Source: an uncultured Arcobacteraceae bacterium
GTDB lineage: Bacteria; Campylobacterota; Campylobacteria; Campylobacterales; Arcobacteraceae
Length of the DNA: 64,000 nucleotides
Assembly (NCBI GenBank): GCA_964022095.1
Contig: CAXHZO010000001.1
Coordinates: forward strand, 320,001 to 384,000
Direction: 5' to 3'
Both the position numbers and the translations under genes were made by a program. The notes beneath the pieces were generated by a model, which was not told the origin of the DNA, ran no database searches, and was given only the letters and a program-made list of their open reading frames with translations. Of this stretch, positions 1 through 64,000 are shown one piece after another (position 1 is the first letter of the stretch; each line of letters begins with the position of its first letter).

Positions 1-138
1 ATTTTTACTTCAAATGAATTAGATAATAAACTAAGCGAGCTTGATGAATTTGAAGGTGAAGAGTATAAAAGAGTTCTAACAAAAGTCTTGCTTGAAGATA
101 ATCAAACTGTTGATGCTTATATATATGCTTTAAAATAA
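1..138 (+). CDS. 3' end of a probable gamma-glutamylcyclotransferase (GGCT/AIG2-like) family protein, truncated by the window edge
   Basis: Frame 1 reads IFTSNELDNKLSELDEFEGEEYKRVLTKVLLEDNQTVDAYIYALK*; LDxFEGxxYxR...AYIY is typical of the family. Confidence 0.65.
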   Translation: MFTSNELDNKLSELDEFEGEEYKRVLTKVLLEDNQTVDAYIYALK

Positions 139-226
139 AAAGAGTAGTTTAACTCTTCTTTTATAAATTGTAAAAAATTATTTGCAAATACTCTTATTTT
201 TAAATAAAGTATAGAAAACTATTACC

Positions 227-256
227 TATCCTATATTTAGGATACTTTTTATCCTA
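227..256. promoter_or_regulatory. Three alternating TATCCTA/TAGGATA half-sites upstream of the cyd operon; candidate operator
   Basis: TATCCTA 227-233, TAGGATA 238-244, TATCCTA 250-256. Confidence 0.4.
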
Positions 257-397
257 TTTACTCTCCTTATAAAAATAATTATTGTTTCAAAGTCACTATT
301 TAAATAAGAAATACTTATATTAATTTTATATATTCTTAATAATTATTGCTTTATCATTTCAATATATAAGTTTAAATTATAGAAAGGTAATTAGTTT

Positions 398-607
398 ATG
401 TTATTAAAAAACTTTTTAAATATGTATATTGAAGGCTTTAAAAACCTGAAATTAGGTAAAACTCTTTGGAAACTAATACTTATAAAACTCTTTTTTATTT
501 TAGTACTTCTAAAATATTTTGTTTATGATGAAAACTTTAAAAATACATACAGAACACAAGAAACAAAAATAGATTTTGTATATAAAAATATTACAAAGGA
601 TAGATAA
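398..607 (+). CDS. DUF4492-like small membrane protein upstream of cydA
   Basis: Y.EGF.....GKTLW.LILIKLF pattern, single TM, stop overlaps cydA start. Confidence 0.8.
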   Translation: MLLKNFLNMYIEGFKNLKLGKTLWKLILIKLFFILVLLKYFVYDENFKNTYRTQETKIDFVYKNITKDR

Positions 608-2133
608 TGGAAGAGCATTTAGTAGACTGGTCTAGAGCTCAATTTGCCCTAACAGCAATATATCATTGGTTGTTTGTACCACTTACATTAGGACTTGGTT
701 TTATTATTGCAATTATGGAAACAATCTATGTAAAAACAAATAGTGAATTTTGGAAAAAAACTACAAAATTTTGGATGACACTTTTTGCCATAAATTTTGC
801 CATTGGTGTTGCAACTGGAATTATAATGGAGTTTGAGTTTGGGACTAACTGGGCAAACTACTCTTGGTTTGTAGGAGATATATTTGGAGCACCTTTAGCA
901 GTTGAGGGAATTTTGGCTTTTTTTATGGAGTCAACTTTTTTTGCTGTTATGTTTTTTGGTTGGGATAAAGTATCAAAGGGATTTCATTTACTTTCAACTT
1001 GGTTAGTTGCAATTGGCTCGAATCTTAGTGCTTTATGGATTTTAGTTGCAAATGGTTGGATGCAATATCCTGTGGGAATGACATTTAATCCAGATACAGT
1101 AAGAAATGAAATGAATAACTTTTGGGAAGTTCTATTCTCCCCTGTTGCCATCTCAAAGTTTTTGCATACTATTTCTAGTGGGTATATAGTTGCATCACTA
1201 TTTGTAGTTGGTATTTCTGCTTGGTATTTACTAAAAAGAAGAGAAATAGAATTTGCTAAGAAATCTATGATTATAGGAGCTACTTTTGGTTTGATTTCAT
1301 CTATTTTTATTATAGTAAATGGTGATGAATCAGCTCATCAAGTAGCCCTTAAACAACCAGTAAAACTAGCAGCAATGGAAGGTCTTTATGAAGGAAAAGA
1401 AGATGCTGGAATAGTTGCTGTTGGTATTTTAAATCCTAAGAAAACACTTACAAATGATGAAGAGACTTTTCTTTTTGAATTAGAAGCACCCTATGCCCTA
1501 TCACTTCTTGGATACCATGATATTCATGCCTTTGTTCCTGGACTTAAAGATCTAGTTTATGGAAATGAAAAATATAATATTATTCCAACTTCACAAAAAA
1601 TGGCTCAAGGTAAGATAGCAATTCAGGCACTAAAAGATTACAAAGAAGCCAAAAGAAACAATGACCTAATAGCTATGATTAAACATGAAAAAATACTTAG
1701 AGAAAATATAAAGTATTTTGGATATGGACATCTTCATAAACCTGAGGATATTGTTCCTTCTGTTGGTATTACATTTTATGCTTTCCATATTATGGTAGCT
1801 CTTGGATCATGGTTTTTGGCATTATTTGCTTTACTATTATTCTTTGTTCTTAAAAAAGATATTTTAAAGTATAGATGGCTTTTAATAAGTGCAGTTGCTT
1901 CAATTCCTTTAGGATATATTGCAAGTGAAGCAGGTTGGATTGTAGCTGAAGTTGGACGACAACCTTGGGCAATTCAAGACTTGATGCCTGTTGGTATTGC
2001 AGCTACTGATATTTCATCTACAAATGTAAAGATTACATTTTATATGTTCGCATTTTTATTTACTGCACTTTTAATTGCAGAAATAAAAATCATGCTAAGA
2101 CAAATTTCAATTGGTCCAAATGGAGGTCATTAA
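607..2133 (+). CDS. cydA: Cytochrome bd ubiquinol oxidase subunit I
   Basis: [49 protein letters not shown] motifs; long Q-loop. Confidence 0.97.
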
Positions 2134-2134
2134 A

Positions 2135-3268
2135 ATGTTTGAAGAACTTACACTATTACAACTACAACAATACTGGTGGATTATAATCTCACTACTTGGT
2201 GGTATTTTTGGATTTATTATGTTTGTACAAGGTGGCCAAACTCTATTTGGAACTATTTCAAAAGGGGATGAGACTCTAAAAACTATGCTTGTAAATTCAC
2301 TTGGTAGAAAATGGGAACTTAGTTTTACAACTTTAGTTTTATTTGGTGGGGCTTTATTTGCAGCATTTCCTTTGTTTTACTCTACTAGTTTTGGCGGGGC
2401 TTATTGGGTTTGGATGTCAATTTTATTTTGTTTCATTATTCAAGCAGTATCATATGAGTATAGAAAAAAACCTCAAAATTTCTTAGGTCAAAAAGTGTAT
2501 GAAAGCTTTTTATATATAAATGGTAGTTTAGGAGTTATTTTGCTTGGAGTTGCTATTGCTACGTTTTTTTCAGGTTCATCTTTTAGTGTGGATGAAAACA
2601 ACTTTTCCCATTGGCACACAAGTCTAAGAGGTCTTGAAGCTTTAACAGATCCATTTAATCTAAGTCTTGGTTTTGCCCTATTCTTTTTAGTTAGAATCTC
2701 AGGAGCTTTATATTTTATCAATAATATAGACCATGAAATTATTAGACAAAGAGCTATAAAAAGTATAAAAATCAATATGCCTATCTTTTTAGTTTTCTTT
2801 TCTATTTTTCTTTTTTTACTATTTACAAAAGAAGGTTTTGCTTATGATTGTGAGGGTTTTGTTTATTTAGTAAAATACAAATATTTACATAACTTTTTAG
2901 AAATACCTATAGTTTTTACTCTTTTTATTTTAGGAATTATTATGGTAGTAATAGCTGTTGTTGCAACTATTCACTTTAATATGACATGTTGTATTAAAAC
3001 TGGTGGATTAGGAATAGTTTTAACTGTAATGGCACTATTTTTAAATGTTGGATTTAATAATACATCATATTACCCATCTGTATATGATTTACAAAGTTCA
3101 CTTACTATACAAAACAGTTCAGGCAGTCACTATACACTTACAACAATGTCTTATGTATCTTTGATGGTACCTTTTGTAATAGCATATATTACTTATGTTT
3201 GGTACCAAATGGATAAAGTAAAAATCACAAAAGAGGAAATAGAAGATCCTCATGCACACAATTATTAG
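2135..3268 (+). CDS. cydB: Cytochrome bd ubiquinol oxidase subunit II
   Basis: Follows cydA; GGALFAAFP motif, many TMs; ATG at 2135 has GGAGG upstream and is preferred over 2111. Confidence 0.93.
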   Translation: MFEELTLLQLQQYWWIIISLLGGIFGFIMFVQGGQTLFGTISKGDETLKTMLVNSLGRKWELSFTTLVLFGGALFAAFPLFYSTSFGGAYWVWMSILFCFIIQAVSYEYRKKPQNFLGQKVYESFLYINGSLGVILLGVAIATFFSGSSFSVDENNFSHWHTSLRGLEALTDPFNLSLGFALFFLVRISGALYFINNIDHEIIRQRAIKSIKINMPIFLVFFSIFLFLLFTKEGFAYDCEGFVYLVKYKYLHNFLEIPIVFTLFILGIIMVVIAVVATIHFNMTCCIKTGGLGIVLTVMALFLNVGFNNTSYYPSVYDLQSSLTIQNSSGSHYTLTTMSYVSLMVPFVIAYITYVWYQMDKVKITKEEIEDPHAHNY

Positions 3269-3277
3269 GAGATTATT

Positions 3278-3373
3278 ATGGAATATTTAAGTTCAATTAT
3301 TTGGCTTTGTTCATGGCCTATAATCATTTATATAGCATTCAAGTTATCATTGAGAAATATTAAGGAAAAGTAA
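3278..3373 (+). CDS. 31-aa single-TM protein, probable cytochrome bd accessory subunit (CydX/CydY-like)
   Basis: MEYLSSIIWLCSWPIIIYIAFKLSLRNIKEK*; AGGAG RBS overlapping the cydB stop; not in the ORF track. Confidence 0.75.
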   Translation: MEYLSSIIWLCSWPIIIYIAFKLSLRNIKEK

Positions 3374-3508
3374 ATGATAAGGGCTATGAAAAAAGGATTT
3401 GTCTACTTCCTTTTTATAATTATATTAATAAATGTGGTTCAAGATTTAAATAAAAAAGATTTAAAAAATGAAATAAAAACACATGCTAGTTATATTAACA
3501 AAGATTAA
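3374..3508 (+). CDS. 44-aa hypothetical small membrane protein
   Basis: MIRAMKKGFVYFLFIIILINVVQDLNKKDLKNEIKTHASYINKD*; starts right after the previous stop, AAGGA upstream, stop overlaps the convergent gene. Confidence 0.45.
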   Translation: MIRAMKKGFVYFLFIIILINVVQDLNKKDLKNEIKTHASYINKD

Positions 3509-4551
3509 AGCTTATCTAATCTTTGTTGAACATAGTTTTTCACATCTTGATAGTTAATTGTTTCTCTAAAGTCTTCAAATTTACCACCACTTGCATTTAC
3601 ATGTCCACCGCCATTTGCGATTTTTTCTGCCATTTGCGATACATTTACAACACCATCTGCTCTAAATGATGCATTACCTTTTCTTCCTACATCAATAAAG
3701 AAATCAAAGTCATCATTTGCTTTTAAAAATGCATTTGCAGGAATAGAAACAGAACCAAGACAGTAAGTTAATAAACCTTTGTGCCCATTATAAACTACAG
3801 TTAACTCATCTTTTACATCAGCTAATGTTTTTACTAAATATTTTGCACTTAAATTATCTAAAGTATCATCTTGCGTGCTTTGGTTTAAAAACTCTTTTTT
3901 AAATGAATGAATACTACTATCAAGCTTGATATTTGCATTTTCTTCATTTAAAAAATTTGTAGCTTTTTTTAATAAAAAAAGTCTATACTCTCTATTTAAA
4001 TCTGCAAATAAAACATTGTTTATTTCCCTTGCACCACTAACCATAGTCATTAAAACTTTTCCAAACTCAAAGTTTGTAATCTCTTCTTCTACCCAAATAT
4101 CAATTGCATTAATTGCATTTACAAGTGGTTTCATCCACTCACTTGTTTTACAATCAAAACCTTCATACTCTTCGAATAAATAATCATATACTATTTTTGT
4201 AGCACATCTATTGTTATCTAAGTAATACCAATCAAATTCATCAGCGCTTCTTTGTCCACTTGCATGATGATCTAAAAGTTGAAGTTTAATATTAAAACCT
4301 TCATCTCTTAATTGATTTATGTTTTTATCTAAATCTTTTGACTCTTTAAAAGTTAAGTTTAAATCACTAATAATTAATAAAATCTCTTCATCTTTGTGAT
4401 TTAAAATCTCTTTTAAAACTTTTGCAATTGTTAGTTTAACTTCTATTCCATAATTAGCATTATAAAAATAGCCCTCTTTAAAGAACTCTTTTGTAATTAG
4501 TTGGCAACCATATCCATCAAGATCGGTATGGGAAATATGAAATAACTTCAT
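3505..4551 (-). CDS. DHH family phosphoesterase (NrnB-like oligoribonuclease)
   Basis: SHTDLDG, SDL, LLDHH and GGGHVNASG motifs. Confidence 0.88.
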   Translation of the reverse strand: MKLFHISHTDLDGYGCQLITKEFFKEGYFYNANYGIEVKLTIAKVLKEILNHKDEEILLIISDLNLTFKESKDLDKNINQLRDEGFNIKLQLLDHHASGQRSADEFDWYYLDNNRCATKIVYDYLFEEYEGFDCKTSEWMKPLVNAINAIDIWVEEEITNFEFGKVLMTMVSGAREINNVLFADLNREYRLFLLKKATNFLNEENANIKLDSSIHSFKKEFLNQSTQDDTLDNLSAKYLVKTLADVKDELTVVYNGHKGLLTYCLGSVSIPANAFLKANDDFDFFIDVGRKGNASFRADGVVNVSQMAEKIANGGGHVNASGGKFEDFRETINYQDVKNYVQQRLDKL

Positions 4552-4949
4552 TAAACTAAATCTTTTAAAGTTAAGTCTTTTAGAAAGTCATTTACTTTTA
4601 GTTGTAAATTATTTAATAAAGGCCAAATTGTACAATTCATTGCTTTTTGATTTGGACAACTATCAACTGATGGTGAACATTCAAACACCATAGGGATTCG
4701 CTCTTCAGCAGCTTCTACAATTTCTAATATTGTCATTTCTTCCCATGATTTTTTTAATGTAAATCCACCATTAACACCTCTATGAGAGATAACTAGTTCA
4801 TTTTTTGCTAAGTTCTGCATGATTTTTGCTAAAAATGATTTTGAGATATCAAGCTCTTTTGATAAAACATCTACATTTTTTGCTTTGTCATCTTGAGCAA
4901 TTGAAATTAGTGATAATAATGCATATTCGCTTTTTTTTGTTAATAACAT
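4551..4949 (-). CDS. Rrf2 family transcriptional regulator with three Cys (possible Fe-S ligands)
   Basis: MLLTKKSEYAL start, SHRGVNGGFTL wing, C-x6-C-x7-C; start at 4949 preferred over 5015. Confidence 0.9.
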   Translation of the reverse strand: MLLTKKSEYALLSLISIAQDDKAKNVDVLSKELDISKSFLAKIMQNLAKNELVISHRGVNGGFTLKKSWEEMTILEIVEAAEERIPMVFECSPSVDSCPNQKAMNCTIWPLLNNLQLKVNDFLKDLTLKDLV

Positions 4950-5033
4950 ATTAATTCCGATTCTTTTTGTCTTAATTCTACAAAAAAGTTCATTAAGATT
5001 AGTTATTATATTCAACTAATATTATTTTTTAAT

Positions 5034-5073
5034 AAAAAAAAAGGGTTGCAGCACGAAACTACAACCCTTTTTT
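5034..5073 (-). terminator. Intrinsic terminator of rpsO
   Basis: AAGGGTTG..CAACCCTT stem flanked by A and T tracts. Confidence 0.8.
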
Positions 5074-5092
5074 CAATATTTAGTAAGTAAAA

Positions 5093-5365
5093 TTACTTAG
5101 CTCTAATTCCTAAAGAAGCTACTAACTCCGTAAATGAAGCATAGTTTTTCTTTCTTAAGTATGCTAATAATCTTTTTCTTTTACCAACCATTTTTAAAAG
5201 ACCTAATCTTGAAGAGTGATCTTTTTTGTTGATTTTTAAATGCTCTGTTAAAACTTTAATTTGTTCTGTTAATACTGCGATTTGTACTTCCGCTGAACCT
5301 GTATCACCATCTTTTTTTGCATATTTTGCAATAATTCCTGCTTTTACTTCCTGATCTAAAGCCAT
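5093..5365 (-). CDS. rpsO: 30S ribosomal protein S15
   Basis: [30 protein letters not shown]. Confidence 0.98.
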
Positions 5366-5531
5366 CTTGACCTCCTAATAGGTATATTATATTCTCACTT
5401 ACAATTAAGTGGTCGCGTATTATAGTGAAAAATTTATTAAATTAGCTTTAATAAATTTTTAAAAGGTTTTTTTGCAATATTTCTTTTTTGTGATATAATT
5501 TGTTAATCTAATTTAAAGAAAAGGATATTAT

Positions 5532-6182
5532 ATGATTAATTACCCTAATGTTTTAAGTAATCCTTTTGATCCTGTTTACAAATTAAGTGATGCGGAGAAA
5601 TACTCATTAAAAGAGTGCGACGAACTAATATCTTTAGAAAAATACTCATATAGCTTTTTTGCATTTTGGAATGCAAGTATCATAAACATACAAAGACGTA
5701 TTGAGTTTTTTGGTATTGATGTGTTTTTAAATATTATTGAAAAAAAAGAAGAATTTAATATAAATGGCAATAATTTAAAAGATAGATGGCTAAATATAAA
5801 TGAATATAAAATACTTTTCTATGGAAAAAAATTAAATATAATAAATCACATAACGCATGACTTGTTAAGTACTCTTTTTTGGATGAAATCAAATACAAAT
5901 GAAGAAGAAAATAAAGAAATTACAAAAGATGAAATTATAGCCTTGGTATATTTAATTGAAAAAAACCTTTTTTTAAAGCCGTATAAAGAGGATTTAAGAG
6001 GTAAGAATCCTGCGATAAAAAATACAAAATTGAAATTTAGAAGGAAAGAAGATATGAGTACTGATACAAATGCCATTCCAAGAACTTACCATAATATACT
6101 TATGAAGTCAGGTGTAAAAGCTTTTGAAGATAGCAATAATTTAAATAAAAACAAAGATAAGCTTTTAGATAAATATTGCTAA
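5532..6182 (+). CDS. Hypothetical protein
   Basis: 216-aa ORF with AAGGA RBS and TGATATAAT extended -10 at 5491-5499. Confidence 0.75.
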   Translation: MINYPNVLSNPFDPVYKLSDAEKYSLKECDELISLEKYSYSFFAFWNASIINIQRRIEFFGIDVFLNIIEKKEEFNINGNNLKDRWLNINEYKILFYGKKLNIINHITHDLLSTLFWMKSNTNEEENKEITKDEIIALVYLIEKNLFLKPYKEDLRGKNPAIKNTKLKFRRKEDMSTDTNAIPRTYHNILMKSGVKAFEDSNNLNKNKDKLLDKYC

Positions 6183-6190
6183 AATCAAGT

Positions 6191-6976
6191 ATGATTATAA
6201 ATTTTGAAAACATTCATCTCTCATATGACGAGAAACTAATATTAAAAGAATTGAACCTAAAAATCGCAAAAGGCGAGCACTGGGCGATTTTAGGTAAAAA
6301 CGGTAGTGGAAAATCAACCCTAATAAAATTGATTTCATCAGAACTTCACCCAAGACAACAATATAACTATAAAAAAGAGATTCTAGGTAAAGAAAGATAT
6401 ACACTAAGTGAATTAAAACAACATCTAGGAATCATTACAAATGATTTACACAATTACTTTGAAAGACATGGAAACTTCTTAAGTACATATGAAGTTGTGC
6501 TAAGTGGATACTATAGTTCTATTGGAGTATTTAAACATCAAGACTTTACCAAAGAGCAACATCAAAGAGCTTTAGAAGTTATTGATTTTTTAGAATTAAA
6601 TGAAATAAAAGAGAAAAAAGTACATCAACTGTCAACAGGACAGTTAAGAAAAGCAATAATTGCAAGAGCATTAATTCATAAGCCTAGTGCATTTATACTT
6701 GATGAGCCAACAGTTGGACTTGATATAAAAGCTCAAGTAAACTTTATAAAGACCATGAAAAAACTATCTTTAAATGCTAGTATTATTTTAGTAACACATC
6801 ATATTGAAGAGATATTTGAAGAAATAAGTCATGTTGCACTTATTTATGAAAACAAAGTATTCATTCAAGGGAGTAAAGAAGAAATATTAACAAGTGAAAA
6901 CTTGTCTAAAATTTTTGAAGTTGATTTATCAATAAAACAAAAAAATGGTAGATATTTTTTTGATAGGGTTGGATGA
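6191..6976 (+). CDS. ABC transporter ATP-binding protein (ModF/YlmA-like, no permease nearby)
   Basis: GKNGSGKS Walker A, LSTGQ signature, ILDEPT Walker B. Confidence 0.9.
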   Translation: MIINFENIHLSYDEKLILKELNLKIAKGEHWAILGKNGSGKSTLIKLISSELHPRQQYNYKKEILGKERYTLSELKQHLGIITNDLHNYFERHGNFLSTYEVVLSGYYSSIGVFKHQDFTKEQHQRALEVIDFLELNEIKEKKVHQLSTGQLRKAIIARALIHKPSAFILDEPTVGLDIKAQVNFIKTMKKLSLNASIILVTHHIEEIFEEISHVALIYENKVFIQGSKEEILTSENLSKIFEVDLSIKQKNGRYFFDRVG

Positions 6977-6982
6977 GTTACC

Positions 6983-7954
6983 TCATCCTCCTGTTTCATA
7001 AAATGCTCTTGATGAAGTTTCATTTTCATCCATAGTTGACCATTTATTTTTTTCTGGTTTATTTTCTAGTACTTTTTTCAAAATTGCAGCTGCTTCATCT
7101 ATATTATTACTTTGAACCGCATCTTTAATACTCATAGCATCTTCAAAATATAAACAAGGAATCAAATACCCCTCAGCTGTTAATCTAATTCTATTACATG
7201 AAGCACAAAAATCATCTTTATGTGGTTCAATTATCCCAAATTGAAACCCTCCATCTAACTCATAGTATTGAGCAGGAGAGCTTGTATCCCTTGGAACTTC
7301 TTTAAAGTCTGGATATCTAGTTGATACCATTGCTTTTATTTCATCAGAGTTTAAACCTTTTGCGCCATCTTTTGCATGATGGTTTTCCATAAATTCAATA
7401 AACCTAACAACATAGCCTTTTTCTTTACAGAACTCTAATACATCTAAAATATGAGTATCATTTACTCCTTTTAGAGGTACACAATTTATTTTTATTTTTA
7501 AGCCTACTTTGTCAGCTTCTTCGATACCTTTTAAAACTGTTTTTAAAACATCTTTTTGAGCCATTTTAGCAGCAGTTGCTTCATCCATAGAATCTAAAGA
7601 TACATTTATTCTTTTTAAACCTGCATCTTTTAACTTTTGAGCAACTCTTGGCAATAAAAATCCATTTGTTGTTAAAGCTAAATCTATATCATTTTTATAT
7701 TCATAAATCATATTTATGAAAACATCTAGCCCCTCTCTTAAAAGAGGTTCACCACCAGTAATCCTTACTTTCTTTATACCCTCATCTATTCCTACTTTTA
7801 TAAATTTAAACATATCTTCATATGAGAGTAAGTTCTCTTTTGGAACCCAAGAAAAAGGTTTTTCTGGCATACAGTATTGACATCTAAAGTTGCACCGTTC
7901 AGTAACGGAAACTCTCAGATAATCATGTTTTCTACCAAATCCATCTATTAACAT
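6983..7954 (-). CDS. moaA: GTP 3',8-cyclase (molybdenum cofactor biosynthesis)
   Basis: CNFRCQYC radical SAM motif, C-terminal [12 protein letters not shown]...PCL and terminal GG. Confidence 0.96.
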
Positions 7955-8014
7955 AATATATTCCTATCTTTTTCAATTTATAAGGATAATATATAAAACC
8001 TTAAAAAGGTAAAA

Positions 8015-8932
8015 TTAATTTAACCTTTTCCAAGCTTCTTCTAAAGAATCAACTCTACATGCAAAAACTAAATATAATGCTATATTAAATTTCGCTAGTT
8101 TAAGAGTTTGCTCATCAGGATTATTAATCACTTCTAAAGCTTCTTCTAAAGTTATATTATCAAATGATTTATCATAAGTAATACCAAAATCTTTTAAGCT
8201 AAAAGCTACTTCTTCTATTTCACCATTAACTTCTTTCCAGTATTTACCATCTTTGAATACTTCAGGACTTCCTTCACTAGCTTTTACTACAAATATATCT
8301 TTATAATAATCTTCATACATTGCTAAATATTTTTTTACATAAGGTTTGTGAAATGCTGTTGTCACACCATAATCACTTAAACCTGGATTTAAAAGTTTTT
8401 CAGCTGTATTAAAAACTGTTCTAAGTCCCAACTCATGTCTTAAAGAAGTTATATCACTTAACTCTTTAAAGTATTCTATCCTATCAAAGAAGTGAACATA
8501 TTGACCTTTATCAATTTTCTCAAAAACTTCTTTTGTTGTTAATCCACATTTTGCAGGTTGAACTAAATCCCCTGATATTACTAAGTGTAAAGGTTCAATA
8601 TCACTATTTTTTACAAAGAAGTCTTTTAAAATTTCATCATATAACGGAAATAAAAATGGATTATTTACCCTTCCATCAAATGAATATCCAAGTTCTAATG
8701 AATTCTCAATCTTCTTTGTTTTTACATATTTCTTCAATGCTTTTACTGCTGCTTTTAACTCATCATTTGTTTCAAGTTTTGTTCTCCAACCAATTAAAAA
8801 AGCCCCAATTTGAGCTTGTGTAACTCTATTTTCTAAAATAGATTCAAGGGCATCAATAATCTCATTTTCTTCTAATTCTCTATTACCTTTTGGACCTGTT
8901 CCAACTGCTTTTATATACTTTTTAAAACTCAT
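8015..8932 (-). CDS. TrpD/YbiB-like (glycosyltransferase family 3) protein
   Basis: YIKAVGTGPKG, QIGAFLIGWR, LGLRTVFNT.EKLLNP, EGSPE. Confidence 0.8.
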   Translation of the reverse strand: MSFKKYIKAVGTGPKGNRELEENEIIDALESILENRVTQAQIGAFLIGWRTKLETNDELKAAVKALKKYVKTKKIENSLELGYSFDGRVNNPFLFPLYDEILKDFFVKNSDIEPLHLVISGDLVQPAKCGLTTKEVFEKIDKGQYVHFFDRIEYFKELSDITSLRHELGLRTVFNTAEKLLNPGLSDYGVTTAFHKPYVKKYLAMYEDYYKDIFVVKASEGSPEVFKDGKYWKEVNGEIEEVAFSLKDFGITYDKSFDNITLEEALEVINNPDEQTLKLAKFNIALYLVFACRVDSLEEAWKRLN

Positions 8933-9018
8933 TTTGTACCTTAATTATAATCGTTTAATTAATATTTCTAAATATATAATATACAATAACTTTTATAAAA
9001 CAACTTCGAAGGTACGCT

Positions 9019-9684
9019 GTGTCTATAAAAGATACCATAAGAAAAATAAGTTTTTTTAATAATTTATCTGATGAACAAATTGATCAAATTGCCTCAATAT
9101 CTAGTGTTTCTAAATACTCAAAAGATTCTATTTTATATTATGAAAGTGATGTTCAAAAAAATCTTTTATTTTTAGTTGAAGGCTTAATAAAAATATATAA
9201 AGTTGATAAATTTGACAATGAAATTTTTCTTTATCATATACATGAGAACTCAATGATTAGTGAATTGTCATCAATAAAGCAAAATGATATTTACTGTTTT
9301 TCAAATGCAGAGTTTACAGAAAATTCAACTTTATTAACTGTAAACTTTGAAAAGTTCCAAGAACACTTTTTATCAAAAAATATCTTAACGATGGAACTTA
9401 TGGAAATTTTACTTGATAAAACTCATCAATTACAATGTATTGTTAATAGAGAACTAGTATTTGATGCAACTGCAAAAGTTGCATTTATGCTAAATCAAGA
9501 CTTAGTCATGTTTAATAAATTAAAAAGACAAGAAGTATCATTTATGCTTCATATTCAACCAGAAACCCTTTCTAGAGTTTTAAAAAGATTAGTAAGAAAT
9601 GAAATAATCGAAATTAAAAATGGAAAAGTAACAGTAAAAAATAAAGAAGCACTAGTTGCAATTTTTAGAGGTGTTGGAATATGA
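9019..9684 (+). CDS. Crp/Fnr family regulator (Nss/Dnr-like, no N-terminal Cys cluster)
   Basis: cNMP-type beta-barrel and HTH with recognition helix PETLSR. Confidence 0.92.
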   Translation: MSIKDTIRKISFFNNLSDEQIDQIASISSVSKYSKDSILYYESDVQKNLLFLVEGLIKIYKVDKFDNEIFLYHIHENSMISELSSIKQNDIYCFSNAEFTENSTLLTVNFEKFQEHFLSKNILTMELMEILLDKTHQLQCIVNRELVFDATAKVAFMLNQDLVMFNKLKRQEVSFMLHIQPETLSRVLKRLVRNEIIEIKNGKVTVKNKEALVAIFRGVGI

Positions 9685-10682
9685 AAACAAAAGCAATAAG
9701 CACAAAAATTAAGTTTATCGGTATTTTATTTATTATCTTAATGATAAGTATTGTAGCAATTACAATGTACTTAAATAACAACAATAAAAAAGATGCACTT
9801 GTAATTAATATAGCTGGGAAGCAAAGAATGCTAACTCAAAAGATATCTAAAAATATTTTTTACTTGTATTACAATAATAAAGCTTCTTATGATGAATTAA
9901 ATCAAGCAAGTATTGAGTTTATTTACAATCTTAATTCTTTAAAAAATGGGAATAGTTTAACAGGTGTTTTTAAAGCTCCGACCTATGAAATAGCAAAACA
10001 AATATCTAAAATAGAAATTTTATGGAATAACTTTTATACAAATATTCAAGAGTTTAAAAAGTTTAATATAGAACAAAATTCATCTAATAAAGTTTTATTA
10101 GGAAATATTGTAGAAGAGATTCAAAAAACTAATATTCCTTTATTAGAAGAAATGGATAAAGCTGTTTCTATGTATACAATTTATAGTGAAACAAAAACAG
10201 ATTTTATTAAAAAAATTCAATATATTTTTGCTTTTTCAATTTTACTTCTTATAATTTATAGTTTTATGGTTTTAAAATCCATGGAAGATAATGCAAAAAG
10301 ATTCTTTGAAGAGTCTAAAAAAATCTTTAAAAATAGCGATGAAGAAACACACTTAAAGCCAATGAAAATAGAAGCAGAGAAAGAAATTGTCGAAGCAACG
10401 GATACAATTAACTGTTTTATTGATAAAATTAATTCTGCTATGGATTATTCAGCAGTTGCAATGGAACAATCAAAAAATGCTTCAATTAAACTTGAAGAGA
10501 TTACAGATGAGTTCGATAAAGTAATAGGTGAAGTAAAAAACTCAGCAGATGTATCTAAACAACTTGACATAAGTGAAGATATGGTTATTGAAACACAAGA
10601 AGAGTTAATAAATTCTACAAAGAAACTTCAAGAGCTAAAAAAAGAACTTGATAAACTTTTAAACAATTGTAAAATGCACTAA
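9681..10682 (+). CDS. Membrane sensor with NarX/PilJ-like periplasmic domain and cytoplasmic coiled coil
   Basis: TM1, P-box-like DALVINIAGKQRMLTQKI, TM2, helical tail; ATGA overlap with the regulator gene. Confidence 0.8.
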   Translation: MKTKAISTKIKFIGILFIILMISIVAITMYLNNNNKKDALVINIAGKQRMLTQKISKNIFYLYYNNKASYDELNQASIEFIYNLNSLKNGNSLTGVFKAPTYEIAKQISKIEILWNNFYTNIQEFKKFNIEQNSSNKVLLGNIVEEIQKTNIPLLEEMDKAVSMYTIYSETKTDFIKKIQYIFAFSILLLIIYSFMVLKSMEDNAKRFFEESKKIFKNSDEETHLKPMKIEAEKEIVEATDTINCFIDKINSAMDYSAVAMEQSKNASIKLEEITDEFDKVIGEVKNSADVSKQLDISEDMVIETQEELINSTKKLQELKKELDKLLNNCKMH

Positions 10683-10762
10683 GTGTATATTTTATATACT
10701 AGAAGTAAAAAATTGTCTACTATTTAATAGATATAATTAAAATAAAAAATTTAGGAAAAAAT

Positions 10763-11494
10763 TTGACAAAAGTATACCTAACAGGAGCAGGTCCTGGAGA
10801 TATTGAATTAATGACTGTAAAAGCTTTAAAACTTGTTCAAAAAGCTGATGTTATTATCTATGATAGACTTGCAAATCCTGAGATACTAGAAGAAGCAAGA
10901 GATGATGCCAATCTAATATTTGTAGGAAAAGAAAAGGGAAACCATAGAGTTCCTCAAGATGAAATAAATGAAATCATTTACCAAAGTGCATTAAAATATG
11001 AAAATGTAGTAAGACTAAAAGGTGGTGATCCTTTTGTATTTGGTAGAGGTGGAGAAGAAGCACTGTATTTAAAAGAAAGAGGAATTGGTTTTGAAATTAT
11101 TCCAGGTGTTACTTCTGCTATTAGTGTTCCAGCATACGCTGGAATTCCTGTAACAAATAGGGGTATTACTCCATCATTTAGAGTTGTAACTGGACATAGA
11201 AAATCTAGTGATAATATTGCTCATATTAATTGGAAAACATTTATTGAAGATGAAACAATAGTATTTTTAATGGGATTACATAATATTTCATTAATAGTTT
11301 CAAAACTACTTGAAGTAGGAAAAGCCAAAGATTATCCATGTGCTATTATTAGTAATGGTACAACAAAAAAACAAACCGTAATAACTGGAACTTTAGAAGA
11401 TATTGTAGAAAAATCTAAAGATGCAGTTAGTCCAGCAATTATTATTGTTGGAGAAGTTGTAAAATTAAGAGACGAATTAAGATGGTTTGATTAA
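10763..11494 (+). CDS. cobA: Uroporphyrinogen-III C-methyltransferase
   Basis: VYLTGAGPGD, VVRLKGGDPFVFGRGGEE, IPGVTSA. Confidence 0.93.
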   Translation: MTKVYLTGAGPGDIELMTVKALKLVQKADVIIYDRLANPEILEEARDDANLIFVGKEKGNHRVPQDEINEIIYQSALKYENVVRLKGGDPFVFGRGGEEALYLKERGIGFEIIPGVTSAISVPAYAGIPVTNRGITPSFRVVTGHRKSSDNIAHINWKTFIEDETIVFLMGLHNISLIVSKLLEVGKAKDYPCAIISNGTTKKQTVITGTLEDIVEKSKDAVSPAIIIVGEVVKLRDELRWFD

Positions 11495-11590
11495 ACCATC
11501 TTCAGCCTTTTAAACTCCCCTAAGAACCTATCTTTTTACCTTCAAAATTCAAAACAAGATATTTATTGTCTTAATTTAAACTTAAAAAAA

Positions 11591-11632
11591 TTGACTTAAG
11601 TCAACCACTAATTTTTTCTTCAGTGTTACAAT
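11591..11632 (+). promoter_or_regulatory. Crp/Fnr (Nss-type) box and extended -10 of the nap promoter
   Basis: Palindrome TTGACTTAAGTCAA 11591-11604, 22-nt spacer, TGT-TACAAT with hexamer at 11627-11632. Confidence 0.8.
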
Positions 11633-11672
11633 TGTGATGTTAAAACAATTCTATTTCGTAAAAGGAGAAAAG

Positions 11673-14477
11673 ATGTCGCTATCAAGAAGAGACTTTCTAA
11701 AAAGCTCAGCAGCAGCAAGTGCAGCAGCAGCAGTTGGTATGAGTGTACCATCTGACTTACAAGCACAATCAAAAGCAGCACAAAGTGGATGGAGATGGGA
11801 CAAGGCAGCTTGTCGTTTCTGTGGTACTGGTTGTGGGATCATGCTTGCAACTAAAGGTGGAAAAATAGTTGCAGTAAAAGGTGATCCAGCAGCTCCAGTA
11901 AACAGAGGTCTTAACTGTATCAAAGGTTATTTCAACGCAAAAATCATGTATGGGGCAGATAGATTAAAACAACCACTGTTAAGAGTTAATGAAAAAGGTG
12001 AATTTGACAAAAAAGGAAAGTTTACTCCTATTTCTTGGGAAAGAGCATTTGATGAGATGGAAGTTCACATTAAAAAAGCTTTAAAAGAAAAAGGTCCTGA
12101 GGGTGTTGGTGTATTTGCTTCTGGTCAATATACAGTTATGGAAGGATATGCAGCACAAAAGATGATGAAAGGTGGATTTAGGTCAAATGCATTTGATCCA
12201 AATGCAAGACACTGTATGGCATCTGCTGTTGTTGGTTTTTACCAAACATTTGGTATTGATGAGCCATCTGGATGTTATGATGATATTGAGTTAACTGATA
12301 CTGTTGTATGTTGGGGTTCAAATATGGCGGAAATGCATCCTATTTTGTGGTCAAGAGTTACGGATAGAAAGCTATCAAATCCAGATAAAGTAAAAGTTAT
12401 AAATATCTCTACGTATAGACATAGAACATCAGATTTAGCTGATAGTGAAATTATCTTTACTCCAAATACTGACTTAGCTTTATGGAATTATATTGCAAGA
12501 GAAATTGTATACAACGCACCTGAAGCAATTGATTGGGATTTTGTAAAAGAACATATTGTATTTGCTGCAAGTCCAGTAAATATGGGTTATGGAATGAGAA
12601 GATCAGGTGAAAAATCTTTAAAAGATGGTAAATATTCTGATAAAGAAATGGAAACTATTTCTAAAGAAATGGTAAAAACTGTTTCTGAAACTGAAGCACC
12701 AGCACTGCAACCTTATGGATATAAAGCTGGAGATAAAATGGAAAATAATCCAGCAGGACTTAAACACTGGGAAATCTCTTTTGAAGAGTATAAAAAATTC
12801 TTAGATCCATATACTTTAGATTATGTTGCAAAAATTTCTAAAGGTGACCCTGATGAAGATATTGAAGTATTCAAGAAAAAACTTCAAGAATTAGCAAACT
12901 TATATATTGAAAAAAATAGAAAAGTTGTAAGTTTCTGGACTATGGGTATGAACCAACATACAAGAGGTACTTGGGTAAATACTTTAGCATATAATGTTCA
13001 CTTCTTACTTAACAAACAAGCTAAACCAGGTTCTGGTGCATTTTCATTAACTGGTCAACCAAGTGCTTGTGGAACAGCAAGAGAAGTAGGAACTTTTGCA
13101 CATAGATTACCAGCTGATATGATGGTAAAAAATGGCAAACATAGAAAAATTGTTGAAAACTCTTGGAAAGTTCCAAATGGAACATTAAATCCAGTTGGAA
13201 ATCAACATATTATGAAAATCCATAGAGATATCGAAGATGGTGTTGTTAAATTTGCATGGGTAAATGTATGTAATCCTTACCAAGATACAGCAAGTGCGAC
13301 ACATTGGATTAAAGCAGCAAGAGAAATGGATAACTTTATTGTAACAAGTGATGGATATCCAGGAATTTCGGCAAAAGTATCTGACCTTATTTTACCTTCT
13401 GCAATGATTTATGAAAAATGGGGAGCATATGGAAATGCTGAAAGAAGAACTCAACACTGGAGACAACAAGTATTACCAGTAGGTGATGCAATGTCTGATA
13501 CATGGCAATGGGTTGAACTTTCAAAAAGATTTACAGTTAAAGATGTATGGGGTGAATATACTCTAAGAAATGGTAAGAAATTAGAAAATGTAATTCCTGA
13601 AGCTAAAAAAATGGGATACGATGAAAATACAACTATGTATGAAATTTTATTCGCAAATGATAAAGCAAAATCATATAAACTAGATCCTAAAGATCCAATT
13701 CAAGCTGGTTATGATAATACTGAAGGTTATGGAGATAGCAGAAATGTTAAAGGTTCTGATGGAGAAGTTTGGAAAGGTTATGGATTCTTTATTCAAAAAT
13801 ATCTATTCGAAGAGTATGCTGATTTTGGTAGAGGACATGCACACGATTTAGCTGATTTTGATACTTATCATAAAGTAAGAGGATTAAAATGGCCAGTTGT
13901 TGATGGTAAAGAAACACAATGGAGATTTAATACTAAATATGATCCATATGCGAAAAAATATGGTAAACCAGGAACTGATTTTGCATTCTACGGAACTTTA
14001 GCAAAAGCCTTAGCTCAAGGTGACTTATTAGGTATTAAAGACAAAACTAAAAAATCTTTAAAAAATAAAGCGAAAATCTTCGCAAGACCATATATGGATC
14101 CACCAGAAGTTCCAGATACTGAGTACCCAGTTTGGTTAAGTACAGGTAGAGTTTTAGAACACTGGCATAGTGGAACTATGACTATGAGAGTTCCTGAATT
14201 ATACAGAGCAGTTCCTGAAGCACTTTGTTACATGCATCCAGAAGATGCAAAAAAATATGGTGTAAAACAAGGTGGACTTTGTTGGGTTGAATCAAGACGT
14301 GGAAAAGTTAAAGCAAGAGTTGAGACAAGAGGTAGAAATAGACCTTCTAAAGGACTTGTATTTGTACCTTGGTTTGATGAGAAAGTATTTATTAATAAAG
14401 TTTGTGCTGATTATACTTGTCCTCAATCAAAACAAACAGACTTTAAAAAATGTGCCGTGAAAATTTATAAAGCATAA
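11673..14477 (+). CDS. napA: Periplasmic nitrate reductase catalytic subunit
   Basis: Tat signal [25 protein letters not shown], terminal [17 protein letters not shown]. Confidence 0.98.
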
Positions 14478-14498
14478 TAGAAAATAAAAGAGATAAAA

Positions 14499-15296
14499 AT
14501 GGGAAATCAACCAATAAACGAAAGAAGAAAATTCTTTTTAACTATTGCAAGAGCAGCTGGTTTAGCAATACTTGGAGGCTTAACATGGAGTGCTTATTTA
14601 AATGAAGTAAAAGCTCATGAGTTAACACTAAGACCACCTGCAGCACTTGATGAAGATGATTTCCTAGCAACTTGTATCAAATGTGGTATGTGCGTTGAAG
14701 CATGTCCATATGATACTTTAAAGTTAGCAAAGCCAGGAGATAACAAACCTTTAGGAACTCCTTATTTTACTCCTAGAGAAACTCCTTGTTATATGTGTAC
14801 TGATATTCCTTGTGTTCCTGTATGTCCAACAGAAGCACTTGATTTAAAATCAGTTCAAAATAAAAATAACCAACTAGATATTAAAAAAATCGATATGGGT
14901 GTTGCAGTTATTGATGATAATAGTTGTATTGCTTTTTGGGGTATTCAATGTGATGCTTGCTATAGGGCTTGTCCACTTTTAGGAGAAGCTATTAGTATTG
15001 AGTATACAAAAAATGAAAGAACAGGGAAACACGCATTTTTAAAGCCTGTTGTACATCCAGATATTTGTACGGGCTGTGGATTATGTGAAAAAGCCTGTGT
15101 AACTGATAAAGCAGCAATATTTGTTTTACCTACAAAAGTCGCTCTTGGAAAAGCAGGTGATTATTACATCAAAGGCTGGGATAAAAATGATGAAAAAAGA
15201 TTAGAAGATGCAACTAGTAAAATCAACACTACAAAAATTAGTGAAGATTCAGCAATTGACTCTTTAAATAGTGGGATGGAGGATTTATTAAAATGA
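14499..15296 (+). CDS. napG: Ferredoxin-type protein NapG
   Basis: RRKFF, LRPP, multiple 4Fe-4S Cys motifs; operon position. Confidence 0.95.
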   Translation: MGNQPINERRKFFLTIARAAGLAILGGLTWSAYLNEVKAHELTLRPPAALDEDDFLATCIKCGMCVEACPYDTLKLAKPGDNKPLGTPYFTPRETPCYMCTDIPCVPVCPTEALDLKSVQNKNNQLDIKKIDMGVAVIDDNSCIAFWGIQCDACYRACPLLGEAISIEYTKNERTGKHAFLKPVVHPDICTGCGLCEKACVTDKAAIFVLPTKVALGKAGDYYIKGWDKNDEKRLEDATSKINTTKISEDSAIDSLNSGMEDLLK

Positions 15297-16105
15297 CAAT
15301 TTTAAAAAAACATGCCTTCTTAATTGCTAGAAGATTTACACAAGTGTTTTTAATGCTTTTATATATAGTAGCAAACGCATATGGAATAAATATTTTAATG
15401 GGAAATTTAAGTTCATCAAAAGTTTTTGAGCTTGTTCCCCTTAGTGATCCATTTGCAGTTTTACAGATGTTTTTTGCAGGTGCAGTAATATCAATAGATA
15501 TTTTAATTGGTGCACTTTTAATCATCATTTTTTATGCTCTAATTGGAGGCCGTGCATTTTGTTCTTGGGTTTGTCCAGTAAATATGATTACAGATTTGGC
15601 AAACTTTTTACGAAGAAAATTGGGATTTAATCAAGTTCAAAAAAAGCAACCGGCTTCTAGAAGTATTAGATATTGGGTTATTGCTATTAGTTTAGTATTA
15701 TCATTTTTAACAGGTGTTGCAGCATTTGAAATGATATCTCCAATATCAATGGTTCACAGAGGAATAATATTTGGTTTAGGTTTTGGTTGGGCAACTATAG
15801 TTGTGATATTTCTTTTTGATTTATTTGTTTTAAAAAATGGATGGTGTGGTCATATCTGCCCTCTTGGTGGATTTTATTCACTAGTAGGTAGATTTAGTTT
15901 AATAAAAGTTCATCACAATGAACCAAACTGTACAGCTTGTATGAAGTGTAAAGAGGTTTGTCCAGAGAGTCAAGTTCTTTTTATGGTCTCAAAAAACAGT
16001 GCTCCTGTTTTATCAGGTGAGTGTACAAACTGTGGAAGATGTGTAGAAGTTTGTGATGATGATGCTTTAAATTTTTCAATAAAAAAATTAAAAAAGGGAG
16101 AATAA
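15293..16105 (+). CDS. napH: Quinol dehydrogenase membrane component NapH
   Basis: GRAFCSWVCP, GWCGHICPLG, two C-terminal ferredoxin motifs. Confidence 0.95.
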   Translation: MTILKKHAFLIARRFTQVFLMLLYIVANAYGINILMGNLSSSKVFELVPLSDPFAVLQMFFAGAVISIDILIGALLIIIFYALIGGRAFCSWVCPVNMITDLANFLRRKLGFNQVQKKQPASRSIRYWVIAISLVLSFLTGVAAFEMISPISMVHRGIIFGLGFGWATIVVIFLFDLFVLKNGWCGHICPLGGFYSLVGRFSLIKVHHNEPNCTACMKCKEVCPESQVLFMVSKNSAPVLSGECTNCGRCVEVCDDDALNFSIKKLKKGE

Positions 16106-16106
16106 A

Positions 16107-16715
16107 ATGAAGTTAGTTAATTTAACTTTAGGAATTATAACTGCGGGAACTATATTTGTAATTAGTTGTTCAGCAGCGAATAATATTCTAAGTGAAGAAG
16201 AAATTGGTCTTAGAAAAACTGATATATATACAGAAGATAAAACTGTTGCTGATAAAACAGAGTACTCAAAAGATGTGCCAGGTACTTCTAAAAAAATCAA
16301 AAGAGCATTTCAAGATGCTCCACCAATGATTCCTCATGATGTAGAAGGTATGATACCTATTACAATTGATAATAATCAGTGTACAATGTGTCATGAACCA
16401 GCAATGGCACAATCAATGGGAGCAACTCCTATTCCAAAGTCCCACTTTATTGACTTTAGACCTAAGCATCATTATAATGGCAAAAAGTTTGAAAAGGCAA
16501 TTGATAACATGAAAAATGAAACTTCAGTTAAACCGATTCCTCAATTAGCAGGTGCAAGATTTAATTGTACTCAATGTCATGCGCCTCAAAGTCAAGGTGC
16601 CTTAGCTGTAGAGAATACTTTTGAAGCAAACTTTACAAAAAAAGATGGTGAATTTAAATCTAGCTGGGATGAAGTTATTCTAGAAGACTTAGATACAGTA
16701 AAGAAAGATAAATAA
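16107..16715 (+). CDS. napB: Diheme cytochrome c subunit NapB
   Basis: APPMIPH, CTMCH, RFNCTQCHAPQ. Confidence 0.95.
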   Translation: MKLVNLTLGIITAGTIFVISCSAANNILSEEEIGLRKTDIYTEDKTVADKTEYSKDVPGTSKKIKRAFQDAPPMIPHDVEGMIPITIDNNQCTMCHEPAMAQSMGATPIPKSHFIDFRPKHHYNGKKFEKAIDNMKNETSVKPIPQLAGARFNCTQCHAPQSQGALAVENTFEANFTKKDGEFKSSWDEVILEDLDTVKKDK

Positions 16716-17201
16716 ATGAAAAGAAGAGAACTATTTAGTTCTCTTGCTTCATCTTTTAATAAAAAGAAGAAGCAAGAAAAAGTTATCAGACCACCATATT
16801 ATGAAAATGAAGAGATTTTTTTCTCAAACTGTATTGATTGCATTAATAAAGAGTGTAGTACAGTTTGTGATGAAAATATCATCGTAATACAAGATGATGG
16901 TACACCAAAACTTGATCTACAAATAAGTGGATGTACTTATTGTGATGAGTGTGCAAATGCTTGTCCAAATGAAGCTTTAGATATAAATTTTAAAAAGAAT
17001 ATCGATGCAATTATACAAATAGATGTCTTATCATGTCTTTCATGGAATCAAACTATGTGTTTTTCATGCAAAGATCCATGTAATGATAATGCAATAGAAT
17101 TTTTAGCAATGTTTAGACCAAGTATTACAAATAACTGTACCTCATGTGGTTTTTGTATAAGTACTTGTCCAACAAATGCTATAAAAATAGTACAAGGATA
17201 A
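16716..17201 (+). CDS. napF: Ferredoxin-type protein NapF
   Basis: RRELF, IRPPY, several Fe-S Cys motifs. Confidence 0.88.
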   Translation: MKRRELFSSLASSFNKKKKQEKVIRPPYYENEEIFFSNCIDCINKECSTVCDENIIVIQDDGTPKLDLQISGCTYCDECANACPNEALDINFKKNIDAIIQIDVLSCLSWNQTMCFSCKDPCNDNAIEFLAMFRPSITNNCTSCGFCISTCPTNAIKIVQG

Positions 17202-17203
17202 AA

Positions 17204-18169
17204 ATGAATTTTTTAAAAACATTAACAATCACTGTTTTAACTATCATTTTTTCAAACTTTTTAAATGCAAAAGATATTAATCCTTCATTTACATATATTG
17301 CAAGTGGTGGAGTAAATGATTTGGTTCTAAAAAAAGACAAATTATATGCAGCAACTAGTGCTTCAAGTATTGATATCTTTGATATTAATACAAAAACAAA
17401 AATTCAATCAATTAAAATAAAAAAAATAAAAGATTTTATGGGTGATGTTATTGACTCAAAAATCTATAGTGTTGATGTAAAAGACAACTCACTTCTTATT
17501 CTTTCACAAGGGAATAAGGGAGGAAGAAATATTGATATTTACAAAGATGAAAAATTTGAAAATATTATTCCTGATACAAAAAGACTATTTATTGCTAAAG
17601 CAAAATATTTAGATGATTCAAGAATAATCTATGCCCTACTTTCAAATCAAATTTTTATCTATAATTTAAAAACAAAAAAAATACAAAATGAAATTCAAGT
17701 ATCTCACTCTAAATTTTCAGATTTTGTATTAACAGAAGATAAAAGCAAAGTAATAGTTGCAGATGAAAGTGGAAATCTAAAAATGTTTTCAACTAATGAT
17801 TTAAAGTTATTACAAAAGTATGAGAAACAAAATGTTGATAATGTATTTCAAGTTGACACTAAAAATAGTATGATTATAACAGCAGGTCAAGATAGAAGAA
17901 GTGCAATATTCAGTCTTGAAAAAACAGTTAATTATTATAAACAATTTGAATTTCTAATTTATAGTGTTGGACTTAGTCCAAGTGCAGAACTTGCAGGAGT
18001 TGCTAGTAATGAACAAAATGATGTAACAATTTTTAATACAAAAACAAAGTCACATCTTCATACACTAAAGCAAAACCCAGCACTTCTATCTAATATTTTA
18101 TTTATAAATGAAAATGAAGTATTAGTTAGTTGTGATCAAGAAAAAATAAATTATTATAAATTAAAATAA
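17204..18169 (+). CDS. napL: Periplasmic beta-propeller protein NapL
   Basis: Signal peptide, WD40-like repeats, located between napF and napD; AAGGA before ATG 17204. Confidence 0.8.
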   Translation: MNFLKTLTITVLTIIFSNFLNAKDINPSFTYIASGGVNDLVLKKDKLYAATSASSIDIFDINTKTKIQSIKIKKIKDFMGDVIDSKIYSVDVKDNSLLILSQGNKGGRNIDIYKDEKFENIIPDTKRLFIAKAKYLDDSRIIYALLSNQIFIYNLKTKKIQNEIQVSHSKFSDFVLTEDKSKVIVADESGNLKMFSTNDLKLLQKYEKQNVDNVFQVDTKNSMIITAGQDRRSAIFSLEKTVNYYKQFEFLIYSVGLSPSAELAGVASNEQNDVTIFNTKTKSHLHTLKQNPALLSNILFINENEVLVSCDQEKINYYKLK

Positions 18170-18180
18170 AAGGATTATAA

Positions 18181-18567
18181 ATGAATATCTCAAGTATCGT
18201 AGTACAAACTAGACCAGAATTTTTAGAAGAGGTAATTGATTCTTTAAAGAAAAGTGGCGTGTGTGATTATCATATGCATGATGAATTAGGAAGGGTAATT
18301 ATAACAATTGAAGGAAATGGAGTTCAAGAAGAGCTAAAGAAAATGAAAGTTATTGAAGCAATACCTCATATAGTAAGTGCAGATATGCAAATGGCTTATA
18401 GCGAAGAAGAGTTAAATGAACATATTAGTGTATTAGAAAACTCTGATGCAGTACCCACTGTATTAAATGACAATGATATTAAACCTCAAGATATCATTTA
18501 TAATGGTGATTTAAAAAAGAAGAACCTAGAAGGCTTTGCTAAACAATTTGATAATACAGGGAAATAG
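18181..18567 (+). CDS. napD: NapA chaperone
   Basis: MNISSIVV start, GRVIITIE; operon position. Confidence 0.9.
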   Translation: MNISSIVVQTRPEFLEEVIDSLKKSGVCDYHMHDELGRVIITIEGNGVQEELKKMKVIEAIPHIVSADMQMAYSEEELNEHISVLENSDAVPTVLNDNDIKPQDIIYNGDLKKKNLEGFAKQFDNTGK

Positions 18568-18568
18568 T

Positions 18569-19012
18569 ATGGAATTTACATCTGGAAACTTTTTTATAGA
18601 AACTATTGTTCCAAAAAATGAACTGATAGTTTCAAGAACTGATTTAAAAGGTAATATTACATACGCAAATGATTTATTTGCTGATATTTCAGGATATACA
18701 GTTGATGAATTATTAGGTAAACCTCATAATATAGTTAGGCACCCAGATATGCCAAAAATTATATTCAAAGAGATGTGGGAAGATTTACAAGCAAATAAAA
18801 GATGGTCAGGTTTTGTAAAAAACATGAGAAAAGATTTTGGATATTATTGGGTTTATGCAGAAATTTCTGGGGTTTATAAAAATGGTGCATTAATTGAATA
18901 TAAATCAATTAGAAGTCCAATTACATTTGAAGATAAAGTAAAATATCAAAAACAATATGACCAAATAAGAGAATATAATAGTGAACTAAAAAGAATAGTA
19001 ATATATAAATAA
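18569..19012 (+). CDS. Stand-alone Aer/CetB-like PAS domain protein
   Basis: IVSRTDLKGNITYAN, GKPHNIVRHPDMP, W.G.VKN. Confidence 0.88.
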   Translation: MEFTSGNFFIETIVPKNELIVSRTDLKGNITYANDLFADISGYTVDELLGKPHNIVRHPDMPKIIFKEMWEDLQANKRWSGFVKNMRKDFGYYWVYAEISGVYKNGALIEYKSIRSPITFEDKVKYQKQYDQIREYNSELKRIVIYK

Positions 19013-19039
19013 TTCACTATTTTTTTGTAAAATAAAATC

Positions 19040-19417
19040 ATGAAAAAAATAACACTAATTTTACTATTTATAAGCTCTTTAATCTCTGAAAATTTAGATA
19101 TTCAAAAAGCAGTAGCAATTGGAATATTTAATGAAAATGGTGTAGGCGAAAACATACAGCATCTTACAACTACAAAAAATGATTATAATGGCACATGCTT
19201 TTCCAAAATTGTAATTTTTGGGAATTTAAATAATTCAAGTGTAAAAGTTAAAATTGGTAACTCAAGAGGTCACTTTATAAAAGCTTCACCAATATATAAT
19301 GACAAAAAACTATTAATAGGTAAAGAGATCACTTTTAAACATTATAATATCAACAAAGGCTATTTTGAAGTAAAAATTGATAATAAGTTATATGATTCTA
19401 AAGTATTCATAAAATAA
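19040..19417 (+). CDS. Hypothetical exported protein
   Basis: MKK plus hydrophobic signal peptide, 125 aa. Confidence 0.7.
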   Translation: MKKITLILLFISSLISENLDIQKAVAIGIFNENGVGENIQHLTTTKNDYNGTCFSKIVIFGNLNNSSVKVKIGNSRGHFIKASPIYNDKKLLIGKEITFKHYNINKGYFEVKIDNKLYDSKVFIK

Positions 19418-19609
19418 ATTTTTAAATTTCTTATTCTAATTAATACAGAATATATACAAATTAGTTTTTCTTATAATAAGATACAAATATTCTACTTTAA
19501 AGCTCTTAAACAAGGTAAATTTTATTTTACCCTTTTTTTATCCTATTTTTCAAAAACCTATACTTTTACATAAGCTAATTTTATCTAAAATGAATACCTA
19601 TTCATTTTA

Positions 19610-19651
19610 TTGACTTAAGTCAATTAATTAAAGCAAAAATCCTTTTATACT
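19610..19651 (+). promoter_or_regulatory. Crp/Fnr (Nss-type) box and -10 of the nrf promoter
   Basis: TTGACTTAAGTCAA 19610-19623, 22-nt spacer, TATACT 19646-19651. Confidence 0.8.
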
Positions 19652-19676
19652 TCTTTTGTGACTAAAAGGATATGCA

Positions 19677-20213
19677 ATGGAAAATAAAAAGATTGTTGTT
19701 TATGGAACAATTTTAAGCCTTCTTATAGCTGCTGGTTTATTTGTTTACACTGTATATGCATCAAATATGCTGTCATATTTATCAAGTGATCCAAAAGCCT
19801 GTATTAATTGTCATACTATGCATTCTGCATATGCGACATGGGACAAAAGTTCACATAAAAATGTGGCTGGCTGTGTTGATTGTCACCTACCAGTTGGGGA
19901 TACAATCGCAAAATATAAAGCAAAAGCAATTGATGGTTGGAACCATTCAGTGGCATTTACTTTAAGCACTTATAAGAATAACATCAAAATAGGTGAAGAT
20001 GGTGCAAATAGAGTTCAAGCAAACTGCGTTAGATGTCACACTAGTGAAAATGCGACACTAAAAGTTAATGCAGATAAATATCATAACAGTGAAGACGGAA
20101 GTCTTGAAAATGGTCGTAAGTGTTGGGAGTGTCACAAATATGTGCCACATGGGAAAGTAAGAAGTTTAACATCAACTCCATTTAATCTTGGTGTTAAAGA
20201 AAGCTTAAAATAG
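19677..20213 (+). CDS. nrfH: Cytochrome c nitrite reductase small (tetraheme) subunit
   Basis: N-terminal TM; CINCH, CVDCH, CVRCH, CWECH; precedes nrfA. Confidence 0.95.
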   Translation: MENKKIVVYGTILSLLIAAGLFVYTVYASNMLSYLSSDPKACINCHTMHSAYATWDKSSHKNVAGCVDCHLPVGDTIAKYKAKAIDGWNHSVAFTLSTYKNNIKIGEDGANRVQANCVRCHTSENATLKVNADKYHNSEDGSLENGRKCWECHKYVPHGKVRSLTSTPFNLGVKESLK

Positions 20214-20222
20214 AGGTTCGTC

Positions 20223-21713
20223 ATGAAAAAATATAAAATATTACTTGCAGTTTCAATAATTGCAATAGGTTTAATGTCTGCGTTATTAGCTTCAATAAAT
20301 GAAAAAAAAGATGAGAAAGAGCTTTTAAATCAAGTTCCTAAAATCGATAGATGGGAAACAAAGAATGAAGAGTTCAGAAAGTTTTATCCAAGACAATATG
20401 ACTCATGGAAAAAAACTAAAAACTCTGATGACATAGATGATATGTTAAAAAAGTATCCTGAGTTAGTTGTATTATGGGCAGGATATGGTTTTGCAAAAGA
20501 TTACAATGCTCCAAGAGGTCACTTTTATGCGATTGAAGATAACAGAAATACATTAAGAACGGGTGGTCCAGTTGATGATAAAACAGGTCCAATGCCAACT
20601 GCTTGTTGGACTTGTAAATCTCCAGATGTTCCAAAAATCATGAAAGAAGATGGTGATATGGAATACTTTACTGGTAAATGGGCTAAATATGGTTCAGATA
20701 TTATCAATCCAATTGGATGTGTTGATTGTCATAATCCAGAAACTATGGAGTTACAAGTTAATAGAAACTATTTAAATGAAGGTTTAAAAGCTGAGGGTTC
20801 AGGATTAACGTTAGATAATGCAACTCAACAAGATATGAGAACTATGGTTTGTGCACAATGTCACTCTGAATACTACTTTAATAAAACTCCATTAGCAAAT
20901 GGTAAAAAAGCTGCTGTAGTAACTTTTCCATGGGGAGAAGGAACATCAGTTGAAGATATGGAAAAATATTACGACAATATGAATTTCAAAGATTGGACTC
21001 ATAAAATTTCTAAAACTCCAATGCTAAAAGCACAACACCCAGGTTACGAAATGTGGAAAACTGGAGCACATGGAAGAAACAATGTATCTTGTGCAGATTG
21101 TCACATGCCATATGTTCAAGAAGGTGGTATCAAATATACAGATCATAACATAGGAAATCCATTAGAAAATATGGACAAAACTTGTATGAACTGTCACAGA
21201 ACTGGTGAGCAAGATTTATTAGCAAATATTGCTGCTAAAAGAGATAGAAAAGATGAATTACATAAAAAAACTATGACTCAGTTATCTGCTGCACACTTAG
21301 AAGCTGGTAAAGCTTGGGAAGTAGGTGCTACTGAAGAAGAAATGAAACCAATTTTAACTGATATTAGACATGCTCAATGGAGATGGGATTACGCTGTTGC
21401 TTCACATCCTGCATTTTTCCATGCACCAGAGGAGACACTAAAAGTATTAGGAACTGCTGTTGAAAAAGCAGGAAATGCAAGAATCAAATTAGCTAAAGTT
21501 CTAGCTAAATATGGAGCTGCTGATTATGTAGCACCAGTTATTACAGATAAAAAACAAGCTCAAGAAGTAATTGGATTACCTTTTGAAAAACTTGTTGATG
21601 AGAAAAAGAAATTCCAAAATGGCTTAATGCAAGAATGGAAAAAAGAAGCTGAGAAAAAAGGTATTTACAACCCTAAATCAACTGAAGGTATTGAAGATAA
21701 AACTTCATACTAA
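20223..21713 (+). CDS. nrfA: Ammonia-forming cytochrome c nitrite reductase
   Basis: CWTCK active-site heme plus four CxxCH; KAQHP, RHAQWRWD. Confidence 0.98.
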   Translation: MKKYKILLAVSIIAIGLMSALLASINEKKDEKELLNQVPKIDRWETKNEEFRKFYPRQYDSWKKTKNSDDIDDMLKKYPELVVLWAGYGFAKDYNAPRGHFYAIEDNRNTLRTGGPVDDKTGPMPTACWTCKSPDVPKIMKEDGDMEYFTGKWAKYGSDIINPIGCVDCHNPETMELQVNRNYLNEGLKAEGSGLTLDNATQQDMRTMVCAQCHSEYYFNKTPLANGKKAAVVTFPWGEGTSVEDMEKYYDNMNFKDWTHKISKTPMLKAQHPGYEMWKTGAHGRNNVSCADCHMPYVQEGGIKYTDHNIGNPLENMDKTCMNCHRTGEQDLLANIAAKRDRKDELHKKTMTQLSAAHLEAGKAWEVGATEEEMKPILTDIRHAQWRWDYAVASHPAFFHAPEETLKVLGTAVEKAGNARIKLAKVLAKYGAADYVAPVITDKKQAQEVIGLPFEKLVDEKKKFQNGLMQEWKKEAEKKGIYNPKSTEGIEDKTSY

Positions 21714-21721
21714 AAACAAGG

Positions 21722-21749
21722 ATTAAGAAGAGTTTTCTCTTCTTAATTT
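21722..21749 (+). terminator. Terminator-like hairpin after nrfA
   Basis: ATTAAGAAGAG-TTTT-CTCTTCTTAAT then TT. Confidence 0.7.
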
Positions 21750-21832
21750 CTATTATTTGCAAGTAACATCAAAAAAATTACCTCCTTACTATCTCCTTAT
21801 TTGACAATTTGGTGTTACTTGCAAATAATAGA
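21749..21832 (+). ncRNA. Long hairpin with two anti-SD motifs in the loop (element 1)
   Basis: 25-bp stem 21749-21773/21808-21832 with one U-G; 34-nt loop containing ACCTCCTTA and CTCCTT. Confidence 0.6.
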
Positions 21833-21856
21833 CAAAATATTAAAAATGAGATGATT

Positions 21857-24800
21857 ATGAAAAAAATATTTAAAACACTATTTAGCATGGAAGTTATGAC
21901 TGTATTATTAGTCTTTATGGCTTTAGCATGTGCTGTTGCAACTTTTATTGAAAATGATTTTGGCCCACTTGGTTCTAAATCTTTTGTTTATGGCCAAACA
22001 TGGTTTGAAATTATAATGCTTTTACTAACTATTGGTGTAATTTTTAATATCATTTGGTTTAAGATGTATAAACTTAAAAAGTTTTTTATTTTTATGATAC
22101 ATATTTCACTTGTATTTATTTTTATAGGAGCTGCACTTACTAGATATTTAGGATATGAAGCAATTATGACTATTCCTGAAGGTGCAATGGAAAACAAAGT
22201 TTATTCAAGTGATGAGTATATTCAAATAAAAATTGATGATGAGACTTATGATAAAAAAGTTTTAATGACTCCATTGTGGCAATCAAATTTTGATTATGAT
22301 ACAACAATTGACAATAAACCCTTAGAGATAAAATTCAATAGATTTGTTCAAAATGCTGTAGAGAAAATAGTTCCAGCAACAAATGGAAAGCCTTTAATGA
22401 ATATCTTGGTGTCTGAATTTTCAGGAACTAAAAGTTTTGATTTAAAAGACAATAGTCATGTTGACAGTAAATTAATCTCTTTTTCACTAAATAAAAAAAT
22501 AGATACTAAAAAACCAACAGTAAATTTTGAAATAATCAATAATGATTTTTATATTTCATCTAACTTAAAACTAACACAACATACACAAGATATGACTCAA
22601 AAAAGAGATATAAAAGCAAATACAAAAATCAAACTTGATATAGGCTCTATTTTTCAAATAGGGCAAACACATTTTAGAATACCCCAAGCTCAAATAAAAG
22701 GAAATGTGGCAATTGTAAGTGACTTTACAAATGAAATACCAAAAGAGATGCAGTTAAATGCAGTAATTTTAGATGTGACTTACAATAATAATACTATAGA
22801 AGTTCCTTTATATGGTAGAGGTGGTTCAAATAAAGGAATCTCTAGAAATCTAATAATAGCAAATAAGAATATTAACTTTCAATGGGGAACAAAAGAGTTT
22901 ACCCTTCCATTTTCAATTTTATTAAATGACTTCAAATTAGATAGATACCCTGGTTCAATGTCCCCTTCTTCATATTCAAGTGACGTAAAAATATATGATA
23001 AACAAGCAGGAGATTCATTTGAATATAAAATATATATGAACAATGTTCTTGATTATAAAGGATATAGATTCTTTCAATCTTCATATAAAATGGATGAAAG
23101 TGCAACAATTCTTTCAGTTAACAAAGATCCAGGGAAAATTCCTACATATATAGGTTATGCACTTTTATTTACGGGTTTACTATTAAGTTTATTTATTAGT
23201 AATAGTAGATTTAAAAAACTAAGTACAAAAAAATATACAGTTGAAAATATAAAACATACATATTCAATAAAAAAAGCAGCGATAACTTTAATCTTAGGAT
23301 TACTTTTTGTAGTTACTCCACAAGATAGTTTTAGTCAAAATTTAGATGAATCACAAAAGATAATTTTAAATATAGATAAGAATCATAGTGATCAATTAGG
23401 TTCATTGATCATTCAAGACTATCAAGGAAGAATAAAACCTCTTAACTCTTTAGCTATTGAAATTATGAATAAAATTACAAGAAAAAATGAACTTTATGGT
23501 TTAGATGCAAACCAATTTTTTATAAGTATGATTTTATATCCAGAAACTTGGAAGAAGTTAGCTATTTTTAAAGTAAAAAACCCTAAAACTAAAGAGCTTT
23601 TAGATTTAAAACCGCAAAGTAAATACTTTAAATTTAATGATATTTATACAAAATCTGGAGAATATAAACTACAAAATGTTTTAGAAATAGCAAATAATAA
23701 AAAAGCTTCATTAAGAAATAAGTTCGACAAAGAAATTATCAAAATAGATGAAAGACTAAATATAGCTTATGCTTTATATGTTGGGGATTTTTTAAGAGCA
23801 TTCCCTTTAAAAGGTGATAAAAATAATAAATGGCTAAATATAACTGAAGCTACAAGTTATGATAGTACTGAATCAAAATTGATAAATAATATAATCAAAA
23901 AATACTATTTTTCCCTAATCCATGGAACTACAACGAATAACTGGGATAAAGCAAATAATGTTTTAGAAGAGATAAAAGACTTCCAAATGATTTATGCTTC
24001 AAGATTAATTCCAAGTGATTTAAAAATACAAGCAGAACTATTTTTCAATAAATTTAATATATTTGAAAGACTTACTCCATTTTACTTAATATTAGGATTT
24101 GTACTTTTAACCCTTGTATTTATAAATATTTTTAACCCAAAAATTAAAATAACTAAAGTGACAAAAATAACTTTATATTTTCTAATTGTAGCTTTTATTT
24201 TACATACAATTGGTTTAGCTTTAAGATGGTATATTTCAGGTCATGCTCCATGGTCAAATGGATATGAATCTATGATTTATATTGCATGGGCTATTGCTTT
24301 ATCTGGAATATTCTTCTCAAAACATTCTCATCTAGCCCTTGCAACAACTTCTATATTAAGTGGTATTACACTTTTTGTAGCTCACTTAAGCTGGATGGAG
24401 CCACAAATTACAACTTTAGCACCAGTACTTAAATCTTACTGGCTTACTATTCATGTAAGTGTAATTACAGCTAGTTATGGATTTTTAGCACTTAGTGCAC
24501 TTTTAGGATTTATTTCATTATGCTTATTTATCTTTGCAAATCCAAAAAAAGAAAATGATAGATTTTTCAGAATTTTAGTAAGTATTAAAGAATCAAATAG
24601 AATCAATGAAATGTCAATTCTTTTAGGACTTGTATTACTTGTAATTGGAAACTTTTTAGGTGGTATTTGGGCCAATGAATCATGGGGTAGATATTGGGGT
24701 TGGGATCCTAAGGAGACTTGGACTTTAATTTCAATTATCATTTATGCAATTATTCTTCATTTAAAATACATTAAAGATGCTTTTAATGATTATACCTTAA

Positions 24801-24985
24801 GTGTGTTATCTGTAATTAGCTATTTTAGTATTATTATGACTTATTTTGGAGTAAACTATTTTTTAAGTGGTAAACATTCTTATGCAGCTGGGGATCCAAT
24901 ACAAATTCCAACATTTGTATACGTATCAATTATTATCATATTTGCTGTAATTACAATGTCTTTTAAAAATAGAAAAGTGCTTTAA
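21857..24985 (+). CDS. nrfI: Cytochrome c biogenesis system II fusion (CcsBA type), probable NrfA-dedicated heme lyase
   Basis: ResB-like N-terminus; CcsA domain WANESWGRYWGWDPKETW, GKHSYA; follows nrfHA; start could be 21851. Confidence 0.88.
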   Translation: MKKIFKTLFSMEVMTVLLVFMALACAVATFIENDFGPLGSKSFVYGQTWFEIIMLLLTIGVIFNIIWFKMYKLKKFFIFMIHISLVFIFIGAALTRYLGYEAIMTIPEGAMENKVYSSDEYIQIKIDDETYDKKVLMTPLWQSNFDYDTTIDNKPLEIKFNRFVQNAVEKIVPATNGKPLMNILVSEFSGTKSFDLKDNSHVDSKLISFSLNKKIDTKKPTVNFEIINNDFYISSNLKLTQHTQDMTQKRDIKANTKIKLDIGSIFQIGQTHFRIPQAQIKGNVAIVSDFTNEIPKEMQLNAVILDVTYNNNTIEVPLYGRGGSNKGISRNLIIANKNINFQWGTKEFTLPFSILLNDFKLDRYPGSMSPSSYSSDVKIYDKQAGDSFEYKIYMNNVLDYKGYRFFQSSYKMDESATILSVNKDPGKIPTYIGYALLFTGLLLSLFISNSRFKKLSTKKYTVENIKHTYSIKKAAITLILGLLFVVTPQDSFSQNLDESQKIILNIDKNHSDQLGSLIIQDYQGRIKPLNSLAIEIMNKITRKNELYGLDANQFFISMILYPETWKKLAIFKVKNPKTKELLDLKPQSKYFKFNDIYTKSGEYKLQNVLEIANNKKASLRNKFDKEIIKIDERLNIAYALYVGDFLRAFPLKGDKNNKWLNITEATSYDSTESKLINNIIKKYYFSLIHGTTTNNWDKANNVLEEIKDFQMIYASRLIPSDLKIQAELFFNKFNIFERLTPFYLILGFVLLTLVFINIFNPKIKITKVTKITLYFLIVAFILHTIGLALRWYISGHAPWSNGYESMIYIAWAIALSGIFFSKHSHLALATTSILSGITLFVAHLSWMEPQITTLAPVLKSYWLTIHVSVITASYGFLALSALLGFISLCLFIFANPKKENDRFFRILVSIKESNRINEMSILLGLVLLVIGNFLGGIWANESWGRYWGWDPKETWTLISIIIYAIILHLKYIKDAFNDYTLSVLSVISYFSIIMTYFGVNYFLSGKHSYAAGDPIQIPTFVYVSIIIIFAVITMSFKNRKVL

Positions 24986-25113
24986 AAGAATATTTTATTA
25001 CTAATATCTATTTTTAAACTTAAAACTGTAAGTATGTTTAAAAACTAATCAAAAAAATTAAGATATTTTTTATAAAGATAGCATTAACATAGCAATTTTT
25101 AAGTTTATACAGG

Positions 25114-25119
25114 TATAAT
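25114..25119 (+). promoter_or_regulatory. Sigma70 -10 box with no downstream + strand CDS
   Basis: TATAAT preceded by an AT-rich tract; next CDS is the convergent phoD. Confidence 0.55.
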
Positions 25120-25124
25120 TTTAC

Positions 25125-25268
25125 TAAATAAGAAGTTTTATCATTATCTCTCCTTAGTAAATATTACATATGTAATTATTTCAGATGGAACTTCCTTATT
25201 TATTTACTTCTTAATTAAATTTAGTCATACAAGGAAATGTAGTGGGTACATCTCCTTGTATTTTTTTT
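25125..25268 (+). ncRNA. Candidate ~140-nt sRNA: long hairpin with anti-SD loop (element 2) plus terminator
   Basis: Stem 25125-25142/25184-25202 with two U-G and one bulge; loop CTCTCCTT; hairpin 25227-25261 followed by T8. Confidence 0.6.
25227..25268 (+). terminator. Intrinsic terminator on the + strand
   Basis: ATACAAGGA-A-ATGTA/TACAT-C-TCCTTGTAT stem followed by a run of T. Confidence 0.75.
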
Positions 25269-25280
25269 GCCTAAAATTTC

Positions 25281-27029
25281 CTAGATAGTTTCTAAAGTAT
25301 TATTTCCAGCAGTAGATTTTAAAGACATTTGTCTTGTAGTATCCATTGTATATGTAGTTGAATCAGTATTATTTAAATAGTGCCAAGTCGTATTTACCTC
25401 ATCATTAGTAAATGTAACTTCCATAAATCCTCTTTGATTAAAATTCGCATATAATAAATCATCAATTAATGTTGTAATCGCATATTCAAATTGCATCGAA
25501 GCTTGCATTGTAGGTAAACCTACACTTTGTTCAAATCCTGGAGAACTAATAGAAGTTGTAGCAAACTCCACTCCTACATTATTCCCAGAATTATCTTTTA
25601 AGTTATTTGCCCAAGAGTTATGTGTATCCCCTGAAAGAACAACTAAGTTTTTACCATAAGCAGCGGCTGTTCCTAAAATCACTTCTCTTTCATAGAAATA
25701 TCCATCCCATGCATCTAAATTATATGGTAAAAGTGTAGTTAATCTTACATTTGTAGGATCTGTTAATTTCAGTGTCACAAGTTCAGTAATAGTAGCGTTT
25801 AATTGAGTTAAAACTGCAACTTTTTGCTCGGCATTTAAAGCTGCATCAAGTTGAGAAATCAATACTAATAATTCTGCTGGTAAAAACATTTTACCCATTA
25901 GAACTTGTTGTCCTAAAACCTGCCATTTTGTATTTGATGATACAAGTTTTGTTTGAAGCCATGTTAATTGTTCACTGCCTAACATAGTTCTTGTATCATT
26001 TGTTAAATCAGCAGAAAATGAAGCTGAATCAAAATTCCCTAAGTTATCATAATAGTTGATATAGCTTAATTGTTTGTCTCTTCCTATAACTCTAGTATCA
26101 AGCATATATAAACTTACTAAATCACCAAACTCGAAGTTTCTGTATATTGTTTCATTATCATTTTTATCAAATGGTCTTATTGGAAGCCATTCAAAATATG
26201 CCTGAAGTGCAGCTAATTTTCTATCTTCAAAATCACCTTCAGTGTCATTATGATTTTCTGCTCCATCTTTATATGTATCATTTGCTACTTCATGATCATC
26301 CCAAACAGTTATAAATGGCACACTTTTATGTAAAGCTACTGAGCCTTCATCTGTATGGTATAAAGCATATCTATTTCTATAGTCTTCTAAAGTCAAACAT
26401 TCTGTATCATTACTACTTGGTAATACTCTTCCAATAGTTGAAGCATTTTGAGTAGCATATGCAGGTGTTATACCATCTGATTCAAACATACCATACTCAT
26501 AAATGTAATCACCTAAATGTACAACAACATCTAAATCTTCAATTTTTGATGCTTCCATATATGAGTTAAAATAACCATTTGTATAATTTGCACATGAGAA
26601 TACTGCCATTTTAACTTGACTTGGATTTGATGAAATTGTTTTTGTTTTACCTACTATTGAGATTTTATCATTTGATTTAAATCTATAGTAATAAACTGTG
26701 TTTTCTTCTAGATTTTGTAAATCAATTTTTACTGTATAATCTTGATCTTTTTTAGTAGTTATTTCTCCAGAGTGAGTAAGAGTAGTAAAGTTACTATCTT
26801 TTGATACTTCATATCCTAATCTTAAAATATTAAGTTCTTTTTGTGGAGTCAATCTAGTCCATATGATTAATTTATCAGTAAGAGGATCACCACTAGCAAC
26901 TCCATGTTTAAAATCAACATCTGTAGGGTTCCAAATATTTGCACAGCCACTAAGTCCTGTTGATACAACTAATGAGCAAGCTGTTAGTGCAGAAATTTTT
27001 ATAAAATCTCTTCTAGAAAGTTTTAACAT
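25281..27029 (-). CDS. phoD: PhoD-family alkaline phosphatase, Tat-exported, probable lipoprotein
   Basis: SRRDFIK, LSGC lipobox, FKHGVASGDP, HLGDYIYE, WDDHE, NLDAWDGY, SGDTH. Confidence 0.93.
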   Translation of the reverse strand: MLKLSRRDFIKISALTACSLVVSTGLSGCANIWNPTDVDFKHGVASGDPLTDKLIIWTRLTPQKELNILRLGYEVSKDSNFTTLTHSGEITTKKDQDYTVKIDLQNLEENTVYYYRFKSNDKISIVGKTKTISSNPSQVKMAVFSCANYTNGYFNSYMEASKIEDLDVVVHLGDYIYEYGMFESDGITPAYATQNASTIGRVLPSSNDTECLTLEDYRNRYALYHTDEGSVALHKSVPFITVWDDHEVANDTYKDGAENHNDTEGDFEDRKLAALQAYFEWLPIRPFDKNDNETIYRNFEFGDLVSLYMLDTRVIGRDKQLSYINYYDNLGNFDSASFSADLTNDTRTMLGSEQLTWLQTKLVSSNTKWQVLGQQVLMGKMFLPAELLVLISQLDAALNAEQKVAVLTQLNATITELVTLKLTDPTNVRLTTLLPYNLDAWDGYFYEREVILGTAAAYGKNLVVLSGDTHNSWANNLKDNSGNNVGVEFATTSISSPGFEQSVGLPTMQASMQFEYAITTLIDDLLYANFNQRGFMEVTFTNDEVNTTWHYLNNTDSTTYTMDTTRQMSLKSTAGNNTLETI

Positions 27030-27110
27030 ATTATTACCTTATAATTTTTTAATAATAATATAATAAATTTTATTACAAAATAGCCTCAAAGGAGTTAAAC
27101 CCCTTTGAAA

Positions 27111-28349
27111 TTACATATATTTTTTAAGAACTTCTGGAATTGCTACAGTTCCATCTGCTTGTTGATAGTTTTCCATAATTGCAACTAATGTTCTTCCAAC
27201 TGCTAGTGAAGATCCATTTAAAGTATGAGCAAGAATATTTTTCTTTCCATCTTTATATCTGATTTTAGCACGTCTTGCTTGGAATTCTTTAGTATTTGAA
27301 ATTGAGCTTATTTCTCTAAATTTATTTTGTCCAGGAAGCCATACTTCTAAATCAATTGTAGTTGCTGCACTAAATCCAAGGTCACCAGTACATAATTGAA
27401 CTTTTTGGTGAGCAAGTCCTAAAGAAGTTAATAAATCACTAGCACAAGCAACCATTTTTTCAAATACTTCAGCTGATTGCTCTTGTTTTGTAATAGCAAC
27501 CATTTCAACTTTGTCAAATTGGTGTTGTCTTATTAATCCTCTTGTATCACGTCCTGCACTTCCTGCTTCTTTTCTAAAACAAGGAGTATAAGAAGTTAAC
27601 ATTAAAGGTAATTCTTCAGAGGGAACAATTTCGTCATTATAAAGATTTGTTAAACTAACTTCAGCAGTAGGAATTAAGTATAAATCTTCACCTTCAATTT
27701 TAAATAAATCATCTTCAAATTTTGGTAATTGTCCAGTTCCCTGAAGTGTATTTGAGTTTGCCATAAATGGAACATACCACTCTTCAAAACCTCTTTGTCT
27801 ATTAAAGTCAAGCATATAATTAATAAGTGCTCGCTCTAATCTTGCACCTTGACCTTTAATAGCTGAGAATCTAGATTTTGCTAGCTTAACTCCTCTTTCA
27901 AAGTCTAACCAACCATTAGGTAAATCCCAATGCTCTTTTGGTTCAAAATCAAATGTTGGCTTTTCACCAATAGTTTCTAAAACAACATTTTCATCTTCAT
28001 CAGCACCATCTGGTACATTTTCATCTGGTAAATTTGGAACACCTAAAGCAAGAGAAGTTAGCTCATCTTCAATAACTCTTACTTCATCTTCCATTGTTTG
28101 TTTATTGTATTTTAATTCATTTATTTCAGCTTGAAGAGAAGCAATATCTAAGCCCTCTTTTTTATATCTTCCAAACTCTTTTGATAATTTATTTTGCTGT
28201 GCAGTGATATCTTCCATCTCTTGTCTTTTTGCTTTTGCAGTAAATGAGATGTTTTGTAGATTATCAAGAATATCTTGTGATACGCCTTTTCTTTTTAAAG
28301 CGCTTGCAGTTGTTTCAAAGTCTTTTTGTAGTTGTTTTATATCAATCAT
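27111..28349 (-). CDS. serS: Serine--tRNA ligase
   Basis: [34 protein letters not shown]. Confidence 0.98.
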
Positions 28350-28420
28350 TCTAAACTCTTTGTACTTATTTTTTGTGGCATTATAGCTAAAAAAATCTAC
28401 AAAGAGATTAGATGAAAAAT

Positions 28421-28627
28421 TTATCCGTTCATTTCCATTTTTATAATAACTTCATCATTTATATATTCAGCTTTAAATTTATGTTTGTGACAGAAGTCTT
28501 CATTCATTGCCATACACATTTCTTGTGCTTTTTGTAATGCTTCATCTACTGTTTCAAATTGTGTTTCAGCTTCAAAATCAGAATTTCTAAAACATCCACA
28601 TTGTCTTTCAACTTTTACAATTGTCAT
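28421..28627 (-). CDS. Small Cys/His-rich hypothetical protein
   Basis: 68 aa with CGC, C and FCHKH; AGGAG RBS. Confidence 0.8.
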
Positions 28628-28773
28628 AATATCTATCTCCTATAATTTTTTTCGAAATTGTAGCATAAACTTTTTACAATATCTTTTATAAATCAATAAT
28701 TAATAGTTATCAAATTGATAAACTAGTAATATATCTTATGACAAATAACAAAAAATTTTATGAAAGAATATAT

Positions 28774-30051
28774 ATGAAATACAAATTTTTAACAGTTTCT
28801 ATTCCTATTTTGATTTTTATTATCGCATCTTTTTACATTACAGCACAGTTTATAAAACCAAGCCCAAAAAAGGAGATTACAATTGCAACGGGTTCAAAAT
28901 CTGGTCAATATTATCAAACTGCACTAAAATATAAAGAGCTTTTAGAAAAAGAGAAAGTTACAGTAAATATCATAAATACAAGTGGTTCTATTGAAAACTT
29001 AGAGCTAATTCAAGAAAACAAAGCAGATATTGCTTTTGTTCAAAATGGCAGTGTAAAAGATACTAAAGATATTGAAGCATTAGCTTCTGTTTATAATGAA
29101 CCTTTATGGATTTTTTTTAATAACAATATAGAAAAAACAAACTATATAAAAGATTTTGTTGGTAAGAAAATCTCAATTGGGGCTTTTAAAAGTGGAACTG
29201 AAGATTTGAGTTTAGAAGTTTTAAACACAAATGGACTTGATAATTCAAATACTGAATTTGTAAACCTAGATTCAACACAAGCAAAACAATCACTTCTAAA
29301 TGGAGATATAGATGCTATCTTTTTAGTAACATCTGCAAATAATACAATAATAAAAGAATTACTTTTAGAAAAAGATATTTCGCTTTTTTCATTTAGAAGA
29401 GCAAATGCTTATGGCAAAAAGTTTAATTACTTAAATGCTGTGAATCTTCATGAAGGAACTATAAACCTTCATAAAAATTTACCAAATGAAGATAAAAAAC
29501 TATTAGCAACATCAGCTTTACTAATAGCTCATAAAGATTTTTCAGATGAATTAATTAGAATCTTACTTAAAAAAGTAAAAGAAGTACACGCTCCTAAAAG
29601 TATGTTCTCACAAGCAGGTGAATTTCCAACAAAATTTGGAATAACAATTTCTATGAATGAAGAAGCTGACAGATACCTAACATATGGCGATACTTGGTTA
29701 GAGAAGATCTTTCCATATTGGATAGCTTCAAACCTAGATAGATTAAAAATTTTACTAATTCCATTATTAACTTTAATGATTCCTATTTTTAAAGGAGTAT
29801 TTCCTTTATATAGATGGAGTATTAGATCTAAAATTTATAGATGGTATGATGAGCTTCAAGAGCTAGATTTATCTTTAGATGGATTACAAAAAGATGAAAT
29901 GCTTAAAAAAATCGAAGAACTTGAAGTACTAAAAAAAGAGATAAAAGATGAAACAAAAGTTCCATTAGCATATATGGGTGAATATTATGATCTTATTATG
30001 CATATAGAATTAATCATCTCAAAGGCAAATATACGAATTCACGGTGAGTAA
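28774..30051 (+). CDS. TAXI-family TRAP solute-binding protein with C-terminal TM extension
   Basis: ITIATG..G.YY, TSGSIENL, YNEPLW; second TM near the C-terminus. Confidence 0.85.
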   Translation: MKYKFLTVSIPILIFIIASFYITAQFIKPSPKKEITIATGSKSGQYYQTALKYKELLEKEKVTVNIINTSGSIENLELIQENKADIAFVQNGSVKDTKDIEALASVYNEPLWIFFNNNIEKTNYIKDFVGKKISIGAFKSGTEDLSLEVLNTNGLDNSNTEFVNLDSTQAKQSLLNGDIDAIFLVTSANNTIIKELLLEKDISLFSFRRANAYGKKFNYLNAVNLHEGTINLHKNLPNEDKKLLATSALLIAHKDFSDELIRILLKKVKEVHAPKSMFSQAGEFPTKFGITISMNEEADRYLTYGDTWLEKIFPYWIASNLDRLKILLIPLLTLMIPIFKGVFPLYRWSIRSKIYRWYDELQELDLSLDGLQKDEMLKKIEELEVLKKEIKDETKVPLAYMGEYYDLIMHIELIISKANIRIHGE

Positions 30052-30100
30052 TTTTAGCTACTTTTGATATAATATCACCAAAAAATATAAGGACTTTGAT

Positions 30101-31066
30101 TTGAGAATTTTATCAGGTATTCAACCATCAGGAACTATTCATATCGGAAACTATTTTGGTATGGTAAAAAAGATGATTGAATCACAAGATCAGGGTGAAT
30201 TATTTGCATTTATTGCATCTTATCATGCCCTAACTTCAGTAAAAGAAAAAGAGGTTTTAGAGCAAAACACTTTTGAAGCAGCAGTAAACTTTCTAGCACT
30301 TGGAATGGACCCAGAAAAATCTACATTTTGGGTACAGCATCATGTAAAAGAGGTTTTAGAGCTTTACTGGATATTATCAAATCATACTTCTATGGGGCTT
30401 TTAGAAAGAGCTCACTCATACAAAGATAAAACTGCAAAGGGTATTCAAGCAAATCATGGATTGTTTTCATACCCTGTTTTAATGGCAGCAGATATCTTAC
30501 TATTTGATTCAAATATCGTTCCAGTTGGAAAAGACCAAATCCAACACGTAGAGATGACAAGAGATATTGCAAATAGCTTTAATCATCACTACAACACAGA
30601 TATTTTAGTTTTACCTGAAGCGAAGGTTGATGAAGTGGTTGCAACAGTTCCAGGAACTGATGGTGCAAAAATGTCAAAATCGTATAACAACACTATTGAT
30701 ATGTTCAACACTAAGAAAAAAATCAAAAAGCAAGTTATGGGAATAGTAACTGATTCAAAAGAACTTGATGAGCCAAAAGAGTGGGAAAACTGTAATGTAT
30801 ATAAGCTTTGTGAACTATTTATGAACGAAGATGAATTAAAAGAGTTACAACAAAGATATGCAACTCCAGGTGAAGGTTATGGACACTTTAAATTAAGTTT
30901 ATTTGATAAAATCAATGAACATTTTGAACCATACGCTCAAAAAAGAGAGCACTACTTAAACAATCCAAAAGAAGTACATGAAATCTTAGCACATGGTGCA
31001 AGTAAAGCTAAAAAAATAGCTGCTGCTAAAATGGAAGTTATTAGAGATACTGTGGGGTTGATTTAG
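30101..31066 (+). CDS. trpS: Tryptophan--tRNA ligase
   Basis: SGIQPSG.IHIGN, YPVLMAADIL, VPVGKDQ, KMSKS; TTG start; TGATATAAT at 30065-30073. Confidence 0.98.
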   Translation: MRILSGIQPSGTIHIGNYFGMVKKMIESQDQGELFAFIASYHALTSVKEKEVLEQNTFEAAVNFLALGMDPEKSTFWVQHHVKEVLELYWILSNHTSMGLLERAHSYKDKTAKGIQANHGLFSYPVLMAADILLFDSNIVPVGKDQIQHVEMTRDIANSFNHHYNTDILVLPEAKVDEVVATVPGTDGAKMSKSYNNTIDMFNTKKKIKKQVMGIVTDSKELDEPKEWENCNVYKLCELFMNEDELKELQQRYATPGEGYGHFKLSLFDKINEHFEPYAQKREHYLNNPKEVHEILAHGASKAKKIAAAKMEVIRDTVGLI

Positions 31067-31068
31067 TT

Positions 31069-31101
31069 AAAATATAAAAGAGACTTTCTCTTTTATATTT
31101 A
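31069..31101. terminator. Bidirectional terminator-like hairpin after trpS
   Basis: AAATATAAAAGAGA..TCTCTTTTATATTT inverted repeat. Confidence 0.7.
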
Positions 31102-31395
31102 TTTATATTTTTTCCAATCAGATGAATAAAACATTCTAATACTTAATATAGTATATAGAAGACAAATAAATATAATATACTCAAATGATAATTCAAATAC
31201 ACTGTAAAAAAATAATGATGGATATATTATTCCAGAAAAAACAATAGCAATTATTTGTGAATAAAGTAACTCTTGCCAAAAAAGTTTAATCTTAAAAATA
31301 TGTGGGAATAATATTCAAAAAAATAATCCTCCTATATAAGAAGGTATTAAAAATATCAAAATCCATATAAATAAAGACAATTCATTATAACTCAT
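31099..31395 (-). pseudogene. 98-codon membrane-protein ORF interrupted by an in-frame TGA
   Basis: MSYNELSLFIWILIFLIPSYIGGLFF*ILFPHIFKIKLFWQELLYSQIIAIVFSGIIYPSLFFYSVFELSFEYIIFICLLYTILSIRMFYSSDWKKYK*; TGA at 31317-31315. Confidence 0.55.
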
Positions 31396-31469
31396 AAAAT
31401 ACTCTTATTTTTAAGATATACAAAGAATACAATAAATTTTATAAGATTATTATTTAGTAAGATTGATAT

Positions 31470-32162
31470 TTATTTCTTACAAACAAATATCAATTTGTCA
31501 GCATCTTCATCACTATGAAGGTTAAAGTCTCTTATTTCTTTTACTTCAAAACCACATTTTTTAAGTACTTTTTCTAAATACTGTTTTGAGTGATACTCTT
31601 GAGTAATACTATCACTCTCTTTTGTAAAAGTTCCATTATCATTTTGTGTAAATAGCGTGAAATCTGTTTGTAGTTTTTCTTCATCAAAGTTTGCATCAAT
31701 ACCTATAAATCTATTTTCTAAATCTATATTAATACACCCTTGAGCAACCATATCAAAACCAAAGTATGAATTAACATCAAATACAAAGTATCCATCAGTA
31801 TTTAAAACCTCATATGTTTCTTTGATAAAATTTTCTAAGTCATTTTTTGAAATATAGTTTAATACATCAAAAATTGCAGTCGCACAATCAAATTTTTGAT
31901 TAACTTCATTTAGTGGTATAGCTTTTGCGTCTAAGCCTTTTTCTTGACAAACTTTTATTTGCTCAATACTTAGGTCCGTTCCAAAAGCTTTTTTGTCATT
32001 TATTTTAAGATTCTCTAAAAAGTACCCTTGTCCACATCCAATATCAATGATATTATCAAGTTCATTTACCATCACAAACTCCATAAACTGTTTGTGTAGT
32101 GAGTAAACCTCATCCTCGAAATCTAAATATGGCTCTATTTTAGAGTATAAATCTAATCCCAT
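31470..32162 (-). CDS. Class I SAM-dependent methyltransferase
   Basis: IIDIGCGQG motif I, FDVLNY, GYFVFDVN. Confidence 0.9.
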   Translation of the reverse strand: MGLDLYSKIEPYLDFEDEVYSLHKQFMEFVMVNELDNIIDIGCGQGYFLENLKINDKKAFGTDLSIEQIKVCQEKGLDAKAIPLNEVNQKFDCATAIFDVLNYISKNDLENFIKETYEVLNTDGYFVFDVNSYFGFDMVAQGCINIDLENRFIGIDANFDEEKLQTDFTLFTQNDNGTFTKESDSITQEYHSKQYLEKVLKKCGFEVKEIRDFNLHSDEDADKLIFVCKK

Positions 32163-32770
32163 TATAAAGTAGCTTCTATCTTTTCTTTTAAATCTAAGAT
32201 TAAATCTTTTTTAGCATAAAATGAGTTTTTATTAGATATTAATTGAGCACTACTTTCCATAATTGTAGGCCCTACTTCAAGACCGTTTTGTTTCATTGTT
32301 TCACCAGTTTCAACAATATCAATAATACAATCAGAAAGGCCAACTAAAGGTGCAAGTTCAATCGATCCATAAAGTTTAATAATCTCAACTGCCATTGCTT
32401 TTTGCTCAAAATATTTTTTAGCAATCTTCTCATGTTTTGTAGCAACAGTGATTTTACTTTTAGTCATATCAAGTTTTTCACCTTTTCTAAGACCAAAAGC
32501 AACTTTACATTTTCCTAATTGCAAATTTAAAAGTTTGATTAAGTCATACTCTTTTTCTTCAAGCACATCTTGTCCTACAACTCCTAGGTCTGCTGCTCCA
32601 TGCATTACATATGTTGGTACATCTTGGTTTCTTACATTTAAAAATCTAAAACCACTTTTTTCTAAAATTAGTTTTCTGTTTTCAAATACAAATTTTTCGC
32701 CAAAGGCTTTCTCAAATTTATCTAAAGTCTCTTCAGCGATTCTACCCTTTGGTAATGCAATCGTTAGCAT
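32162..32770 (-). CDS. hisG: ATP phosphoribosyltransferase, short form
   Basis: LTIALPKGR, GSIELAPLVGLSD.IIDIVETG.T. Confidence 0.95.
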   Translation of the reverse strand: MLTIALPKGRIAEETLDKFEKAFGEKFVFENRKLILEKSGFRFLNVRNQDVPTYVMHGAADLGVVGQDVLEEKEYDLIKLLNLQLGKCKVAFGLRKGEKLDMTKSKITVATKHEKIAKKYFEQKAMAVEIIKLYGSIELAPLVGLSDCIIDIVETGETMKQNGLEVGPTIMESSAQLISNKNSFYAKKDLILDLKEKIEATL

Positions 32771-33374
32771 CAATAATCCTTTTCATGTTCTCAAATATTA
32801 AATCTTTTTTATATATACTATTTTTAAAATACTTATTTAACATCTTTCCATCACCACCGGTGAAGATAATATTTCTATTTTCACTCACTTCTTTTATAGG
32901 TAAAATGATAGATTTCATTATGGCGTATGTAATAGCATCTTTTGTTTGAAGCGGTATTTTATCTAAATTTATTTTTTTTTCAAAATCAAATTTTAGTTTT
33001 TTTGAGATTTTTGGATAAGTTTTCATAAATGCCCTAAATCCAGGCAATATAAACCCACCTTTGTGTTTTGAATTTTCCATAATATCAACAGTAATTGCAC
33101 TTCCAGCATCAACTATCACTGCATCTTTTTCAAAATAACTCCCTATTGCTCTATCTATTCCAAGCCCTACGTATTTTGTTTTAAAATCCATTAGTTTTTT
33201 AATATTTTTTGCTTGGGGATTAATTTGTTTTAATTTTTTTGATGCAGTTTTATTTACTGATACAAAATATAAGTCATCTTCAAACTTTGGCAATTTTTCA
33301 TCTAAAAAATATACTTTATGTTTTCCATTTATAAAAAAGTGGTAAGTACTATTACCAATATCACATAAAATCAA
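32742..33374 (-). CDS. coaX: Type III pantothenate kinase
   Basis: CDIGNS, GLGIDR, VDAGSAITVD, GGFILPG, TGGDG. Confidence 0.93.
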   Translation of the reverse strand: MILCDIGNSTYHFFINGKHKVYFLDEKLPKFEDDLYFVSVNKTASKKLKQINPQAKNIKKLMDFKTKYVGLGIDRAIGSYFEKDAVIVDAGSAITVDIMENSKHKGGFILPGFRAFMKTYPKISKKLKFDFEKKINLDKIPLQTKDAITYAIMKSIILPIKEVSENRNIIFTGGDGKMLNKYFKNSIYKKDLIFENMKRIIDANDCITKG

Positions 33375-33693
33375 CTCTTACACTCCAACCATTTTCTTTT
33401 AAAAATGCTTTTGCTTTACTACACAGTGGACTTGAAACTAGTAACTCTTTTTTCTTAAAATTATGATCTTCAAAATCTGCTAATTTTCCACAAAGTTCTA
33501 TTAAATCATTAGCATTTTTTCTAATAAATCTACTTTTAGCATCAACTATAAAAATTGCATAGTAGTTCTTTTCTATACTAGTAGCACTATAAATACCTAT
33601 TTTTTTTCTACTTCCCAATTCTTTTGGTGTAACTTCTTTAATATCTTTAAATAATATATTTTTATCATTAAAATATTTTGTTAAATCTTTCAA
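33361..33693 (-). CDS. Hypothetical protein
   Basis: 110-aa ORF overlapping coaX, TTG start. Confidence 0.75.
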   Translation of the reverse strand: MKDLTKYFNDKNILFKDIKEVTPKELGSRKKIGIYSATSIEKNYYAIFIVDAKSRFIRKNANDLIELCGKLADFEDHNFKKKELLVSSPLCSKAKAFLKENGWSVRVDFM

Positions 33694-33819
33694 AACTTTC
33701 CTTTATTAATCGCAATTATAACTAAATTAGACTTTTTCATAGATTCAATGAAAATATCATAAGTTTGACACACTTATTTAGATATAATAATATTAAATTA
33801 ATATAAATAATAAAGTAAA

Positions 33820-34593
33820 ATGCAAGAAATAACCTACAAAGAACAATCAAAAATAACAAGATCAATAATCAAAGCAGCAGTACTTATGTTAGAGTTTGGT
33901 GCAGAAAGTATACTAATAGAGCAAACTGCCCAAAGATTAGGGAAAGCCTTAGGAGTTGATTCTGTTGAAGTATCTTTAATTCCATCAGCAATAGTTTTAA
34001 CTACACTTTATGATGGACAATCAGCAACTACAACTAGAAGTGTTCACCATAAACCAATTAACATGTCAATAGTTTGTGATGTACAACAAATGGTAATTGA
34101 AGTAGAAAAAAATAAATATGATTCATCATGGGTTACAACTCACATGAAAGAGATTCAACCAAACTATTATAATAGATGGATTGTAATACTTATGGTAGGA
34201 CTTGCTTGTGCATCATTTTCTTATCTTTATGGAGCTGATATTTGGGCATTTGCCATCACTTTTATAAGTGCTTGTATTGCAATGTTTATTAGACAAGAAC
34301 TTACAAAAAAAAGATTTATGATGATTATTACCTTTGGGATAACTGCATTTATAGCAACCCTACTTTCTAGTATATCTTTACTTTTTAATTTAACTTCAAC
34401 ACCTAATGTAGTTTTTGCAGCAAGTGTACTTTTACTTGTTCCTGGATTTCCCTTTGTAACATCATTTTTAGATGGATTCAAAGGTTATTTAAGTATGGCT
34501 TGGGGAAGATGGCTTCAAGCTTCACTTCTTACTATCGCTACTTGTATGGGTATCGTTTTAGCCCTTTCTGTATTAAATATAAAAGGGTGGTAA
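33820..34593 (+). CDS. ThrE/YjjP family exporter subunit
   Basis: LEFGAES, VLLLVPGFP motif, C-terminal TMs. Confidence 0.88.
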   Translation: MQEITYKEQSKITRSIIKAAVLMLEFGAESILIEQTAQRLGKALGVDSVEVSLIPSAIVLTTLYDGQSATTTRSVHHKPINMSIVCDVQQMVIEVEKNKYDSSWVTTHMKEIQPNYYNRWIVILMVGLACASFSYLYGADIWAFAITFISACIAMFIRQELTKKRFMMIITFGITAFIATLLSSISLLFNLTSTPNVVFAASVLLLVPGFPFVTSFLDGFKGYLSMAWGRWLQASLLTIATCMGIVLALSVLNIKGW

Positions 34594-35057
34594 TGAGTAT
34601 TTTAGATATTTTTATAAATTCAATGTTTGCTTCAATTGCATCAACTGGATTTGCAATGCTTTTTAATGTACCAAAACATGCTTTAGGATTTTGTGCATTT
34701 GGTGGAGCTATTACTTATCTTATAAAAGATACAGGAATGGATTTTGGATTATCAATTGAACTTTCAACTTTTATTGCTTCAACTTTTATTGGTATTATTG
34801 CTTTAAGATGGTCAAAAAAGTTTTTAATTCCAAGACCAGTTTATACTGTTGCATCAATTATTCCTATGATACCTGGAACTTATGCCTTTACAGCAATGAT
34901 AACTTTAGTTGATATGAACTCACATGGAGTAACACCTGAATTAATTACAATCTTTGTAGAAAATGCATTAAAAGCTATATCAATTTTAGGAGCAATTAGT
35001 TTTGGTTTGGCCTTAACTTCATTATATTATTTAAGATTAAACAGGCCAGTTATTTAA
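34593..35057 (+). CDS. YjjB/ThrE_2 family exporter subunit
   Basis: GFAMLFNVP, IIPMIPG; TAATG coupling to the upstream gene. Confidence 0.88.
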   Translation: MSILDIFINSMFASIASTGFAMLFNVPKHALGFCAFGGAITYLIKDTGMDFGLSIELSTFIASTFIGIIALRWSKKFLIPRPVYTVASIIPMIPGTYAFTAMITLVDMNSHGVTPELITIFVENALKAISILGAISFGLALTSLYYLRLNRPVI

Positions 35058-35059
35058 AT

Positions 35060-36016
35060 CTAGTCTGATTTAACAAGAAAATAAAGCCCAGTAAAAGTAA
35101 CTGCGATTCCAATAATTCCTATACTATTTGGGAATAATCCACTTAAAAATATTACTTCAGCAAAAAGAGTAAATATTACTTCTAAAGATTGTGCAGAATC
35201 AACAACCATAATCTTTGTTGAAGTATTTGCTTTATTTCTTGCATATAAAAAAAGTGAAGTTGCAAAAACCCCTGAAAATAAAGAAATTATTGCAATATTA
35301 GATACTTGATAAACAGTAACAGGAGCTTTTTCAGCAAAGAAAAAAAGTACAATCCATAAAGGAGTACTTCCAAGTACTAATAAAAAAGCTTTTACTAAGC
35401 CATTATTTAAAATATCAAGATTTTCGCCTTTTTCAATTCGTTTTTTCTTCTTTTCCCAAACTAATTGATTACCAAAAGGATAACAAAAAGCAGCTATTAA
35501 AACAGGGAAAAAGCCTAATATAAAAGCGTCTAAATTATCAAAATCAAAGTGACTAAAGTTTACCAATGTAACCCCAGAAAAAATTAAAACACTATAAATC
35601 CAAATTTTCTTACTTAGTTTTTGTCCAAATATCCATAAAACAAAAAGTGAGCAGATAATAGTGATTTGCCAAGTTGTGGCAATAATCCATCCAGGAGAGT
35701 AATCAGCTGAGTAGCAAAGTAAAAAATAGAAAAAACCAAAACCAATAGTTCCAGCAATAAGCCAAAACTTTAAATTTGAGAAGAATTCATTTATAACAGA
35801 TTTATAATATTTGAAACCATTAAATACAATAATAAAAATACTTAAAAAAAGAACGGTAAAAACATATCTAATACTAGCAGCCCAATACCAAGAGATTCCA
35901 TCTAAAGAGTTAGCTCTATTTAATGCAAAAGTAAAACTAAAAAAAAGTGCTGCTAAAATCCCAACAAAAAGTAAGAAAACTGTATTTTGATTATATTTTT
36001 CTAAAAATAGTTTCAT
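35060..36016 (-). CDS. DMT superfamily putative efflux transporter (YjlA-like)
   Basis: FFSFTFALNR, GTIGFGFFY, YPFGNQL; about 10 TMs. Confidence 0.82.
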   Translation of the reverse strand: MKLFLEKYNQNTVFLLFVGILAALFFSFTFALNRANSLDGISWYWAASIRYVFTVLFLSIFIIVFNGFKYYKSVINEFFSNLKFWLIAGTIGFGFFYFLLCYSADYSPGWIIATTWQITIICSLFVLWIFGQKLSKKIWIYSVLIFSGVTLVNFSHFDFDNLDAFILGFFPVLIAAFCYPFGNQLVWEKKKKRIEKGENLDILNNGLVKAFLLVLGSTPLWIVLFFFAEKAPVTVYQVSNIAIISLFSGVFATSLFLYARNKANTSTKIMVVDSAQSLEVIFTLFAEVIFLSGLFPNSIGIIGIAVTFTGLYFLVKSD

Positions 36017-36085
36017 GAATGATTCCTTTGGGCGCAATTATAATTAAAAAGTATTAATATTATTTAAAGTAAAGAGTAAAGAGTT

Positions 36086-36169
36086 TTATACACTAGTGAA
36101 CAGGCATACATTTGAAGTATTGACAAGGAGTTGGGTTGTAGGAAAGTATACCTGCTCACTAATATATAA
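36086..36169 (-). ncRNA. Long hairpin with anti-SD loop (element 3), just past the porin terminator
   Basis: 24-bp stem 36086-36109/36146-36169; all four mismatches are G-U on the - strand; 36-nt loop with ACTCCTT. Confidence 0.6.
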
Positions 36170-36172
36170 TCT

Positions 36173-36194
36173 AAAAAAGGCCGAAGCCTTTTTT
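36173..36194 (-). terminator. Intrinsic terminator of the porin gene
   Basis: - strand AAAAAAGGC-TTCG-GCCTTTTTT with a C(UUCG)G tetraloop. Confidence 0.85.
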
Positions 36195-36199
36195 ATTGA

Positions 36200-37363
36200 T
36201 TAGAATTTATATGAAACATATAATCTTGATCTATAACTTTCAGTATCAATATTATCGTAAGTCGCTAATACAAATTTTGTAGATAAGTTCTCATTAAATT
36301 TGTAATTTGCAATATAATCTGTTTCAGATTTTCTTTCATCACTTCCTGTTTTCCATGCTGCATATATTAAGTTTAATGATAAATCACTATTAACTGCATA
36401 TCCAGCAGATAATTTATACGCATCAGTGTCAGCAGAATAAACTCCACCATAAATATCAGACCATGTGTAAAGGTAATCTGCACCATTCCCTAATCCTGCA
36501 ACTACATCACCTTCATCATCAATTGTAGAGTATGCTGCACCTAAAGATAATGCATCAAAATTAGCTGTTAAATTAACTGCATATGCTTTACCATCAGAGT
36601 CAGTAGCTTCACCATTATCAGTTTGGAATGTTTGTGCTTCAATAGTAAATGGATTTAAGTTATAAGCTGCTGCTGCATAAAATGCTTTTACATCATCACC
36701 AGTTGATGACATCTCATTAATTTGTGCATATTGAGCTTCTAAAGTTAAATTTTCAACAGAGTTATTTTTAACATATAATGTATATGCTCCATCTGCAACT
36801 TGCTCAAATCCAGATACTGCTTTTACATCACTTCCACCAGAAGCTACATCAGTTCTATATTGATATTTGTCAACATATGCTGCAACTAATGTTGTATTTG
36901 GTAAATCAGTATTAGCTAAAACAACACCCTCAAAAGATTCTCTAAAAATTCTAGAACCAGATCCAGCTACTAATGGAGTAGAAATAAATTGTCTACCAAC
37001 TTTAACAGATGTATTACCAGTAGCGTATCCTAAATATACTTGAGATGCAACAGCACCTGAAACATTTTGGTCACTATTGTATGCAGTTGGTGCATCATCT
37101 AAATCATCAGCAGTTACAGTTGCTGCTTGAAAAGTTACTCCTGCATTAAAACCATAAAATGAACCAGTTTCATAAGATAAGTTTCCACCATTAGTCCAAA
37201 TACTTACTTTTTTATCTGATACTTCTTTTTGGAAATATTGAGATTTAATCTCTCCACTTACTTTACCTTCTGCAAATGCTTCTGATAAAGTATCTGCACT
37301 GAACGCTTGAGTTGAGATTAGAGCTAATGTAGCTACTAAACTTAATTTTTTGATTTTTTTCAT
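36200..37363 (-). CDS. Outer membrane porin (OprD/MOMP-like)
   Basis: Signal peptide ending AFSA, VKVGRQ...TPL, terminal RLYVSYKF. Confidence 0.88.
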   Translation of the reverse strand: MKKIKKLSLVATLALISTQAFSADTLSEAFAEGKVSGEIKSQYFQKEVSDKKVSIWTNGGNLSYETGSFYGFNAGVTFQAATVTADDLDDAPTAYNSDQNVSGAVASQVYLGYATGNTSVKVGRQFISTPLVAGSGSRIFRESFEGVVLANTDLPNTTLVAAYVDKYQYRTDVASGGSDVKAVSGFEQVADGAYTLYVKNNSVENLTLEAQYAQINEMSSTGDDVKAFYAAAAYNLNPFTIEAQTFQTDNGEATDSDGKAYAVNLTANFDALSLGAAYSTIDDEGDVVAGLGNGADYLYTWSDIYGGVYSADTDAYKLSAGYAVNSDLSLNLIYAAWKTGSDERKSETDYIANYKFNENLSTKFVLATYDNIDTESYRSRLYVSYKF

Positions 37364-37436
37364 GTTTATCCTTTTTTTACAAATGACAAAAACAATTAAA
37401 GAAATTTATACTTAATTGTTTCAACAAAACTTTCCT

Positions 37437-37526
37437 AATATTCACTGGTCAATAGGCATAACTGTTTTAATATTTGGGAGAACAAATGATTTTATAGCAT
37501 GCTTCTCCTACTCACCAATAAATACT
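37437..37526 (-). ncRNA. Long hairpin with UUCUCCC loop (element 4)
   Basis: Arms 37437-37456/37507-37526; G-U pairs only on the - strand, one G/G mismatch; GGGAG on + at 37476-37480. Confidence 0.45.
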
Positions 37527-37539
37527 TCTCTTTTTTAAT

Positions 37540-39237
37540 CTATTTTTTTTCAAATATCCTTCGTTCAAATAAAGCATCCATATCATCATGGATTTTTGAG
37601 TCTTTATCTAAAAAGATTAATTTATCTTTATTTAACTGTTTTACATTTTTTAAACCCATAACTGCTAATAAACTTTTCATACTTTTTAGCAAATTATTAT
37701 GGTAATTTTTTATATAATCAGAGTGTTTTTTTACAAAATAGTGCTTTCTCTTTTTTATATCTTGTGTTGCAAGACCAACTGGGCATTGATGCTTTGTAGA
37801 ACCAGAGCAGTATCTTGCTCTAATACACCCTGCACTCATCATAAAACCTCTAGCAATTTGTACAAAATCAGCACCTAAACTTAAAATAATTACAATATCA
37901 TCAGGCGTCAAAATTTTACCACTTGCACTTATTTTCACTAAATCTCTAATCTCATAATCTTTTAATACTTTATCAACTAAATAAACAGCATCTCTAATAT
38001 CCATACCAATTCTTTCCATCATATCAAGTGGAGCTGTAGCACTTCCACCACTACCTCCATCTATAGATATATAATCAGGATAAGGTAAGTTCAAGGTTGC
38101 TCTTCTTTTTATCTCTTTTGCAATAGGAACAATATTGTCATAATCTGATATAACTATTTTAATGCCAACTGGTTTTTTTGATTCCTCTTGTAATGTTCCA
38201 ATAAAATCAAATAACTCTTCTAAACTGTTTGCATATGGAAACCTGTTTGGAGAAAATGCATCTTTGTATGCTTCAATATTTCTATAATATGCAATTGATG
38301 GTGTTACTTTTTTTGCAATTAACTTTCCACCTGTTTGTTTTGCACCTTGAGCAATTTTTATTTCTGTCATTTTACAAAAGCTCATTTGTTTTTTATATCT
38401 TTGAATATCAAACTTACCATCTTTAGTTCTTACACCATAAAAACCTGAACTTATTTGTAAAATAATATCAGGCATATCAGCAGGAACTTCTTTAGGGAAA
38501 GCCTCAATTGGTGCATCCCAGTTTGGTCTATAAAAACATTCATTTTGCTTATTAAAGACATATGTATCTGCTAAAGGATCTTTTCTAAATACTAGTTTTC
38601 TATAAAAATCAACTGCAACTGGAAAGTTAAAGAAAAACTTTGAAAGAGCAAAAACTTTTTGTTCAAATTTATTTCCTTTTACTTGCGTTATATATGCTTT
38701 ATCATAATCATTATGTGTAACGAAAAAGTTTGAAGTTAATCCACCTTCTCCACTATTTATAGGAAATTTAGCCATTTGTGAGCCTTGAACAAATGCTCTT
38801 GTTCCTTCTGGGGAAATAGACCCATCACTCATAGGAGCTCTAGCTATTATTGAAGATGTTACAAAAGGTTTTTCTCTATCTTGTCCAAATACAATTGAAA
38901 AATCATTTTCTACTTCATCATCATTTAAAACAATATTTGTATGTCTTAACATAAATTTTGGTTTAGGAAGAGGTTGGCCAGGAGAGAAAGATGAAAAATT
39001 TACTTTATCCCTTGATGCACTATAAACCCAATCAAGTTTATCCATTGATTCATAGAATTTTTCATCACCAAAGTATTGTCTAAAAGGTTCTCTAAACTCT
39101 TGAAAAACAAATCTTAATCTTCCAATAATTGGATAATTAACTAAAATTTGATGCTTTCTTTGAACATACTTATCATGTACATACCAAGCAACCATCACAA
39201 TTATAAAAAATAAGAATACAAATATCCCAGCTGTCAT
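37540..39237 (-). CDS. FMN-binding glutamate synthase family protein (YerD-like)
   Basis: N-terminal TM, NYPIIGRLR, NSGEGG, EIKIAQGAK, DGGSGGS, CIRARYC...CPVGLATQD. Confidence 0.9.
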   Translation of the reverse strand: MTAGIFVFLFFIIVMVAWYVHDKYVQRKHQILVNYPIIGRLRFVFQEFREPFRQYFGDEKFYESMDKLDWVYSASRDKVNFSSFSPGQPLPKPKFMLRHTNIVLNDDEVENDFSIVFGQDREKPFVTSSIIARAPMSDGSISPEGTRAFVQGSQMAKFPINSGEGGLTSNFFVTHNDYDKAYITQVKGNKFEQKVFALSKFFFNFPVAVDFYRKLVFRKDPLADTYVFNKQNECFYRPNWDAPIEAFPKEVPADMPDIILQISSGFYGVRTKDGKFDIQRYKKQMSFCKMTEIKIAQGAKQTGGKLIAKKVTPSIAYYRNIEAYKDAFSPNRFPYANSLEELFDFIGTLQEESKKPVGIKIVISDYDNIVPIAKEIKRRATLNLPYPDYISIDGGSGGSATAPLDMMERIGMDIRDAVYLVDKVLKDYEIRDLVKISASGKILTPDDIVIILSLGADFVQIARGFMMSAGCIRARYCSGSTKHQCPVGLATQDIKKRKHYFVKKHSDYIKNYHNNLLKSMKSLLAVMGLKNVKQLNKDKLIFLDKDSKIHDDMDALFERRIFEKK

Positions 39238-39299
39238 TTTTAATCCTAGTTTATTTTATATAAAATCATATCAATAAAAAGTGTCTAAAAAGTAGTCAT

Positions 39300-40166
39300 T
39301 TAAAAACTATTAATTAAACCTGCAATTACGACACAAAAAAGACCTACTATATAAGCTGTTTGAAGAGGTTCATTAAAAAACATGATCAAGTAAACAGCTG
39401 ATATAATGGGCGTTAAAAATATAAATGGTGCTAAAAAAGATGCTTGAGTTAACCTCAATGCATTTATCCAAAATAGATATGAAAACCCATTAATTAAAAC
39501 ACCATTTAATACTACTGGTAAAAGTTCATTTGTTGTTGGTAATAAAAAAGAAGAAAAGTAGTTCATTGAAAAAAATGAAGCCACTGTAGCACTTAAAAAA
39601 TATATACTAATTGCACTAATTGGTTCATACTTAACTTTTTTTCCTAAAATAGAAAAAAGAGCAAAAGAGCTTGCACCTAAAAATACTAAAAAGATTACAT
39701 AAGGATTATCTAAATAAACTTTAGAAAAATCACCTTTTGTTAAAACAAAAATTACACCAATAAAACCAATAATAATTGATAATACTTTTTGTAAAGTTAA
39801 TTTCTCATTTAAAACTAATAAAGATAAAAAAACTATAGATATAGGCCATGTATATTGTATAACTAAAACCTCTAAACCTTTAGCTTCTTTATATCCTAAA
39901 TACAAAAAAAGATAGTATATATATGTTCCAAGTAAACCTAAAACAATTAATATAAGCCAATCTTTTAGTTTGTACTGTTTAAAAATTGCTATTTTCTTTT
40001 TTATTAATGCTGTACTAAACAAGCAAATAAACGATATCAAACTAGACCAAAACAAAAATTGATGATTATCCATATTTACTTGTGCAAGTTTTGCAACTAC
40101 AGGAATCATAGCCCATAAAATCACACAAATAAATACTAATAAAATTGCTTTTGTTCTATTTGACAA
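39300..40166 (-). CDS. EamA/DMT family transporter
   Basis: About 10 TMs, IQYTWP, duplicated EamA pattern. Confidence 0.88.
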   Translation of the reverse strand: MSNRTKAILLVFICVILWAMIPVVAKLAQVNMDNHQFLFWSSLISFICLFSTALIKKKIAIFKQYKLKDWLILIVLGLLGTYIYYLFLYLGYKEAKGLEVLVIQYTWPISIVFLSLLVLNEKLTLQKVLSIIIGFIGVIFVLTKGDFSKVYLDNPYVIFLVFLGASSFALFSILGKKVKYEPISAISIYFLSATVASFFSMNYFSSFLLPTTNELLPVVLNGVLINGFSYLFWINALRLTQASFLAPFIFLTPIISAVYLIMFFNEPLQTAYIVGLFCVVIAGLINSF

Positions 40167-40199
40167 AAAACTACCTTTAAAATAAGAAGTTAAACCTTC

Positions 40200-43100
40200 T
40201 TATTTTACTTCCCTTGCTCCAATATTTCCATATCTGTGGAATGAGTGAGAAACTGATTGTTCTTGGAAGTAGTTTAATAACTCTAATCTTCCCTCCATCA
40301 TTGGTTCTTGTCTTACAATAAATGTTAAACTTTCTGTTGCTTTTTCAAATACTTTAGTAGGAACTTTAGAAACACTTGAGTAGATAACTCTTTGATAATT
40401 AGAAATTGTTGACATAAACTGATCATCAGTTTCAATAGCAATTGAATCACCTGCCCCAAATAACTCTTTAGAGCTTTCTAATAATTTTTGAACTTCTGAA
40501 TTGTTGTTAATTGAAACTTTAAAATTAACACCAGAAACTTTTGCTGCTAAAATTCTAGATACTGATTCAAATATAGTATCATCACTACTTACTCTAATAA
40601 CAACTTTCTTTAAAGGAACATATCTAAAGTGATTGTCTTCACCTCTTACTTCACAATAATCTTTTTCAACACTAAACTCATCTTCATAGTTTTCAAGATA
40701 TGATTGCAGTGCAACTGATAATTTTTCAAATTCATCTTTATTTGATCTAGTTTGTTTACAAGTATCAATAAATTTTGTTAACTCATTTGTATATCTTCTT
40801 TTTACTTTTGGAACTGATTTTTCTGTAAAGTTAACAAATTGAGTTATATAATTGTAAATACCAACTTTTCTACCTGCTCCAATTGCAGATTTACCCATAC
40901 CACCAAATGGCTGTCTTAATACGATTGCACCAGTTGTCCCTCTATTTACATAAAGATTCCCAGCTTTTAAATTTGCTTTCCAGTACGATACTTCTCTTTC
41001 ATCTAGTGATTCAATTCCAGAAGTTAATCCATATCCAGTAGAGTTTACAATATCAATTGCATGCTTTAAATCTTTTGCTTTCATTACAGCAAGTACTGGT
41101 CCAAATAACTCATTCATATGAATAAAGTTACCCTCTTCAACTCCCCATTTAATTGAAGGCTTTAACATAAACTCATTATCATCTGCATACTCAGGAGCTA
41201 ATAACCATGATTCATTTTTTTCTAATGATGAGATAGCTTTTTTAAGATTACCTGATACTGGATTTGCTAAAGTTCCTATTTTATTAGAAAAGTCCCAAAC
41301 CGTACCAACACTCATAGAACGTGCAGTATCAACTAAAGCTTTTTTAAACGCTTCATCATTATAAACTTCCTCTTCTAAAACTAAAAGTGAAGTAGCAGAA
41401 CATTTTTGTCCTGAGTTGTTAAATGCACTTAAACATACATTTTTAACTGCTTGTTCTCTATCTGCCATATTTGTAACAATTGTTGCATCTTTTCCACCAG
41501 TCTCTGCAGTTAATAATAAATCTGGTCTAGTTTTTAACATAGAAGCAGCTGTATCTTCACCACCAGTTAAAATTACAAAATCAACATCTTTATTAGCAAT
41601 TAAATGCTCACCTGCAAGTGCTCCTGGACAAGGTGCAAACTGTAAAACATTTTTTGAAATTCCAGCATCCCAGAAACATTTACACATTTCATATGCAGTT
41701 AATGCTGCAACTGAAGCTGGCTTGATAATAACAGTATTACCAGCAGATAAAGCAGATGCAACTCCACCTAAAGGAATAGCTACTGGGAAGTTCCATGGTG
41801 GAACAACAACTCCAACACCTTTACCTGTAAATTCTAAGTTTCCATACTGTTCCCAATGACCAGCACTGTGTGCATAAAATTCGATAAAGTCAACTGCTTC
41901 TGATACTTCTACATCAGTTTCTGTAAATATTTTCCCAACTTCAGCAGCGGCAACACCAATTAAATCATCTCTTCTTTCTCTAACTTTTATTGCAGCTTCT
42001 TTTAATAAGGCATGTCTTTGTTTATTAGTTAAACTTCTCCAACCATCAACATCATCTTTTGCTACTTGTACTGCTTTTTGTAAATCTTGTGCAGTTGCAT
42101 TTGCAAATTTACCTGCAAGTACTCCTTCTTTTAATTGAGATTTATCAATAGCATCTACTATTTTTCTATCTCCAATTAAATCTTCACCACCAATTACAAC
42201 TGGAGCAACTTCATGTTGTGTATCTTTTGTAAACTTCCATTTTTTTACAATATTTCTTGCCCACTCTTGGTTATTTGGTAAAACAAAATCAGTATCAGCT
42301 TCAGCGTGGTATTCTCCTAAATCATAAGAAGAGCCTTTAAAATCATCCCACTTTTCATTTAATCTATCTTGTGTTCTTTTTGCACCTACAAAAGAAGTTT
42401 TTTCATTCTCAAAAGATTTTAAGAATAACTCTTTTTGCATTTTCCAATCCCTTGAACCAACTTGTAGCCCAAATGAATATCTAATAAAGTTATCATCACC
42501 CGTATTTTCATCTAATCTTCTAACTAAATAGGCAATTGCATTTGTAAACTGTTCTTTTGCAGCTGTTGGAGCATATAAAATTACAGTTTTTGAAATTTCA
42601 TTAATTGCAAGTCTTGCAGACTCACTCATACCTTCTAACATTTCTAAAGTATGATATTTTGTAGTTCCAAACTCTTGAGCTAATTGTGTTGCAAATGCTA
42701 ATTCAAATAAGTTATGTGATGCTGTTCCAATATGCATGTATGGTGCATTTTCTGGATTTAATGCAAACCTTGCCATTCTCTTATAGTTTGAGTCTGTATC
42801 ACTTTTATCTGTATAAGTTACCATTTCCCAATGTTTTTGACTAGCTTCAGTCTCTTCCATTTCCATATTAGCACCTTTTACAAGTCTAAACTTGATAGGA
42901 CTTCCACCATTTTGAACTCTATTTTTTGCCCATGCACATAAATCTTGTTGAACTAAGAATGAATCAGGAATATAAGCTTGAAGTACAATACCTGCATAAA
43001 AGTCTTTAAACTGTGGTAAGTCTAATGTTCTTTTAAATACCTCAACTGTGATATCTAAATCTCTATACTCTTCCATATCAAGATTGATGAACTTATTTGA

Positions 43101-43769
43101 TTTTGTTCCATCTGGTGCTATATAAGGGTATTTTTTAGCTTGCTCATAAATTCTAGTTAATTTTTTAACTAAAGTTTGAACTGTACCTTCAAAATTAAGT
43201 GGATTAATTTGAGAATATATAGTTGAAATTTTAATAGAAATATAGTCAATATTTGGATTTTTTAAAGCTTTTAGATACTTTTGAATTCTCTCTTCTGCTT
43301 CTTCTTCTCCAAGAACAACTTCACCAATAAGGTTAATATTTACCCTTGTTCCTTCTTTTTTTCTCATAACTAAGTGTTTATTAAAAGGCTCTTCTTCTCC
43401 TTTAATAACTACTGTTTTTGTGTCTTCTCTAATTTGGTCTACGAACATTGGAACAGATAGATCAGGTACAAATTTACCGAAATTTTTAAATAGCCATAAA
43501 AGAGCTTTATCTTTTGTAGTAAAGAAGTGAGCCATTCCATGTTTTTCTAATAAAAAGATGATTTGGTTAGCAACTCTATCATTTGATTCACATCTAAAAC
43601 ATTGGTCCATTAATTCAATAAGTAATGCTTTATCTTCTGGTTGTTCAAGCATTTTATTCATTTTTACATTAAATGCTTTATCCCAATCACTAACTAGCTG
43701 TGAAGCTCTGTTTTGCCATTTTTCTGCTAACTTAACTGCAGATTCTATAATTTCTTGTTCATTTCTCAT
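40200..43769 (-). CDS. putA: Bifunctional proline dehydrogenase / P5C dehydrogenase, no N-terminal RHH
   Basis: NLDMEEY, RLVKGAN, YLVRRLDEN; PWNFP, AETGGK, SGQKCSA, ELFGP. Confidence 0.96.
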   Translation of the reverse strand: MRNEQEIIESAVKLAEKWQNRASQLVSDWDKAFNVKMNKMLEQPEDKALLIELMDQCFRCESNDRVANQIIFLLEKHGMAHFFTTKDKALLWLFKNFGKFVPDLSVPMFVDQIREDTKTVVIKGEEEPFNKHLVMRKKEGTRVNINLIGEVVLGEEEAEERIQKYLKALKNPNIDYISIKISTIYSQINPLNFEGTVQTLVKKLTRIYEQAKKYPYIAPDGTKSNKFINLDMEEYRDLDITVEVFKRTLDLPQFKDFYAGIVLQAYIPDSFLVQQDLCAWAKNRVQNGGSPIKFRLVKGANMEMEETEASQKHWEMVTYTDKSDTDSNYKRMARFALNPENAPYMHIGTASHNLFELAFATQLAQEFGTTKYHTLEMLEGMSESARLAINEISKTVILYAPTAAKEQFTNAIAYLVRRLDENTGDDNFIRYSFGLQVGSRDWKMQKELFLKSFENEKTSFVGAKRTQDRLNEKWDDFKGSSYDLGEYHAEADTDFVLPNNQEWARNIVKKWKFTKDTQHEVAPVVIGGEDLIGDRKIVDAIDKSQLKEGVLAGKFANATAQDLQKAVQVAKDDVDGWRSLTNKQRHALLKEAAIKVRERRDDLIGVAAAEVGKIFTETDVEVSEAVDFIEFYAHSAGHWEQYGNLEFTGKGVGVVVPPWNFPVAIPLGGVASALSAGNTVIIKPASVAALTAYEMCKCFWDAGISKNVLQFAPCPGALAGEHLIANKDVDFVILTGGEDTAASMLKTRPDLLLTAETGGKDATIVTNMADREQAVKNVCLSAFNNSGQKCSATSLLVLEEEVYNDEAFKKALVDTARSMSVGTVWDFSNKIGTLANPVSGNLKKAISSLEKNESWLLAPEYADDNEFMLKPSIKWGVEEGNFIHMNELFGPVLAVMKAKDLKHAIDIVNSTGYGLTSGIESLDEREVSYWKANLKAGNLYVNRGTTGAIVLRQPFGGMGKSAIGAGRKVGIYNYITQFVNFTEKSVPKVKRRYTNELTKFIDTCKQTRSNKDEFEKLSVALQSYLENYEDEFSVEKDYCEVRGEDNHFRYVPLKKVVIRVSSDDTIFESVSRILAAKVSGVNFKVSINNNSEVQKLLESSKELFGAGDSIAIETDDQFMSTISNYQRVIYSSVSKVPTKVFEKATESLTFIVRQEPMMEGRLELLNYFQEQSVSHSFHRYGNIGAREVK

Positions 43770-43805
43770 TTGCGATCCTTAAAATTTATTCAGTTTTAAA
43801 CAAAT

Positions 43806-43885
43806 TTTAAGTAGCTTAAAGCGCACGCTTTTAAATGTGCTTTAGAGGGGAGCAACCGCCAAGTATGCCCCTCTTGCTACTTAAA
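43806..43885. other. Structured three-way-junction element between the ABC ATPase gene and putA
   Basis: Outer stem TTTAAGTAGC/GCTACTTAAA enclosing two hairpins (43817-43844, 43844-43874). Confidence 0.55.
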
Positions 43886-43905
43886 TATTTTTCTTCTACT
43901 ATTTA

Positions 43906-44628
43906 TTAATGTTTTTTACCTAAATATGCCTCTTGAATTGTTTCAGAATTTAATAACTCTTCAGCAGTACCTTGGTGTGTAATTTTCCCAACTTCTAAAA
44001 CATATGCTCTATCAGCTAATTTTAAAGCCGCTTTAGCATTTTGTTCAACTAATAAAACTGTAACACCACTTTGAGCAATCTCTTTAACAGCTTTGAAAAT
44101 TGCTTTAATTAAAATTGGTGCTAATCCTAAACTTGGTTCATCAAGTATCAATAACTTTGGCTTAGACATAATAGCTCTACCAATAGCAAGCATTTGTTGC
44201 TCACCTCCAGAAAGTGTCCCAGCAAGCTGCTTTCTTCTCTCTTTTAATCTTGGTAAAATATCATATATCCAAGCAAGTGTTTCTTTATCATGGTCTTTTA
44301 ATGTATAAGCACCCATCATTAAGTTTTCTTCAACACTTAGTGTTCCAAAAACTTTTCTTCCCTCAGGAGAATGTGCCATACCAAGAGACACAATATCATG
44401 TGCAGGAGTTGCAGTGATATCATTTTTATCAAAAACTATACTTCCCTCTTTTGCTTTTAATAAACCAGAAATAGTTCTTAAAGTTGTAGTTTTACCAGCA
44501 CCATTAGCACCTAAAATAGTTACAACTTCTCCTCTTCTAACTTGAATATCAATACCTTTAATAGCATTAATTGCTCCATATGAAACATGAAGGTTTTTTA
44601 TATCTAATAATATTTCATGATCTACCAT
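43906..44628 (-). CDS. livF: Liv-type ABC transporter ATP-binding protein (LivF-like)
   Basis: GANGAGKTT, LSGGEQQMLAIGRA, LDEPSLGLAP. Confidence 0.9.
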   Translation of the reverse strand: MVDHEILLDIKNLHVSYGAINAIKGIDIQVRRGEVVTILGANGAGKTTTLRTISGLLKAKEGSIVFDKNDITATPAHDIVSLGMAHSPEGRKVFGTLSVEENLMMGAYTLKDHDKETLAWIYDILPRLKERRKQLAGTLSGGEQQMLAIGRAIMSKPKLLILDEPSLGLAPILIKAIFKAVKEIAQSGVTVLLVEQNAKAALKLADRAYVLEVGKITHQGTAEELLNSETIQEAYLGKKH

Positions 44629-45410
44629 TATGCATCCTCCTCATCGTCATCATCTGAACCAATATATGCCTCAATAACTCTTGGATCACTTTGAACAAAA
44701 CTAGGCTCACCTTGAGAAATCTCTTTACCAAAGTTAATAACAGTTATATAATCAGTAAGATTCATAACCATTTCCATATCATGCTCAATCATCATAATTC
44801 CAAGACCCATTTCTTTGATCTTTTGAATAATTCCTGTTAACTCAATTGTTTCATTTTCATTTAATCCTGCTGCTGGTTCATCTAAAATTAATAGTTCAGG
44901 ATCAGCTGCTAAGGCTCTAGCCATTTCAACTTTTCTTTGAACTCCATAAGATAAATCACCAGTTGGATGCATTGCAAATTTTGTTAAACCAAAGAATTCC
45001 ATTAACTCTTCAACTTTTTTCCAATGCTTATCTTCATCTTTTCTAAATGCAGGAGTATGAACAATTGCGTGGTACCATTTTTGATTACTTTTAGTATGAC
45101 ATCCAGCCATAATATTTTCAGCAACACTCATCTCTTTGAACAGTCTAATATTTTGGAATGTTCTTAAAACTCCCCTTTGGGCAATTTTATGTGGAGCCAT
45201 TCCTGTAATATTTTCACCTTTATATTTTATACTTCCTTTTTCAGGAGTATAAATACCTGTTACACAGTTAAATAAAGTTGTTTTTCCTGCACCATTTGGT
45301 CCAATAATTCCATAGATTTGACCTGGTTTAACTTTAATAGTTAAATCATCAATTGCAACTAATCCATGAAATAGTTTTGAAACATTTTCTATTTCTAATA
45401 CATATTCCAT
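44628..45410 (-). CDS. livG: Liv-type ABC transporter ATP-binding protein (LivG-like)
   Basis: GPNGAGKTT, RTFQNIRLF, LDEPAAGLN, IEHDM. Confidence 0.9.
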   Translation of the reverse strand: MEYVLEIENVSKLFHGLVAIDDLTIKVKPGQIYGIIGPNGAGKTTLFNCVTGIYTPEKGSIKYKGENITGMAPHKIAQRGVLRTFQNIRLFKEMSVAENIMAGCHTKSNQKWYHAIVHTPAFRKDEDKHWKKVEELMEFFGLTKFAMHPTGDLSYGVQRKVEMARALAADPELLILDEPAAGLNENETIELTGIIQKIKEMGLGIMMIEHDMEMVMNLTDYITVINFGKEISQGEPSFVQSDPRVIEAYIGSDDDDEEDA

Positions 45411-46369
45411 TACTTATCTCCTTTCTTAGCTACTTTATCTCTAATAAATTTTGGAACAATTCCAAATTTAGCTGGCCAAACACCATTTGGTCTTAAAATC
45501 ATAGTAAGTACCATAGCTGCACCAAAGATTAAATATCTTGATTCTTTAAACTCTGTAAATAACTCTGGCAATACAAACATTACAAATGTTCCAATAACTA
45601 CACCAGGAAGTGAAGCAGATCCACCAACAAGTACAATTGCAAAGAACATAACAGATTGCATAAAGTTAAATGATTCTGGAGATACAGCTGAATATTGAAT
45701 AGCAAATATACTTCCAGCAGCACCTGCAATAGCAGCACCTAATGCAAAAGCAAATAGTTTATAATATGAGATATTTATTCCCATAGATTTAGCTGCAATT
45801 TCATCTTTATTTATGTAATATAATGCTCTACCATAAGCTGATGTATCTAAATTTCTAATAATTAATAGTGTAATTAAAAGTAATCCAAATGCCATATAAT
45901 AAATACTCATATCAGACCATAATTCATATCCAAAGATTCTAACTACATCGATTCCGAAAATACCATTAGGTCCACCAGTTAAACCAAATACATCATTTTT
46001 TAATACTTGTTCAAAAATGATATTAAATCCAATTGTTGCAACTAATAAATAATCCCCTCTTAAGTGAATAATAGGACCTGCTAATAGCACTGCTATAACA
46101 GCTGGAATAATAATTGCAAAAGGTAATGTTTCAATAATTTCAAATCCAAAATGTACATTTAAAATTGCAGTTGTATATGCTCCCATACCAAAGAAAATGG
46201 CATGACCCATATTAAATACTCCAGCACGACCAAGAATAATATCCTGAGAAAATGCTACAACTGAGAATACTAAAAATGTAATACCAATTGATAACCAAGT
46301 TGAATCAACAAAAAGTGGGAAAAATGCCATTAATACGACAAAAGCTAACATTATATTTCTATTTACCAT
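45410..46369 (-). CDS. livM: Liv-type ABC transporter permease (LivM-like)
   Basis: GHAIFFGMGAY, LRGDYL, TGGPNGI. Confidence 0.9.
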   Translation of the reverse strand: MVNRNIMLAFVVLMAFFPLFVDSTWLSIGITFLVFSVVAFSQDIILGRAGVFNMGHAIFFGMGAYTTAILNVHFGFEIIETLPFAIIIPAVIAVLLAGPIIHLRGDYLLVATIGFNIIFEQVLKNDVFGLTGGPNGIFGIDVVRIFGYELWSDMSIYYMAFGLLLITLLIIRNLDTSAYGRALYYINKDEIAAKSMGINISYYKLFAFALGAAIAGAAGSIFAIQYSAVSPESFNFMQSVMFFAIVLVGGSASLPGVVIGTFVMFVLPELFTEFKESRYLIFGAAMVLTMILRPNGVWPAKFGIVPKFIRDKVAKKGDK

Positions 46370-47271
46370 TATACTTTCTCCGCTGTTTTTTCACCAAGTA
46401 ATCCAGTTGGTTTTACAATTAAAATTACAATCAACAAGATAAATGTGAATGCTTCTGCCCATTGTGTTGAAATATATCCTGCAATCATTGCATTAAATAA
46501 TCCAAGTAATAAACCACCTAGCATCGCTCCAGGAATTGAACCAATTCCACCAATAATTGCTGCAATAAATGCACTTAAACCATAAAGCCATCCCATATCA
46601 AATGTTAAACCTCTATAGTAAATACCAATAAATAATCCACCAATTGCACCTAAAACTGAACCAATAACAAAAATTGTTACAATGATTCTATTTACATTAA
46701 TACCCATTAGTTTTGCTGCATCTTGATCAATTGCTGTTGCTCTAATAGCTGTACCTATTTTTGTTTTATTAATAAAGAAAAATAGTGCAATCATAACAAC
46801 TGCTGATAATACTAAAATCACTAATTGAGTAAATGAAACTACTACTGTTCCAAATGTCCATGAAATATTTGGGAATAAATCAGACGGGAAAATCTTCATA
46901 TTCGGTCCCCAAATTAACATAATTCCATTTTGAATAACCAATGATGCACCAAGAGCAGAAACTACTGCACTAAGTCTTGGTGCCGTTCTTAAAGGTCTAT
47001 ATGCAAGACGCTCAAGAAGAACACCTACAATAGCCACTATAATTGCTGTTAAAATAAATATAATAACTATACTTACAAGATTTGTAGCACTTGCTCCAAA
47101 TAGTTGTGAAAAAATTGTCAGTCCAACATATGCAGAAAAGGCAACAAGGTCACCGTGTGCGAAGTTAATTAACTTCATCACACCGTATACCATTGTATAA
47201 CCTAAAGCTACTAATGCATAAAGACTTCCAATAGTTAAACCATTTATTAACTGTTGAAGAAAAATATCCAT
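46369..47271 (-). CDS. livH: Liv-type ABC transporter permease (LivH-like)
   Basis: GSLYALVALGYTMVYG..LINFAHG, IGGIGSIPGA. Confidence 0.9.
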   Translation of the reverse strand: MDIFLQQLINGLTIGSLYALVALGYTMVYGVMKLINFAHGDLVAFSAYVGLTIFSQLFGASATNLVSIVIIFILTAIIVAIVGVLLERLAYRPLRTAPRLSAVVSALGASLVIQNGIMLIWGPNMKIFPSDLFPNISWTFGTVVVSFTQLVILVLSAVVMIALFFFINKTKIGTAIRATAIDQDAAKLMGINVNRIIVTIFVIGSVLGAIGGLFIGIYYRGLTFDMGWLYGLSAFIAAIIGGIGSIPGAMLGGLLLGLFNAMIAGYISTQWAEAFTFILLIVILIVKPTGLLGEKTAEKV

Positions 47272-47290
47272 AATACCTCTTTATTTATGA

Positions 47291-48406
47291 TTATTGTACA
47301 ACTTCTTTTGTACCATCATTTTTTAATCTATATACAACAAATTTTGCTCCAACTCTTTCACCATCTTCTCTAATGTTAAATGGTCCAGTAATTCCTGGGA
47401 AGTCTTTCATATCATTTCTAATATATTCAGAAATAGTTTTTGTGTCTAAAGATTTTGTTTTCTCTGCTGCTTCTAAAATAGCTCTTAATCCATCTGCATT
47501 AGTTACAGGCCAAATTGATGGAGGATCAATTTTAAATCTTTCTTTATATGCAGTTAAATATTTTTTAGCTTCTTTATAAGGTAAAATCTCTGGTGTTGGG
47601 AAGTTAATTAAAACTGTACCTTCTGCAGATTTTCCAGCTAATTTATAAAAGTCTGGATTATCATTAGAATCACCACCAACAAAATCAGCTTTAATTCCAA
47701 GTTGTGCTTGTTGTGATCTTAATTGACCACCATCAGTGTAATATCCTGAATAATAAATTACATCTGGATTCATTGATTTAATTTTTGTTAATACTGCTGT
47801 AAAGTTTTGAGTACCTGATTTAATTTTACCTCTAAAGATAACATTTCCACCAATTTTTTTAATTGACTCTTCAGTTGCTGTACCTAAACCGTCTGAGTAA
47901 GAAGAGTAATCAGATAAAACAACAATTTTTTCATATTTTTTCTCATTTACTAAATATTCCGCTGTAAAATCAGACTGTGCTGAATTTGGGAATGAATTTC
48001 TAAAGAAAGTCCAGTATTTTTTCTTAATTAAAGAATCACTTGTACCATCACTAGTTTGTAAAACTTTACTTCTATAGTAAGTAGTTTGTGCAGCTTCAGT
48101 TGCACCTGATGTATAAGAACCAATTACTGCAATAACACCTGCATTTGATAATTTTTTAGCACAAACAGCTGCTTTTTGAGCTTTTGCTTCATCATCACAA
48201 GTTACAACTTCGATTTTCTTACCTAAAAGTCCACCTTGTTCATTCTTTTCATCTGCAATTAATCTTACAAAGTTATCAATACTTTGACCTTCATTTGCAT
48301 ACTTACCAGTAATAGGTGCTTGAACACCAATTTTTACAACATCACTTGCCATTAAAGAACAAGCTAATACACCACTTAGTGCAACTAATTTTGTTAAATT
48401 CTTCAT
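47291..48406 (-). CDS. Liv-type ABC substrate-binding protein; substrate possibly proline given linkage to putA
   Basis: Signal peptide, KIGVQAPITG, VIGSYTSG; AAGGAG before ATG 48406. Confidence 0.88.
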   Translation of the reverse strand: MKNLTKLVALSGVLACSLMASDVVKIGVQAPITGKYANEGQSIDNFVRLIADEKNEQGGLLGKKIEVVTCDDEAKAQKAAVCAKKLSNAGVIAVIGSYTSGATEAAQTTYYRSKVLQTSDGTSDSLIKKKYWTFFRNSFPNSAQSDFTAEYLVNEKKYEKIVVLSDYSSYSDGLGTATEESIKKIGGNVIFRGKIKSGTQNFTAVLTKIKSMNPDVIYYSGYYTDGGQLRSQQAQLGIKADFVGGDSNDNPDFYKLAGKSAEGTVLINFPTPEILPYKEAKKYLTAYKERFKIDPPSIWPVTNADGLRAILEAAEKTKSLDTKTISEYIRNDMKDFPGITGPFNIREDGERVGAKFVVYRLKNDGTKEVVQ

Positions 48407-48434
48407 ATAACGCTCCTTATTTAATTTAATTTTT

Positions 48435-49094
48435 TTATAATGAATGCTCAATGATGTAACATCCTATACACCATTCGCCAACTTTTTCGATTTTATTTAT
48501 CTCTCCTCCTTTAAAGCTTGATTTCAAATTTTTATGTTCATTTACTATTTTGTCAAATGATTCAATTATTGCGCTTAATCTCTCATCTGCTTTCTTTCTT
48601 GCACTTGATGAAATATCTAAATAAAAAGCGAAAACTCCATAATCTAATGTTGTTTCATCTTTTTGCTCTCGCTCTAACATTTTACACATTAGTTCAATAT
48701 CATCTAAATACTCTTGTTGAACATTTCTAACACCATTTTTAATAGACATTACAACTTTAGAAATTGAATCATTATCACTTTTATGCGTAAATCTCTCATC
48801 TAAAGTAACACACATTGTTCTATCAATGATGTATTTACTTTTCATAAACTCTCTAAAATCACTTCTATTTGGAAGTGAACATCTTAAAATATCAGATACT
48901 GTTGCATCTAAAAAAACCTCTGGTGCATCAGATAACTTTCCAATTTCTTGTGCAACATGAATTGATAAAAACTTTGGTGGTGCATATGATAAATATAATT
49001 CATCACATGTCCAAAAAGTATAGTTTGTTTTAGCATTTAAAATACCAGCTATTACCGAATCAATTAGATCATCTTTTTTGGGAAATATACTCAT
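48435..49094 (-). CDS. Hypothetical cytoplasmic protein, translationally coupled to the RHH gene
   Basis: 219-aa ORF, TAATG overlap at 49094. Confidence 0.75.
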   Translation of the reverse strand: MSIFPKKDDLIDSVIAGILNAKTNYTFWTCDELYLSYAPPKFLSIHVAQEIGKLSDAPEVFLDATVSDILRCSLPNRSDFREFMKSKYIIDRTMCVTLDERFTHKSDNDSISKVVMSIKNGVRNVQQEYLDDIELMCKMLEREQKDETTLDYGVFAFYLDISSSARKKADERLSAIIESFDKIVNEHKNLKSSFKGGEINKIEKVGEWCIGCYIIEHSL

Positions 49095-49327
49095 TAGTCT
49101 AACTCCACATAGTTTTCATCAACTTCTTGAACTATTCCACTTTCAAATAAAATATCTTCAATTAATTTATTTTTAGAAATATTTAACTCACCACTTAAAA
49201 CTTTTAAGGCATCATCTAATTTACTATCAATTTTTATAGTTAATTGAGAAATCTTTTTCTTATTTGATTTAGTGTGTTTATTAATTACTGTTTGAATTAC
49301 TGATCTTTTATTTTTTAGCTTTGCCAA
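49094..49327 (-). CDS. Ribbon-helix-helix (CopG-like) DNA-binding protein
   Basis: QLTIKID strand, SKLDDALKVLSGELN helix, ISKNKLIEDIL helix; TTG start with AGGGG RBS. Confidence 0.75.
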   Translation of the reverse strand: MAKLKNKRSVIQTVINKHTKSNKKKISQLTIKIDSKLDDALKVLSGELNISKNKLIEDILFESGIVQEVDENYVELD

Positions 49328-49350
49328 AACTGCCCCTATTGCTTAAGAAA

Positions 49351-49374
49351 TTTTAGTACTACTTTTAGTACTAC
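49351..49374. promoter_or_regulatory. Tandem 12-bp direct repeat, candidate RHH operator
   Basis: TTTTAGTACTAC x2, each containing the palindrome TAGTACTA, 24-47 nt upstream of the RHH start. Confidence 0.6.
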
Positions 49375-49489
49375 CTTTTTTTCTTTAAGCATTATTTCAC
49401 AGTAAAACTTAACTGAATCTTAATTTTTTTGAGTTTTGTGCCTATTATTTATACAATTTTGATTTTTACTCATAATTGCTACGTTGTTG

Positions 49490-50398
49490 CTATTTTAGGC
49501 CATTATCTGAATTAGTATTCATTGTTTTTAGTTGCTGAATTATCAATCCAGCAATAATTGTAATTAATCCAATTACAGTAGAAATATAAATCTCTTCACC
49601 TAAAATAAAATAGATGAAAATTAAAGAGATGAAAGGAGATAAAAATATTAAATTTGCAATTTTTGCAGTTGATTGAGCATATTGCATTGCATTTAACCAA
49701 AATAAAAAAGTAATTCCCATTTCAAATACTCCTACATAAAAAGATGATGCAATCCCTCTTATATCAGGAATAGCTGATAGCTCGCCTGTGAAATATGCAT
49801 ATATAAAAATGATAGGTATAGAAAATAAAAAGTTGGCAAAAACTGAAATAAGAGGATCTGCTTTTGTTTTAGTATTAGTAATCCAATATAAAGACCAAAG
49901 TACAGTAGATAATAAAGCTAAAAGTACTCCATCTATATTTGAAAAACTCAAACTAAAAGGTGCTCCTTTTGTTGATATAATTAAAACACCAAAATAGCAA
50001 ATAATACCTGCAACAATATCATTTATTGTTAATTTTTGTTTTAAAAAAATTACTGAAAGATAAGTTAACATTAAAGCCCAAGTATAATTAATAGCTTGTG
50101 CTTCTTGTGCTGGTAATAGCTCATAAGCTTTAAACAAAACTAAGTAGTATAAAAATGGATTAATTAATGCTAGTATGAATATCTGAAGATATGATTTTTT
50201 TATATAATTTAAAACATTTCTTAACTGTTTTTTATATGTAACAATTGCAAATAAAATAAGAAAAGAACTAATAGAAGCATACAAAACTAATTGTACAGCA
50301 GATAAGTATTGTAATGAAATTTTAAATGCAGTTGCAACGGTTGACCAGAAGAATATTGCTATTAATGCAAATTTATATGCTGTAGTTTGTGATTTCAT
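49490..50398 (-). CDS. EamA/DMT family transporter
   Basis: WSTVATAFK, AQAINYTW, about 10 TMs. Confidence 0.88.
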   Translation of the reverse strand: MKSQTTAYKFALIAIFFWSTVATAFKISLQYLSAVQLVLYASISSFLILFAIVTYKKQLRNVLNYIKKSYLQIFILALINPFLYYLVLFKAYELLPAQEAQAINYTWALMLTYLSVIFLKQKLTINDIVAGIICYFGVLIISTKGAPFSLSFSNIDGVLLALLSTVLWSLYWITNTKTKADPLISVFANFLFSIPIIFIYAYFTGELSAIPDIRGIASSFYVGVFEMGITFLFWLNAMQYAQSTAKIANLIFLSPFISLIFIYFILGEEIYISTVIGLITIIAGLIIQQLKTMNTNSDNGLK

Positions 50399-50464
50399 TT
50401 TATGCCCCTAAAGGGCATATTTTAATAGATTAAGATTAAATTTTATTTAATCTTTGTGTAAATT

Positions 50465-51064
50465 TTATTTAGTATTTTTGTTTTTTTTATAATACCAAAC
50501 TGCAAGAATAACTAAGAAGAAAAGTATTCCTGCAATAATATATCTTAAGTACTCTTTTACTAAAGCCTCATTATCTCCAATATAATAACCCAATAGTGCA
50601 AGTATAATAACCCATATAGCAGCTCCTAATGTAGTATAAATTGAAAATACTAACAGATTCATTTTAGCAAGGCCAGCTGGAAATGATATATATTGTCTAA
50701 CAGCTGGAATTAATCTACCTGAGAAAGTTGATATATGTCCATGTTTTTTAAAGAACTCTTCCATTTTTATAATAGTTTCTTCTTTTATAAAAAAATATTT
50801 TCCATATTTAACTAAAAATTTTCGACCATACTTAATAGCCAAAAAGTAATTAAACAGTGCCCCAGCTAAAGATCCAGCAATACCAGCTAAAATAGCAATA
50901 TAGATATTCATTTCACCCTTATAAGCTAAATAACCAGCTGGAACCATCACTACTTCACTTGGGAAAGGAAAAAAAGAACTCTCTAAAAACATCATTATAA
51001 AAATTCCTGCATAACCTAATGCACCAACTGTATCAACTATAAAATTTACTATTTCGCCTAACAT
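50465..51064 (-). CDS. DedA family membrane protein
   Basis: [28 protein letters not shown]. Confidence 0.93.
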
Positions 51065-51076
51065 CAATTACCTTAT

Positions 51077-51586
51077 TTATACTAATTTTTTCCATTTAAT
51101 TATTGAGTGTTCAATTAATTTACTTACTTTTTTATCATCAAGTAAAGTTTCTTCAAAGTAATCACTAACAACTTTTATTATATAAAAATCTTTTATTTTA
51201 TTATTAAAAAATTGTGTAAAAAACTGCGCTTGCTTATCTACTAATAAAGTTTCTAAATTTTCATCACTAACTAAATCTTTTTCAATTGTAGTTATATTAG
51301 CAAAATTAAATCCAAAAATAAGTTTATTTGTACAAAAAATTGTTCCAATTTTGACAGATGTATCACAGCAAGATGCAATACTGATATCTATAGCTTTGTT
51401 TATTTGATAGTTTTTAAATACAAAATCTAGTGATTTATTAATTTCTTTAGCAGTTACTCCAGATACAACAAGTAATATTTTATCATTAGAGTATAGATTA
51501 GTCCTATCCGTTTCTTCAAGATTGAAGAAACGGATAATAGGATTAGCTTCATTAAGAGTTGTTGTATGTATTAATGTTTTAAACAT
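51077..51586 (-). CDS. Hypothetical protein, possibly degenerate nucleoside phosphorylase-like fold
   Basis: EANPII, LVVSGV, LVDKQA, IKVVSD resemble PNP/MTAN motifs, with the DME motif altered. Confidence 0.6.
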   Translation of the reverse strand: MFKTLIHTTTLNEANPIIRFFNLEETDRTNLYSNDKILLVVSGVTAKEINKSLDFVFKNYQINKAIDISIASCCDTSVKIGTIFCTNKLIFGFNFANITTIEKDLVSDENLETLLVDKQAQFFTQFFNNKIKDFYIIKVVSDYFEETLLDDKKVSKLIEHSIIKWKKLV

Positions 51587-51618
51587 ATCAACAACCCAAG
51601 GTTAAACCTTATGCTTAA

Positions 51619-51975
51619 TTATTTTCTAAGCTCTTTAATTTTTGCAGCTTTACCTTTTAATCCTCTTAGGTAGTGAAGTTTAGCTCTTCTTACTTTACCT
51701 TTTCTGATTACTTCAAAAGACTTTAAAGATTCAGAATATAATGGGAAGATTCTCTCTACACCAACTGAGTTAGCAGCGATTTTTCTTACTGTAAATGAAG
51801 CAGAAGCACCTTCTCCACTTCTAGCAATAACTACACCTTCAAAAGTCTGTACTCTAGTTTTAGCACCTTCTTTAATTTCAACACCAAGTCTAACTGTATC
51901 TCCAGCTCTGAACTGAGGAACTTCTTTTTCTGCAATTTGCGCTGCTTCAAAGCTCGCAATATATCTATTTTTCAT
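51619..51975 (-). CDS. rplS: 50S ribosomal protein L19
   Basis: [35 protein letters not shown]; start MKNRY. Confidence 0.97.
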
Positions 51976-52030
51976 TGTATTTCCCTTTGGCGAAAGTGCC
52001 CGCATTTGCAAGTTGCGGGGTATCACACTT

Positions 52031-52720
52031 CTATTTTAATTTTTTGTTTCTAACTGAACCTGGTCTAAAATATTTTGTTTTGCAAATAGCCAGATCATTT
52101 TTTAAGTCGGATATTTTACTATGGTTTCCCTTTAAGAATTCTTTAACAACACTTAAATTTTGGAAATTTTCAGGCTTAGTAAAAGATGGTGCTTCTAAAA
52201 GGTTATTTTCATAGCTTTCCATTACTAGTGAGTCAGCATTTCCTAGAACTCCATCAACATTTCTAGAAATTGCATCTGCCATTACAGTTGATGCTAACTC
52301 TCCACCTGTTAAGATATACTCACCTATAGAAAATACCTCATTAGCATATTTTTCTATTACTCTTTCATCAATTCCTTCATACCTTCCACTAACAAAAACT
52401 ATGTTTTCTTTTTTTGCTAATCTTTTTGCATCATTTTGCCTAAAAGGTTTAGCAGCAGCCAATGGAAATATAATATATGATTCAGGATTGTTTTTTCTAA
52501 TATCATCTAAACAATCGAAAAGCGGTTGAGGAGTCATAAGCATTCCTGCACCACCACTAATTATTTGTTTATCCACTTTATTGTGTTTGTTAGTTGTATA
52601 GTCTCTAGGATTATAAAACTCATAACTAATGAAGTTTGATTCAATGGCTCTTTTTAAAATAGAGTCTTGAAAATATGGCTCGATAAGATTTGGGAAAAGA
52701 GTAACAAATGTAAAATTCAA
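52031..52720 (-). CDS. trmD: tRNA (guanine37-N1)-methyltransferase
   Basis: [27 protein letters not shown]. Confidence 0.95.
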
Positions 52721-52783
52721 TAATAAACCTATATATTAATTTTTCTAAATATTATCTAATTTTAAATTAAGTTTAGTTTTTCT

Positions 52784-52792
52784 TGATATAAT
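52784..52792 (+). promoter_or_regulatory. Extended -10 promoter for the leader-metE unit
   Basis: TGATATAAT about 30 nt upstream of GTG 52823. Confidence 0.7.
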
Positions 52793-52822
52793 TACACTCT
52801 TAAATTTTAAGAAAGGATTGTT

Positions 52823-53164
52823 GTGAAGTCACCTAAGGGTTTTGGAAAAAAATATTTTACATTTGCTAGTATCTTAGCTCATAATATTCAAAAAAAACTA
52901 GAATCACAAGTTACTATTGCGAAAAAGACTTTACAATATAGATCATCTAAAGATATAGATGAAGTAGAAAATGAAGATCCCCCCGAACTTTTACTTTGTA
53001 CAACATCAATTATAAACTTTAATAAACCTTGTCACTGTGACTGCTTATTTAAAAGAAAAACTAAACTAACAGTACTACTTTTCAAGTTTATTCCTAGATG
53101 TCCATATTATACTACTTGTTTCGCATTTAGACGTACAGGAGTTCATCCCCCACTACAACTTTAA
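52823..53164 (+). CDS. Cys-rich leader protein upstream of metE, candidate ribosome-arrest peptide
   Basis: AAGGA RBS, GTG start; six Cys in the C-terminal half including CHCDC; EDPP and terminal RRTGVHPPLQL. Confidence 0.7.
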   Translation: MKSPKGFGKKYFTFASILAHNIQKKLESQVTIAKKTLQYRSSKDIDEVENEDPPELLLCTTSIINFNKPCHCDCLFKRKTKLTVLLFKFIPRCPYYTTCFAFRRTGVHPPLQL

Positions 53165-53208
53165 TATTCAATCATTCAAAAAAAAGAAAAATATTAAAGG
53201 ATATATTA

Positions 53209-55485
53209 ATGTCAAAATCATACGTAGTAGGTTTTCCAAGAATTGGAGAACAAAGAGAACTTAAAAAAGTACTAGAGAGTTTTTGGGCAAAAGATTGCTC
53301 ATTTGAAGAAGTTAAAGAAGTAGCAAGTGTATTAAAAAAAAGACACTGGAGTTATCAAAAAGAAGCAGGAATTGAGTTTATAAGCTCAAATGATTTTTCA
53401 CTATATGATAATGTTTTAGATACTTGTATTATGTTAAATGCTATTCCTAAAAGATTTGAAAACCTAGAGAATGAAGAGCTTTATTTCTCAATGGCTAGAG
53501 GAAATAAATCTAGCGTTGCAATGGAAATGACAAAGTGGTTTAATACAAATTATCACTATATAGTTCCTGAACTTAGTTTAGAAGATGAGTATAAACTAAA
53601 TGCTACAAAAATCATAGAAGAGTATAAAGAGGCAAAAGAGTTAGGAATTAAAACAAAAATTAATTTAATTGGACCTATAACATTTTTAGGTTTATCAAAA
53701 AGAGTTGATAGAGGTGATACATTTGAATTATTAGGAAAGATTCTTCCAATATATGAAGAGTTATTAAAAGAGATATCTAAACTAGATAATAAAGTAATTG
53801 TTCAATTTGATGAACCAATTTTTGTAAAAAACAATGAAGCAAAAGTTTTAAGTTTAATAAAACCTACATATGACAAGTTAAGTAATATAAGTGATAATTT
53901 AAAATTAGTAGTAACTACTTATTTTGAACACTCAAATGAAGCAACAAGAATATTGACACAAACTTCAATTTGGGCATTAGGACTTGATTTTGTATATGGA
54001 AAAGAAAACTTTGAGAGCTTAGAAATCATTAATGCAAGTGATAAAAAACTTATCGCAGGGGTTGTTGATGGAAGAAATATTTGGAAAAATGATATAAAAT
54101 CAACTTTAAAGCTTTTGATAAAAATTTCAACTAATGTTAATAAAGAAAAACTAATTATTTCTTCATCTTGTTCACTTTTACATACACCTTTTACCTTAAA
54201 ATATGAAGAGAAACTTCAAGCTGAGATAAAAAGTTGGTTAAGTTATGCTTGCGAAAAACTTCAAGAAATTAATATCATTTCAAAAGTTTTCTTTCACAGT
54301 ATAAATGAATTGAATAACTCAGAATTAGATATATTTGAGAAAAATATTAAAGCAAACGAAGAAAGAAAACTTTCAAAAATAATACACGATGAAAAAGTAC
54401 AAGATAGAGTAGATAATTTTGATAAATTTAATAGAGATGGAAAATATGAAGATAGAATTAAACTTCAAAAAAAGCTTTTAAAATATGAAGATTTAGCAAC
54501 TACAACTATTGGTTCTTTCCCTCAAACACCAGATATTAGAAAATCAAGAAGAGATTTTAAAAAAGGTGAAATTTCACAAGAGCTATATGAAAAAGATATG
54601 AAAAAATATATTGATGATTGTATCTCTTTTCAAGAAGATTGTGATATTGAAATTTTAGTTCATGGAGAGCCTGAAAGAAATGATATGGTTGAGTATTTTG
54701 GTGAACAATTAAAAGGGTATGGATTCTCTCAAAATGGATGGGTTCAATCTTATGGAAGTAGATGTGTTAAACCACCATTTATTTATGGAGATATAAGTAG
54801 ACCAAAACCTATGACAGTTGATTGGATTACTTATGCACAAAGTAAAACACAAAGAATTATGAAAGGTATGCTAACAGGACCTGTTACTATTTTAAATTGG
54901 TCTTTCGTGAGAGATGATATTCCTAGAAGTGAAGTATCAAAGCAAATTGCAATTGCACTAAGTGATGAAGTTGATGATTTACAAAAAGCTGGAATTAAAA
55001 TTATTCAAGTTGATGAAGCTGCTTTTAAAGAGGGTTATCCTTTAAGAACTGAAAAAATAAAAGAGTATGAAAATTGGGCAGTAAGAGATTTTAAAATAGC
55101 AGTTAGTAGTGCAAAAGAGCAAACACAAATTCATACACATATGTGTTACAGCGAGTTTAATGACATTATTAAAACAATTGAAGCAATGGATGCTGATGTT
55201 ATTTCAATAGAAACAGCAAGAAGTGGAAATGAGCTTTTAAAAATTTTTAAAGAAGTAGGATATAAGCAAGAAGTAGGACCAGGAGTTTATGATATTCATA
55301 GTCCAAGAGTTCCAAGTGTAGAAGAAATGAAAAAACAAATAAACCTATTACTTGAAGTTTTACCTAAAGATCAATTATGGATAAATCCTGATTGTGGATT
55401 AAAAACAAGAAAATGGGAAGAGACAAAACAGAGTTTAAAAAACATGGTAGAAGCTGTAAAACAAATAAGAAAGGAAAATAGATAG
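53209..55485 (+). CDS. metE: Cobalamin-independent methionine synthase
   Basis: GFPRIG, MTKWFNTNYHY, TTIGSFPQT, HTHMCY, NPDCGLKTR. Confidence 0.98.
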   Translation: MSKSYVVGFPRIGEQRELKKVLESFWAKDCSFEEVKEVASVLKKRHWSYQKEAGIEFISSNDFSLYDNVLDTCIMLNAIPKRFENLENEELYFSMARGNKSSVAMEMTKWFNTNYHYIVPELSLEDEYKLNATKIIEEYKEAKELGIKTKINLIGPITFLGLSKRVDRGDTFELLGKILPIYEELLKEISKLDNKVIVQFDEPIFVKNNEAKVLSLIKPTYDKLSNISDNLKLVVTTYFEHSNEATRILTQTSIWALGLDFVYGKENFESLEIINASDKKLIAGVVDGRNIWKNDIKSTLKLLIKISTNVNKEKLIISSSCSLLHTPFTLKYEEKLQAEIKSWLSYACEKLQEINIISKVFFHSINELNNSELDIFEKNIKANEERKLSKIIHDEKVQDRVDNFDKFNRDGKYEDRIKLQKKLLKYEDLATTTIGSFPQTPDIRKSRRDFKKGEISQELYEKDMKKYIDDCISFQEDCDIEILVHGEPERNDMVEYFGEQLKGYGFSQNGWVQSYGSRCVKPPFIYGDISRPKPMTVDWITYAQSKTQRIMKGMLTGPVTILNWSFVRDDIPRSEVSKQIAIALSDEVDDLQKAGIKIIQVDEAAFKEGYPLRTEKIKEYENWAVRDFKIAVSSAKEQTQIHTHMCYSEFNDIIKTIEAMDADVISIETARSGNELLKIFKEVGYKQEVGPGVYDIHSPRVPSVEEMKKQINLLLEVLPKDQLWINPDCGLKTRKWEETKQSLKNMVEAVKQIRKENR

Positions 55486-55500
55486 GGAATATTCCCTATC
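55481..55500 (+). terminator. Hairpin at the end of metE
   Basis: Palindrome GATAGGGAATATTCCCTATC; no clear U-tract. Confidence 0.45.
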
Positions 55501-55576
55501 TAAAAATAGTGTGTATTTATTAGTGTACAAACTATTTTTAGATAACATTCAAGGAATTTAAATGAAAAGAAATAAA

Positions 55577-56782
55577 ATGATTACATTAGACGATATAAAA
55601 AAAGCCAGAAAAAACTTAGAGAACATTGCTCTAAATACTCCAATGGCTAAAGCTCCTTATTTAAGTGAAACATTCCATAGTAATATTTATCTAAAAAAAG
55701 ATAATTTACAACTAACGGGAAGTTTCAAACTAAGAGGTGCATTTAATAGAATTGCAAATTTAGCAGAAGATAAAAAAGCAAATGGTGTAGTAGCAGCAAG
55801 TGCAGGAAACCATGCACAAGGTTTAGCCTTTGCAGCAAAGCATTTTAATATTGAAGCGACTATCTTTATGCCAGAAGCGACTCCTCTTACAAAAGTTAGT
55901 GGGGTAAGACAATATGGAGCAAATGTTGTCTTAACAGGTGAAAACTTTGATGAAGCAAAAGATGCTGCTGTAAAATTTCAAGAAGAAAATGATTGTGAAT
56001 TTATTCATCCGTTTGCTGATGATGATGTAATTGCAGGACAAGGAACAATTGCACTTGAGATTTTAGAAAAAAATCCTGATATTAAACAAATTATTGTACC
56101 AATTGGTGGTGGTGGACTAATATCTGGTATCGCAATTGCTGCAAAAGCGATAAACCCAGATATTAAAATCATTGGTGTAGTAGCAAGTGGTGCAAGAGGA
56201 ATGAAAGAGTCTTACAAATCACAAATGCCTATTGATTCAACATCAGTTAAAACTATTGCAGATGGTATAGCTGTTCGTGATGTAACACCAAAACTTCTTA
56301 ATATTATTATAGATTATGTTGATGATATTGTTGAAGTAAGTGATAATGAAATTGCAAATGCAATTTTATTTTTACTTGAAAGACACAAACTTGTGGTTGA
56401 AGGAGCAGGAGCTGTTGCAGTTGCTGCAATTATGCATGAAAAAATAGAAATAGAAGACTCAAATGTTTGTGCAATTGTAAGCGGTGGAAATATTGATGTG
56501 ACTGTGATTTCTCAAATTATAGAAAAAGGTTTAGTAAAATCATATAGAAAAATGAACTTAATAATTAAACTTATTGATAAACCAGGTTCTCTTACAAGAT
56601 TAACAGAAATATTTAAAGAGTGTTCAGCAAATATTGTGCAAATTGATTACGATAGAGACTCTATTAAATTAGAGTTTGGAGAAGCACAAATTACAATTGC
56701 TTTAGAAACAAAAGGTGAAGCACATCAGAAAAAAATTCGAGAATCTTTGAAACAAAATGGTTACAAATACAAACAAATTTAA
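55577..56782 (+). CDS. ilvA: Threonine ammonia-lyase with C-terminal ACT domain
   Basis: TGSFKLRGA, SAGNHAQG, PIGGGGL, SGGNID, DKPGSL. Confidence 0.92.
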   Translation: MITLDDIKKARKNLENIALNTPMAKAPYLSETFHSNIYLKKDNLQLTGSFKLRGAFNRIANLAEDKKANGVVAASAGNHAQGLAFAAKHFNIEATIFMPEATPLTKVSGVRQYGANVVLTGENFDEAKDAAVKFQEENDCEFIHPFADDDVIAGQGTIALEILEKNPDIKQIIVPIGGGGLISGIAIAAKAINPDIKIIGVVASGARGMKESYKSQMPIDSTSVKTIADGIAVRDVTPKLLNIIIDYVDDIVEVSDNEIANAILFLLERHKLVVEGAGAVAVAAIMHEKIEIEDSNVCAIVSGGNIDVTVISQIIEKGLVKSYRKMNLIIKLIDKPGSLTRLTEIFKECSANIVQIDYDRDSIKLEFGEAQITIALETKGEAHQKKIRESLKQNGYKYKQI

Positions 56783-56870
56783 TGTAATTTTTTTGCTTTA
56801 GAAAATTTTTAGAATTAAAACAATATAATAGGCACGTAATTTAGTATTGTGAAACATAAAAAGGAAGAAA

Positions 56871-57557
56871 ATGGAAGGAAGACTGTTTACGTTCTTAGGC
56901 ACTATCGGTGGACACGGTCAAGAATGGATGATTCTATCTCACTACATTTTAGTAATTGGTATTATTTTCTTAGTTGCAAGAGCAGCTACTAAAAAAATGC
57001 AATTAGTTCCAACTGGAACTCAAAATGTAATGGAAGCCTTTGTAGGTGGAATTGTTTCTATAGGAGCAGATACAATGGGTGAAAAGAATGCTAGAATTTA
57101 TATGCCATTAATTGCATCTTTAGCATTAGTAGTTTTTGTTAGTAACTGGATGGGACTTATTCCTGGTTTCGAGTCACCAACTGCAAACATTAACTTCACT
57201 TTATCACTTGCATTAATCGTATTTGTATACTATAACTACCTTGGAATTAAGAAAAATGGTTTTGTAAACTATTTTAAACATTTCATGGGACCTATGCCAG
57301 TATTAGCACCTTTAATGTTCCCAATCGAAATAATTTCTCATTTATCTAGAATTGTTTCACTATCATTCAGACTTTTTGGATCAATTAGAGGAGATGATAT
57401 GTTCCTAATGGTATTACTTATGTTAGTACCTTGGATTGTACCTATCTCTGGATTCTTTATGTTAGCTGCGTTTGGTTTTTTACAAGCGTTTATTTTTGCT
57501 ATATTAACTTATGTTTATATTGCAGGTTCTATTATGATGGAACATGAAGATCACTAA
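56871..57557 (+). CDS. atpB: F0F1 ATP synthase subunit a (stand-alone gene)
   Basis: PTANIN, PIEIISHLSR.VSLSFRLFG, LQAFIF. Confidence 0.95.
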   Translation: MEGRLFTFLGTIGGHGQEWMILSHYILVIGIIFLVARAATKKMQLVPTGTQNVMEAFVGGIVSIGADTMGEKNARIYMPLIASLALVVFVSNWMGLIPGFESPTANINFTLSLALIVFVYYNYLGIKKNGFVNYFKHFMGPMPVLAPLMFPIEIISHLSRIVSLSFRLFGSIRGDDMFLMVLLMLVPWIVPISGFFMLAAFGFLQAFIFAILTYVYIAGSIMMEHEDH

Positions 57558-57582
57558 TTAGTTACAAAAAACTGATATACTT

Positions 57583-57617
57583 AGGGAAGGTAAGTTTTAC
57601 TTATCTTCCCTTTTTTT
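57583..57617 (+). terminator. Intrinsic terminator of atpB
   Basis: AGGGAAGGTAAG..CTTATCTTCCCT followed by a T run. Confidence 0.85.
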
Positions 57618-57642
57618 ATACTATATATTAAAGGAAAATCCA

Positions 57643-58209
57643 ATGAATATGGATTTTAAATACTATTTAATTACTGACCCAAAATATTATTCAAATAACC
57701 CAAAAATATTTAAAAGAACTTTAGAAGAAAATTTAAAAAAACATAAAATAAATATTGCTTGTTTTAGAGATAAAAAATCTGATAACTTTAAAGAATTAGC
57801 GCAAATATTTATTGAAACTTGTAGAGAGTTTAATATTGAAAAAGTTTTAATAAATGGAGATTATCAATTAGCAAAAAAGCTTAATGCTTCAGGAGTTCAT
57901 TTAACTTCAACACAGTTTAATGACATACAAAAAGCAAAAGACTTAGATCTTTATACAATAATATCTTGTCATAGTTTTAATGATATCCAAAAGGCTATAG
58001 ACAAACATGTAAATACTATTACATACTCACCTATTTTTAGTTCACCAAATAAAGGAGAACCAAAAGGTATTGATAAATTAAAAGAGGCTAAAAGAATCTT
58101 TGAAGATATAGATATCATTGCTTTAGGTGGAATAATAAATACCCAACAAATCCAAGAAATACAAAAAGCAAAAGCTTATGGCTTTGCTTCAATTAGATAT
58201 TTTATTTAA
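57643..58209 (+). CDS. Thiamine phosphate synthase-like (ThiE/TenI family) protein
   Basis: YLITD, FRDK, GVHL, SCH, SPIF, IALGGI. Confidence 0.8.
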   Translation: MNMDFKYYLITDPKYYSNNPKIFKRTLEENLKKHKINIACFRDKKSDNFKELAQIFIETCREFNIEKVLINGDYQLAKKLNASGVHLTSTQFNDIQKAKDLDLYTIISCHSFNDIQKAIDKHVNTITYSPIFSSPNKGEPKGIDKLKEAKRIFEDIDIIALGGIINTQQIQEIQKAKAYGFASIRYFI

Positions 58210-60937
58210 CCTCATCAATACTAATAAATTCATCACGCATATAAACTAAATAAGAATAAACATTTGATGTATCAAAGATTTCACTAATAGCTTTTTTATA
58301 GTGATTTACTTGTACTTTATGCTCATTGTGTTTGTCTTTTGTAGTCTTGTAATCAAGAATATAATAACTATCATTTTTATATAAAAGAAGATCAATAATT
58401 TTTATCTCTTCTTTATAAATAATTGACTGCTCACTAATAAACTGCGCATCGCTTATTAAGTTATTGAACTCTTCATTTTCAAGTAAGTTATGTATTTGAT
58501 ATTTAATTTTATCAAAATCACTTACATCTAAATAGTTTGAATATCTACTCTTTGCTAAATTAATACAGTAGTTTAAACTATCAATACTAAACTCATCCAT
58601 CATCTCTAAACAATAATGAGTTGCTAATCCAAAATACTTTGAGTGTAAATGGTTTTCATAATACTCTTTTTGTATTTCAATTTGTTTATCTTGTGTTCCT
58701 AAATCAAGTGGTTTATATACAATTTTCTCTGTTTTTTCATGATTTTTTGACATATTATCACTTGCAATTATATTTCCAACTTTGATTACTTTCATACTTA
58801 AGTGATCAAAAACGGAGTTCTTTTGTTTTTTAAAAATTATCATATTGTTTTTGGCTCTTGTTAGTGCAACATACAAAATATTTAACTCATCATCAATTAC
58901 TAAAGCTTTCTCTTTTTTTAAAGCCTTTGCATAATCAATATTATAGTTCTCATACTTCTTTATCTTATAAAAAATATTGTTTAACTCAACACTATCATAA
59001 TCAAATAGTAATGTTGATCTATCTGGAGTTTTTTTCTTTATTCTATCTAGAAGTAAAACAGTATGAAACTCTAATCCTTTTGATTTAAAGATTGTTAATA
59101 TTTGAAGACCCGTTGACTCACTATTTTCAATACTACTATCAAGTCTATCAATCTCATAGACAAAATCTACAATATTATTATAAACCTTGCACTCATCTAT
59201 AAATTTAATTACATTTTCATCTATAATTTTTAGGTTTAATGCAAGCTCTTTTATTATTTCTTGCATTGATTTTTTATTAAATGAAATTTCAAAATTAAAC
59301 TCATGAAGTAATTTTTCTCCAATAAGTGCATTTAAATTCTCTTTATAAATCTCTTCTTTAAAATATAAATACTTAACTGCATTTATAACTGCTTTTACAT
59401 TTTGTTGATTAATTAATTTAGATGTCATTTCTGTAGATATTTTAAGACTTGGAAACTTCTTTTTTAAATAGTAATAAAGACTTAGTACATCATCATTTGT
59501 ATATGTTAAAACTGCAATATCATTTGAATTAACACCCTCTTTCATTAAAGATGCAATCTTAGAAGCTATGTTTTCATATTTATCATCTTCATCTAAAGCC
59601 TGATCTTCAAGAACTTCAACATAACCACCTTTTGTAATACTTTCTTGTTCATAGTATTCATAGCTTGGCAGGTTTATAAATTGAGTGTTTACATAGTTTA
59701 TTATACTTTCACAAGATCTGTAGTTAGTATTTAATACCTCAACTTCAAGTAATTTATTAGTATTTGCTACATAATCAAATAGTTCTCTTTTCCCACCTCT
59801 AAATCTATAAATAGATTGTTTTGTATCCCCTACATAAAAAAATGTTTTAAACTTACTTTCGTCACCTGATAGAATCTCTTTTATAAGTGGTTCTAAAATC
59901 TTGTATTGTAAAAGTGAAGTATCTTGAAACTCATCAATTAGCATATGTGAAAATGAACTATCAAGTCTAAAGTATAAAAATTCTTTGTCAATTTTACTTG
60001 ATAATAAATCATAAACCAAATTTGAAATATCATTAAATTCTAAATAGTTTTTAGCTTTATTAAACCCTAATTTAAAATCTTTGAACATCTTATATAGCTC
60101 AAATAGTTTACTTAAACTATAACCTGCTCTTAATTTATAATAAACACCCATTTGTTCTTTTAATTTAAAAAAGTATTCATCTAAAGTTTCATTTGCACAT
60201 TTTTTAAAATTATTGTGTTCACTTAATGAATCTTTTTCTAACCATGCTTTAGCAAATAATTCATCAAAACTTTCAAAATCAACTGCTTTTTTAACAGCAT
60301 TTGAAGCAACAGGACAGTTTAAAATAAACTCTTTTATTTTATATGCTTGTTTTAAAACTTCATCTTTTTGTAAATCTATTAAAGTTGCATCGATATTTAT
60401 AGTTTTAATATCTTCATTTTTTTCAAGCAAATTTTTAAATAGTCCAAATACAGAATTAAACTTCTTTTTTTCATAAAGTGAAAAATCAATCAAGGTTTCA
60501 AACTGTTTTGAATCAAGTGATTGCAAAAACCTCATACTAAGATTTTCTATATCATCATATTTGATTTCAAAATCATCACTTATTCCAACATATCCACAGA
60601 ACTCTCTTAGAATTTTATTAATAAATTTATCAATTGTAAAAATAGACAAAGTAGCATTTGAAAATGAGTTTATTAAAGAACTTTTTTTACCTAATATTTC
60701 TTGTTTTGTTAGTCCTGATTGATTTATTATTTGAGTTAAATAAGCTTCATCATCACCTAAAGTTAAAAGTGTTTTAAAAATTCTTTCACTCATTTCATTT
60801 GCAGCTTTATTAGTAAATGTTAAAGTTAAGATTTCATTTGGTTTTGCACCAAGAAGTAATAAAGAGATATATCTTACAGTTAATGCAAATGTCTTACCAC
60901 TACCTGCACTTGCTTTTAGGGCTAAATATTTTTTCAT
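58202..60937 (-). CDS. RecB/AddA-like helicase-nuclease
   Basis: ASAGSGKT, TFTNKAA, IDEFQDT, VGDTKQSIYRFRG, KSKGLEF, YVALTRA, C-terminal IDLL..DYKT. Confidence 0.93.
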   Translation of the reverse strand: MKKYLALKASAGSGKTFALTVRYISLLLLGAKPNEILTLTFTNKAANEMSERIFKTLLTLGDDEAYLTQIINQSGLTKQEILGKKSSLINSFSNATLSIFTIDKFINKILREFCGYVGISDDFEIKYDDIENLSMRFLQSLDSKQFETLIDFSLYEKKKFNSVFGLFKNLLEKNEDIKTINIDATLIDLQKDEVLKQAYKIKEFILNCPVASNAVKKAVDFESFDELFAKAWLEKDSLSEHNNFKKCANETLDEYFFKLKEQMGVYYKLRAGYSLSKLFELYKMFKDFKLGFNKAKNYLEFNDISNLVYDLLSSKIDKEFLYFRLDSSFSHMLIDEFQDTSLLQYKILEPLIKEILSGDESKFKTFFYVGDTKQSIYRFRGGKRELFDYVANTNKLLEVEVLNTNYRSCESIINYVNTQFINLPSYEYYEQESITKGGYVEVLEDQALDEDDKYENIASKIASLMKEGVNSNDIAVLTYTNDDVLSLYYYLKKKFPSLKISTEMTSKLINQQNVKAVINAVKYLYFKEEIYKENLNALIGEKLLHEFNFEISFNKKSMQEIIKELALNLKIIDENVIKFIDECKVYNNIVDFVYEIDRLDSSIENSESTGLQILTIFKSKGLEFHTVLLLDRIKKKTPDRSTLLFDYDSVELNNIFYKIKKYENYNIDYAKALKKEKALVIDDELNILYVALTRAKNNMIIFKKQKNSVFDHLSMKVIKVGNIIASDNMSKNHEKTEKIVYKPLDLGTQDKQIEIQKEYYENHLHSKYFGLATHYCLEMMDEFSIDSLNYCINLAKSRYSNYLDVSDFDKIKYQIHNLLENEEFNNLISDAQFISEQSIIYKEEIKIIDLLLYKNDSYYILDYKTTKDKHNEHKVQVNHYKKAISEIFDTSNVYSYLVYMRDEFISIDEVK

Positions 60938-61014
60938 CTTGACATCATACTAAATTTTTTATTAATAAGATAATTTTAGATATAATCACGACTAAATTTT
61001 TGATAGGATGATTA

Positions 61015-61920
61015 ATGCAAAAAAAACACCAAAAAGTTCAAGTACTACTTGATGCAATACCACATATTAAGAAATTTTTCGGGAAAACCATAGTTATAAA
61101 ATATGGAGGATCTGCTCAAACAAGTCCAGAACTAAAAGAAAAATTTGCAGAGGATATAGTACTACTTTCACTTGTAGGAATTAAACCTGTTATTGTTCAT
61201 GGTGGTGGGGCTAGAATTTCTGAACTATTAGAAAAACTAGAGATTCATTCAGAGTTTATTGATGGGCATAGAGTTACTAGTGAAGAGACTATGAGAGTAG
61301 TTGAAATGGTTTTAAGTGGTGAAATTAATAAAAATATTACTTCACTTTTAAATCATCATGGTGCAAAAGCAATTGGTATTTCAGGAAAAGACTCAGCAAT
61401 AATCAAAGCTACTCCAAAAGATAATGGAAAATTCGGATACACAGGTGTTATTACTGAAGTAAATGGAACTATGATTAATAATCTTATCAAAGAAGGTTTC
61501 ATTCCAGTTATTGCTCCAATTGCAGATAGTGCAGAACCTAATCATCCAGGTTTTAATATCAATGCAGATGTAGCAGCATCTAAAATAGCACAAGCTATTG
61601 GTGCCCAAAAAGTACTATTCTTAACAGATACAGTTGGAGTACTTGATAAAGAGGGTAACTTATTAAATTCATTAGATAAACAAGATGTTAAAAGTTACAA
61701 AGATGATGAAACAATCGCAGGGGGAATGATCCCAAAAGTTGATTCATGCATTGACGCAATTTACAACGGTGTAAATAAAGCTCACATCATAGATGGAAGA
61801 GTTGAGCACTCAATTTTATTAGAACTATTTACTAGTGATGGAGTTGGCACTCAATTTTTAAGAAAAGACAATCCAAACAATGGCATTGATATGGAAAAAC
61901 TATTAAACGAGGAAGCATAA
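61015..61920 (+). CDS. argB: Acetylglutamate kinase
   Basis: VIKYGG, VHGGG, NINADVAA, GGMIPKV, IIDGR. Confidence 0.96.
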   Translation: MQKKHQKVQVLLDAIPHIKKFFGKTIVIKYGGSAQTSPELKEKFAEDIVLLSLVGIKPVIVHGGGARISELLEKLEIHSEFIDGHRVTSEETMRVVEMVLSGEINKNITSLLNHHGAKAIGISGKDSAIIKATPKDNGKFGYTGVITEVNGTMINNLIKEGFIPVIAPIADSAEPNHPGFNINADVAASKIAQAIGAQKVLFLTDTVGVLDKEGNLLNSLDKQDVKSYKDDETIAGGMIPKVDSCIDAIYNGVNKAHIIDGRVEHSILLELFTSDGVGTQFLRKDNPNNGIDMEKLLNEEA

Positions 61921-61921
61921 A

Positions 61922-63403
61922 ATGAATTTTATAGAAACTAGAGGAAATGACGGTGTTAAACCTAGTGAAGTAACATTTAGTGAAGCTATTTTAAGCCCAA
62001 GTGCTTCATTTGGTGGACTTTATGTACCAAAAGAGTTACCTAAATTAGAAGATAACTTTTTACAAAACCATTTAAACTCTACATACAAAGAGTTAGCATA
62101 TGATATTTTAAAAGCTTTTAAAATTGATATTGAAGAAGTAGAAATTCAAAAAGCATTAGATTTATATGACAATTTTGATGATCCATCAAATCCTTGTCCT
62201 GTAGTAAAAGTAAAAGATGACTTATTTGTTCATGAACAATATCATGGCCCAACTAGAGCATTTAAAGATATGGCATTACAACCATTTGGTTCAATTTTAA
62301 GTTCAATTGCAAAAGCTAAAAATGAAAAATATCTTATTTTAGCAGCAACATCAGGTGATACAGGACCAGCTGCACTTAATACTTTTAAAAACAAAGAGAA
62401 TATTCAAGTTGCATGTTTATATCCAGATGGAGGAACAAGTGATGTTCAAAGATTACAAATGGTTTGTGAAGATGGGAAAAACCTTAAAGTAATTGGAATT
62501 CATGGTAACTTTGACGATGCACAAAGTGCACTTAAAAATTTACTTGCTTCTGATTCATTTAAAGAAGAGCTAAAAAATGATGGTATTAAATTAAGTGCTG
62601 CAAATTCAGTAAACTTTGGAAGAATTATATTTCAAATAATTTATCATTTTTGGTCATATATTCAATTACTTAAACAAGAAGAGATTAAATTTGGTGAAAA
62701 AATTTATTTAGTAGTTCCATCTGGAAATTTTGGAAATGTACTTGGTGGTTTTTATGCACTTCAAATGGGTGTTCCAATTGAAAAACTTTTAGTTGCTTCA
62801 AATGAAAACAAGATCTTAACTGAATGGATTAATACAGGTGTTTATGATATTAATGACAAAGAGTTAAAACTTACAAAATCACCTGCAATGGATATTTTAA
62901 AATCATCAAATATAGAAAGAGTAATTTATTCACTATATGGAGCAGAAAGAACAAAAGAGATGATGGAAAGTCTAAATAGTAACAAAAAGTTTGTAATGAG
63001 TGAAGATGAAACAAAACAGTTACAAAAATATTTCAGTGCAATTAACTCAAATGATACATATGGAGCAAAAGTTATCAAATCGTTTTTAGATGAAGGATAC
63101 CTTATGGATCCACATACAGCCACTTGTATAAAAGCATATGAAGATTTAAAAGAAAAAGATTTAAAAACTGTTATTTATTCAACTGCTGAGTGGACAAAGT
63201 TCTCTCCTACAGTACTAAATGCATTAAAAGAAAATAATGAAAAATATGCAGATAAAGAAGCTTTAGAAGAAATATCTTCAAAATATGATGCAAACTTACC
63301 TCAAAGTATTAAAGAACTATTTAACTCAAAAATACTACATGATTCAATTATTGACAAAGACAATATTGAGTCACAAATCGTTAAATTCATTAGAGAATCA
63401 TAA
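61922..63403 (+). CDS. thrC: Threonine synthase
   Basis: HGPTRAFKDMAL, ATSGDTG, SAANSVNFGR, VPSGNFGN, DPHTA. Confidence 0.96.
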   Translation: MNFIETRGNDGVKPSEVTFSEAILSPSASFGGLYVPKELPKLEDNFLQNHLNSTYKELAYDILKAFKIDIEEVEIQKALDLYDNFDDPSNPCPVVKVKDDLFVHEQYHGPTRAFKDMALQPFGSILSSIAKAKNEKYLILAATSGDTGPAALNTFKNKENIQVACLYPDGGTSDVQRLQMVCEDGKNLKVIGIHGNFDDAQSALKNLLASDSFKEELKNDGIKLSAANSVNFGRIIFQIIYHFWSYIQLLKQEEIKFGEKIYLVVPSGNFGNVLGGFYALQMGVPIEKLLVASNENKILTEWINTGVYDINDKELKLTKSPAMDILKSSNIERVIYSLYGAERTKEMMESLNSNKKFVMSEDETKQLQKYFSAINSNDTYGAKVIKSFLDEGYLMDPHTATCIKAYEDLKEKDLKTVIYSTAEWTKFSPTVLNALKENNEKYADKEALEEISSKYDANLPQSIKELFNSKILHDSIIDKDNIESQIVKFIRES

Positions 63404-63563
63404 GATTCTTTAATGGCAAATATCCTATAAAAAACTTGCTTTACTTGTGTAAATTCTTCTCAAAAACTTCTACATAAGTTTTCCTTATGACTTAAATCAA
63501 TTCAATTTAAGTATGAAAATTATATAATAACCTGATTTAAAACTAAAAAAAAGGAAGCCAAAT

Positions 63564-64000
63564 ATGTCTAACGAAACAAATAGACGAGATTTTATTGGTT
63601 ACTCATTTGCTGCAGTTGCTGCAGTAGGTGGTGCTGCGTCGCTTGTTGGTATGAAACAAGTTTGGGATCCATTACCAAGCGTTCTTGCTGGTGGATTTAC
63701 TAAATTTGACCTAAGTACTTTAAAAGCAGGTACTCCAGAAGTTATTACATGGAGGGGTAAACCTATCTTTGTTCTTAAAAAAACAGCTGATATGGAGCCA
63801 AGTGAAAGAGATTTAGTTATCGGTGAAGATAGATTCACTGTTGTTATTGGATTATGTACACACTTAGGATGTATTCCTGCTTGGAAAAAAACTCAATGGA
63901 AATGTGCCTGTCACGGTGGAGAGTTTAACTCTTCTGCAAAAAATACTTTTGGTCCACCACCAAGACCTCTTGATTTAGCTCCATTTAGTGTTTCTGGTAC
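63564..64000 (+). CDS. petA: Rieske Fe-S subunit of the cytochrome bc1 complex, truncated by the window edge
   Basis: MSNETNRRDF Tat anchor, WRGKP, CTHLGC, CACHGG, GPPPRPL; AAGGA RBS; not in the ORF track. Confidence 0.93.
   Translation, partial: MSNETNRRDFIGYSFAAVAAVGGAASLVGMKQVWDPLPSVLAGGFTKFDLSTLKAGTPEVITWRGKPIFVLKKTADMEPSERDLVIGEDRFTVVIGLCTHLGCIPAWKKTQWKCACHGGEFNSSAKNTFGPPPRPLDLAPFSVSG

Follow-up and report, generated by a model that had tools for sequence, protein, structure and literature searches.

RsaE/RoxS and the UCCC-motif Rsa RNAs of Firmicutes direct several C-rich single-stranded seeds against Shine-Dalgarno sequences in low-GC genomes, and the targets of RsaE/RoxS include redox functions. 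REP/REPIN elements, which are associated with RAYT transposases, are extragenic hairpins made of two inverted arms of ~25 nt and a spacer, often found at gene 3′ ends. To our knowledge, Hfq is lacking in the class of Campylobacterota that contains RepG, CJnc190 and the elements described here. From this class, RepG of H. pylori (PMC8295292) and CJnc190 of C. jejuni (PMC8687705) carry C/U-rich loops, and maturation of CJnc190 proceeds through an intramolecular duplex that RNase III processes. In icaR of Staphylococcus aureus, a UCCCCUG motif in the 3′-UTR pairs with the Shine-Dalgarno region of its own mRNA and yields an RNase III substrate (PMC3868564).

Here we analyse a window, a 64,000-nt stretch from the genome of an uncultured Arcobacteraceae bacterium, in which four intergenic hairpins (el1 to el4, Table 1) had been proposed as a single class of long-stem RNAs with CUCC motifs in their loops. 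All four inverted repeats are present at the coordinates proposed, and each of them carries CUCC in the loop on the strand named by the original prediction. All four also fold better on that strand, the opposite strand reaching only -28.9 (el1), -11.4 (el2), -20.0 (el3) and -13.8 kcal/mol (el4), and therefore the proposed G-U asymmetry is real. On comparative sequence evidence, the four hairpins are evolutionarily conserved RNA structures of two unrelated, uncatalogued families of Arcobacter-like bacteria (Arcobacteraceae): Family A, with el3, el4 and probably el1, whose diverged sequence makes its assignment tentative, and Family B, with el2.

Table 1. Hairpins and neighbouring features in the window
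Feature	Positions	Strand	Description
Intrinsic terminator of nrfA	21720..21749	+	Terminator pattern scan; directly before el1
el1	21749..21832	+	Spacer between nrfA and CcsBA-type nrfI; 25-bp stem, arms 96% complementary; 34-nt loop with CCUCCUUA and UCUCCUUA; RNA fold -30.8 kcal/mol, z -9.5
Promoter-like site TTGACA-17-AATAAT	21801..21829	+	Consensus matches only (11/12)
Predicted el2 promoter	25079..25119	+	TAGCA-N6-TAGCA repeat 25079-25094; TATAAT 25114-25119; conserved in aligned homologues
el2, putative sRNA	25124..25207	+	13-bp conserved closing stem; loop motif UAUCUCUCCUUAGU at 25145-25158
el2, folded hairpin	25125-25202	+	RNA fold -15.8 kcal/mol, z -2.6
Terminator-like hairpin and eight T	25229..25268	+	Read by eye; conserved in same-genus genome G001
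el3, Family A member	36081..36175	-	R2 67.3 bits (training sequence); directly after porin terminator
el3, folded hairpin	36086-36169	-	24-bp stem, 36-nt loop; RNA fold -32.4 kcal/mol, z -8.2
Intrinsic terminator of porin gene	36172..36195	-	Terminator pattern scan
el4, Family A member	37433..37531	-	R2 69.5 bits (training sequence); upstream of porin gene
el4, folded hairpin	37437-37526	-	13+6 bp, 50-nt interior; RNA fold -24.4 kcal/mol, z -3.3

Genome-wide background

Among 1092 intergenic hairpin loci from an RNALfold scan, el3 ranks 1, el1 ranks 6 and el4 ranks 10, while el2 (rank 88) is unremarkable as a hairpin. Thirteen stems in the genome score at least 44 as opposed to 0, 0 and 1 in three shuffles, and stem strength is therefore beyond chance. 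An enrichment of CUCC in long hairpins across the genome was not borne out: the motif occurs in 8 of the top 100 loci, three of which are el2, el3 and el4, against an intergenic background of 4.5% of 40-nt windows for CTCC (0.6% for CTCCTT). The elements proved to be uncatalogued, as Rfam 15 at gathering thresholds gave 0 matches in the whole window, and a search in E-value mode over 21500-37700 returned sub-threshold chance matches only (e.g. mir-802 on el1, 30.6 bits against a gathering score of 86). Each element is single-copy in the genome, blastn-short giving only the self-match at E <0.01, and they are thus not MITE/REP copies. The notion of a dispersed family held in part: a family of long hairpins does stand behind unrelated genes in relatives, but this genome has no members beyond these four.

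Family A, a conserved hairpin behind unrelated genes

Contrary to the view that the elements share no stem sequence, el3 and el4 are homologues, and the alignment of the two with 9 relatives (11 sequences) has 20 invariant columns. The proposed single class without shared sequence gives way to two separate homologous families, between which the models R2 (Family A) and R1 (Family B) show no cross-detection: R2 gave no match to el2, and R1 gave none to el3 or el4 and did not find el1 as a member (15.4-16.7 bits). Family A, as collected here, comprises el3, el4 and 20 relatives from other genomes and metagenomes. It is defined by its place behind an ORF, on the sense strand, and by a 24-bp stem with the conserved sequence UA.UA.UGGUGAGUAGG / CCUA.UCACCAGUG.AUA; its members are hairpins of ~95 nt with a 31-51-nt interior. 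This interior is C-rich and G-poor, usually with CUCCUU or CCUCUUU. The C/U-rich loop motif is conserved, CUCC or CCUC being found in 17 of 22 members and CUCCUU in 11.

Across 23 sequences, the 24 pairs of the stem are 90.3% paired, compared with 29-48% when the partners are slid, and both sides have changed in 15 of the 24 pairs (58 cells), which was matched by 0/500 shuffles. Wobbles occupy fixed sites, with U-G in 17/23 sequences and G-U in 13/23, and R2 always scores the sense strand above the antisense strand (e.g. 99.9 versus 57.2 bits; 69.6 versus 19.6 bits). Searching 150 other genomes of the bacterial family located Family A in 12, at 1-2 loci each, and these independent members score 36.6-99.9 bits with R2; the same-genus genome G001 and 4 further close relatives yielded no member.

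Genes upstream of the hairpins encode Glu_synthase-domain, MCP, histidine-kinase, DUF5718, aldehyde-dehydrogenase and porin proteins as well as NrfA, and in 16 of 21 members no more than 30 nt separate the stop codon of this gene from the start of the hairpin record. Reading by eye places an intrinsic terminator before 5 of 21 members and before el1, so co-transcription of these members with the upstream gene would be limited; el1 and el3 are the two elements in the window that adjoin intrinsic terminators, as had been noticed. The hairpins do not qualify as intrinsic terminators themselves, having loops of 31-51 nt and no T-run after the stems, and a terminator pattern scan in their vicinity listed only the neighbouring true terminators.

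Within the window, el3 and el4 flank the porin gene, and the el4 record starts 8 nt past the stop codon of the Glu_synthase-domain gene. A homologue of el3 lies behind a porin relative at another locus (L106), and el4 orthologues, which show covariation, were present in 7/7 syntenic loci examined. Behind a distant porin gene (L111) stands a third hairpin of the same design that is non-homologous, which hints at convergent evolution of the hairpin design.

Assignment of el1

Our placement of el1 in Family A draws on its R2 score of 35.4 bits on the + strand (23.4 on the - strand), compared with at most 19.9 bits for 16 control hairpins, the strongest others of the genome. Its position relative to a terminator is that of el3, and its loop holds two copies of CUCCUUA, where CTCCTT is seen in 0.6% of 40-nt intergenic windows. 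These observations weigh against a reading that we nevertheless regard as quite possible, namely that el1 alone is unrelated to Family A and is a species-specific inverted repeat around the nrfI promoter, with coincidental CUCC motifs. A near-consensus promoter-like site does span part of the element, with its -35 box in the loop and its -10 box in the 3′ arm, and judging by its sequence it is a possible nrfI promoter; the region has 18 such sites, fewer than the shuffle mean of 30.3. The inner half of the el1 stem also departs from Family A, a sequence-only profile (nhmmer) gave no match to el1, and the syntenic spacer of three relatives has no orthologue, being without a hairpin in G003 and G024 and carrying a different, AT-only hairpin in G020.

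Family B, a putative small RNA gene

el2 is a separate, stand-alone putative sRNA gene whose promoter is conserved and which has a terminator of its own. The original prediction had given one element its own -10 box and terminator, and el2 indeed has TATAAT and, read by eye, a hairpin followed by eight T, which the terminator pattern scan did not list. The genome has 13 copies of the promoter motif, of which 11 are intergenic, compared with an expectation of 4.3. Family B is defined by the 13-bp closing stem, the invariant CUCUCCUUAG and the TAGCA-N6-TAGCA promoter; the loop core (also given as CTCTCCTTAG) is unchanged in 28/28 aligned homologues. It was detected in 40 of the 150 other genomes sampled (E <=2.1e-8), and these comprise every genome sampled from four genera (1/1, 6/6, 11/11 and 22/22). 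With R1, el2 scores 62.6 bits as a training sequence, and members from a genus outside the training set (g11) score 43.7-53.2 bits. On an alignment fitted to the model, pairing in the stem amounts to 97.1% and 18 cells are compensatory, which was matched by 0/500 shuffles. On a MAFFT alignment many of the changes are one-sided, via G-U.

Both families are under RNA-level selection, their loop motifs are conserved and their genomic placement is consistent. Covariation and conserved G-U wobbles in both sustain the proposal that selection acts on RNA and not on DNA.

Predicted pairing with ribosome-binding sites

The best joint explanation, to which we give a probability of about one half, is that these two uncatalogued families expose a pyrimidine motif predicted to pair with ribosome-binding sites. 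The motif would be complementary to the Shine-Dalgarno sequence of this genome (AAGGA/AAGGAG) and would pair in trans with the ribosome-binding sites of mRNAs, lowering their translation. Family A is encoded on the sense strand a few nt past the ends of unrelated genes, and RNase III may cleave its long stem and thereby detach the hairpin with its loop from the mRNA upstream. Family B would act from an sRNA gene of its own, provided with a regulated promoter and a terminator, and would present the invariant core inside the 13-bp stem.

With gene starts from a rough ORF caller, the hexamers seen most often before start codons are AAAGGA, AAGGAA and AAGGAT, and the el2 loop pairs at <=-12 kcal/mol with 334 of 2530 start regions, as opposed to 41-207 for 20 shuffled loops. 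Its best pairing reaches -25.2 (shuffled minima -16.6 to -22.4), and its best predicted partners are redox enzymes, among them two PQQ dehydrogenases and c-type cytochromes. Since the motif complements a generic Shine-Dalgarno sequence and hundreds of targets are predicted, such lists of targets are not very informative. Five of 22 members of Family A have neither CUCC nor CCUC, which counts against this explanation. The loops showed no unusually strong pairing with the start regions of the genes next to them, upstream or downstream (0.30-0.72 fraction of all genes), and pairing of the icaR type with the own mRNA was rejected, with duplex energies at fractions of 0.30 (el1/nrfA), 0.72 (el3/porin) and 0.62 (el4/glt) of 2531 start regions.

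An extended form of this explanation, which we consider unlikely, would make Family A a modular regulatory RNA cassette that unrelated genes have acquired at their 3′ ends and have then retained for long periods. RNase III would cut out each copy and release a small hairpin, with a loop that mimics the anti-Shine-Dalgarno tail of 16S rRNA, so that strong ribosome-binding sites elsewhere would be titrated or repressed when one gene (e.g. porin, nrfA) is transcribed; the counterpart of Family A that stands alone and is regulated by a signal would be Family B. If true, this would be a 3′-end-encoded system that couples the expression of otherwise unlinked genes.

Alternative roles

It is somewhat unlikely that Family A acts in cis on the 3′ end of the upstream transcript, as an exonuclease block, a read-through insulator or a Rho entry site, with the C-rich, G-poor loop as Rho loading site and CUCC as a by-product of the C-rich requirement. 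Placement immediately 3′ of stop codons or terminators in sense orientation would suit such a role, as would the loop composition (C 24.9%, G 8.1%; genome ~14% each), the terminator-like hairpins read by eye after some members, and the occurrence between a convergent gene pair as one context, with no downstream gene (L156, L157). However, the stem is conserved in sequence and not in pairing alone, which a simple exonuclease block does not need, no U-tract follows the hairpins, and the specific CUCCUU hexamer recurs in 11/22 members. The stem-closed loops of 31-51 nt are also unlike Rho sites, which are longer and unstructured.

Binding of a protein instead of mRNA, for example to divert a factor specific for the pyrimidine-rich 16S rRNA 3′ tail or for C-rich RNA in the manner of a decoy, appears improbable. 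The conserved stem would then be the docking helix of the protein, in keeping with the conservation of the stem in sequence and in the sites of its wobbles; ACCUCCUUA, which we take to be the 16S 3′ end, is present in the el1 loop, and the cis-pairing tests were negative. Against it, none of the contexts seen links a candidate protein gene to the elements, and the 16S 3′ end was not confirmed in this assembly.

Mobile or selfish DNA palindromes of the REPIN or MITE type, or DNA-level sites around the porin gene, such as an operator, a cruciform or a site of recombination, are very improbable: the extragenic hairpin shape with spacer, the two direct copies around the porin gene, the patchy distribution among genera, the single Y1 transposase gene (PF01797, C4:16395-16724) and the GTAG in the stem could be read in this way, but the elements are single-copy with strongly diverged copies within the genome, no R2 hairpin lies within 1.5 kb of the transposase gene (best 13.7 bits), different genera retain orthologues at one and the same site, with compensatory changes, the opposite strand would have A-C mismatches in place of the conserved G-U pairs, and RYYYAAC / GTTRRRY ends as in attC sites were not seen by eye. 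Identity with REP/REPIN was rejected, with no near-identical copies in the genome and no repeat-flanked RAYT, as was identity with integron attC sites, whose cores were not seen by eye at the hairpin ends; the flanking genes are of housekeeping type with conserved synteny, which counts against attC cassette arrays.

Comparison with described systems

Like REP/REPIN, the elements are extragenic hairpins with inverted arms and a spacer; unlike them, they have no multi-copy population, and one strand shows conservation of the loop motif and of G-U wobbles. With RsaE/RoxS they share a low-GC genome and, for el2, redox enzymes as best predicted partners, although the phylum differs, there is no homology and the el2 targets are predicted.

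The icaR 3′-UTR resembles our elements in that a C-rich motif in a gene 3′ region complements a Shine-Dalgarno sequence, UCCCCUG there and CUCCUU here (PMC3868564). The two differ in that our loops pair with the start regions of adjacent genes no better than with those of average genes, and the element is a homologous module behind many unrelated genes.

The elements have no sequence or model homology to RepG or CJnc190 in Rfam scans, and a trans action like theirs is predicted from in silico pairing. Family A also differs from these two RNAs in that it follows unrelated ORFs instead of forming a gene of its own, has a 24-bp sequence-conserved stem and can coexist in several diverged copies. 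By analogy with CJnc190 (PMC8687705), the long stems described here would allow the same maturation by RNase III.

Four hairpins, two RNA families

The four inverted repeats (el1 to el4, see table) are real RNA structures under selection, and the original prediction was largely right in what it observed. All four are present, and the strand asymmetry of their stem G-U pairs is real, since each element folds to a lower energy on its named strand. As described, el1 and el3 begin 0–3 nt from an intrinsic terminator, and el2 has its own -10 box and terminator, with TATAAT 6 bases before the stem and, past the stem, a further hairpin that eight T follow. When the whole genome (2.57 Mb, 28% G+C, 31 contigs) was scanned for gap-free stems with loops of 20–70 nt, 13 scored at least 44, versus 0, 0 and 1 in three local shuffles of the genome, with el1 second and el3 fifth. 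RNALfold, run per strand on 1197 intergenic regions, gave 1092 hairpin loci, among which el3, el1, el4 and el2 ranked 1st, 6th, 10th and 88th, though these ranks are approximate, el1 having been missed on the + strand and scored on the wrong one. A stretch of 16 kb thus contains three of the ten strongest intergenic hairpins of the genome. The longest imperfect inverted repeats of the genome are C2:36474-36579 and C9:26553-26701, both intergenic, with 41 and 63 stacked pairs and 23–24-nt loops. Three long hairpins, C10:57894-57978, C12:8637-8718 and C12:8697-8779, have the arm sequence TATTTAGTATATAARCTAAA in common and form a small repeat family unrelated to el1–el4.

The prediction of a single class, dispersed in this genome and marked by CUCC loops, did not hold. 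CTCC occurs in the enclosed part of 8 of the top 100 intergenic hairpin loci, but three of the eight are el2–el4, and the 5 among the other 97 match the background of 4.5% per 40-nt intergenic window (0.6% for CTCCTT). The four elements instead resolve into two families, each with a covariance model: Family A, a long 3′ hairpin (model R2) comprising el3, el4 and probably el1, and Family B, a putative stand-alone sRNA gene (model R1) represented by el2. Neither model finds a member in this genome beyond the four elements, and one family spanning all of them was rejected, as R1 detects el2 only (62.6 bits; next match 28.5). Every element is single-copy in the genome, so that MITE/REP copies are rejected. 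A REPIN/RAYT system was rejected too, and integron attC sites were rejected from a reading of the hairpin ends.

Elements, neighbouring genes (identities from Pfam) and TAGCA-N6-TAGCA sites. Locations are window positions unless a contig (C) is given; RNA fold energies in kcal/mol.
Feature	Location	Strand	Energy, named strand	z	Energy, other strand	Setting
nrfA, cytochrome c552	20223-21713	+				el1 next 3′
el1	21749-21832	+	-30.8	-9.5	-28.9	
1042-aa protein, ResB + Cytochrom_C_asm	21857-24985	+				between el1 and el2
TAGCA-N6-TAGCA	25079-25094					el2 promoter
el2	25125-25202	+	-15.8	-2.6	-11.4	
PhoD phosphatase	25281-27029	-				past el2, convergent
EamA/EmrE transporter	35060-36016	-				beyond el3
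el3	36086-36169	-	-32.4	-8.2	-20.0	
OprD-like porin	36200-37363	-				after el4; then own terminator, then el3
el4	37437-37526	-	-24.4	-3.3	-13.8	
Glu_synthase-domain gene	37540-39237	-				then el4 on minus strand
TAGCA-N6-TAGCA	49492	-				
TAGCA-N6-TAGCA	C1: 126899, 169904, 172176, 176915, 293868, 307397					
TAGCA-N6-TAGCA	C3:123424; C11:9362; C14:35698; C15:54924; C18:21998					

Family A: a long hairpin lying 3′ of genes

The first Family A loci came from a search of metagenome and genome contigs for porin relatives. A long hairpin lies right after the stop codon of the Glu_synthase-domain gene in all seven loci that have this gene upstream of the porin, and el4 and its syntenic relatives keep their stem by compensatory changes (5 of 20 pairs, reached in 3 of 500 shuffles). 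Because this group aligns with el3 and with a hairpin that follows a more distant porin (L106), 20 columns being invariant in all 11 sequences, el3 and el4 are homologous and the earlier statement that the elements share no stem sequence fails. Both sides have changed in 9 of the 24 pairs of this 11-sequence set, which none of 500 shuffles reached. Among 150 other family genomes, a sample of a larger group that was searched with strict filters, the R2 model built from this set found further members in 12, each with one or two loci (2/11 in genus g7, 3/22 in g11, 3/8 in g18 and 4/21 in g20). None was found in 140 genomes from the 25 other families of the order, nor in the five nearest relatives, same genus included.

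In a MAFFT alignment of 22 distinct Family A members and el1, the 24 pairs are 90.3% paired versus 29–48% for slid partners, and 15 pairs show two-sided changes (58 cells). Covariation in relatives is therefore found, none of 500 shuffles reaching any of five covariation measures, and chance is rejected on the same ground. Wobble pairs are themselves kept, with U-G at one position in 17/23 sequences and G-U at another in 13/23; these would be A-C mismatches on the opposite strand, and in every locus the sense strand far outscores the antisense strand under R2. Compensatory changes together with wobbles conserved on one strand bear out the proposal that selection acts on RNA structure. Small antisense ORFs were considered. 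The opposite strands carry AAGGAG, but by eye it is followed by frames of 8–9, 1 and 3 codons only; the ORFs were rejected because these frames show no consistent pattern and the G-U pairs speak for the named strand.

The el4 hairpin is not a general 3′ feature of Glu_synthase-domain genes, as none follows the gene in seven more distant loci. Upstream of porin homologues without a glt neighbour an el4-type hairpin is absent in 13 of 15 loci, and the other two are short contigs of the same arrangement. The Glu_synthase-domain protein of the block at 35060-39237 is 82–87% identical to the g11/g18 copies that have the hairpin and porin arrangement (L144–L146), and about 70% identical to the copy in the same-genus genome G001, which is without it. 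Since the gene is closer to copies from other genera, sequence identity suggests paralogy or an exchange of the block between genera. In G001 the porin homologue (L038:1444-2615) consists of two adjacent open frames, 1444-2322 and 2358-2615, and may be a frameshifted or split gene. The same design recurs without detectable homology to Family A at L111:3651-3732. There the terminator of a distant porin homologue is followed by a long hairpin with UUCUCCUUAAU in its loop, for which R2 gave no match at an E of 0.01 or better.

We consider el1 to be a diverged member of Family A, with a probability of roughly 0.6. Under R2 its sense strand reaches 35.4 bits (E 3.3e-5 for the window searched with filters off) and its other strand 23.4 bits, while the genome's 16 other strongest long hairpins stay at or below 19.9 bits in both orientations. 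A profile built on sequence alone misses el1, and the inner half of its stem is unlike Family A. The syntenic spacer between nrfA and the haem-lyase gene has no el1-like hairpin in the relatives G003 and G024, and in G020 it holds a different, AT-only hairpin. TTGACA-17-AATAAT, the region's best match to a promoter, spans the el1 loop and 3′ arm.

Family B: el2 as a putative sRNA gene

Between el1 and el2 lies a gene that we read as a CcsBA/NrfI-type haem lyase. The region 25040-25275 is 87% identical to a sequence at a different genomic place in same-genus G001, and about 73% identical to sequences 3′ of the same haem-lyase gene in G003 and G024. At an E of 2.1e-8 or better, el2 homologues occur in 40 of 150 other genomes of the family, in every sampled genome of four genera (1/1, 6/6, 11/11 and 22/22) and in none of the other 18 genera sampled. 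The promoter, a TAGCA-N6-TAGCA direct repeat with a TATAAT box, is kept across the alignments, and the core CTCTCCTTAG is invariant in all 28 sequences. In a MAFFT alignment of 21 sequences the 13-bp closing stem varies mostly through G-U, with 8 of 13 pairs one-sided. In an alignment of 32 distinct sequences fitted to the model, and so biased towards it, the stem is 97.1% paired with two-sided changes in 5 pairs (18 cells, a count reached in none of 500 shuffles). R1 detects g11 versions outside its training set (43.7–53.2 bits); across 150 genomes of the order it matches five g11 genomes and one weak outlier, and 24 of the 25 other families have no match. In two g7 genomes the element is doubled in tandem, the second copy (L079:1718-1805 and L080:1706-1792, both on the minus strand; 47.7–49.1 bits) lying about 220 nt away. 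A weak R1 match at 58379-58484 (+; 21.9 bits, E 0.027), with UUAUCUCUUCUU at the loop position, is probably due to chance.

The genome contains 13 TAGCA-N6-TAGCA sites versus 4.3 expected, 11 of them intergenic. Only 4 have a same-strand gene within 400 nt, including those for cytochrome c and nuoA (NADH dehydrogenase chain 3). The repeat resembles a site for an activator of the response-regulator type, and some sites may drive other non-coding RNAs.

Novelty

To our knowledge, post-transcriptional control in the Campylobacterota is understood from a few studied sRNAs of Helicobacter and Campylobacter. We found no description of sRNAs in Arcobacter or Aliarcobacter, nor of these RNAs, in the literature. 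In line with the original prediction they are no known Rfam family: Rfam 15 gave no match at gathering scores in the whole window, and only chance-level matches in E-value mode over 21500-37700. A look-up of RNA runs containing the stretch 29500-39400 returned none, and contigs of two small-share RNA runs on 21000-38000 were fragments of relatives' genes only, e.g. the porin, with none over the four elements. In their genome survey of Arcobacter sp. L, Stav et al. (2019) gave no names to the candidates confined to Arcobacter (PMC6429828), and overlap of either family with one of these is possible. We describe two new RNA families with an anti-SD-like pyrimidine motif common to both, defined with covariation support, clear boundaries and a candidate seed that is conserved; one of them also has a conserved promoter motif. 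Their function we can only infer.

Pairing and proposed action

Upstream of its start codons this genome most often has the hexamers AAAGGA, AAGGAA and AAGGAT, whose complements are UCCUU and CUCCUU; a 12-nt motif search of the assembly did not find the 16S 3′ end. Of 2530 start regions, taken from a rough in-house ORF caller, 334 are predicted to pair with the el2 loop at -12 kcal/mol or better, versus 41–207 for 20 shuffled loops. The best predicted partner of the el2 loop, the start region of a PQQ dehydrogenase at C1:294824-296710 (-25.2 kcal/mol), lies beyond every shuffled minimum. Two PQQ dehydrogenases and c-type cytochromes are among the leading candidates, a list that serves as a lead only because a generic anti-SD seed is unspecific. 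The interior of Family A (31–51 nt) is 24.9% C and 8.1% G, with CUCC or CCUC in 17/22 members, CUCCUU in 11/22 and none of five C-rich words in 2/22; by eye, many members appear to have, ahead of the motif, a small inner hairpin whose loop contains CCCC.

Family A hairpins follow, in the same sense, genes for Glu_synthase-domain proteins, MCPs, a histidine kinase, DUF5718, aldehyde dehydrogenases, porins and nrfA. In 16 of 21 cases the R2 match starts at most 30 nt past the closest long open frame on its upstream side. A convergent gene comes next at two loci, so that the element there belongs to the upstream gene. Read by eye, an intrinsic terminator precedes 5 of 21 members as well as el1, and no member is followed by a T-run. 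Action in trans has its main rival in a role in cis at the 3′ end of the mRNA, in stability, insulation or Rho loading. Two other cis readings, icaR-like self-pairing and blocking of the downstream gene's ribosome-binding site, are not supported, because Family A loops pair with the start regions of adjacent genes no better than average (fractions 0.30–0.72).

We favour, by analogy, an action in trans, in which RNase III would release the long hairpin from the mRNA and the freed loop would pair with ribosome-binding sites. The 24-bp stems point to such release, as does the precedent of CJnc190 (PMC8687705). If the long hairpins are indeed 3′-derived anti-SD regulators, they would widen the single example of icaR to a homologous, dispersed module.

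Follow-up and report, generated by a model that had tools for sequence, protein, structure and literature searches.

Among the small RNAs of Campylobacterota, CJnc190 of Campylobacter jejuni and RepG of Helicobacter pylori are reported to pair, through the C/U-rich loop of a hairpin, with G-rich ribosome-binding or leader sequences, and RNase III is reported to produce mature CJnc190 from a longer precursor with internal pairing (PMC8687705). CJnc230 (FlmE) is a small RNA reported to arise by processing of the flgE mRNA at its 3' end (PMC11187230). In Staphylococcus aureus, the 3' UTR of icaR is described as carrying a UCCCCUG anti-Shine-Dalgarno motif which pairs with the ribosome-binding site of its own mRNA, so that a substrate of RNase III is formed (PMC3868564). 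Correia repeat-enclosed elements of Neisseria are described as intergenic, co-transcribed units of about 100-150 bp with terminal inverted repeats, whose hairpins are bound or cut by RNase III (PMC2649163).

The element analyzed here, about 80-105 nt in size, resembles by analogy the known C/U-rich-loop and 3'-end-derived RNAs of Campylobacterota and may be akin to them in kind; it differs from them in its long helix, its rule of placement, its confinement to a single locus and the presence of copies behind terminators. With CJnc190 and RepG it shares the phylum and an accessible C/U-rich hairpin loop. However, those two are separate genes with promoters of their own, whereas the element has no evident promoter and follows stop codons or terminators, has a much longer basal helix, occurs one to three times at one locus and shows no sequence or Rfam match to them. 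CJnc230 is a single-copy RNA of the flagellar regulon, with neither homology nor locus in common with the element. Unlike the icaR motif, that of the element lies in the loop of a long self-contained hairpin, and the element loops are predicted to pair with the ribosome-binding region of the upstream gene no better than background. Correia elements are mobile, with many scattered copies per genome; in contrast, the element has 1-3 copies, one gene neighbourhood across genera and a conserved, strand-specific loop. Of the marks of Correia/ERIC-type repeats, terminal inverted repeats were found and many scattered copies were not.

A long hairpin behind a porin terminator

The window, i.e., the whole stretch of DNA analyzed (64,000 nt), comes from an uncultured Arcobacteraceae bacterium. 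The element under study, E3, lies there among the following features:

36086..36169, minus strand: E3 hairpin (5' arm 36169..36146, loop 36145..36110, 3' arm 36109..36086)
36172..36195, minus strand: intrinsic terminator behind the porin gene, 3 nt ahead of E3; stem of 10 pairs, UUCG loop and U6
36200..37363, minus strand: porin gene (387 aa; OprD/Porin_4 in Pfam), with E4 upstream and E3 downstream
36042..36037, minus strand: TATAAT box between E3 and the EmrE/EamA gene, from sequence reading only
35060..36016, minus strand: EmrE/EamA-type transporter gene, downstream of E3

A first-pass annotation had described a 24-bp hairpin 3 nt past the terminator of a porin gene, with four non-Watson-Crick pairs that were all G-U on the minus strand and with the C-rich loop patches UUCCU, ACCC and ACUCCUU. 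The arrangement was borne out by the sequence, a terminator scan and a diagonal count, the nature of the four pairs by the pair count, and all three patches are present in the loop. The gene upstream is indeed a porin gene by Pfam (OprD 2.9e-10, Porin_4 6.9e-07), and its stop codon TAA lies at 36202..36200 of the minus strand. AGA (3 nt) separates the terminator from the 5' arm of E3 (TTATATATTAGTGAGCAGGTATAC), while the 3' arm (GTATGCCTGTTCACTAGTGTATAA, 36109..36086) gave one match at that place with 0 expected. On the minus strand the stem has 24 uninterrupted pairs (20 Watson-Crick, four G-U and no A-C), or 27 pairs once one mismatch is passed. The loop of 36 nt contains CCC and CUCCUU, and its inner 30 nt hold 12 C and one G.

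The minus-strand RNA of 36070-36215 folded at -43.6 kcal/mol, as compared to -16.6 +/- 3.1 kcal/mol for its shuffles (z = -8.8; none of 200 as good); the plus-strand RNA of the same stretch reached -30.8 kcal/mol (z = -2.4; 4 of 200 shuffles as good). Moreover, hairpins of 24 consecutive pairs (at most four G-U pairs, loop of 15-64) number only three in the 2.57-Mb genome, namely E3, E1 (introduced below) and an unrelated one on contig 12, and none was present in any of five same-size first-order Markov genomes.

The porin terminator (AAAAAAGGCTTCGGCCTTTTTT; also written AAAAAAGGCUUCGGCCUUUUUU) was the sole terminator-like site found by the consensus scan in 35900-37700. From its sequence it is canonical and should stop most transcripts. 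Since E3 sits 3 nt past it, E3 RNA could arise only via read-through of the terminator. No U-run was seen 3' of the 3' arm of E3 (AAAACUCUUUAC) and none in 17 other copies inspected; thus the element itself is not an intrinsic terminator.

Related hairpins in the window

E3 as a porin-specific feature was considered and rejected: the usual position of the element is right after the stop codon of a gene with a Glu_synthase domain, with no terminator in between. In the window this position is held by a second hairpin, E4, and a third one lies at some distance on the other strand:

37437..37526, minus strand: E4 hairpin, homologous to E3, starting 13 nt past the Glu_synthase-domain stop codon
37389..37422, minus strand: AT-rich hairpin with a U-rich run after E4, weakly terminator-like, from a minimum-free-energy fold only
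37540..39237, minus strand: Glu_synthase-domain gene (565 aa; PF01645), the commonest gene before the element in other genomes
21748-21833, plus strand: E1 hairpin, between the nrfA terminator, which it directly follows, and a ResB/cytochrome c assembly gene

The order on the minus strand is a Liv-type amino-acid ABC transporter, PutA, EamA, the Glu_synthase-domain gene, E4, porin, terminator, E3 and EmrE/EamA; the consensus terminator scan made no call for the AT-rich hairpin at 37389..37422. E4 was found by the genome-wide hairpin scan, and its position after the Glu_synthase-domain gene is the one conserved across genera. Its stem of 20 pairs comprises 15 Watson-Crick pairs, four G-U pairs and one G-G mismatch, and its 50-nt loop contains UUCUCCC. 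E3 and E4 align at 78% identity: three stem pairs have changed on both sides yet remain paired, and three G-U pairs stand at identical positions. The arms of the two were not found elsewhere in the genome. That E3 is fully paired though only 78% identical to E4 argues that it is still under selection.

Contigs of four DNA runs covered 35850-37650 in fragments. One of them, from run X4, joins 37378 to 37546 via 159 different letters; the whole E4-bearing stretch would thus be replaced in some related organism. The match is of low likeness and may stem from another species.

E1 has a 25-pair stem with one G-U pair, a 34-nt loop with the anti-Shine-Dalgarno-like ACCUCCUUA and AUCUCCUUA, and a fold z of -8.7. 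A blastn search for its relatives in 150 genomes gave short terminator-like matches only. Its inner stem departs from the family consensus, and E1 would be either a distant copy or a look-alike.

Distribution of the element

Covariance model R1 was built from E3 and E4 only, and model R2 from 10 copies. R2 scored E3 at 77.8 bits and E4 at 70.3 bits, and, with filters off, E1 at 36.5 bits on the plus and 21.6 bits on the minus strand. R1 found full-length matches in seven further genomes from the family, which makes 8 of 151 with the source genome. R2 raised this to 14 of 151 genomes and 6 of 22 genera, in a sample of a larger group and with a search pre-filter which missed E1; in the two fully searched genera the matches were in 3 of 8 and 4 of 25 genomes. 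On the other hand, none of 140 sampled genomes from other families of the same order had an R2 match. Among 33 metagenome loci encoding the Glu_synthase-domain protein, R2 found six further copies in five loci.

A pattern was run against 185,579 species genomes and gave 25 stretches: i) three true matches, at 82-104 bits with R2, all in records titled Arcobacter sp.; ii) three at 33-35 bits on both strands; iii) 19 without an R2 match. The three stretches of 33-35 bits were rejected as copies, being of higher G+C and from other phyla, and are chance palindromes selected by the pattern. As an observation in its own right, these palindromes (L098, L101 and L108, from records titled Phycisphaeraceae and Ktedonobacteraceae) show the inner-stem pattern, and the two in Phycisphaeraceae records may be a separate repeat family. 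Viral contigs gave two pattern matches, neither of which matched R2.

With 36040-36240 as the query, blastn against 40 relatives gave only 3' ends of porin paralogues and AT-rich noise and no hairpin; in the two best matches a porin paralogue is directly followed by another gene. The Rfam 15 search of 30000-42000 (E up to 1) returned only an unrelated, sub-threshold S15 leader match at 38877-38943, and at six loci (E1 and five other copies) nothing reached the gathering score: the only matches there were animal microRNA-precursor models at 31-35 bits (thresholds 89-97) and IS009 at 20.5 (threshold 117). A search of the literature on Arcobacter small RNAs found no relevant paper among those listed, which is not proof of absence. 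The hairpin is a real, conserved, strand-specific family without an entry in Rfam 15.

The source genome has three copies, all within 16 kb, and other genomes have one or two in the same gene neighbourhood. An orthologous Glu_synthase-domain gene (at least 78% identity) was present in 28 other genomes: 10 have an adjoining copy, one (G060) has a copy 2.7 kb downstream of the gene, and the other 17 have none within 1.5 kb of the gene with filters off. Glu_synthase-domain paralogues form two clades in the bacterial family, at 78-88% and 50-72% identity to the copy in the window (37540-39237), with a further paralogue at 22097-23761 of contig C24 of G000. The element was found only near the first of these clades.

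Conserved stem and C-rich loop

Our set of 24 copies comprises 23 different sequences, as G141 and M118 are the same. All stems have 20-35 pairs but that of G138, which has 13, and a mismatch close to the middle of the stem is common. The outer half of the stem is variable and covaries, while the inner half is conserved in sequence (GAGYAGGYAUA / UAURCCURYUC). As conservation of sequence is here added to that of pairing, the inner stem is not what plain selection for a structural RNA predicts; possibly a protein or a second partner recognizes it.

The loops are 25-58 nt long and hold 242 C and 81 G in 980 nt (24.7% C versus 8.3% G), in a genome of 27.9% G+C. CUCC occurs in 17 of the 24 loops and GGAG in none, CCC in 19 and GGG in none. 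The common core is YCUCCUU, preceded in many copies by CCCCAU(A/U)UG and presumably similar to the anti-Shine-Dalgarno sequence of 16S rRNA; a search for the 16S rRNA 3' tail in the source assembly with three short motifs found none. In minimum-free-energy folds the C/U-rich motif is unpaired or apical.

Other features of the loop were tried and rejected. No conserved apical helix is proposed, since the loops of the copies fold in different ways. On the antisense strand the loop has AAGGAG, but neither start nor frame of a small ORF is conserved, and on the sense strand the ATG/TTG frames vary in frame and length between copies. As for a promoter within the loop, a TTGACA-like sequence is present in E1 and E3 and not conserved in other copies; the promoter scan gave 11 sites against 10.5 in shuffles, i.e., no excess.

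Selection on the gene-sense strand

Alignment A6 holds 18 copies, with E1 partly misaligned. In it 90.4% of the stem cells pair, as compared to 77.3% when the 3' letters are shuffled (a value of 90.4% was reached in none of 500 shuffles), and sliding the partners by 1-3 columns drops the pairing to 29-47%. The covariation analysis that the first-pass annotation had suggested thus yielded compensatory changes: 16 of the 25 pairs (66 cells) have changed on both sides. Over the 24 copies the stem cells comprise 500 Watson-Crick, 62 G-U, 12 A-C and 28 other combinations, counts which overstate the independent events since the copies share ancestry and sense-strand copies served to build the models. 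Several columns run through a C-G / U-G / U-A series (for example 5/7/4 and 7/5/3), as would be expected of a sense strand that has to remain folded. Moreover, of 22 distinct copies the sense fold is the more stable one in 16, the antisense fold equalling or exceeding it in the other six, and in all 24 copies the flanking genes lie on the strand of the element.

This comparative evidence shows that a hairpin formed by single-stranded nucleic acid of the gene-sense strand is under selection. An RNA had been proposed for E3 at the outset. The part of this proposal that stands is a single-stranded nucleic acid of the porin-sense strand, as covariation, G-U bias and the strand of 24 of 24 copies indicate. 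The other part, that the carrier is RNA, is the likelier reading and is not proven: a single-stranded DNA hairpin of the same strand, in which G-T is the least harmful mismatch, gives the same bias.

Placement at gene ends

The element starts 3-19 nt after a stop codon, with nothing between, in 14 of the 24 copies. Nine of these 14 follow the Glu_synthase-domain gene (E4, G106a, G113a, G069, G145, G160, G166, M126a and M112); the others follow the Glu_synthase-domain gene (one, L113), a chemoreceptor gene (two) or a gene of 276 aa (two). Seven listed copies, six of them distinct, lie behind an intrinsic terminator: E3 after porin, E1 after nrfA and five after putA. The remaining copies are two at 84 nt after a sensor-like gene and one at 147 nt after a porin gene. 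Three of the 24 copies (G106b, G113b and M125) lie between convergent genes; thus the element belongs to gene ends and is not a leader of the downstream gene.

The surrounding genes form an amino-acid-utilisation cluster (putA, EamA, the Glu_synthase-domain gene, porin and chemoreceptor). The order of Glu_synthase-domain gene, element, porin and second element recurs in metagenome locus L126. In G106 the order is Glu_synthase-domain gene, element, porin, chemoreceptor and second element, and in G113 it is the same without porin. Four congeners lack the element (L057, L059, L060 and L061; G018, G053, G085 and G097): there a spacer of 11 nt with GAAGGAA leads from the Glu_synthase-domain gene to the chemoreceptor gene, which by its length would make the two one tight operon. 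Where the element is present, the distance from the Glu_synthase-domain gene to the next gene is about 190 nt, versus 11 nt. No alignable empty site was found in the four congeners; the whole intergenic region and the downstream gene differ.

A candidate RNA module

The evidence inclines us, though not strongly, to read E3 as a member of a family of structured RNA modules that are conserved at gene ends and would act post-transcriptionally; as a class, the element is most likely a regulatory RNA module that follows genes of an amino-acid-use locus in some relatives of Arcobacter. This reading builds on the observed structure, conservation with covariation, strand bias, position rule and loop motif. 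The module would be transcribed as the tail of the mRNA of the upstream gene, E3 via read-through of the porin terminator 3 nt upstream, and its long helix may mark or protect the mRNA 3' end. An RNase III site needs a double helix of about two turns, i.e., ~20 bp or more, a length that the stem reaches in 23 of 24 copies (20-35 pairs); the helix is thus long enough for such a site, and RNase III may cut it. The exposed C/U-rich loop may pair with G-rich RNA, e.g., ribosome-binding sites. As for the neighbouring genes, the loops of E3, E4 and E1 ranked their ribosome-binding regions at the 24th to 79th percentile among 2349 genes. The neighbours thus pair no better than background, and action in cis on them gains no support.

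A more specific version, to which we assign a small chance, is that the hairpin works like a bacterial microRNA precursor, being released by RNase III and silencing mRNAs in trans through its anti-Shine-Dalgarno-like loop. It would then be a portable module, co-transcribed with any preceding gene; one RNase III cut would both set the 3' end of the mRNA and free a small hairpin RNA, and copies on both sides of a porin or chemoreceptor gene would excise single-gene mRNAs from a long transcript. Expression of the amino-acid-use locus would so be coupled to translation elsewhere, in a lineage without Hfq. To our knowledge, Campylobacterota lack both Hfq and RNase E.

If the broader reading as a regulatory RNA module holds, the element adds a new, conserved RNA motif to a bacterial family almost without described regulatory RNAs. 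Its covariation support already equals that of many accepted motifs, and its placement rule, a few nt past stop codons or behind terminators, is unusual. If true, a further regulator encoded at a 3' end would be known, one that has an anti-Shine-Dalgarno-like loop and probably depends on RNase III, and the element offers a handle on the control of the putA, Glu_synthase-domain, porin and chemoreceptor cluster.

Alternative readings

A signal for termination or insulation, in which the C-rich loop loads Rho or the hairpin is a pause or back-up stop against read-through, would suit several of the observations: the position is always at a gene end (a terminator directly precedes seven listed copies, six of them distinct, and three of the 24 have convergent genes on either side), the C:G ratio of the loop is 3:1, and in one genus the relatives without the element have an ordinary AT-rich hairpin at the end of the chemoreceptor gene. 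However, the missing U-run in the 18 copies inspected speaks against an intrinsic terminator, and a Rho loading site measures about 70-80 nt, more than the 25-58 nt of the loops. Moreover, the conserved stem sequence and the YCUCCUU motif would be left unexplained, and we consider such a role unlikely.

Action at the DNA level would make the element a remnant miniature inverted repeat or a hairpin recombination site, duplicated around inserted genes (porin, chemoreceptor). The closest model of the latter kind is the attC of integrons: these sites are imperfect palindromes right after the stop codon of each array gene, conserved in structure over sequence and folding into a hairpin on one strand. 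They have RYYYAAC...GTTRRRY boxes, extrahelical bases and an unpaired central spacer, and it is their bottom strand that is used. In contrast, the helix of the element is uninterrupted and lacks boxes and extrahelical bases, and its favoured strand is the gene-sense one; on inspection of the alignments by eye, the arm ends are UGUAUC...GAUACA or similar, with no bulges. The 28 proteins scanned from 17144 to 49094 include neither an integron integrase nor any recombinase or transposase domain, and at most two copies stand in a row.

Apart from attC, a DNA element would account for near-perfect inverted repeats of 20-28 bp in a unit of 80-105 bp with arms about 90% paired, for the patchy occurrence within genera (3/8 and 4/25) and for the pairs of copies that flank porin (the window and L126), chemoreceptor (G113) or both (G106). 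A conserved arm sequence suits what a recombinase or transposase needs, and a G-T bias also arises in a hairpin of single-stranded DNA. On the other hand, there are only 1-3 copies per genome, unscattered and in the same neighbourhood across genera, and the difference between genomes that have the element and those that lack it extends over the entire intergenic region (about 190 versus 11 nt) and is not a clean insertion with target duplication. Besides, the two pattern matches on viral contigs failed model R2, and terminal inverted repeats do not require a conserved, strand-specific loop motif. Action as DNA thus appears quite unlikely to us; if it did apply, a low-copy hairpin marking gene boundaries with no recombinase nearby would be stranger still.

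For E3 alone, one may suppose a decaying, functionless and untranscribed duplicate of E4 behind an efficient terminator, as only 3 nt separate it from a canonical terminator, it has four G-U pairs where the best-kept copies have one or two, and the cognate position is empty in G069 and L112, in which porin is followed by a convergent gene. Neutral decay, however, would break pairs, whereas the 24 pairs of E3 are uninterrupted although it is only 78% identical to E4, with three pairing-preserving double changes, none of its four non-Watson-Crick pairs is A-C, CCC and CUCCUU are kept in the loop, and L126 also has a second, diverged copy after its porin gene; we hold such decay to be very unlikely. 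Finally, that the arms are double-stranded DNA binding sites for a regulator of the putA, Glu_synthase-domain and porin cluster is highly improbable: despite inner arms conserved across genera, the restriction to one locus and a frequent position 40-145 nt upstream of the next start codon, it gives no reason for the excess of G-U over A-C, the compensation through G-U intermediates or the strand-specific C-rich spacer, the spacing of the half-sites varies from 25 to 58 bp, and three copies have no downstream gene to regulate.

Other hairpins

Some further hairpins were observed in passing. At 28832-28935 (minus strand), a hairpin of 21 pairs, its 62-nt loop including AUCUCCUUUU, lies antisense inside the ORF 28738-30051; at 10.9 bits with R2 it is probably due to chance. 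In G049 (L048, about 1610-1700 and 1440-1500), the element is flanked on both sides by long hairpins with C-rich loops (UCCCUACAUCCC and CUCCAAAACUC), and a U-run follows the last of the three hairpins, all between putA and the Glu_synthase-domain gene; from their arrangement the three look like one multi-hairpin RNA. Outside the window, a second hairpin family was seen in G000 at 8637-8779 of contig C12 and 57892-57980 of contig C10, with arms such as TATTTAGTATATAAG(C/T)TAAA and loops of 33-43 nt; one of its copies is the third 24-consecutive-pair hairpin of the genome, and its sequence is unrelated to that of E3.

Follow-up and report, generated by a model that had tools for sequence, protein, structure and literature searches.

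The gene for the cobalamin-independent methionine synthase, metE, is directly preceded in an uncultured Arcobacteraceae bacterium (GCA_964022095.1, CAXHZO010000001.1:320001-384000) by a short reading frame without annotation, which raises the question of whether this frame is a gene in its own right and whether it controls metE. To our knowledge, no regulation of methionine synthase and B12 uptake has been described in Campylobacterota. The term window is used here for the whole stretch of 64,000 nucleotides that was analysed, and all positions are counted from its first letter.

The leader reading frame and its signals

The features of the locus, from the putative promoter to the proposed regulated gene, are as follows.

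52784..52792, plus strand: extended -10-like promoter box (TG-a-TATAAT) of the leader-metE transcript, read from the sequence only
52812..52817, plus strand: AAAGGA, Shine-Dalgarno (SD) sequence of the leader ORF, with 5 nt between it and the GTG
52823..53164, plus strand: leader ORF of 113 amino acids with a GTG start, from translation and homology to an unannotated Campylobacterota family
52823..53002, plus strand: N-terminal module, residues ~1-60, with K-x-P-K-G-F-G-K-K-Y-F...I-L-A, an acidic run and D-P-P
53030..53044, plus strand: Cys motif C70-H-C72-D-C74, from conservation in relatives
53120..53152, plus strand: candidate arrest motif F-A-F-R-R-T-G-V-H-P-P, residues 100-110, from conservation
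53147..53152, plus strand: terminal Pro-Pro codons CCC CCA, proposed stall site, invariant columns P109 and P110
53153..53164, plus strand: variable tail L-Q-L and stop codon, unconserved in relatives
53209..55485, plus strand: metE, cobalamin-independent methionine synthase (PF01717, 7e-150; PF08267, 3e-120), the proposed regulated gene

The reading frame had been singled out in an earlier note on this DNA, and all of its described properties were recovered at their positions: it has its own ribosome-binding site, contains no internal Met (translation of 52823-53164) and carries six Cys, all in the distal half (C93 at 53099-53101), as well as an internal EDPP (Pro codons 52979-52984) and the C-terminus RRTGVHPP-LQL, with the stop codon at 53162-53164 and an intergenic space of 44 nt before the metE start. 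The promoter attributed to it can be read in the sequence as the extended -10 box, which has no -35 match and for this reason is absent from the list of the sigma-70 promoter scan. No terminator-like sites were found between 52400 and 53500, and Rfam gave nothing meaningful across the same region at E values up to 10.

A conserved coding gene linked to two targets

In 20 loci that represent many genera, homologues of the leader ORF were obtained at E values between 1e-28 and 1e-68, and conservation of the protein between genera reaches E ~1e-30. The homologue search yielded 380 protein clusters, the profile search with the family gave 148 representatives at 50% identity, and the source names of the homologues are all ‘hypothetical’. 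The family is present in more than 100 of the 401 Campylobacterota genomes sampled; 90 distinct relatives, drawn from several families of the phylum, were examined. The leader ORF is a genuine coding gene that has been conserved under selection on the peptide, and the synonymous sites of its terminal motif vary freely (e.g., GCA/GCC/GCG/GCT and AGA/CGT/CGA/AGG). Pfam assigned no family to the window ORF at E up to 1 and NCBIfam none, every ESM Atlas match was below 0.9 and unrelated, and full-text searches of the literature found no description of the family; the C. jejuni Ribo-seq preprint (10.1101/2022.11.09.515450), supplements aside, makes no mention of metE. According to AlphaFold2 (mean pLDDT 60, pTM 0.27), the peptide is predicted not to be a folded domain: the N-terminal module is modelled as a long helix (pLDDT 77-85), and the most conserved segment, residues 89-113, stays below pLDDT 50.

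In all 20 close loci, eight of which lack the trmD neighbour, the gene that immediately follows the leader on its strand is metE, and the same was seen in 8/8 loci from other families. Among the 90 distinct leaders, 76 precede metE (in L071, L073 and L089 the downstream metE was located with tblastn), 14 precede a gene for a TonB-dependent receptor and none anything else; some genomes, such as those of L032 and L066, carry both types of leader. Among methionine genes, metE alone carries the leader in this set. Between the Pro-Pro codons and the start codon that follows there are 45-55 nt in 12 of the 14 receptor loci; among the 76 metE loci, 42 have 40-80 nt.

Conservation pattern of the peptide

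The terminal Pro-Pro, P109 and P110, is invariant both in 40 close sequences and in 70 diverse members of the family, and in the latter the only other invariant residues are G6 and Y11. The complete segment F-A-F-R-R-T-G-V-H-P-P is invariant or nearly so in the 40 close sequences, and the terminal motifs of the family as a whole read V-H-P-P, [IL]-A-P-P or [ITL]-S-P-P. In the Cys motif, C72 is invariant, while C70 and C74 are retained in at least 90% of close relatives; across the family it takes the form C-H-C-[DN]-C or C-x-C, with four Cys retained, either as CxCxC plus one C or as two CxC pairs. The earlier note had named the conservation of the Pro-Pro and Cys motifs upstream of metE as a check on its proposal, and both are borne out, the CxC(xC) standing at a fixed 35-40 residues before the Pro-Pro. 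More precisely, leaders of the HPP class have a distance of 38/40 residues and those of the APP/SPP class one of 35/37, and each of the 89 scored leaders of the 90 shows one of these values, with a spacer whose sequence diverges; the remaining leader is a truncated form without the Cys motif.

In the relatives, the tail beyond the Pro-Pro comprises 0 to 65 unconserved residues, and in metE-type loci the stop codon ends 3 to 198 nt past the Pro-Pro codons. The leader of the receptor-type locus L060 has no stop codon, its frame continuing into the gene for the receptor, and in seven loci the leader frame extends beyond the downstream start codon. The N-terminal module is missing in 10 of the 76 metE-type relatives, and the natural truncations L023, L028, L029, L108 and L109 retain only the C-terminal 45-50 residues. 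Conservation covers the whole 113 residues, the N-terminus included, a pattern that also fits a functional protein.

Pairing with the metE Shine-Dalgarno sequence

A stem between the end of the leader and the metE ribosome-binding site had been proposed, with the remark that it is AU-rich and weak.

53159..53168, plus strand: 5' arm (anti-SD) CTTTAATATT, across the leader stop codon, exact reverse complement of the 3' arm
53190..53201, plus strand: 3' arm AATATTAAAG (53190-53199), overlapping the metE SD AAAGGA (53196-53201)

The exact 10-bp pairing is present, and the remark on its AU-rich, weak character was accurate. When 53141-53220 is folded, the stem is part of the minimum-free-energy structure (-7.5 kcal/mol, z -1.96), whose stability was reached by 7 of 200 shuffles, and as a duplex it reaches -8.2 kcal/mol (z -2.5, p 0.017 in 300 dinucleotide shuffles). 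In an unbiased scan of the window ORF it ranks second, behind a site in the ORF body that scores -8.6. On the window sequence alone, the stem is only modestly better than chance, and its weight comes from the comparative data.

In a scan of ~300 positions per locus, the best partner of the SD window falls within -8 to +24 of the Pro-Pro codons in 29 of 76 metE loci, compared with a chance share of 4.8%, the genomes being related and the loci hence not independent, so that the binomial figure is too favourable; in eleven further metE loci the best partner overlaps the Pro codons. The earlier note would have been refuted by a Pro-Pro motif and a stem without conservation, a check that was for the most part passed. 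The proposed pairing recurs in other genomes, but not throughout: the best partner is not Pro-Pro-proximal in 47 of the 76 metE loci and in 11 of the 14 receptor loci. With a proximal partner in only 3/14, SD sequestration is not established for the receptor class. Among the 20 close loci, the duplex test gave z below -1 in 13 and p below 0.05 in 11. The arms differ in sequence between genera, and the start of the anti-SD varies from -5 to +9 relative to the Pro-Pro but from -199 to -1 relative to the stop. The anti-SD follows the Pro-Pro codons, not the stop codon.

Proposed mechanism

Coding conservation, linkage to two targets, the invariant Pro-Pro, the fixed Cys-to-Pro-Pro spacing and the enrichment of the anti-SD are directly supported by these comparisons. 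For the locus as a whole, we regard it as probable that the ORF is a cis-acting, arrest-type regulatory leader (uORF) of a previously undescribed family. The leader would be translated from its own promoter and ribosome-binding site until the terminal Pro-Pro codons (53147-53152) have reached the decoding centre; there the ribosome would pause or arrest, and the F-x-F-R-R-T-G-V-H-P-P segment would grip it from inside the exit tunnel. The parked ribosome would cover the next ~10-15 nt, including the 5' arm at 53159-53168, which would leave the metE SD single-stranded and allow metE to be translated; once the ribosome departs, the anti-SD would pair with the SD and initiation at metE would fall. 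The Cys motif, at 35-40 residues before the Pro-Pro, is placed about one exit-tunnel length away and is likely the site where a ligand would act on the nascent chain and relieve the arrest, by analogy with CruR. In this model we infer that the ribosome stalls and that a ligand is sensed, as well as which signal acts and in which direction.

Comparison with known arrest peptides and leaders

The closest parallel is CruR (DUF2946) of Bordetella pertussis, which, in the accessible text of PMC9426467, carries a RAPP at the C-terminus, separated from a Cys motif by a fixed spacer, has its arrest relieved by copper binding and controls a TonB-dependent transporter. Both are uORFs of ~110-145 amino acids that head an operon. 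In each, an N-terminal region resembling an export signal is followed by a conserved Cys motif and, after a spacer whose length is conserved, by an x-x-P-P near the C-terminus with only a few residues left until the stop; both peptides are predicted to be poorly structured. As for the targets, 14 of the 90 leader relatives head TonB-dependent receptor operons, here with corrinoid genes, and the window copy heads metE. In contrast, the Cys motif is CxCxC or CxC in the leader family and CXXC in CruR, the terminal motif is [ST]-G-[VILT]-[HAS]-P-P instead of RAPP, and the spacer measures 35-40 residues instead of 45 intervening residues, although in both families the Cys-to-Pro-Pro spacing is kept to within 1-2 residues. 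CruR serves copper homeostasis by means of a long GC-rich spacer and Rho-dependent termination, whereas the leader family serves metE and corrinoid uptake and has a short gap to the next gene with an SD-pairing arm (PMC9426467, as far as accessible). The comparison with CruR/DUF2946 and RAPP made in the earlier note therefore holds for the layout but not for membership: the motifs differ, and none of 70 diverse family members matched DUF2946 (Pfam) at E up to 1. Judged by its motifs and profile matches, the leader is CruR-like in architecture and not a DUF2946 member.

In the accessible text of PMC10987492, the arresting motifs are summarised as (R/Q/H)-(A/G/D)-(P/G/S)-(P/G), with the reservation that the majority of proteins with a RAPP-like motif show no stalling. 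The leader family has V, I, L or T instead of R, Q or H at position 1 of this ‘RQH’ motif, and its [HAS]-P-P fits positions 2-4 in part. RAPP/RGPP uORFs with signal peptides have been described upstream of TonB-dependent receptor genes (PMC12992588, accessible part). The surveys looked for motifs of the RAPP/RGPP type, and the leader family is not mentioned in the accessible parts of these two surveys (PMC10987492; PMC12992588). With the RQH peptides, SecM and MifM (accessible parts of PMC10987492, PMC12992588 and PMC10951233), the leader shares a conserved C-terminal Pro motif near the uORF stop, an unconserved tail and an N-terminal segment resembling a localisation signal. In the SecM/MifM type, the stalled ribosome opens a downstream SD, as is proposed for the leader, and the downstream genes are Sec or YidC components rather than metE or a TonB-dependent receptor. 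MetL of C. jejuni, a 20-residue ORF before metBA (PMC3847290, accessible part), was considered as a relative and rejected as unrelated.

The cobalamin riboswitch (RF00174) acts in other phyla on the same pair of targets, the B12-independent methionine synthase and the B12 receptor or uptake operon. The two elements occupy the same position, immediately ahead of the SD, and either could plausibly act by sequestering it, but the leader is a translated, peptide-coding ORF and RF00174 a structured RNA aptamer. In plants, the MTO1 nascent peptide of Arabidopsis CGS1 arrests in response to SAM. Like the leader as proposed here, it is a nascent-peptide element in methionine biosynthesis; unlike it, it is eukaryotic, lies inside the main ORF, is unrelated in sequence and leads to mRNA decay.

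The corrinoid connection

Seven of the receptors behind leaders were scanned, and the model of the TonB-dependent B12 receptor was the top match in four and among the best two matches in two more, all of them below the curated cut-off (44-272 compared with 599.7 bits). In 7 of 12 receptor operons, BtuF-like, ABC ATPase and BtuC-like genes follow, and matches above the NCBIfam cut-offs were obtained for CobQ (L113, L114), BluB and CbiB (L116) and CbiB (L117). The leader-associated receptor genes head corrinoid uptake and salvage operons.

A second connection lies in the leader itself. Profile comparison of its N-terminal module with receptor N-termini gave E values of 1e-8 to 1e-15, and the module is homologous to the N-terminus of BtuB-like TonB-dependent receptors from the signal peptide through the TonB-box region, although its hydrophobic stretch is short. 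In nine genomes, the coordinates place the genes of these BtuB-like receptors on the strand of metH and at 0.6-5.2 kb from it. A BtuB-like receptor gene appears to be the origin of the leader, which would derive from its 5' end.

The window's own genome possesses metH, and no cobalamin riboswitch was found in it. RF00174 was found in 0 of 151 Campylobacterota genomes, while a control search detected it in 7 of 14 well-known genomes; at the loci of 20 relatives, Rfam gave no match at E up to 0.1. In C. jejuni, only a TPP riboswitch is reported in the accessible text of PMC3847290, and with RF00174 at 0/151 the Campylobacterota appear to be largely without metabolite riboswitches. The leader family may therefore stand in for the B12 riboswitch that was not found in 151 genomes of the phylum. 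If this is true, one of the most widespread riboswitches would here be replaced at the protein level, and control by arrest peptides would reach beyond secretion and copper to include a central metabolic enzyme and perhaps also a vitamin.

Leader and MetH presence track each other by family, with the exception of f11: the leader was found in 22/23 and MetH in 22/23 genomes of f1, 34/34 and 32/34 in f15, 19/19 and 19/19 in f23, 8/8 and 7/8 in f17, and 0/7 and 0/7 in f13. The exception, a Campylobacter-like clade of 158 genomes, has MetH in 0/158, leader-like ORFs in 75/158 and metE in 124/158, and the B12-binding domain PF02310 is absent in 4/4 of its genomes examined. The genomes examined retain a truncated leader with HCNC and xPP before metE. 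A truncated leader in a clade without MetH counsels caution against B12 as the universal signal; the f11 forms also lack the N-terminal module and may for this reason no longer sense anything. In addition, two genomes with MetH and MetE (G154, G088) have no leader before metE, and in the window's own genome a search at E up to 0.001 found no family member at the head of the BtuB-like operon.

Identity of the signal and alternative explanations

The earlier note had suggested Zn, thiol or redox status, or sulfur amino acids as the signal, for which no support emerged. Corrinoid operons as the second target and the failure to find RF00174 in 151 genomes of the phylum favour B12-related control, and a B12-related signal is more likely than Zn or a thiol. 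Cobalamin status, with B12 switching both targets off, is the single most likely signal because the family heads only metE and corrinoid uptake and salvage operons, and we propose it tentatively. The fully specified form of the model is more tentative still: the leader, derived from a BtuB-like 5' end, would be a nascent-peptide cobalamin sensor whose Cys/His motif perceives B12 at the tunnel exit and releases the Pro-Pro arrest, whereupon the anti-SD closes the ribosome-binding site and both targets are switched off, and it would have taken charge of metE and of the btuB-type uptake and salvage operon in a phylum lacking a B12 riboswitch.

An arrest-type leader with a signal other than B12 is rather unlikely but the likeliest of the alternatives. 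Such a leader would respond to homocysteine, methionine or SAM, i.e., to the demand for methionine synthase, which would fit both targets, or to a metal (Zn or Co) bound by the Cys. MetE and MetH both bind homocysteine at a zinc-thiolate site. The Cys motif of CruR senses a metal (PMC9426467, accessible part), and the truncated leader stands before metE in f11, without MetH and, in the four genomes examined, without a B12-binding domain; these f11 forms, however, have lost the N-terminal module together, perhaps, with their sensing function. Furthermore, metE is the sole methionine gene with a leader and no third target occurs among the 90, BluB, CbiB and CobQ occur in the corrinoid operons that form the second target, and the two targets together correspond to the classic B12 regulon rather than to a methionine or zinc regulon. 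The window ORF also contains no regulatory Met codons.

It is unlikely that the product is instead a stable, trans-acting, small Cys-rich protein, metal- or corrinoid-binding and possibly exported, that is co-expressed with its MetE or B12 uptake partners and uses the terminal motif for binding. The conservation of all 113 residues, the predicted N-terminal helix (pLDDT 77-85) and four retained Cys, typical of a metal site, agree with such a protein, and homology to the signal peptide and TonB-box region of receptors makes export conceivable. Its most conserved segment, however, is predicted to be disordered, and a functional C-terminus would hardly tolerate a free tail length, the read-in at L060 or overlap with the downstream start. 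A protein of this kind also fits poorly with the absence of the N-terminal module in 10/76 metE-type relatives, with a spacer fixed in length while its sequence diverges, with an anti-SD that follows the Pro-Pro codons, and with a single family that serves targets as different as the gene of a cytoplasmic enzyme and the operon of an outer-membrane receptor.

Plain translational coupling, in which a ribosome finishing the leader would open the SD stem without programmed arrest or sensing and the Pro-Pro would cause at most a brief, EF-P-dependent pause, is improbable. The stem in the window is weak and spans the stop codon, the intergenic space is only 44 nt, and H-P-P is not a proven arrest motif in the accessible text of PMC10987492. 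Coupling nevertheless leaves the 11-residue invariant motif that ends at the Pro-Pro and the fixed Cys-to-Pro-Pro spacing unexplained, and the anti-SD tracks the Pro-Pro even where the stop lies 48 nt (L008) or 60 nt (L025) past it or before the arm (L002). A Met-codon attenuation leader was rejected, as there is neither an internal Met codon nor a terminator-like site in 52400-53500.

The arrest-type leader, which we prefer, comes with natural variants that dissect its modules, namely truncated leaders, the two classes of motif and the two types of target, and the family provides annotators with a name for a ‘hypothetical protein’ found in more than 100 of the 401 genomes sampled from the phylum.

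The probable leader ORF upstream of metE

Judged by its homologues, the ORF directly upstream of metE is a real, conserved and unannotated gene, and it belongs to a new and large family tied to two targets, metE and receptor operons, for which no published description was found in the literature. The ORF, ribosome-binding site, promoter, cysteines, EDPP and terminal HPP reported in an earlier note were all recovered where it had placed them.

Features of the leader region, read from the sequence
52784-52792: extended -10 box, TG-a-TATAAT
5 nt 5' of the leader GTG: AAAGGA
52823-53164, + strand: leader ORF, 113 aa, GTG start
53030-53044: C-H-C-D-C motif of the leader
53147-53152: terminal Pro codons of the leader
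53159-53168: 5' arm of the stem, CTTTAATATT
53190-53199: 3' arm of the stem, AATATTAAAG, overlapping the metE Shine-Dalgarno (SD) sequence

The leader peptide lacks an internal Met, contains six Cys, all in the distal half, and ends in R-R-T-G-V-H-P-P-L-Q-L-stop. It also holds an internal E-D-P-P with Pro-Pro codons at 52979-52984 (across 40 sequences, P53 is invariant and P54 is kept in 90% or more), which aligns with the P-P preceding the TonB-box region of related receptors and might either serve as a further pause site or simply be inherited. The gene 3' of the leader is metE (PF01717 + PF08267), and the gene 5' of it, on the opposite strand, is trmD. In the leader region, no RNA family matched even at E up to 10 and no terminator-like site was found, and the ORF itself was assigned to no Pfam or NCBIfam family.

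Conservation of the leader family

When 61 related genomes were searched in all six frames, 20 loci from many genera of the same taxonomic family matched at E 1e-28 to 1e-68. In a large protein collection, 380 clusters matched the leader with an E cut-off of 0.01; all that carry a name are called "hypothetical", and the nearest of these, from Malaciobacter pacificus, shows 92% identity. A profile search of 1.8 billion representatives gave 148 matches at E up to 0.001. The profile built from 70 diverse leader members (A2) matches 205/401 genomes of the phylum, with two copies in many.

The residues invariant in 40 close sequences are G6, F7, Y11, F12, P53 and C72 in the N-terminal to middle part, I90, R92, C93, Y96, F100, A101, F102, R103 and R104 in the distal part, and G106, H108, P109 and P110 at the terminus; only G6, Y11, P109 and P110 are also invariant in the 70 diverse sequences. 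Conservation of the terminal Pro-Pro (PP), which the earlier note had set as a test of its stalling proposal, is thus seen in both sets. Synonymous sites within the terminal motif vary freely, so it is the peptide that is under selection rather than an RNA overlapping it. In metE-type leaders the motif has the HPP form F-[AS]-F-R-R-[TS]-G-[VIT]-H-P-P or further forms, among others R-[YK]-T-K-T-G-[LI]-A-P-P and K-T-K-T-G-T-S-P-P; the receptor-type forms are N-[TNS]-[SA]-I-S-P-P, R-S-T-L-S-P-P, S-G-I-A-P-P and N-T-G-L-A-P-P.

The tail after the PP is unconserved, and in metE-type loci the stop ends 3 to 198 nt past it. The leader frame extends beyond the downstream start codon in seven loci; at L060 (G176:C8) it is stop-less and in frame with the receptor, forming a 731-codon open frame, and the receptor's own signal peptide starts 51 nt past the PP. 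Natural truncations that keep only the last 45-50 residues occur at nine loci (L023, L028, L029, L108, L109, L123-L126), and the N-terminal module is absent from 10/76 metE-type leaders. Counted from the CxC to the last Pro, HPP-class leaders span 38/40 residues and APP/SPP-class leaders 35/37; no other value occurs, and the spacer, though fixed in length, diverges widely in sequence. This distance is about the length of the ribosomal exit tunnel. AlphaFold2 run with the 40-sequence alignment gave a mean pLDDT of 60 and a pTM of 0.27, with residues 89-113, the most conserved segment of the leader, below 50. As far as alignments can tell, this conservation pattern is that of a leader.

Linkage to metE and receptor genes

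In 20/20 close loci metE directly follows the leader and shares its strand; in eight of them trmD is not nearby. The arrangement recurs in 8/8 loci from other families of the order. A2 was also turned into a local HMM, with which about 100 fetched loci were scanned. In all, 110 frames extended into the C-terminal part of this model, and one of them, the receptor in L062, was dropped for want of Pro-Pro; once leaders with the same C-terminal string were merged, 90 distinct ones remained, a count that excludes L021 and L110-L121 (metH loci or regions downstream of receptor genes). Their target is metE in 76 cases, a TonB-dependent receptor gene in 14 and anything else in none. The PP lies 45-55 nt from the downstream start in 12/14 receptor loci and 40-80 nt from it in 42/76 metE loci, and three loci of a single genus (L064, L101, L102) carry the receptor first, then the leader, then metE.

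Some leader-metE spacers are longer: those of L010 and L018, from the same genus, measure 213 and 76 nt and share some 40 nt of conserved sequence (TTTTGTTATCTACATTTT..TAGAGAATT.AATAT), and that of L007 measures 194 nt and contains GC-rich hairpins.

Predicted pairing with the metE Shine-Dalgarno sequence

In the window, the two stem arms are exact reverse complements and the 3' arm overlaps the SD, as the earlier note had described. The minimum-free-energy structure predicted for 53141-53220 contains the stem (-7.5 kcal/mol, z -1.96, equalled by 7/200 shuffles); when the first 25 nt are removed, mimicking a parked ribosome, the SD is free except for a 5-bp hairpin over the start codon. The duplex itself reaches -8.2 kcal/mol (p 0.017 against shuffles), a close second to a rival SD-pairing site within the ORF body at -8.6 kcal/mol, and taken alone it is only marginally better than chance. 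Among the 20 close loci, each compared with 300 dinucleotide shuffles, z was below -1 in 13 and p below 0.05 in 11.

The best duplex with a 23-nt window of SD and start codon was sought in each locus at about 300 positions, the first lying 300 nt before the PP and the last just short of the SD. The global best partner falls within PP -8..+24, an interval comprising 4.8% of windows, in 29/76 metE loci, for which a binomial value is only indicative because related genomes are not independent. Another site is best in the remaining 47/76, including the window and eleven loci where it sits across the Pro codons themselves (-17..+11), and the best partner is PP-proximal in only 3/14 receptor loci. 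Measured from the PP, the arm begins at -5..+9; measured from the stop codon, it begins at -199..-1, as in L008 (arm +3..+16, stop ending at +48), L025 (+4..+17, stop +60) and L002 (+5..+18, stop +6), and its sequence varies between genera, each fitting its own SD context. Compared across loci, the proposed leader/arrest layout passes the test that the earlier note had set, and we lean towards reading the ORF as a cis-acting arrest-type leader.

Comparison with known arrest leaders

The closest known system is CruR (DUF2946), a uORF with an export signal, a CXXC, a 45-residue spacer and RAPP, whose arrest is relieved by copper, so that Rho terminates transcription ahead of a TonB-dependent transporter gene (PMC9426467). 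The fixed Cys-to-PP spacing of the leader family parallels the conserved CXXC-to-RAPP spacing in that account (PMC9426467). The architecture is alike, but the Cys motif, the first motif residue and the targets differ; on these points, and with DUF2946 matching 0 of the 70 diverse members, membership in the CruR/DUF2946 and RAPP-like families was rejected. RAPP/RGPP uORFs with signal peptides are reported upstream of TonB-dependent receptors (PMC12992588). The arrest motif is defined as (R/Q/H)-(A/G/D)-(P/G/S)-(P/G) and stalls with the codon of the third residue in the P-site, and most RAPP-like sequences of ordinary proteins are reported not to stall (PMC10987492). Kinship with Campylobacter jejuni MetL, a 20-aa leader before metBA, was also rejected, the two being unrelated (PMC3847290).

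B12 as a candidate signal

Together, metE and a btuB-type uptake operon form the textbook B12-riboswitch regulon. RF00174, the cobalamin riboswitch, was found in 0/151 phylum genomes and gave no hit in the window's own genome, which carries metH; a control search was positive in 7/14 well-known genomes. Seven receptors were scanned, four behind leaders and three with a leader-like N-terminus. The TonB-dependent B12 receptor model was the best match in 4/7, among the best two in 2 more and fourth for L062, with all seven scores below the curated cut-off. Downstream, BtuF-like, ABC ATPase and BtuC-like genes continue 7/12 receptor operons examined. CobQ (L113, L114), BluB + CbiB (L116) and CbiB (L117) exceed NCBIfam cut-offs, and CobD is the best match in L116 and L117, yet below its cut-off. 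Operons L113-L118 also share, in 6/6, a protein of about 141 aa without NCBIfam match beside the btuFCD-like and cobalamin genes, and 4/6 (L115-L118) contain a YcaO-like gene, which scores 486-504 bits with NF040716 and stays under its cut-off.

Over its N-terminal 50-105 residues the leader shows homology to the start of BtuB-like receptors, comprising signal peptide, acidic run, P-P and TonB-box-like stretch; an origin of the leader from the 5' end of a gene of this kind is therefore probable. Against the B12 receptor model, receptors with this N-terminus reach 3e-61 and 8e-81. In nine genomes where this was noticed (G118, G085, G394, G122, G209, G092, G052, G115, G086), coordinates place such receptors on the strand of metH, at a distance of 0.6-5.2 kb. 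From family to family, the presence of leader matches closely follows that of MetH: 22/23 and 22/23 genomes in f1, 34/34 and 32/34 in f15, 19/19 and 19/19 in f23, 8/8 and 7/8 in f17, 15/20 and 19/20 in f6, and 0/7 and 0/7 in f13. The two targets point to B12-related control, with a MetH-less clade as a clear caveat, and B12 as the signal of the family is a tentative proposal that we consider less likely than not.

Several observations weigh against B12 as a signal common to the whole family. The MetH-less clade, family f11, has MetH in 0/158 genomes, metE in 124/158 and leader-like matches in 75/158. In the four genomes inspected, the PF02310 B12-binding domain is absent (4/4) and the ORF before metE lies within an 88-96-codon open frame in which H-C-N-C, a terminal x-P-P and the fixed spacing are preserved but the N-terminus differs. 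One post hoc reading is that the clade may have lost MetH and the sensing module and retained a constitutive C-terminal module.

In the window's genome, though outside the window, a 61-aa ORF (G000 C2, 313147 to 312962, minus strand) stands directly before the BtuB-like operon. It has a leader-like N-terminus, K-K-Y-F-T-L-F-G-I-L-A, lacks the Cys motif, the Pro-Pro and an A2 match, and may be a decayed or divergent relative. The receptor behind it (C2:312952-311114) is BtuB-like, with 268 bits in the comparison with the B12 receptor model and thus under its cut-off, and is followed by a BtuF-like gene.

Two genomes of another genus with MetH and MetE have no leader before metE and carry a palindrome-like ATACA-n3-TGTAT near the metE promoter. 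This box is common to the leaderless loci L127, L128 and L130, about 45-50 nt before metE and beside a -10-like box, and looks like an operator for a transcription factor in leaderless lineages.
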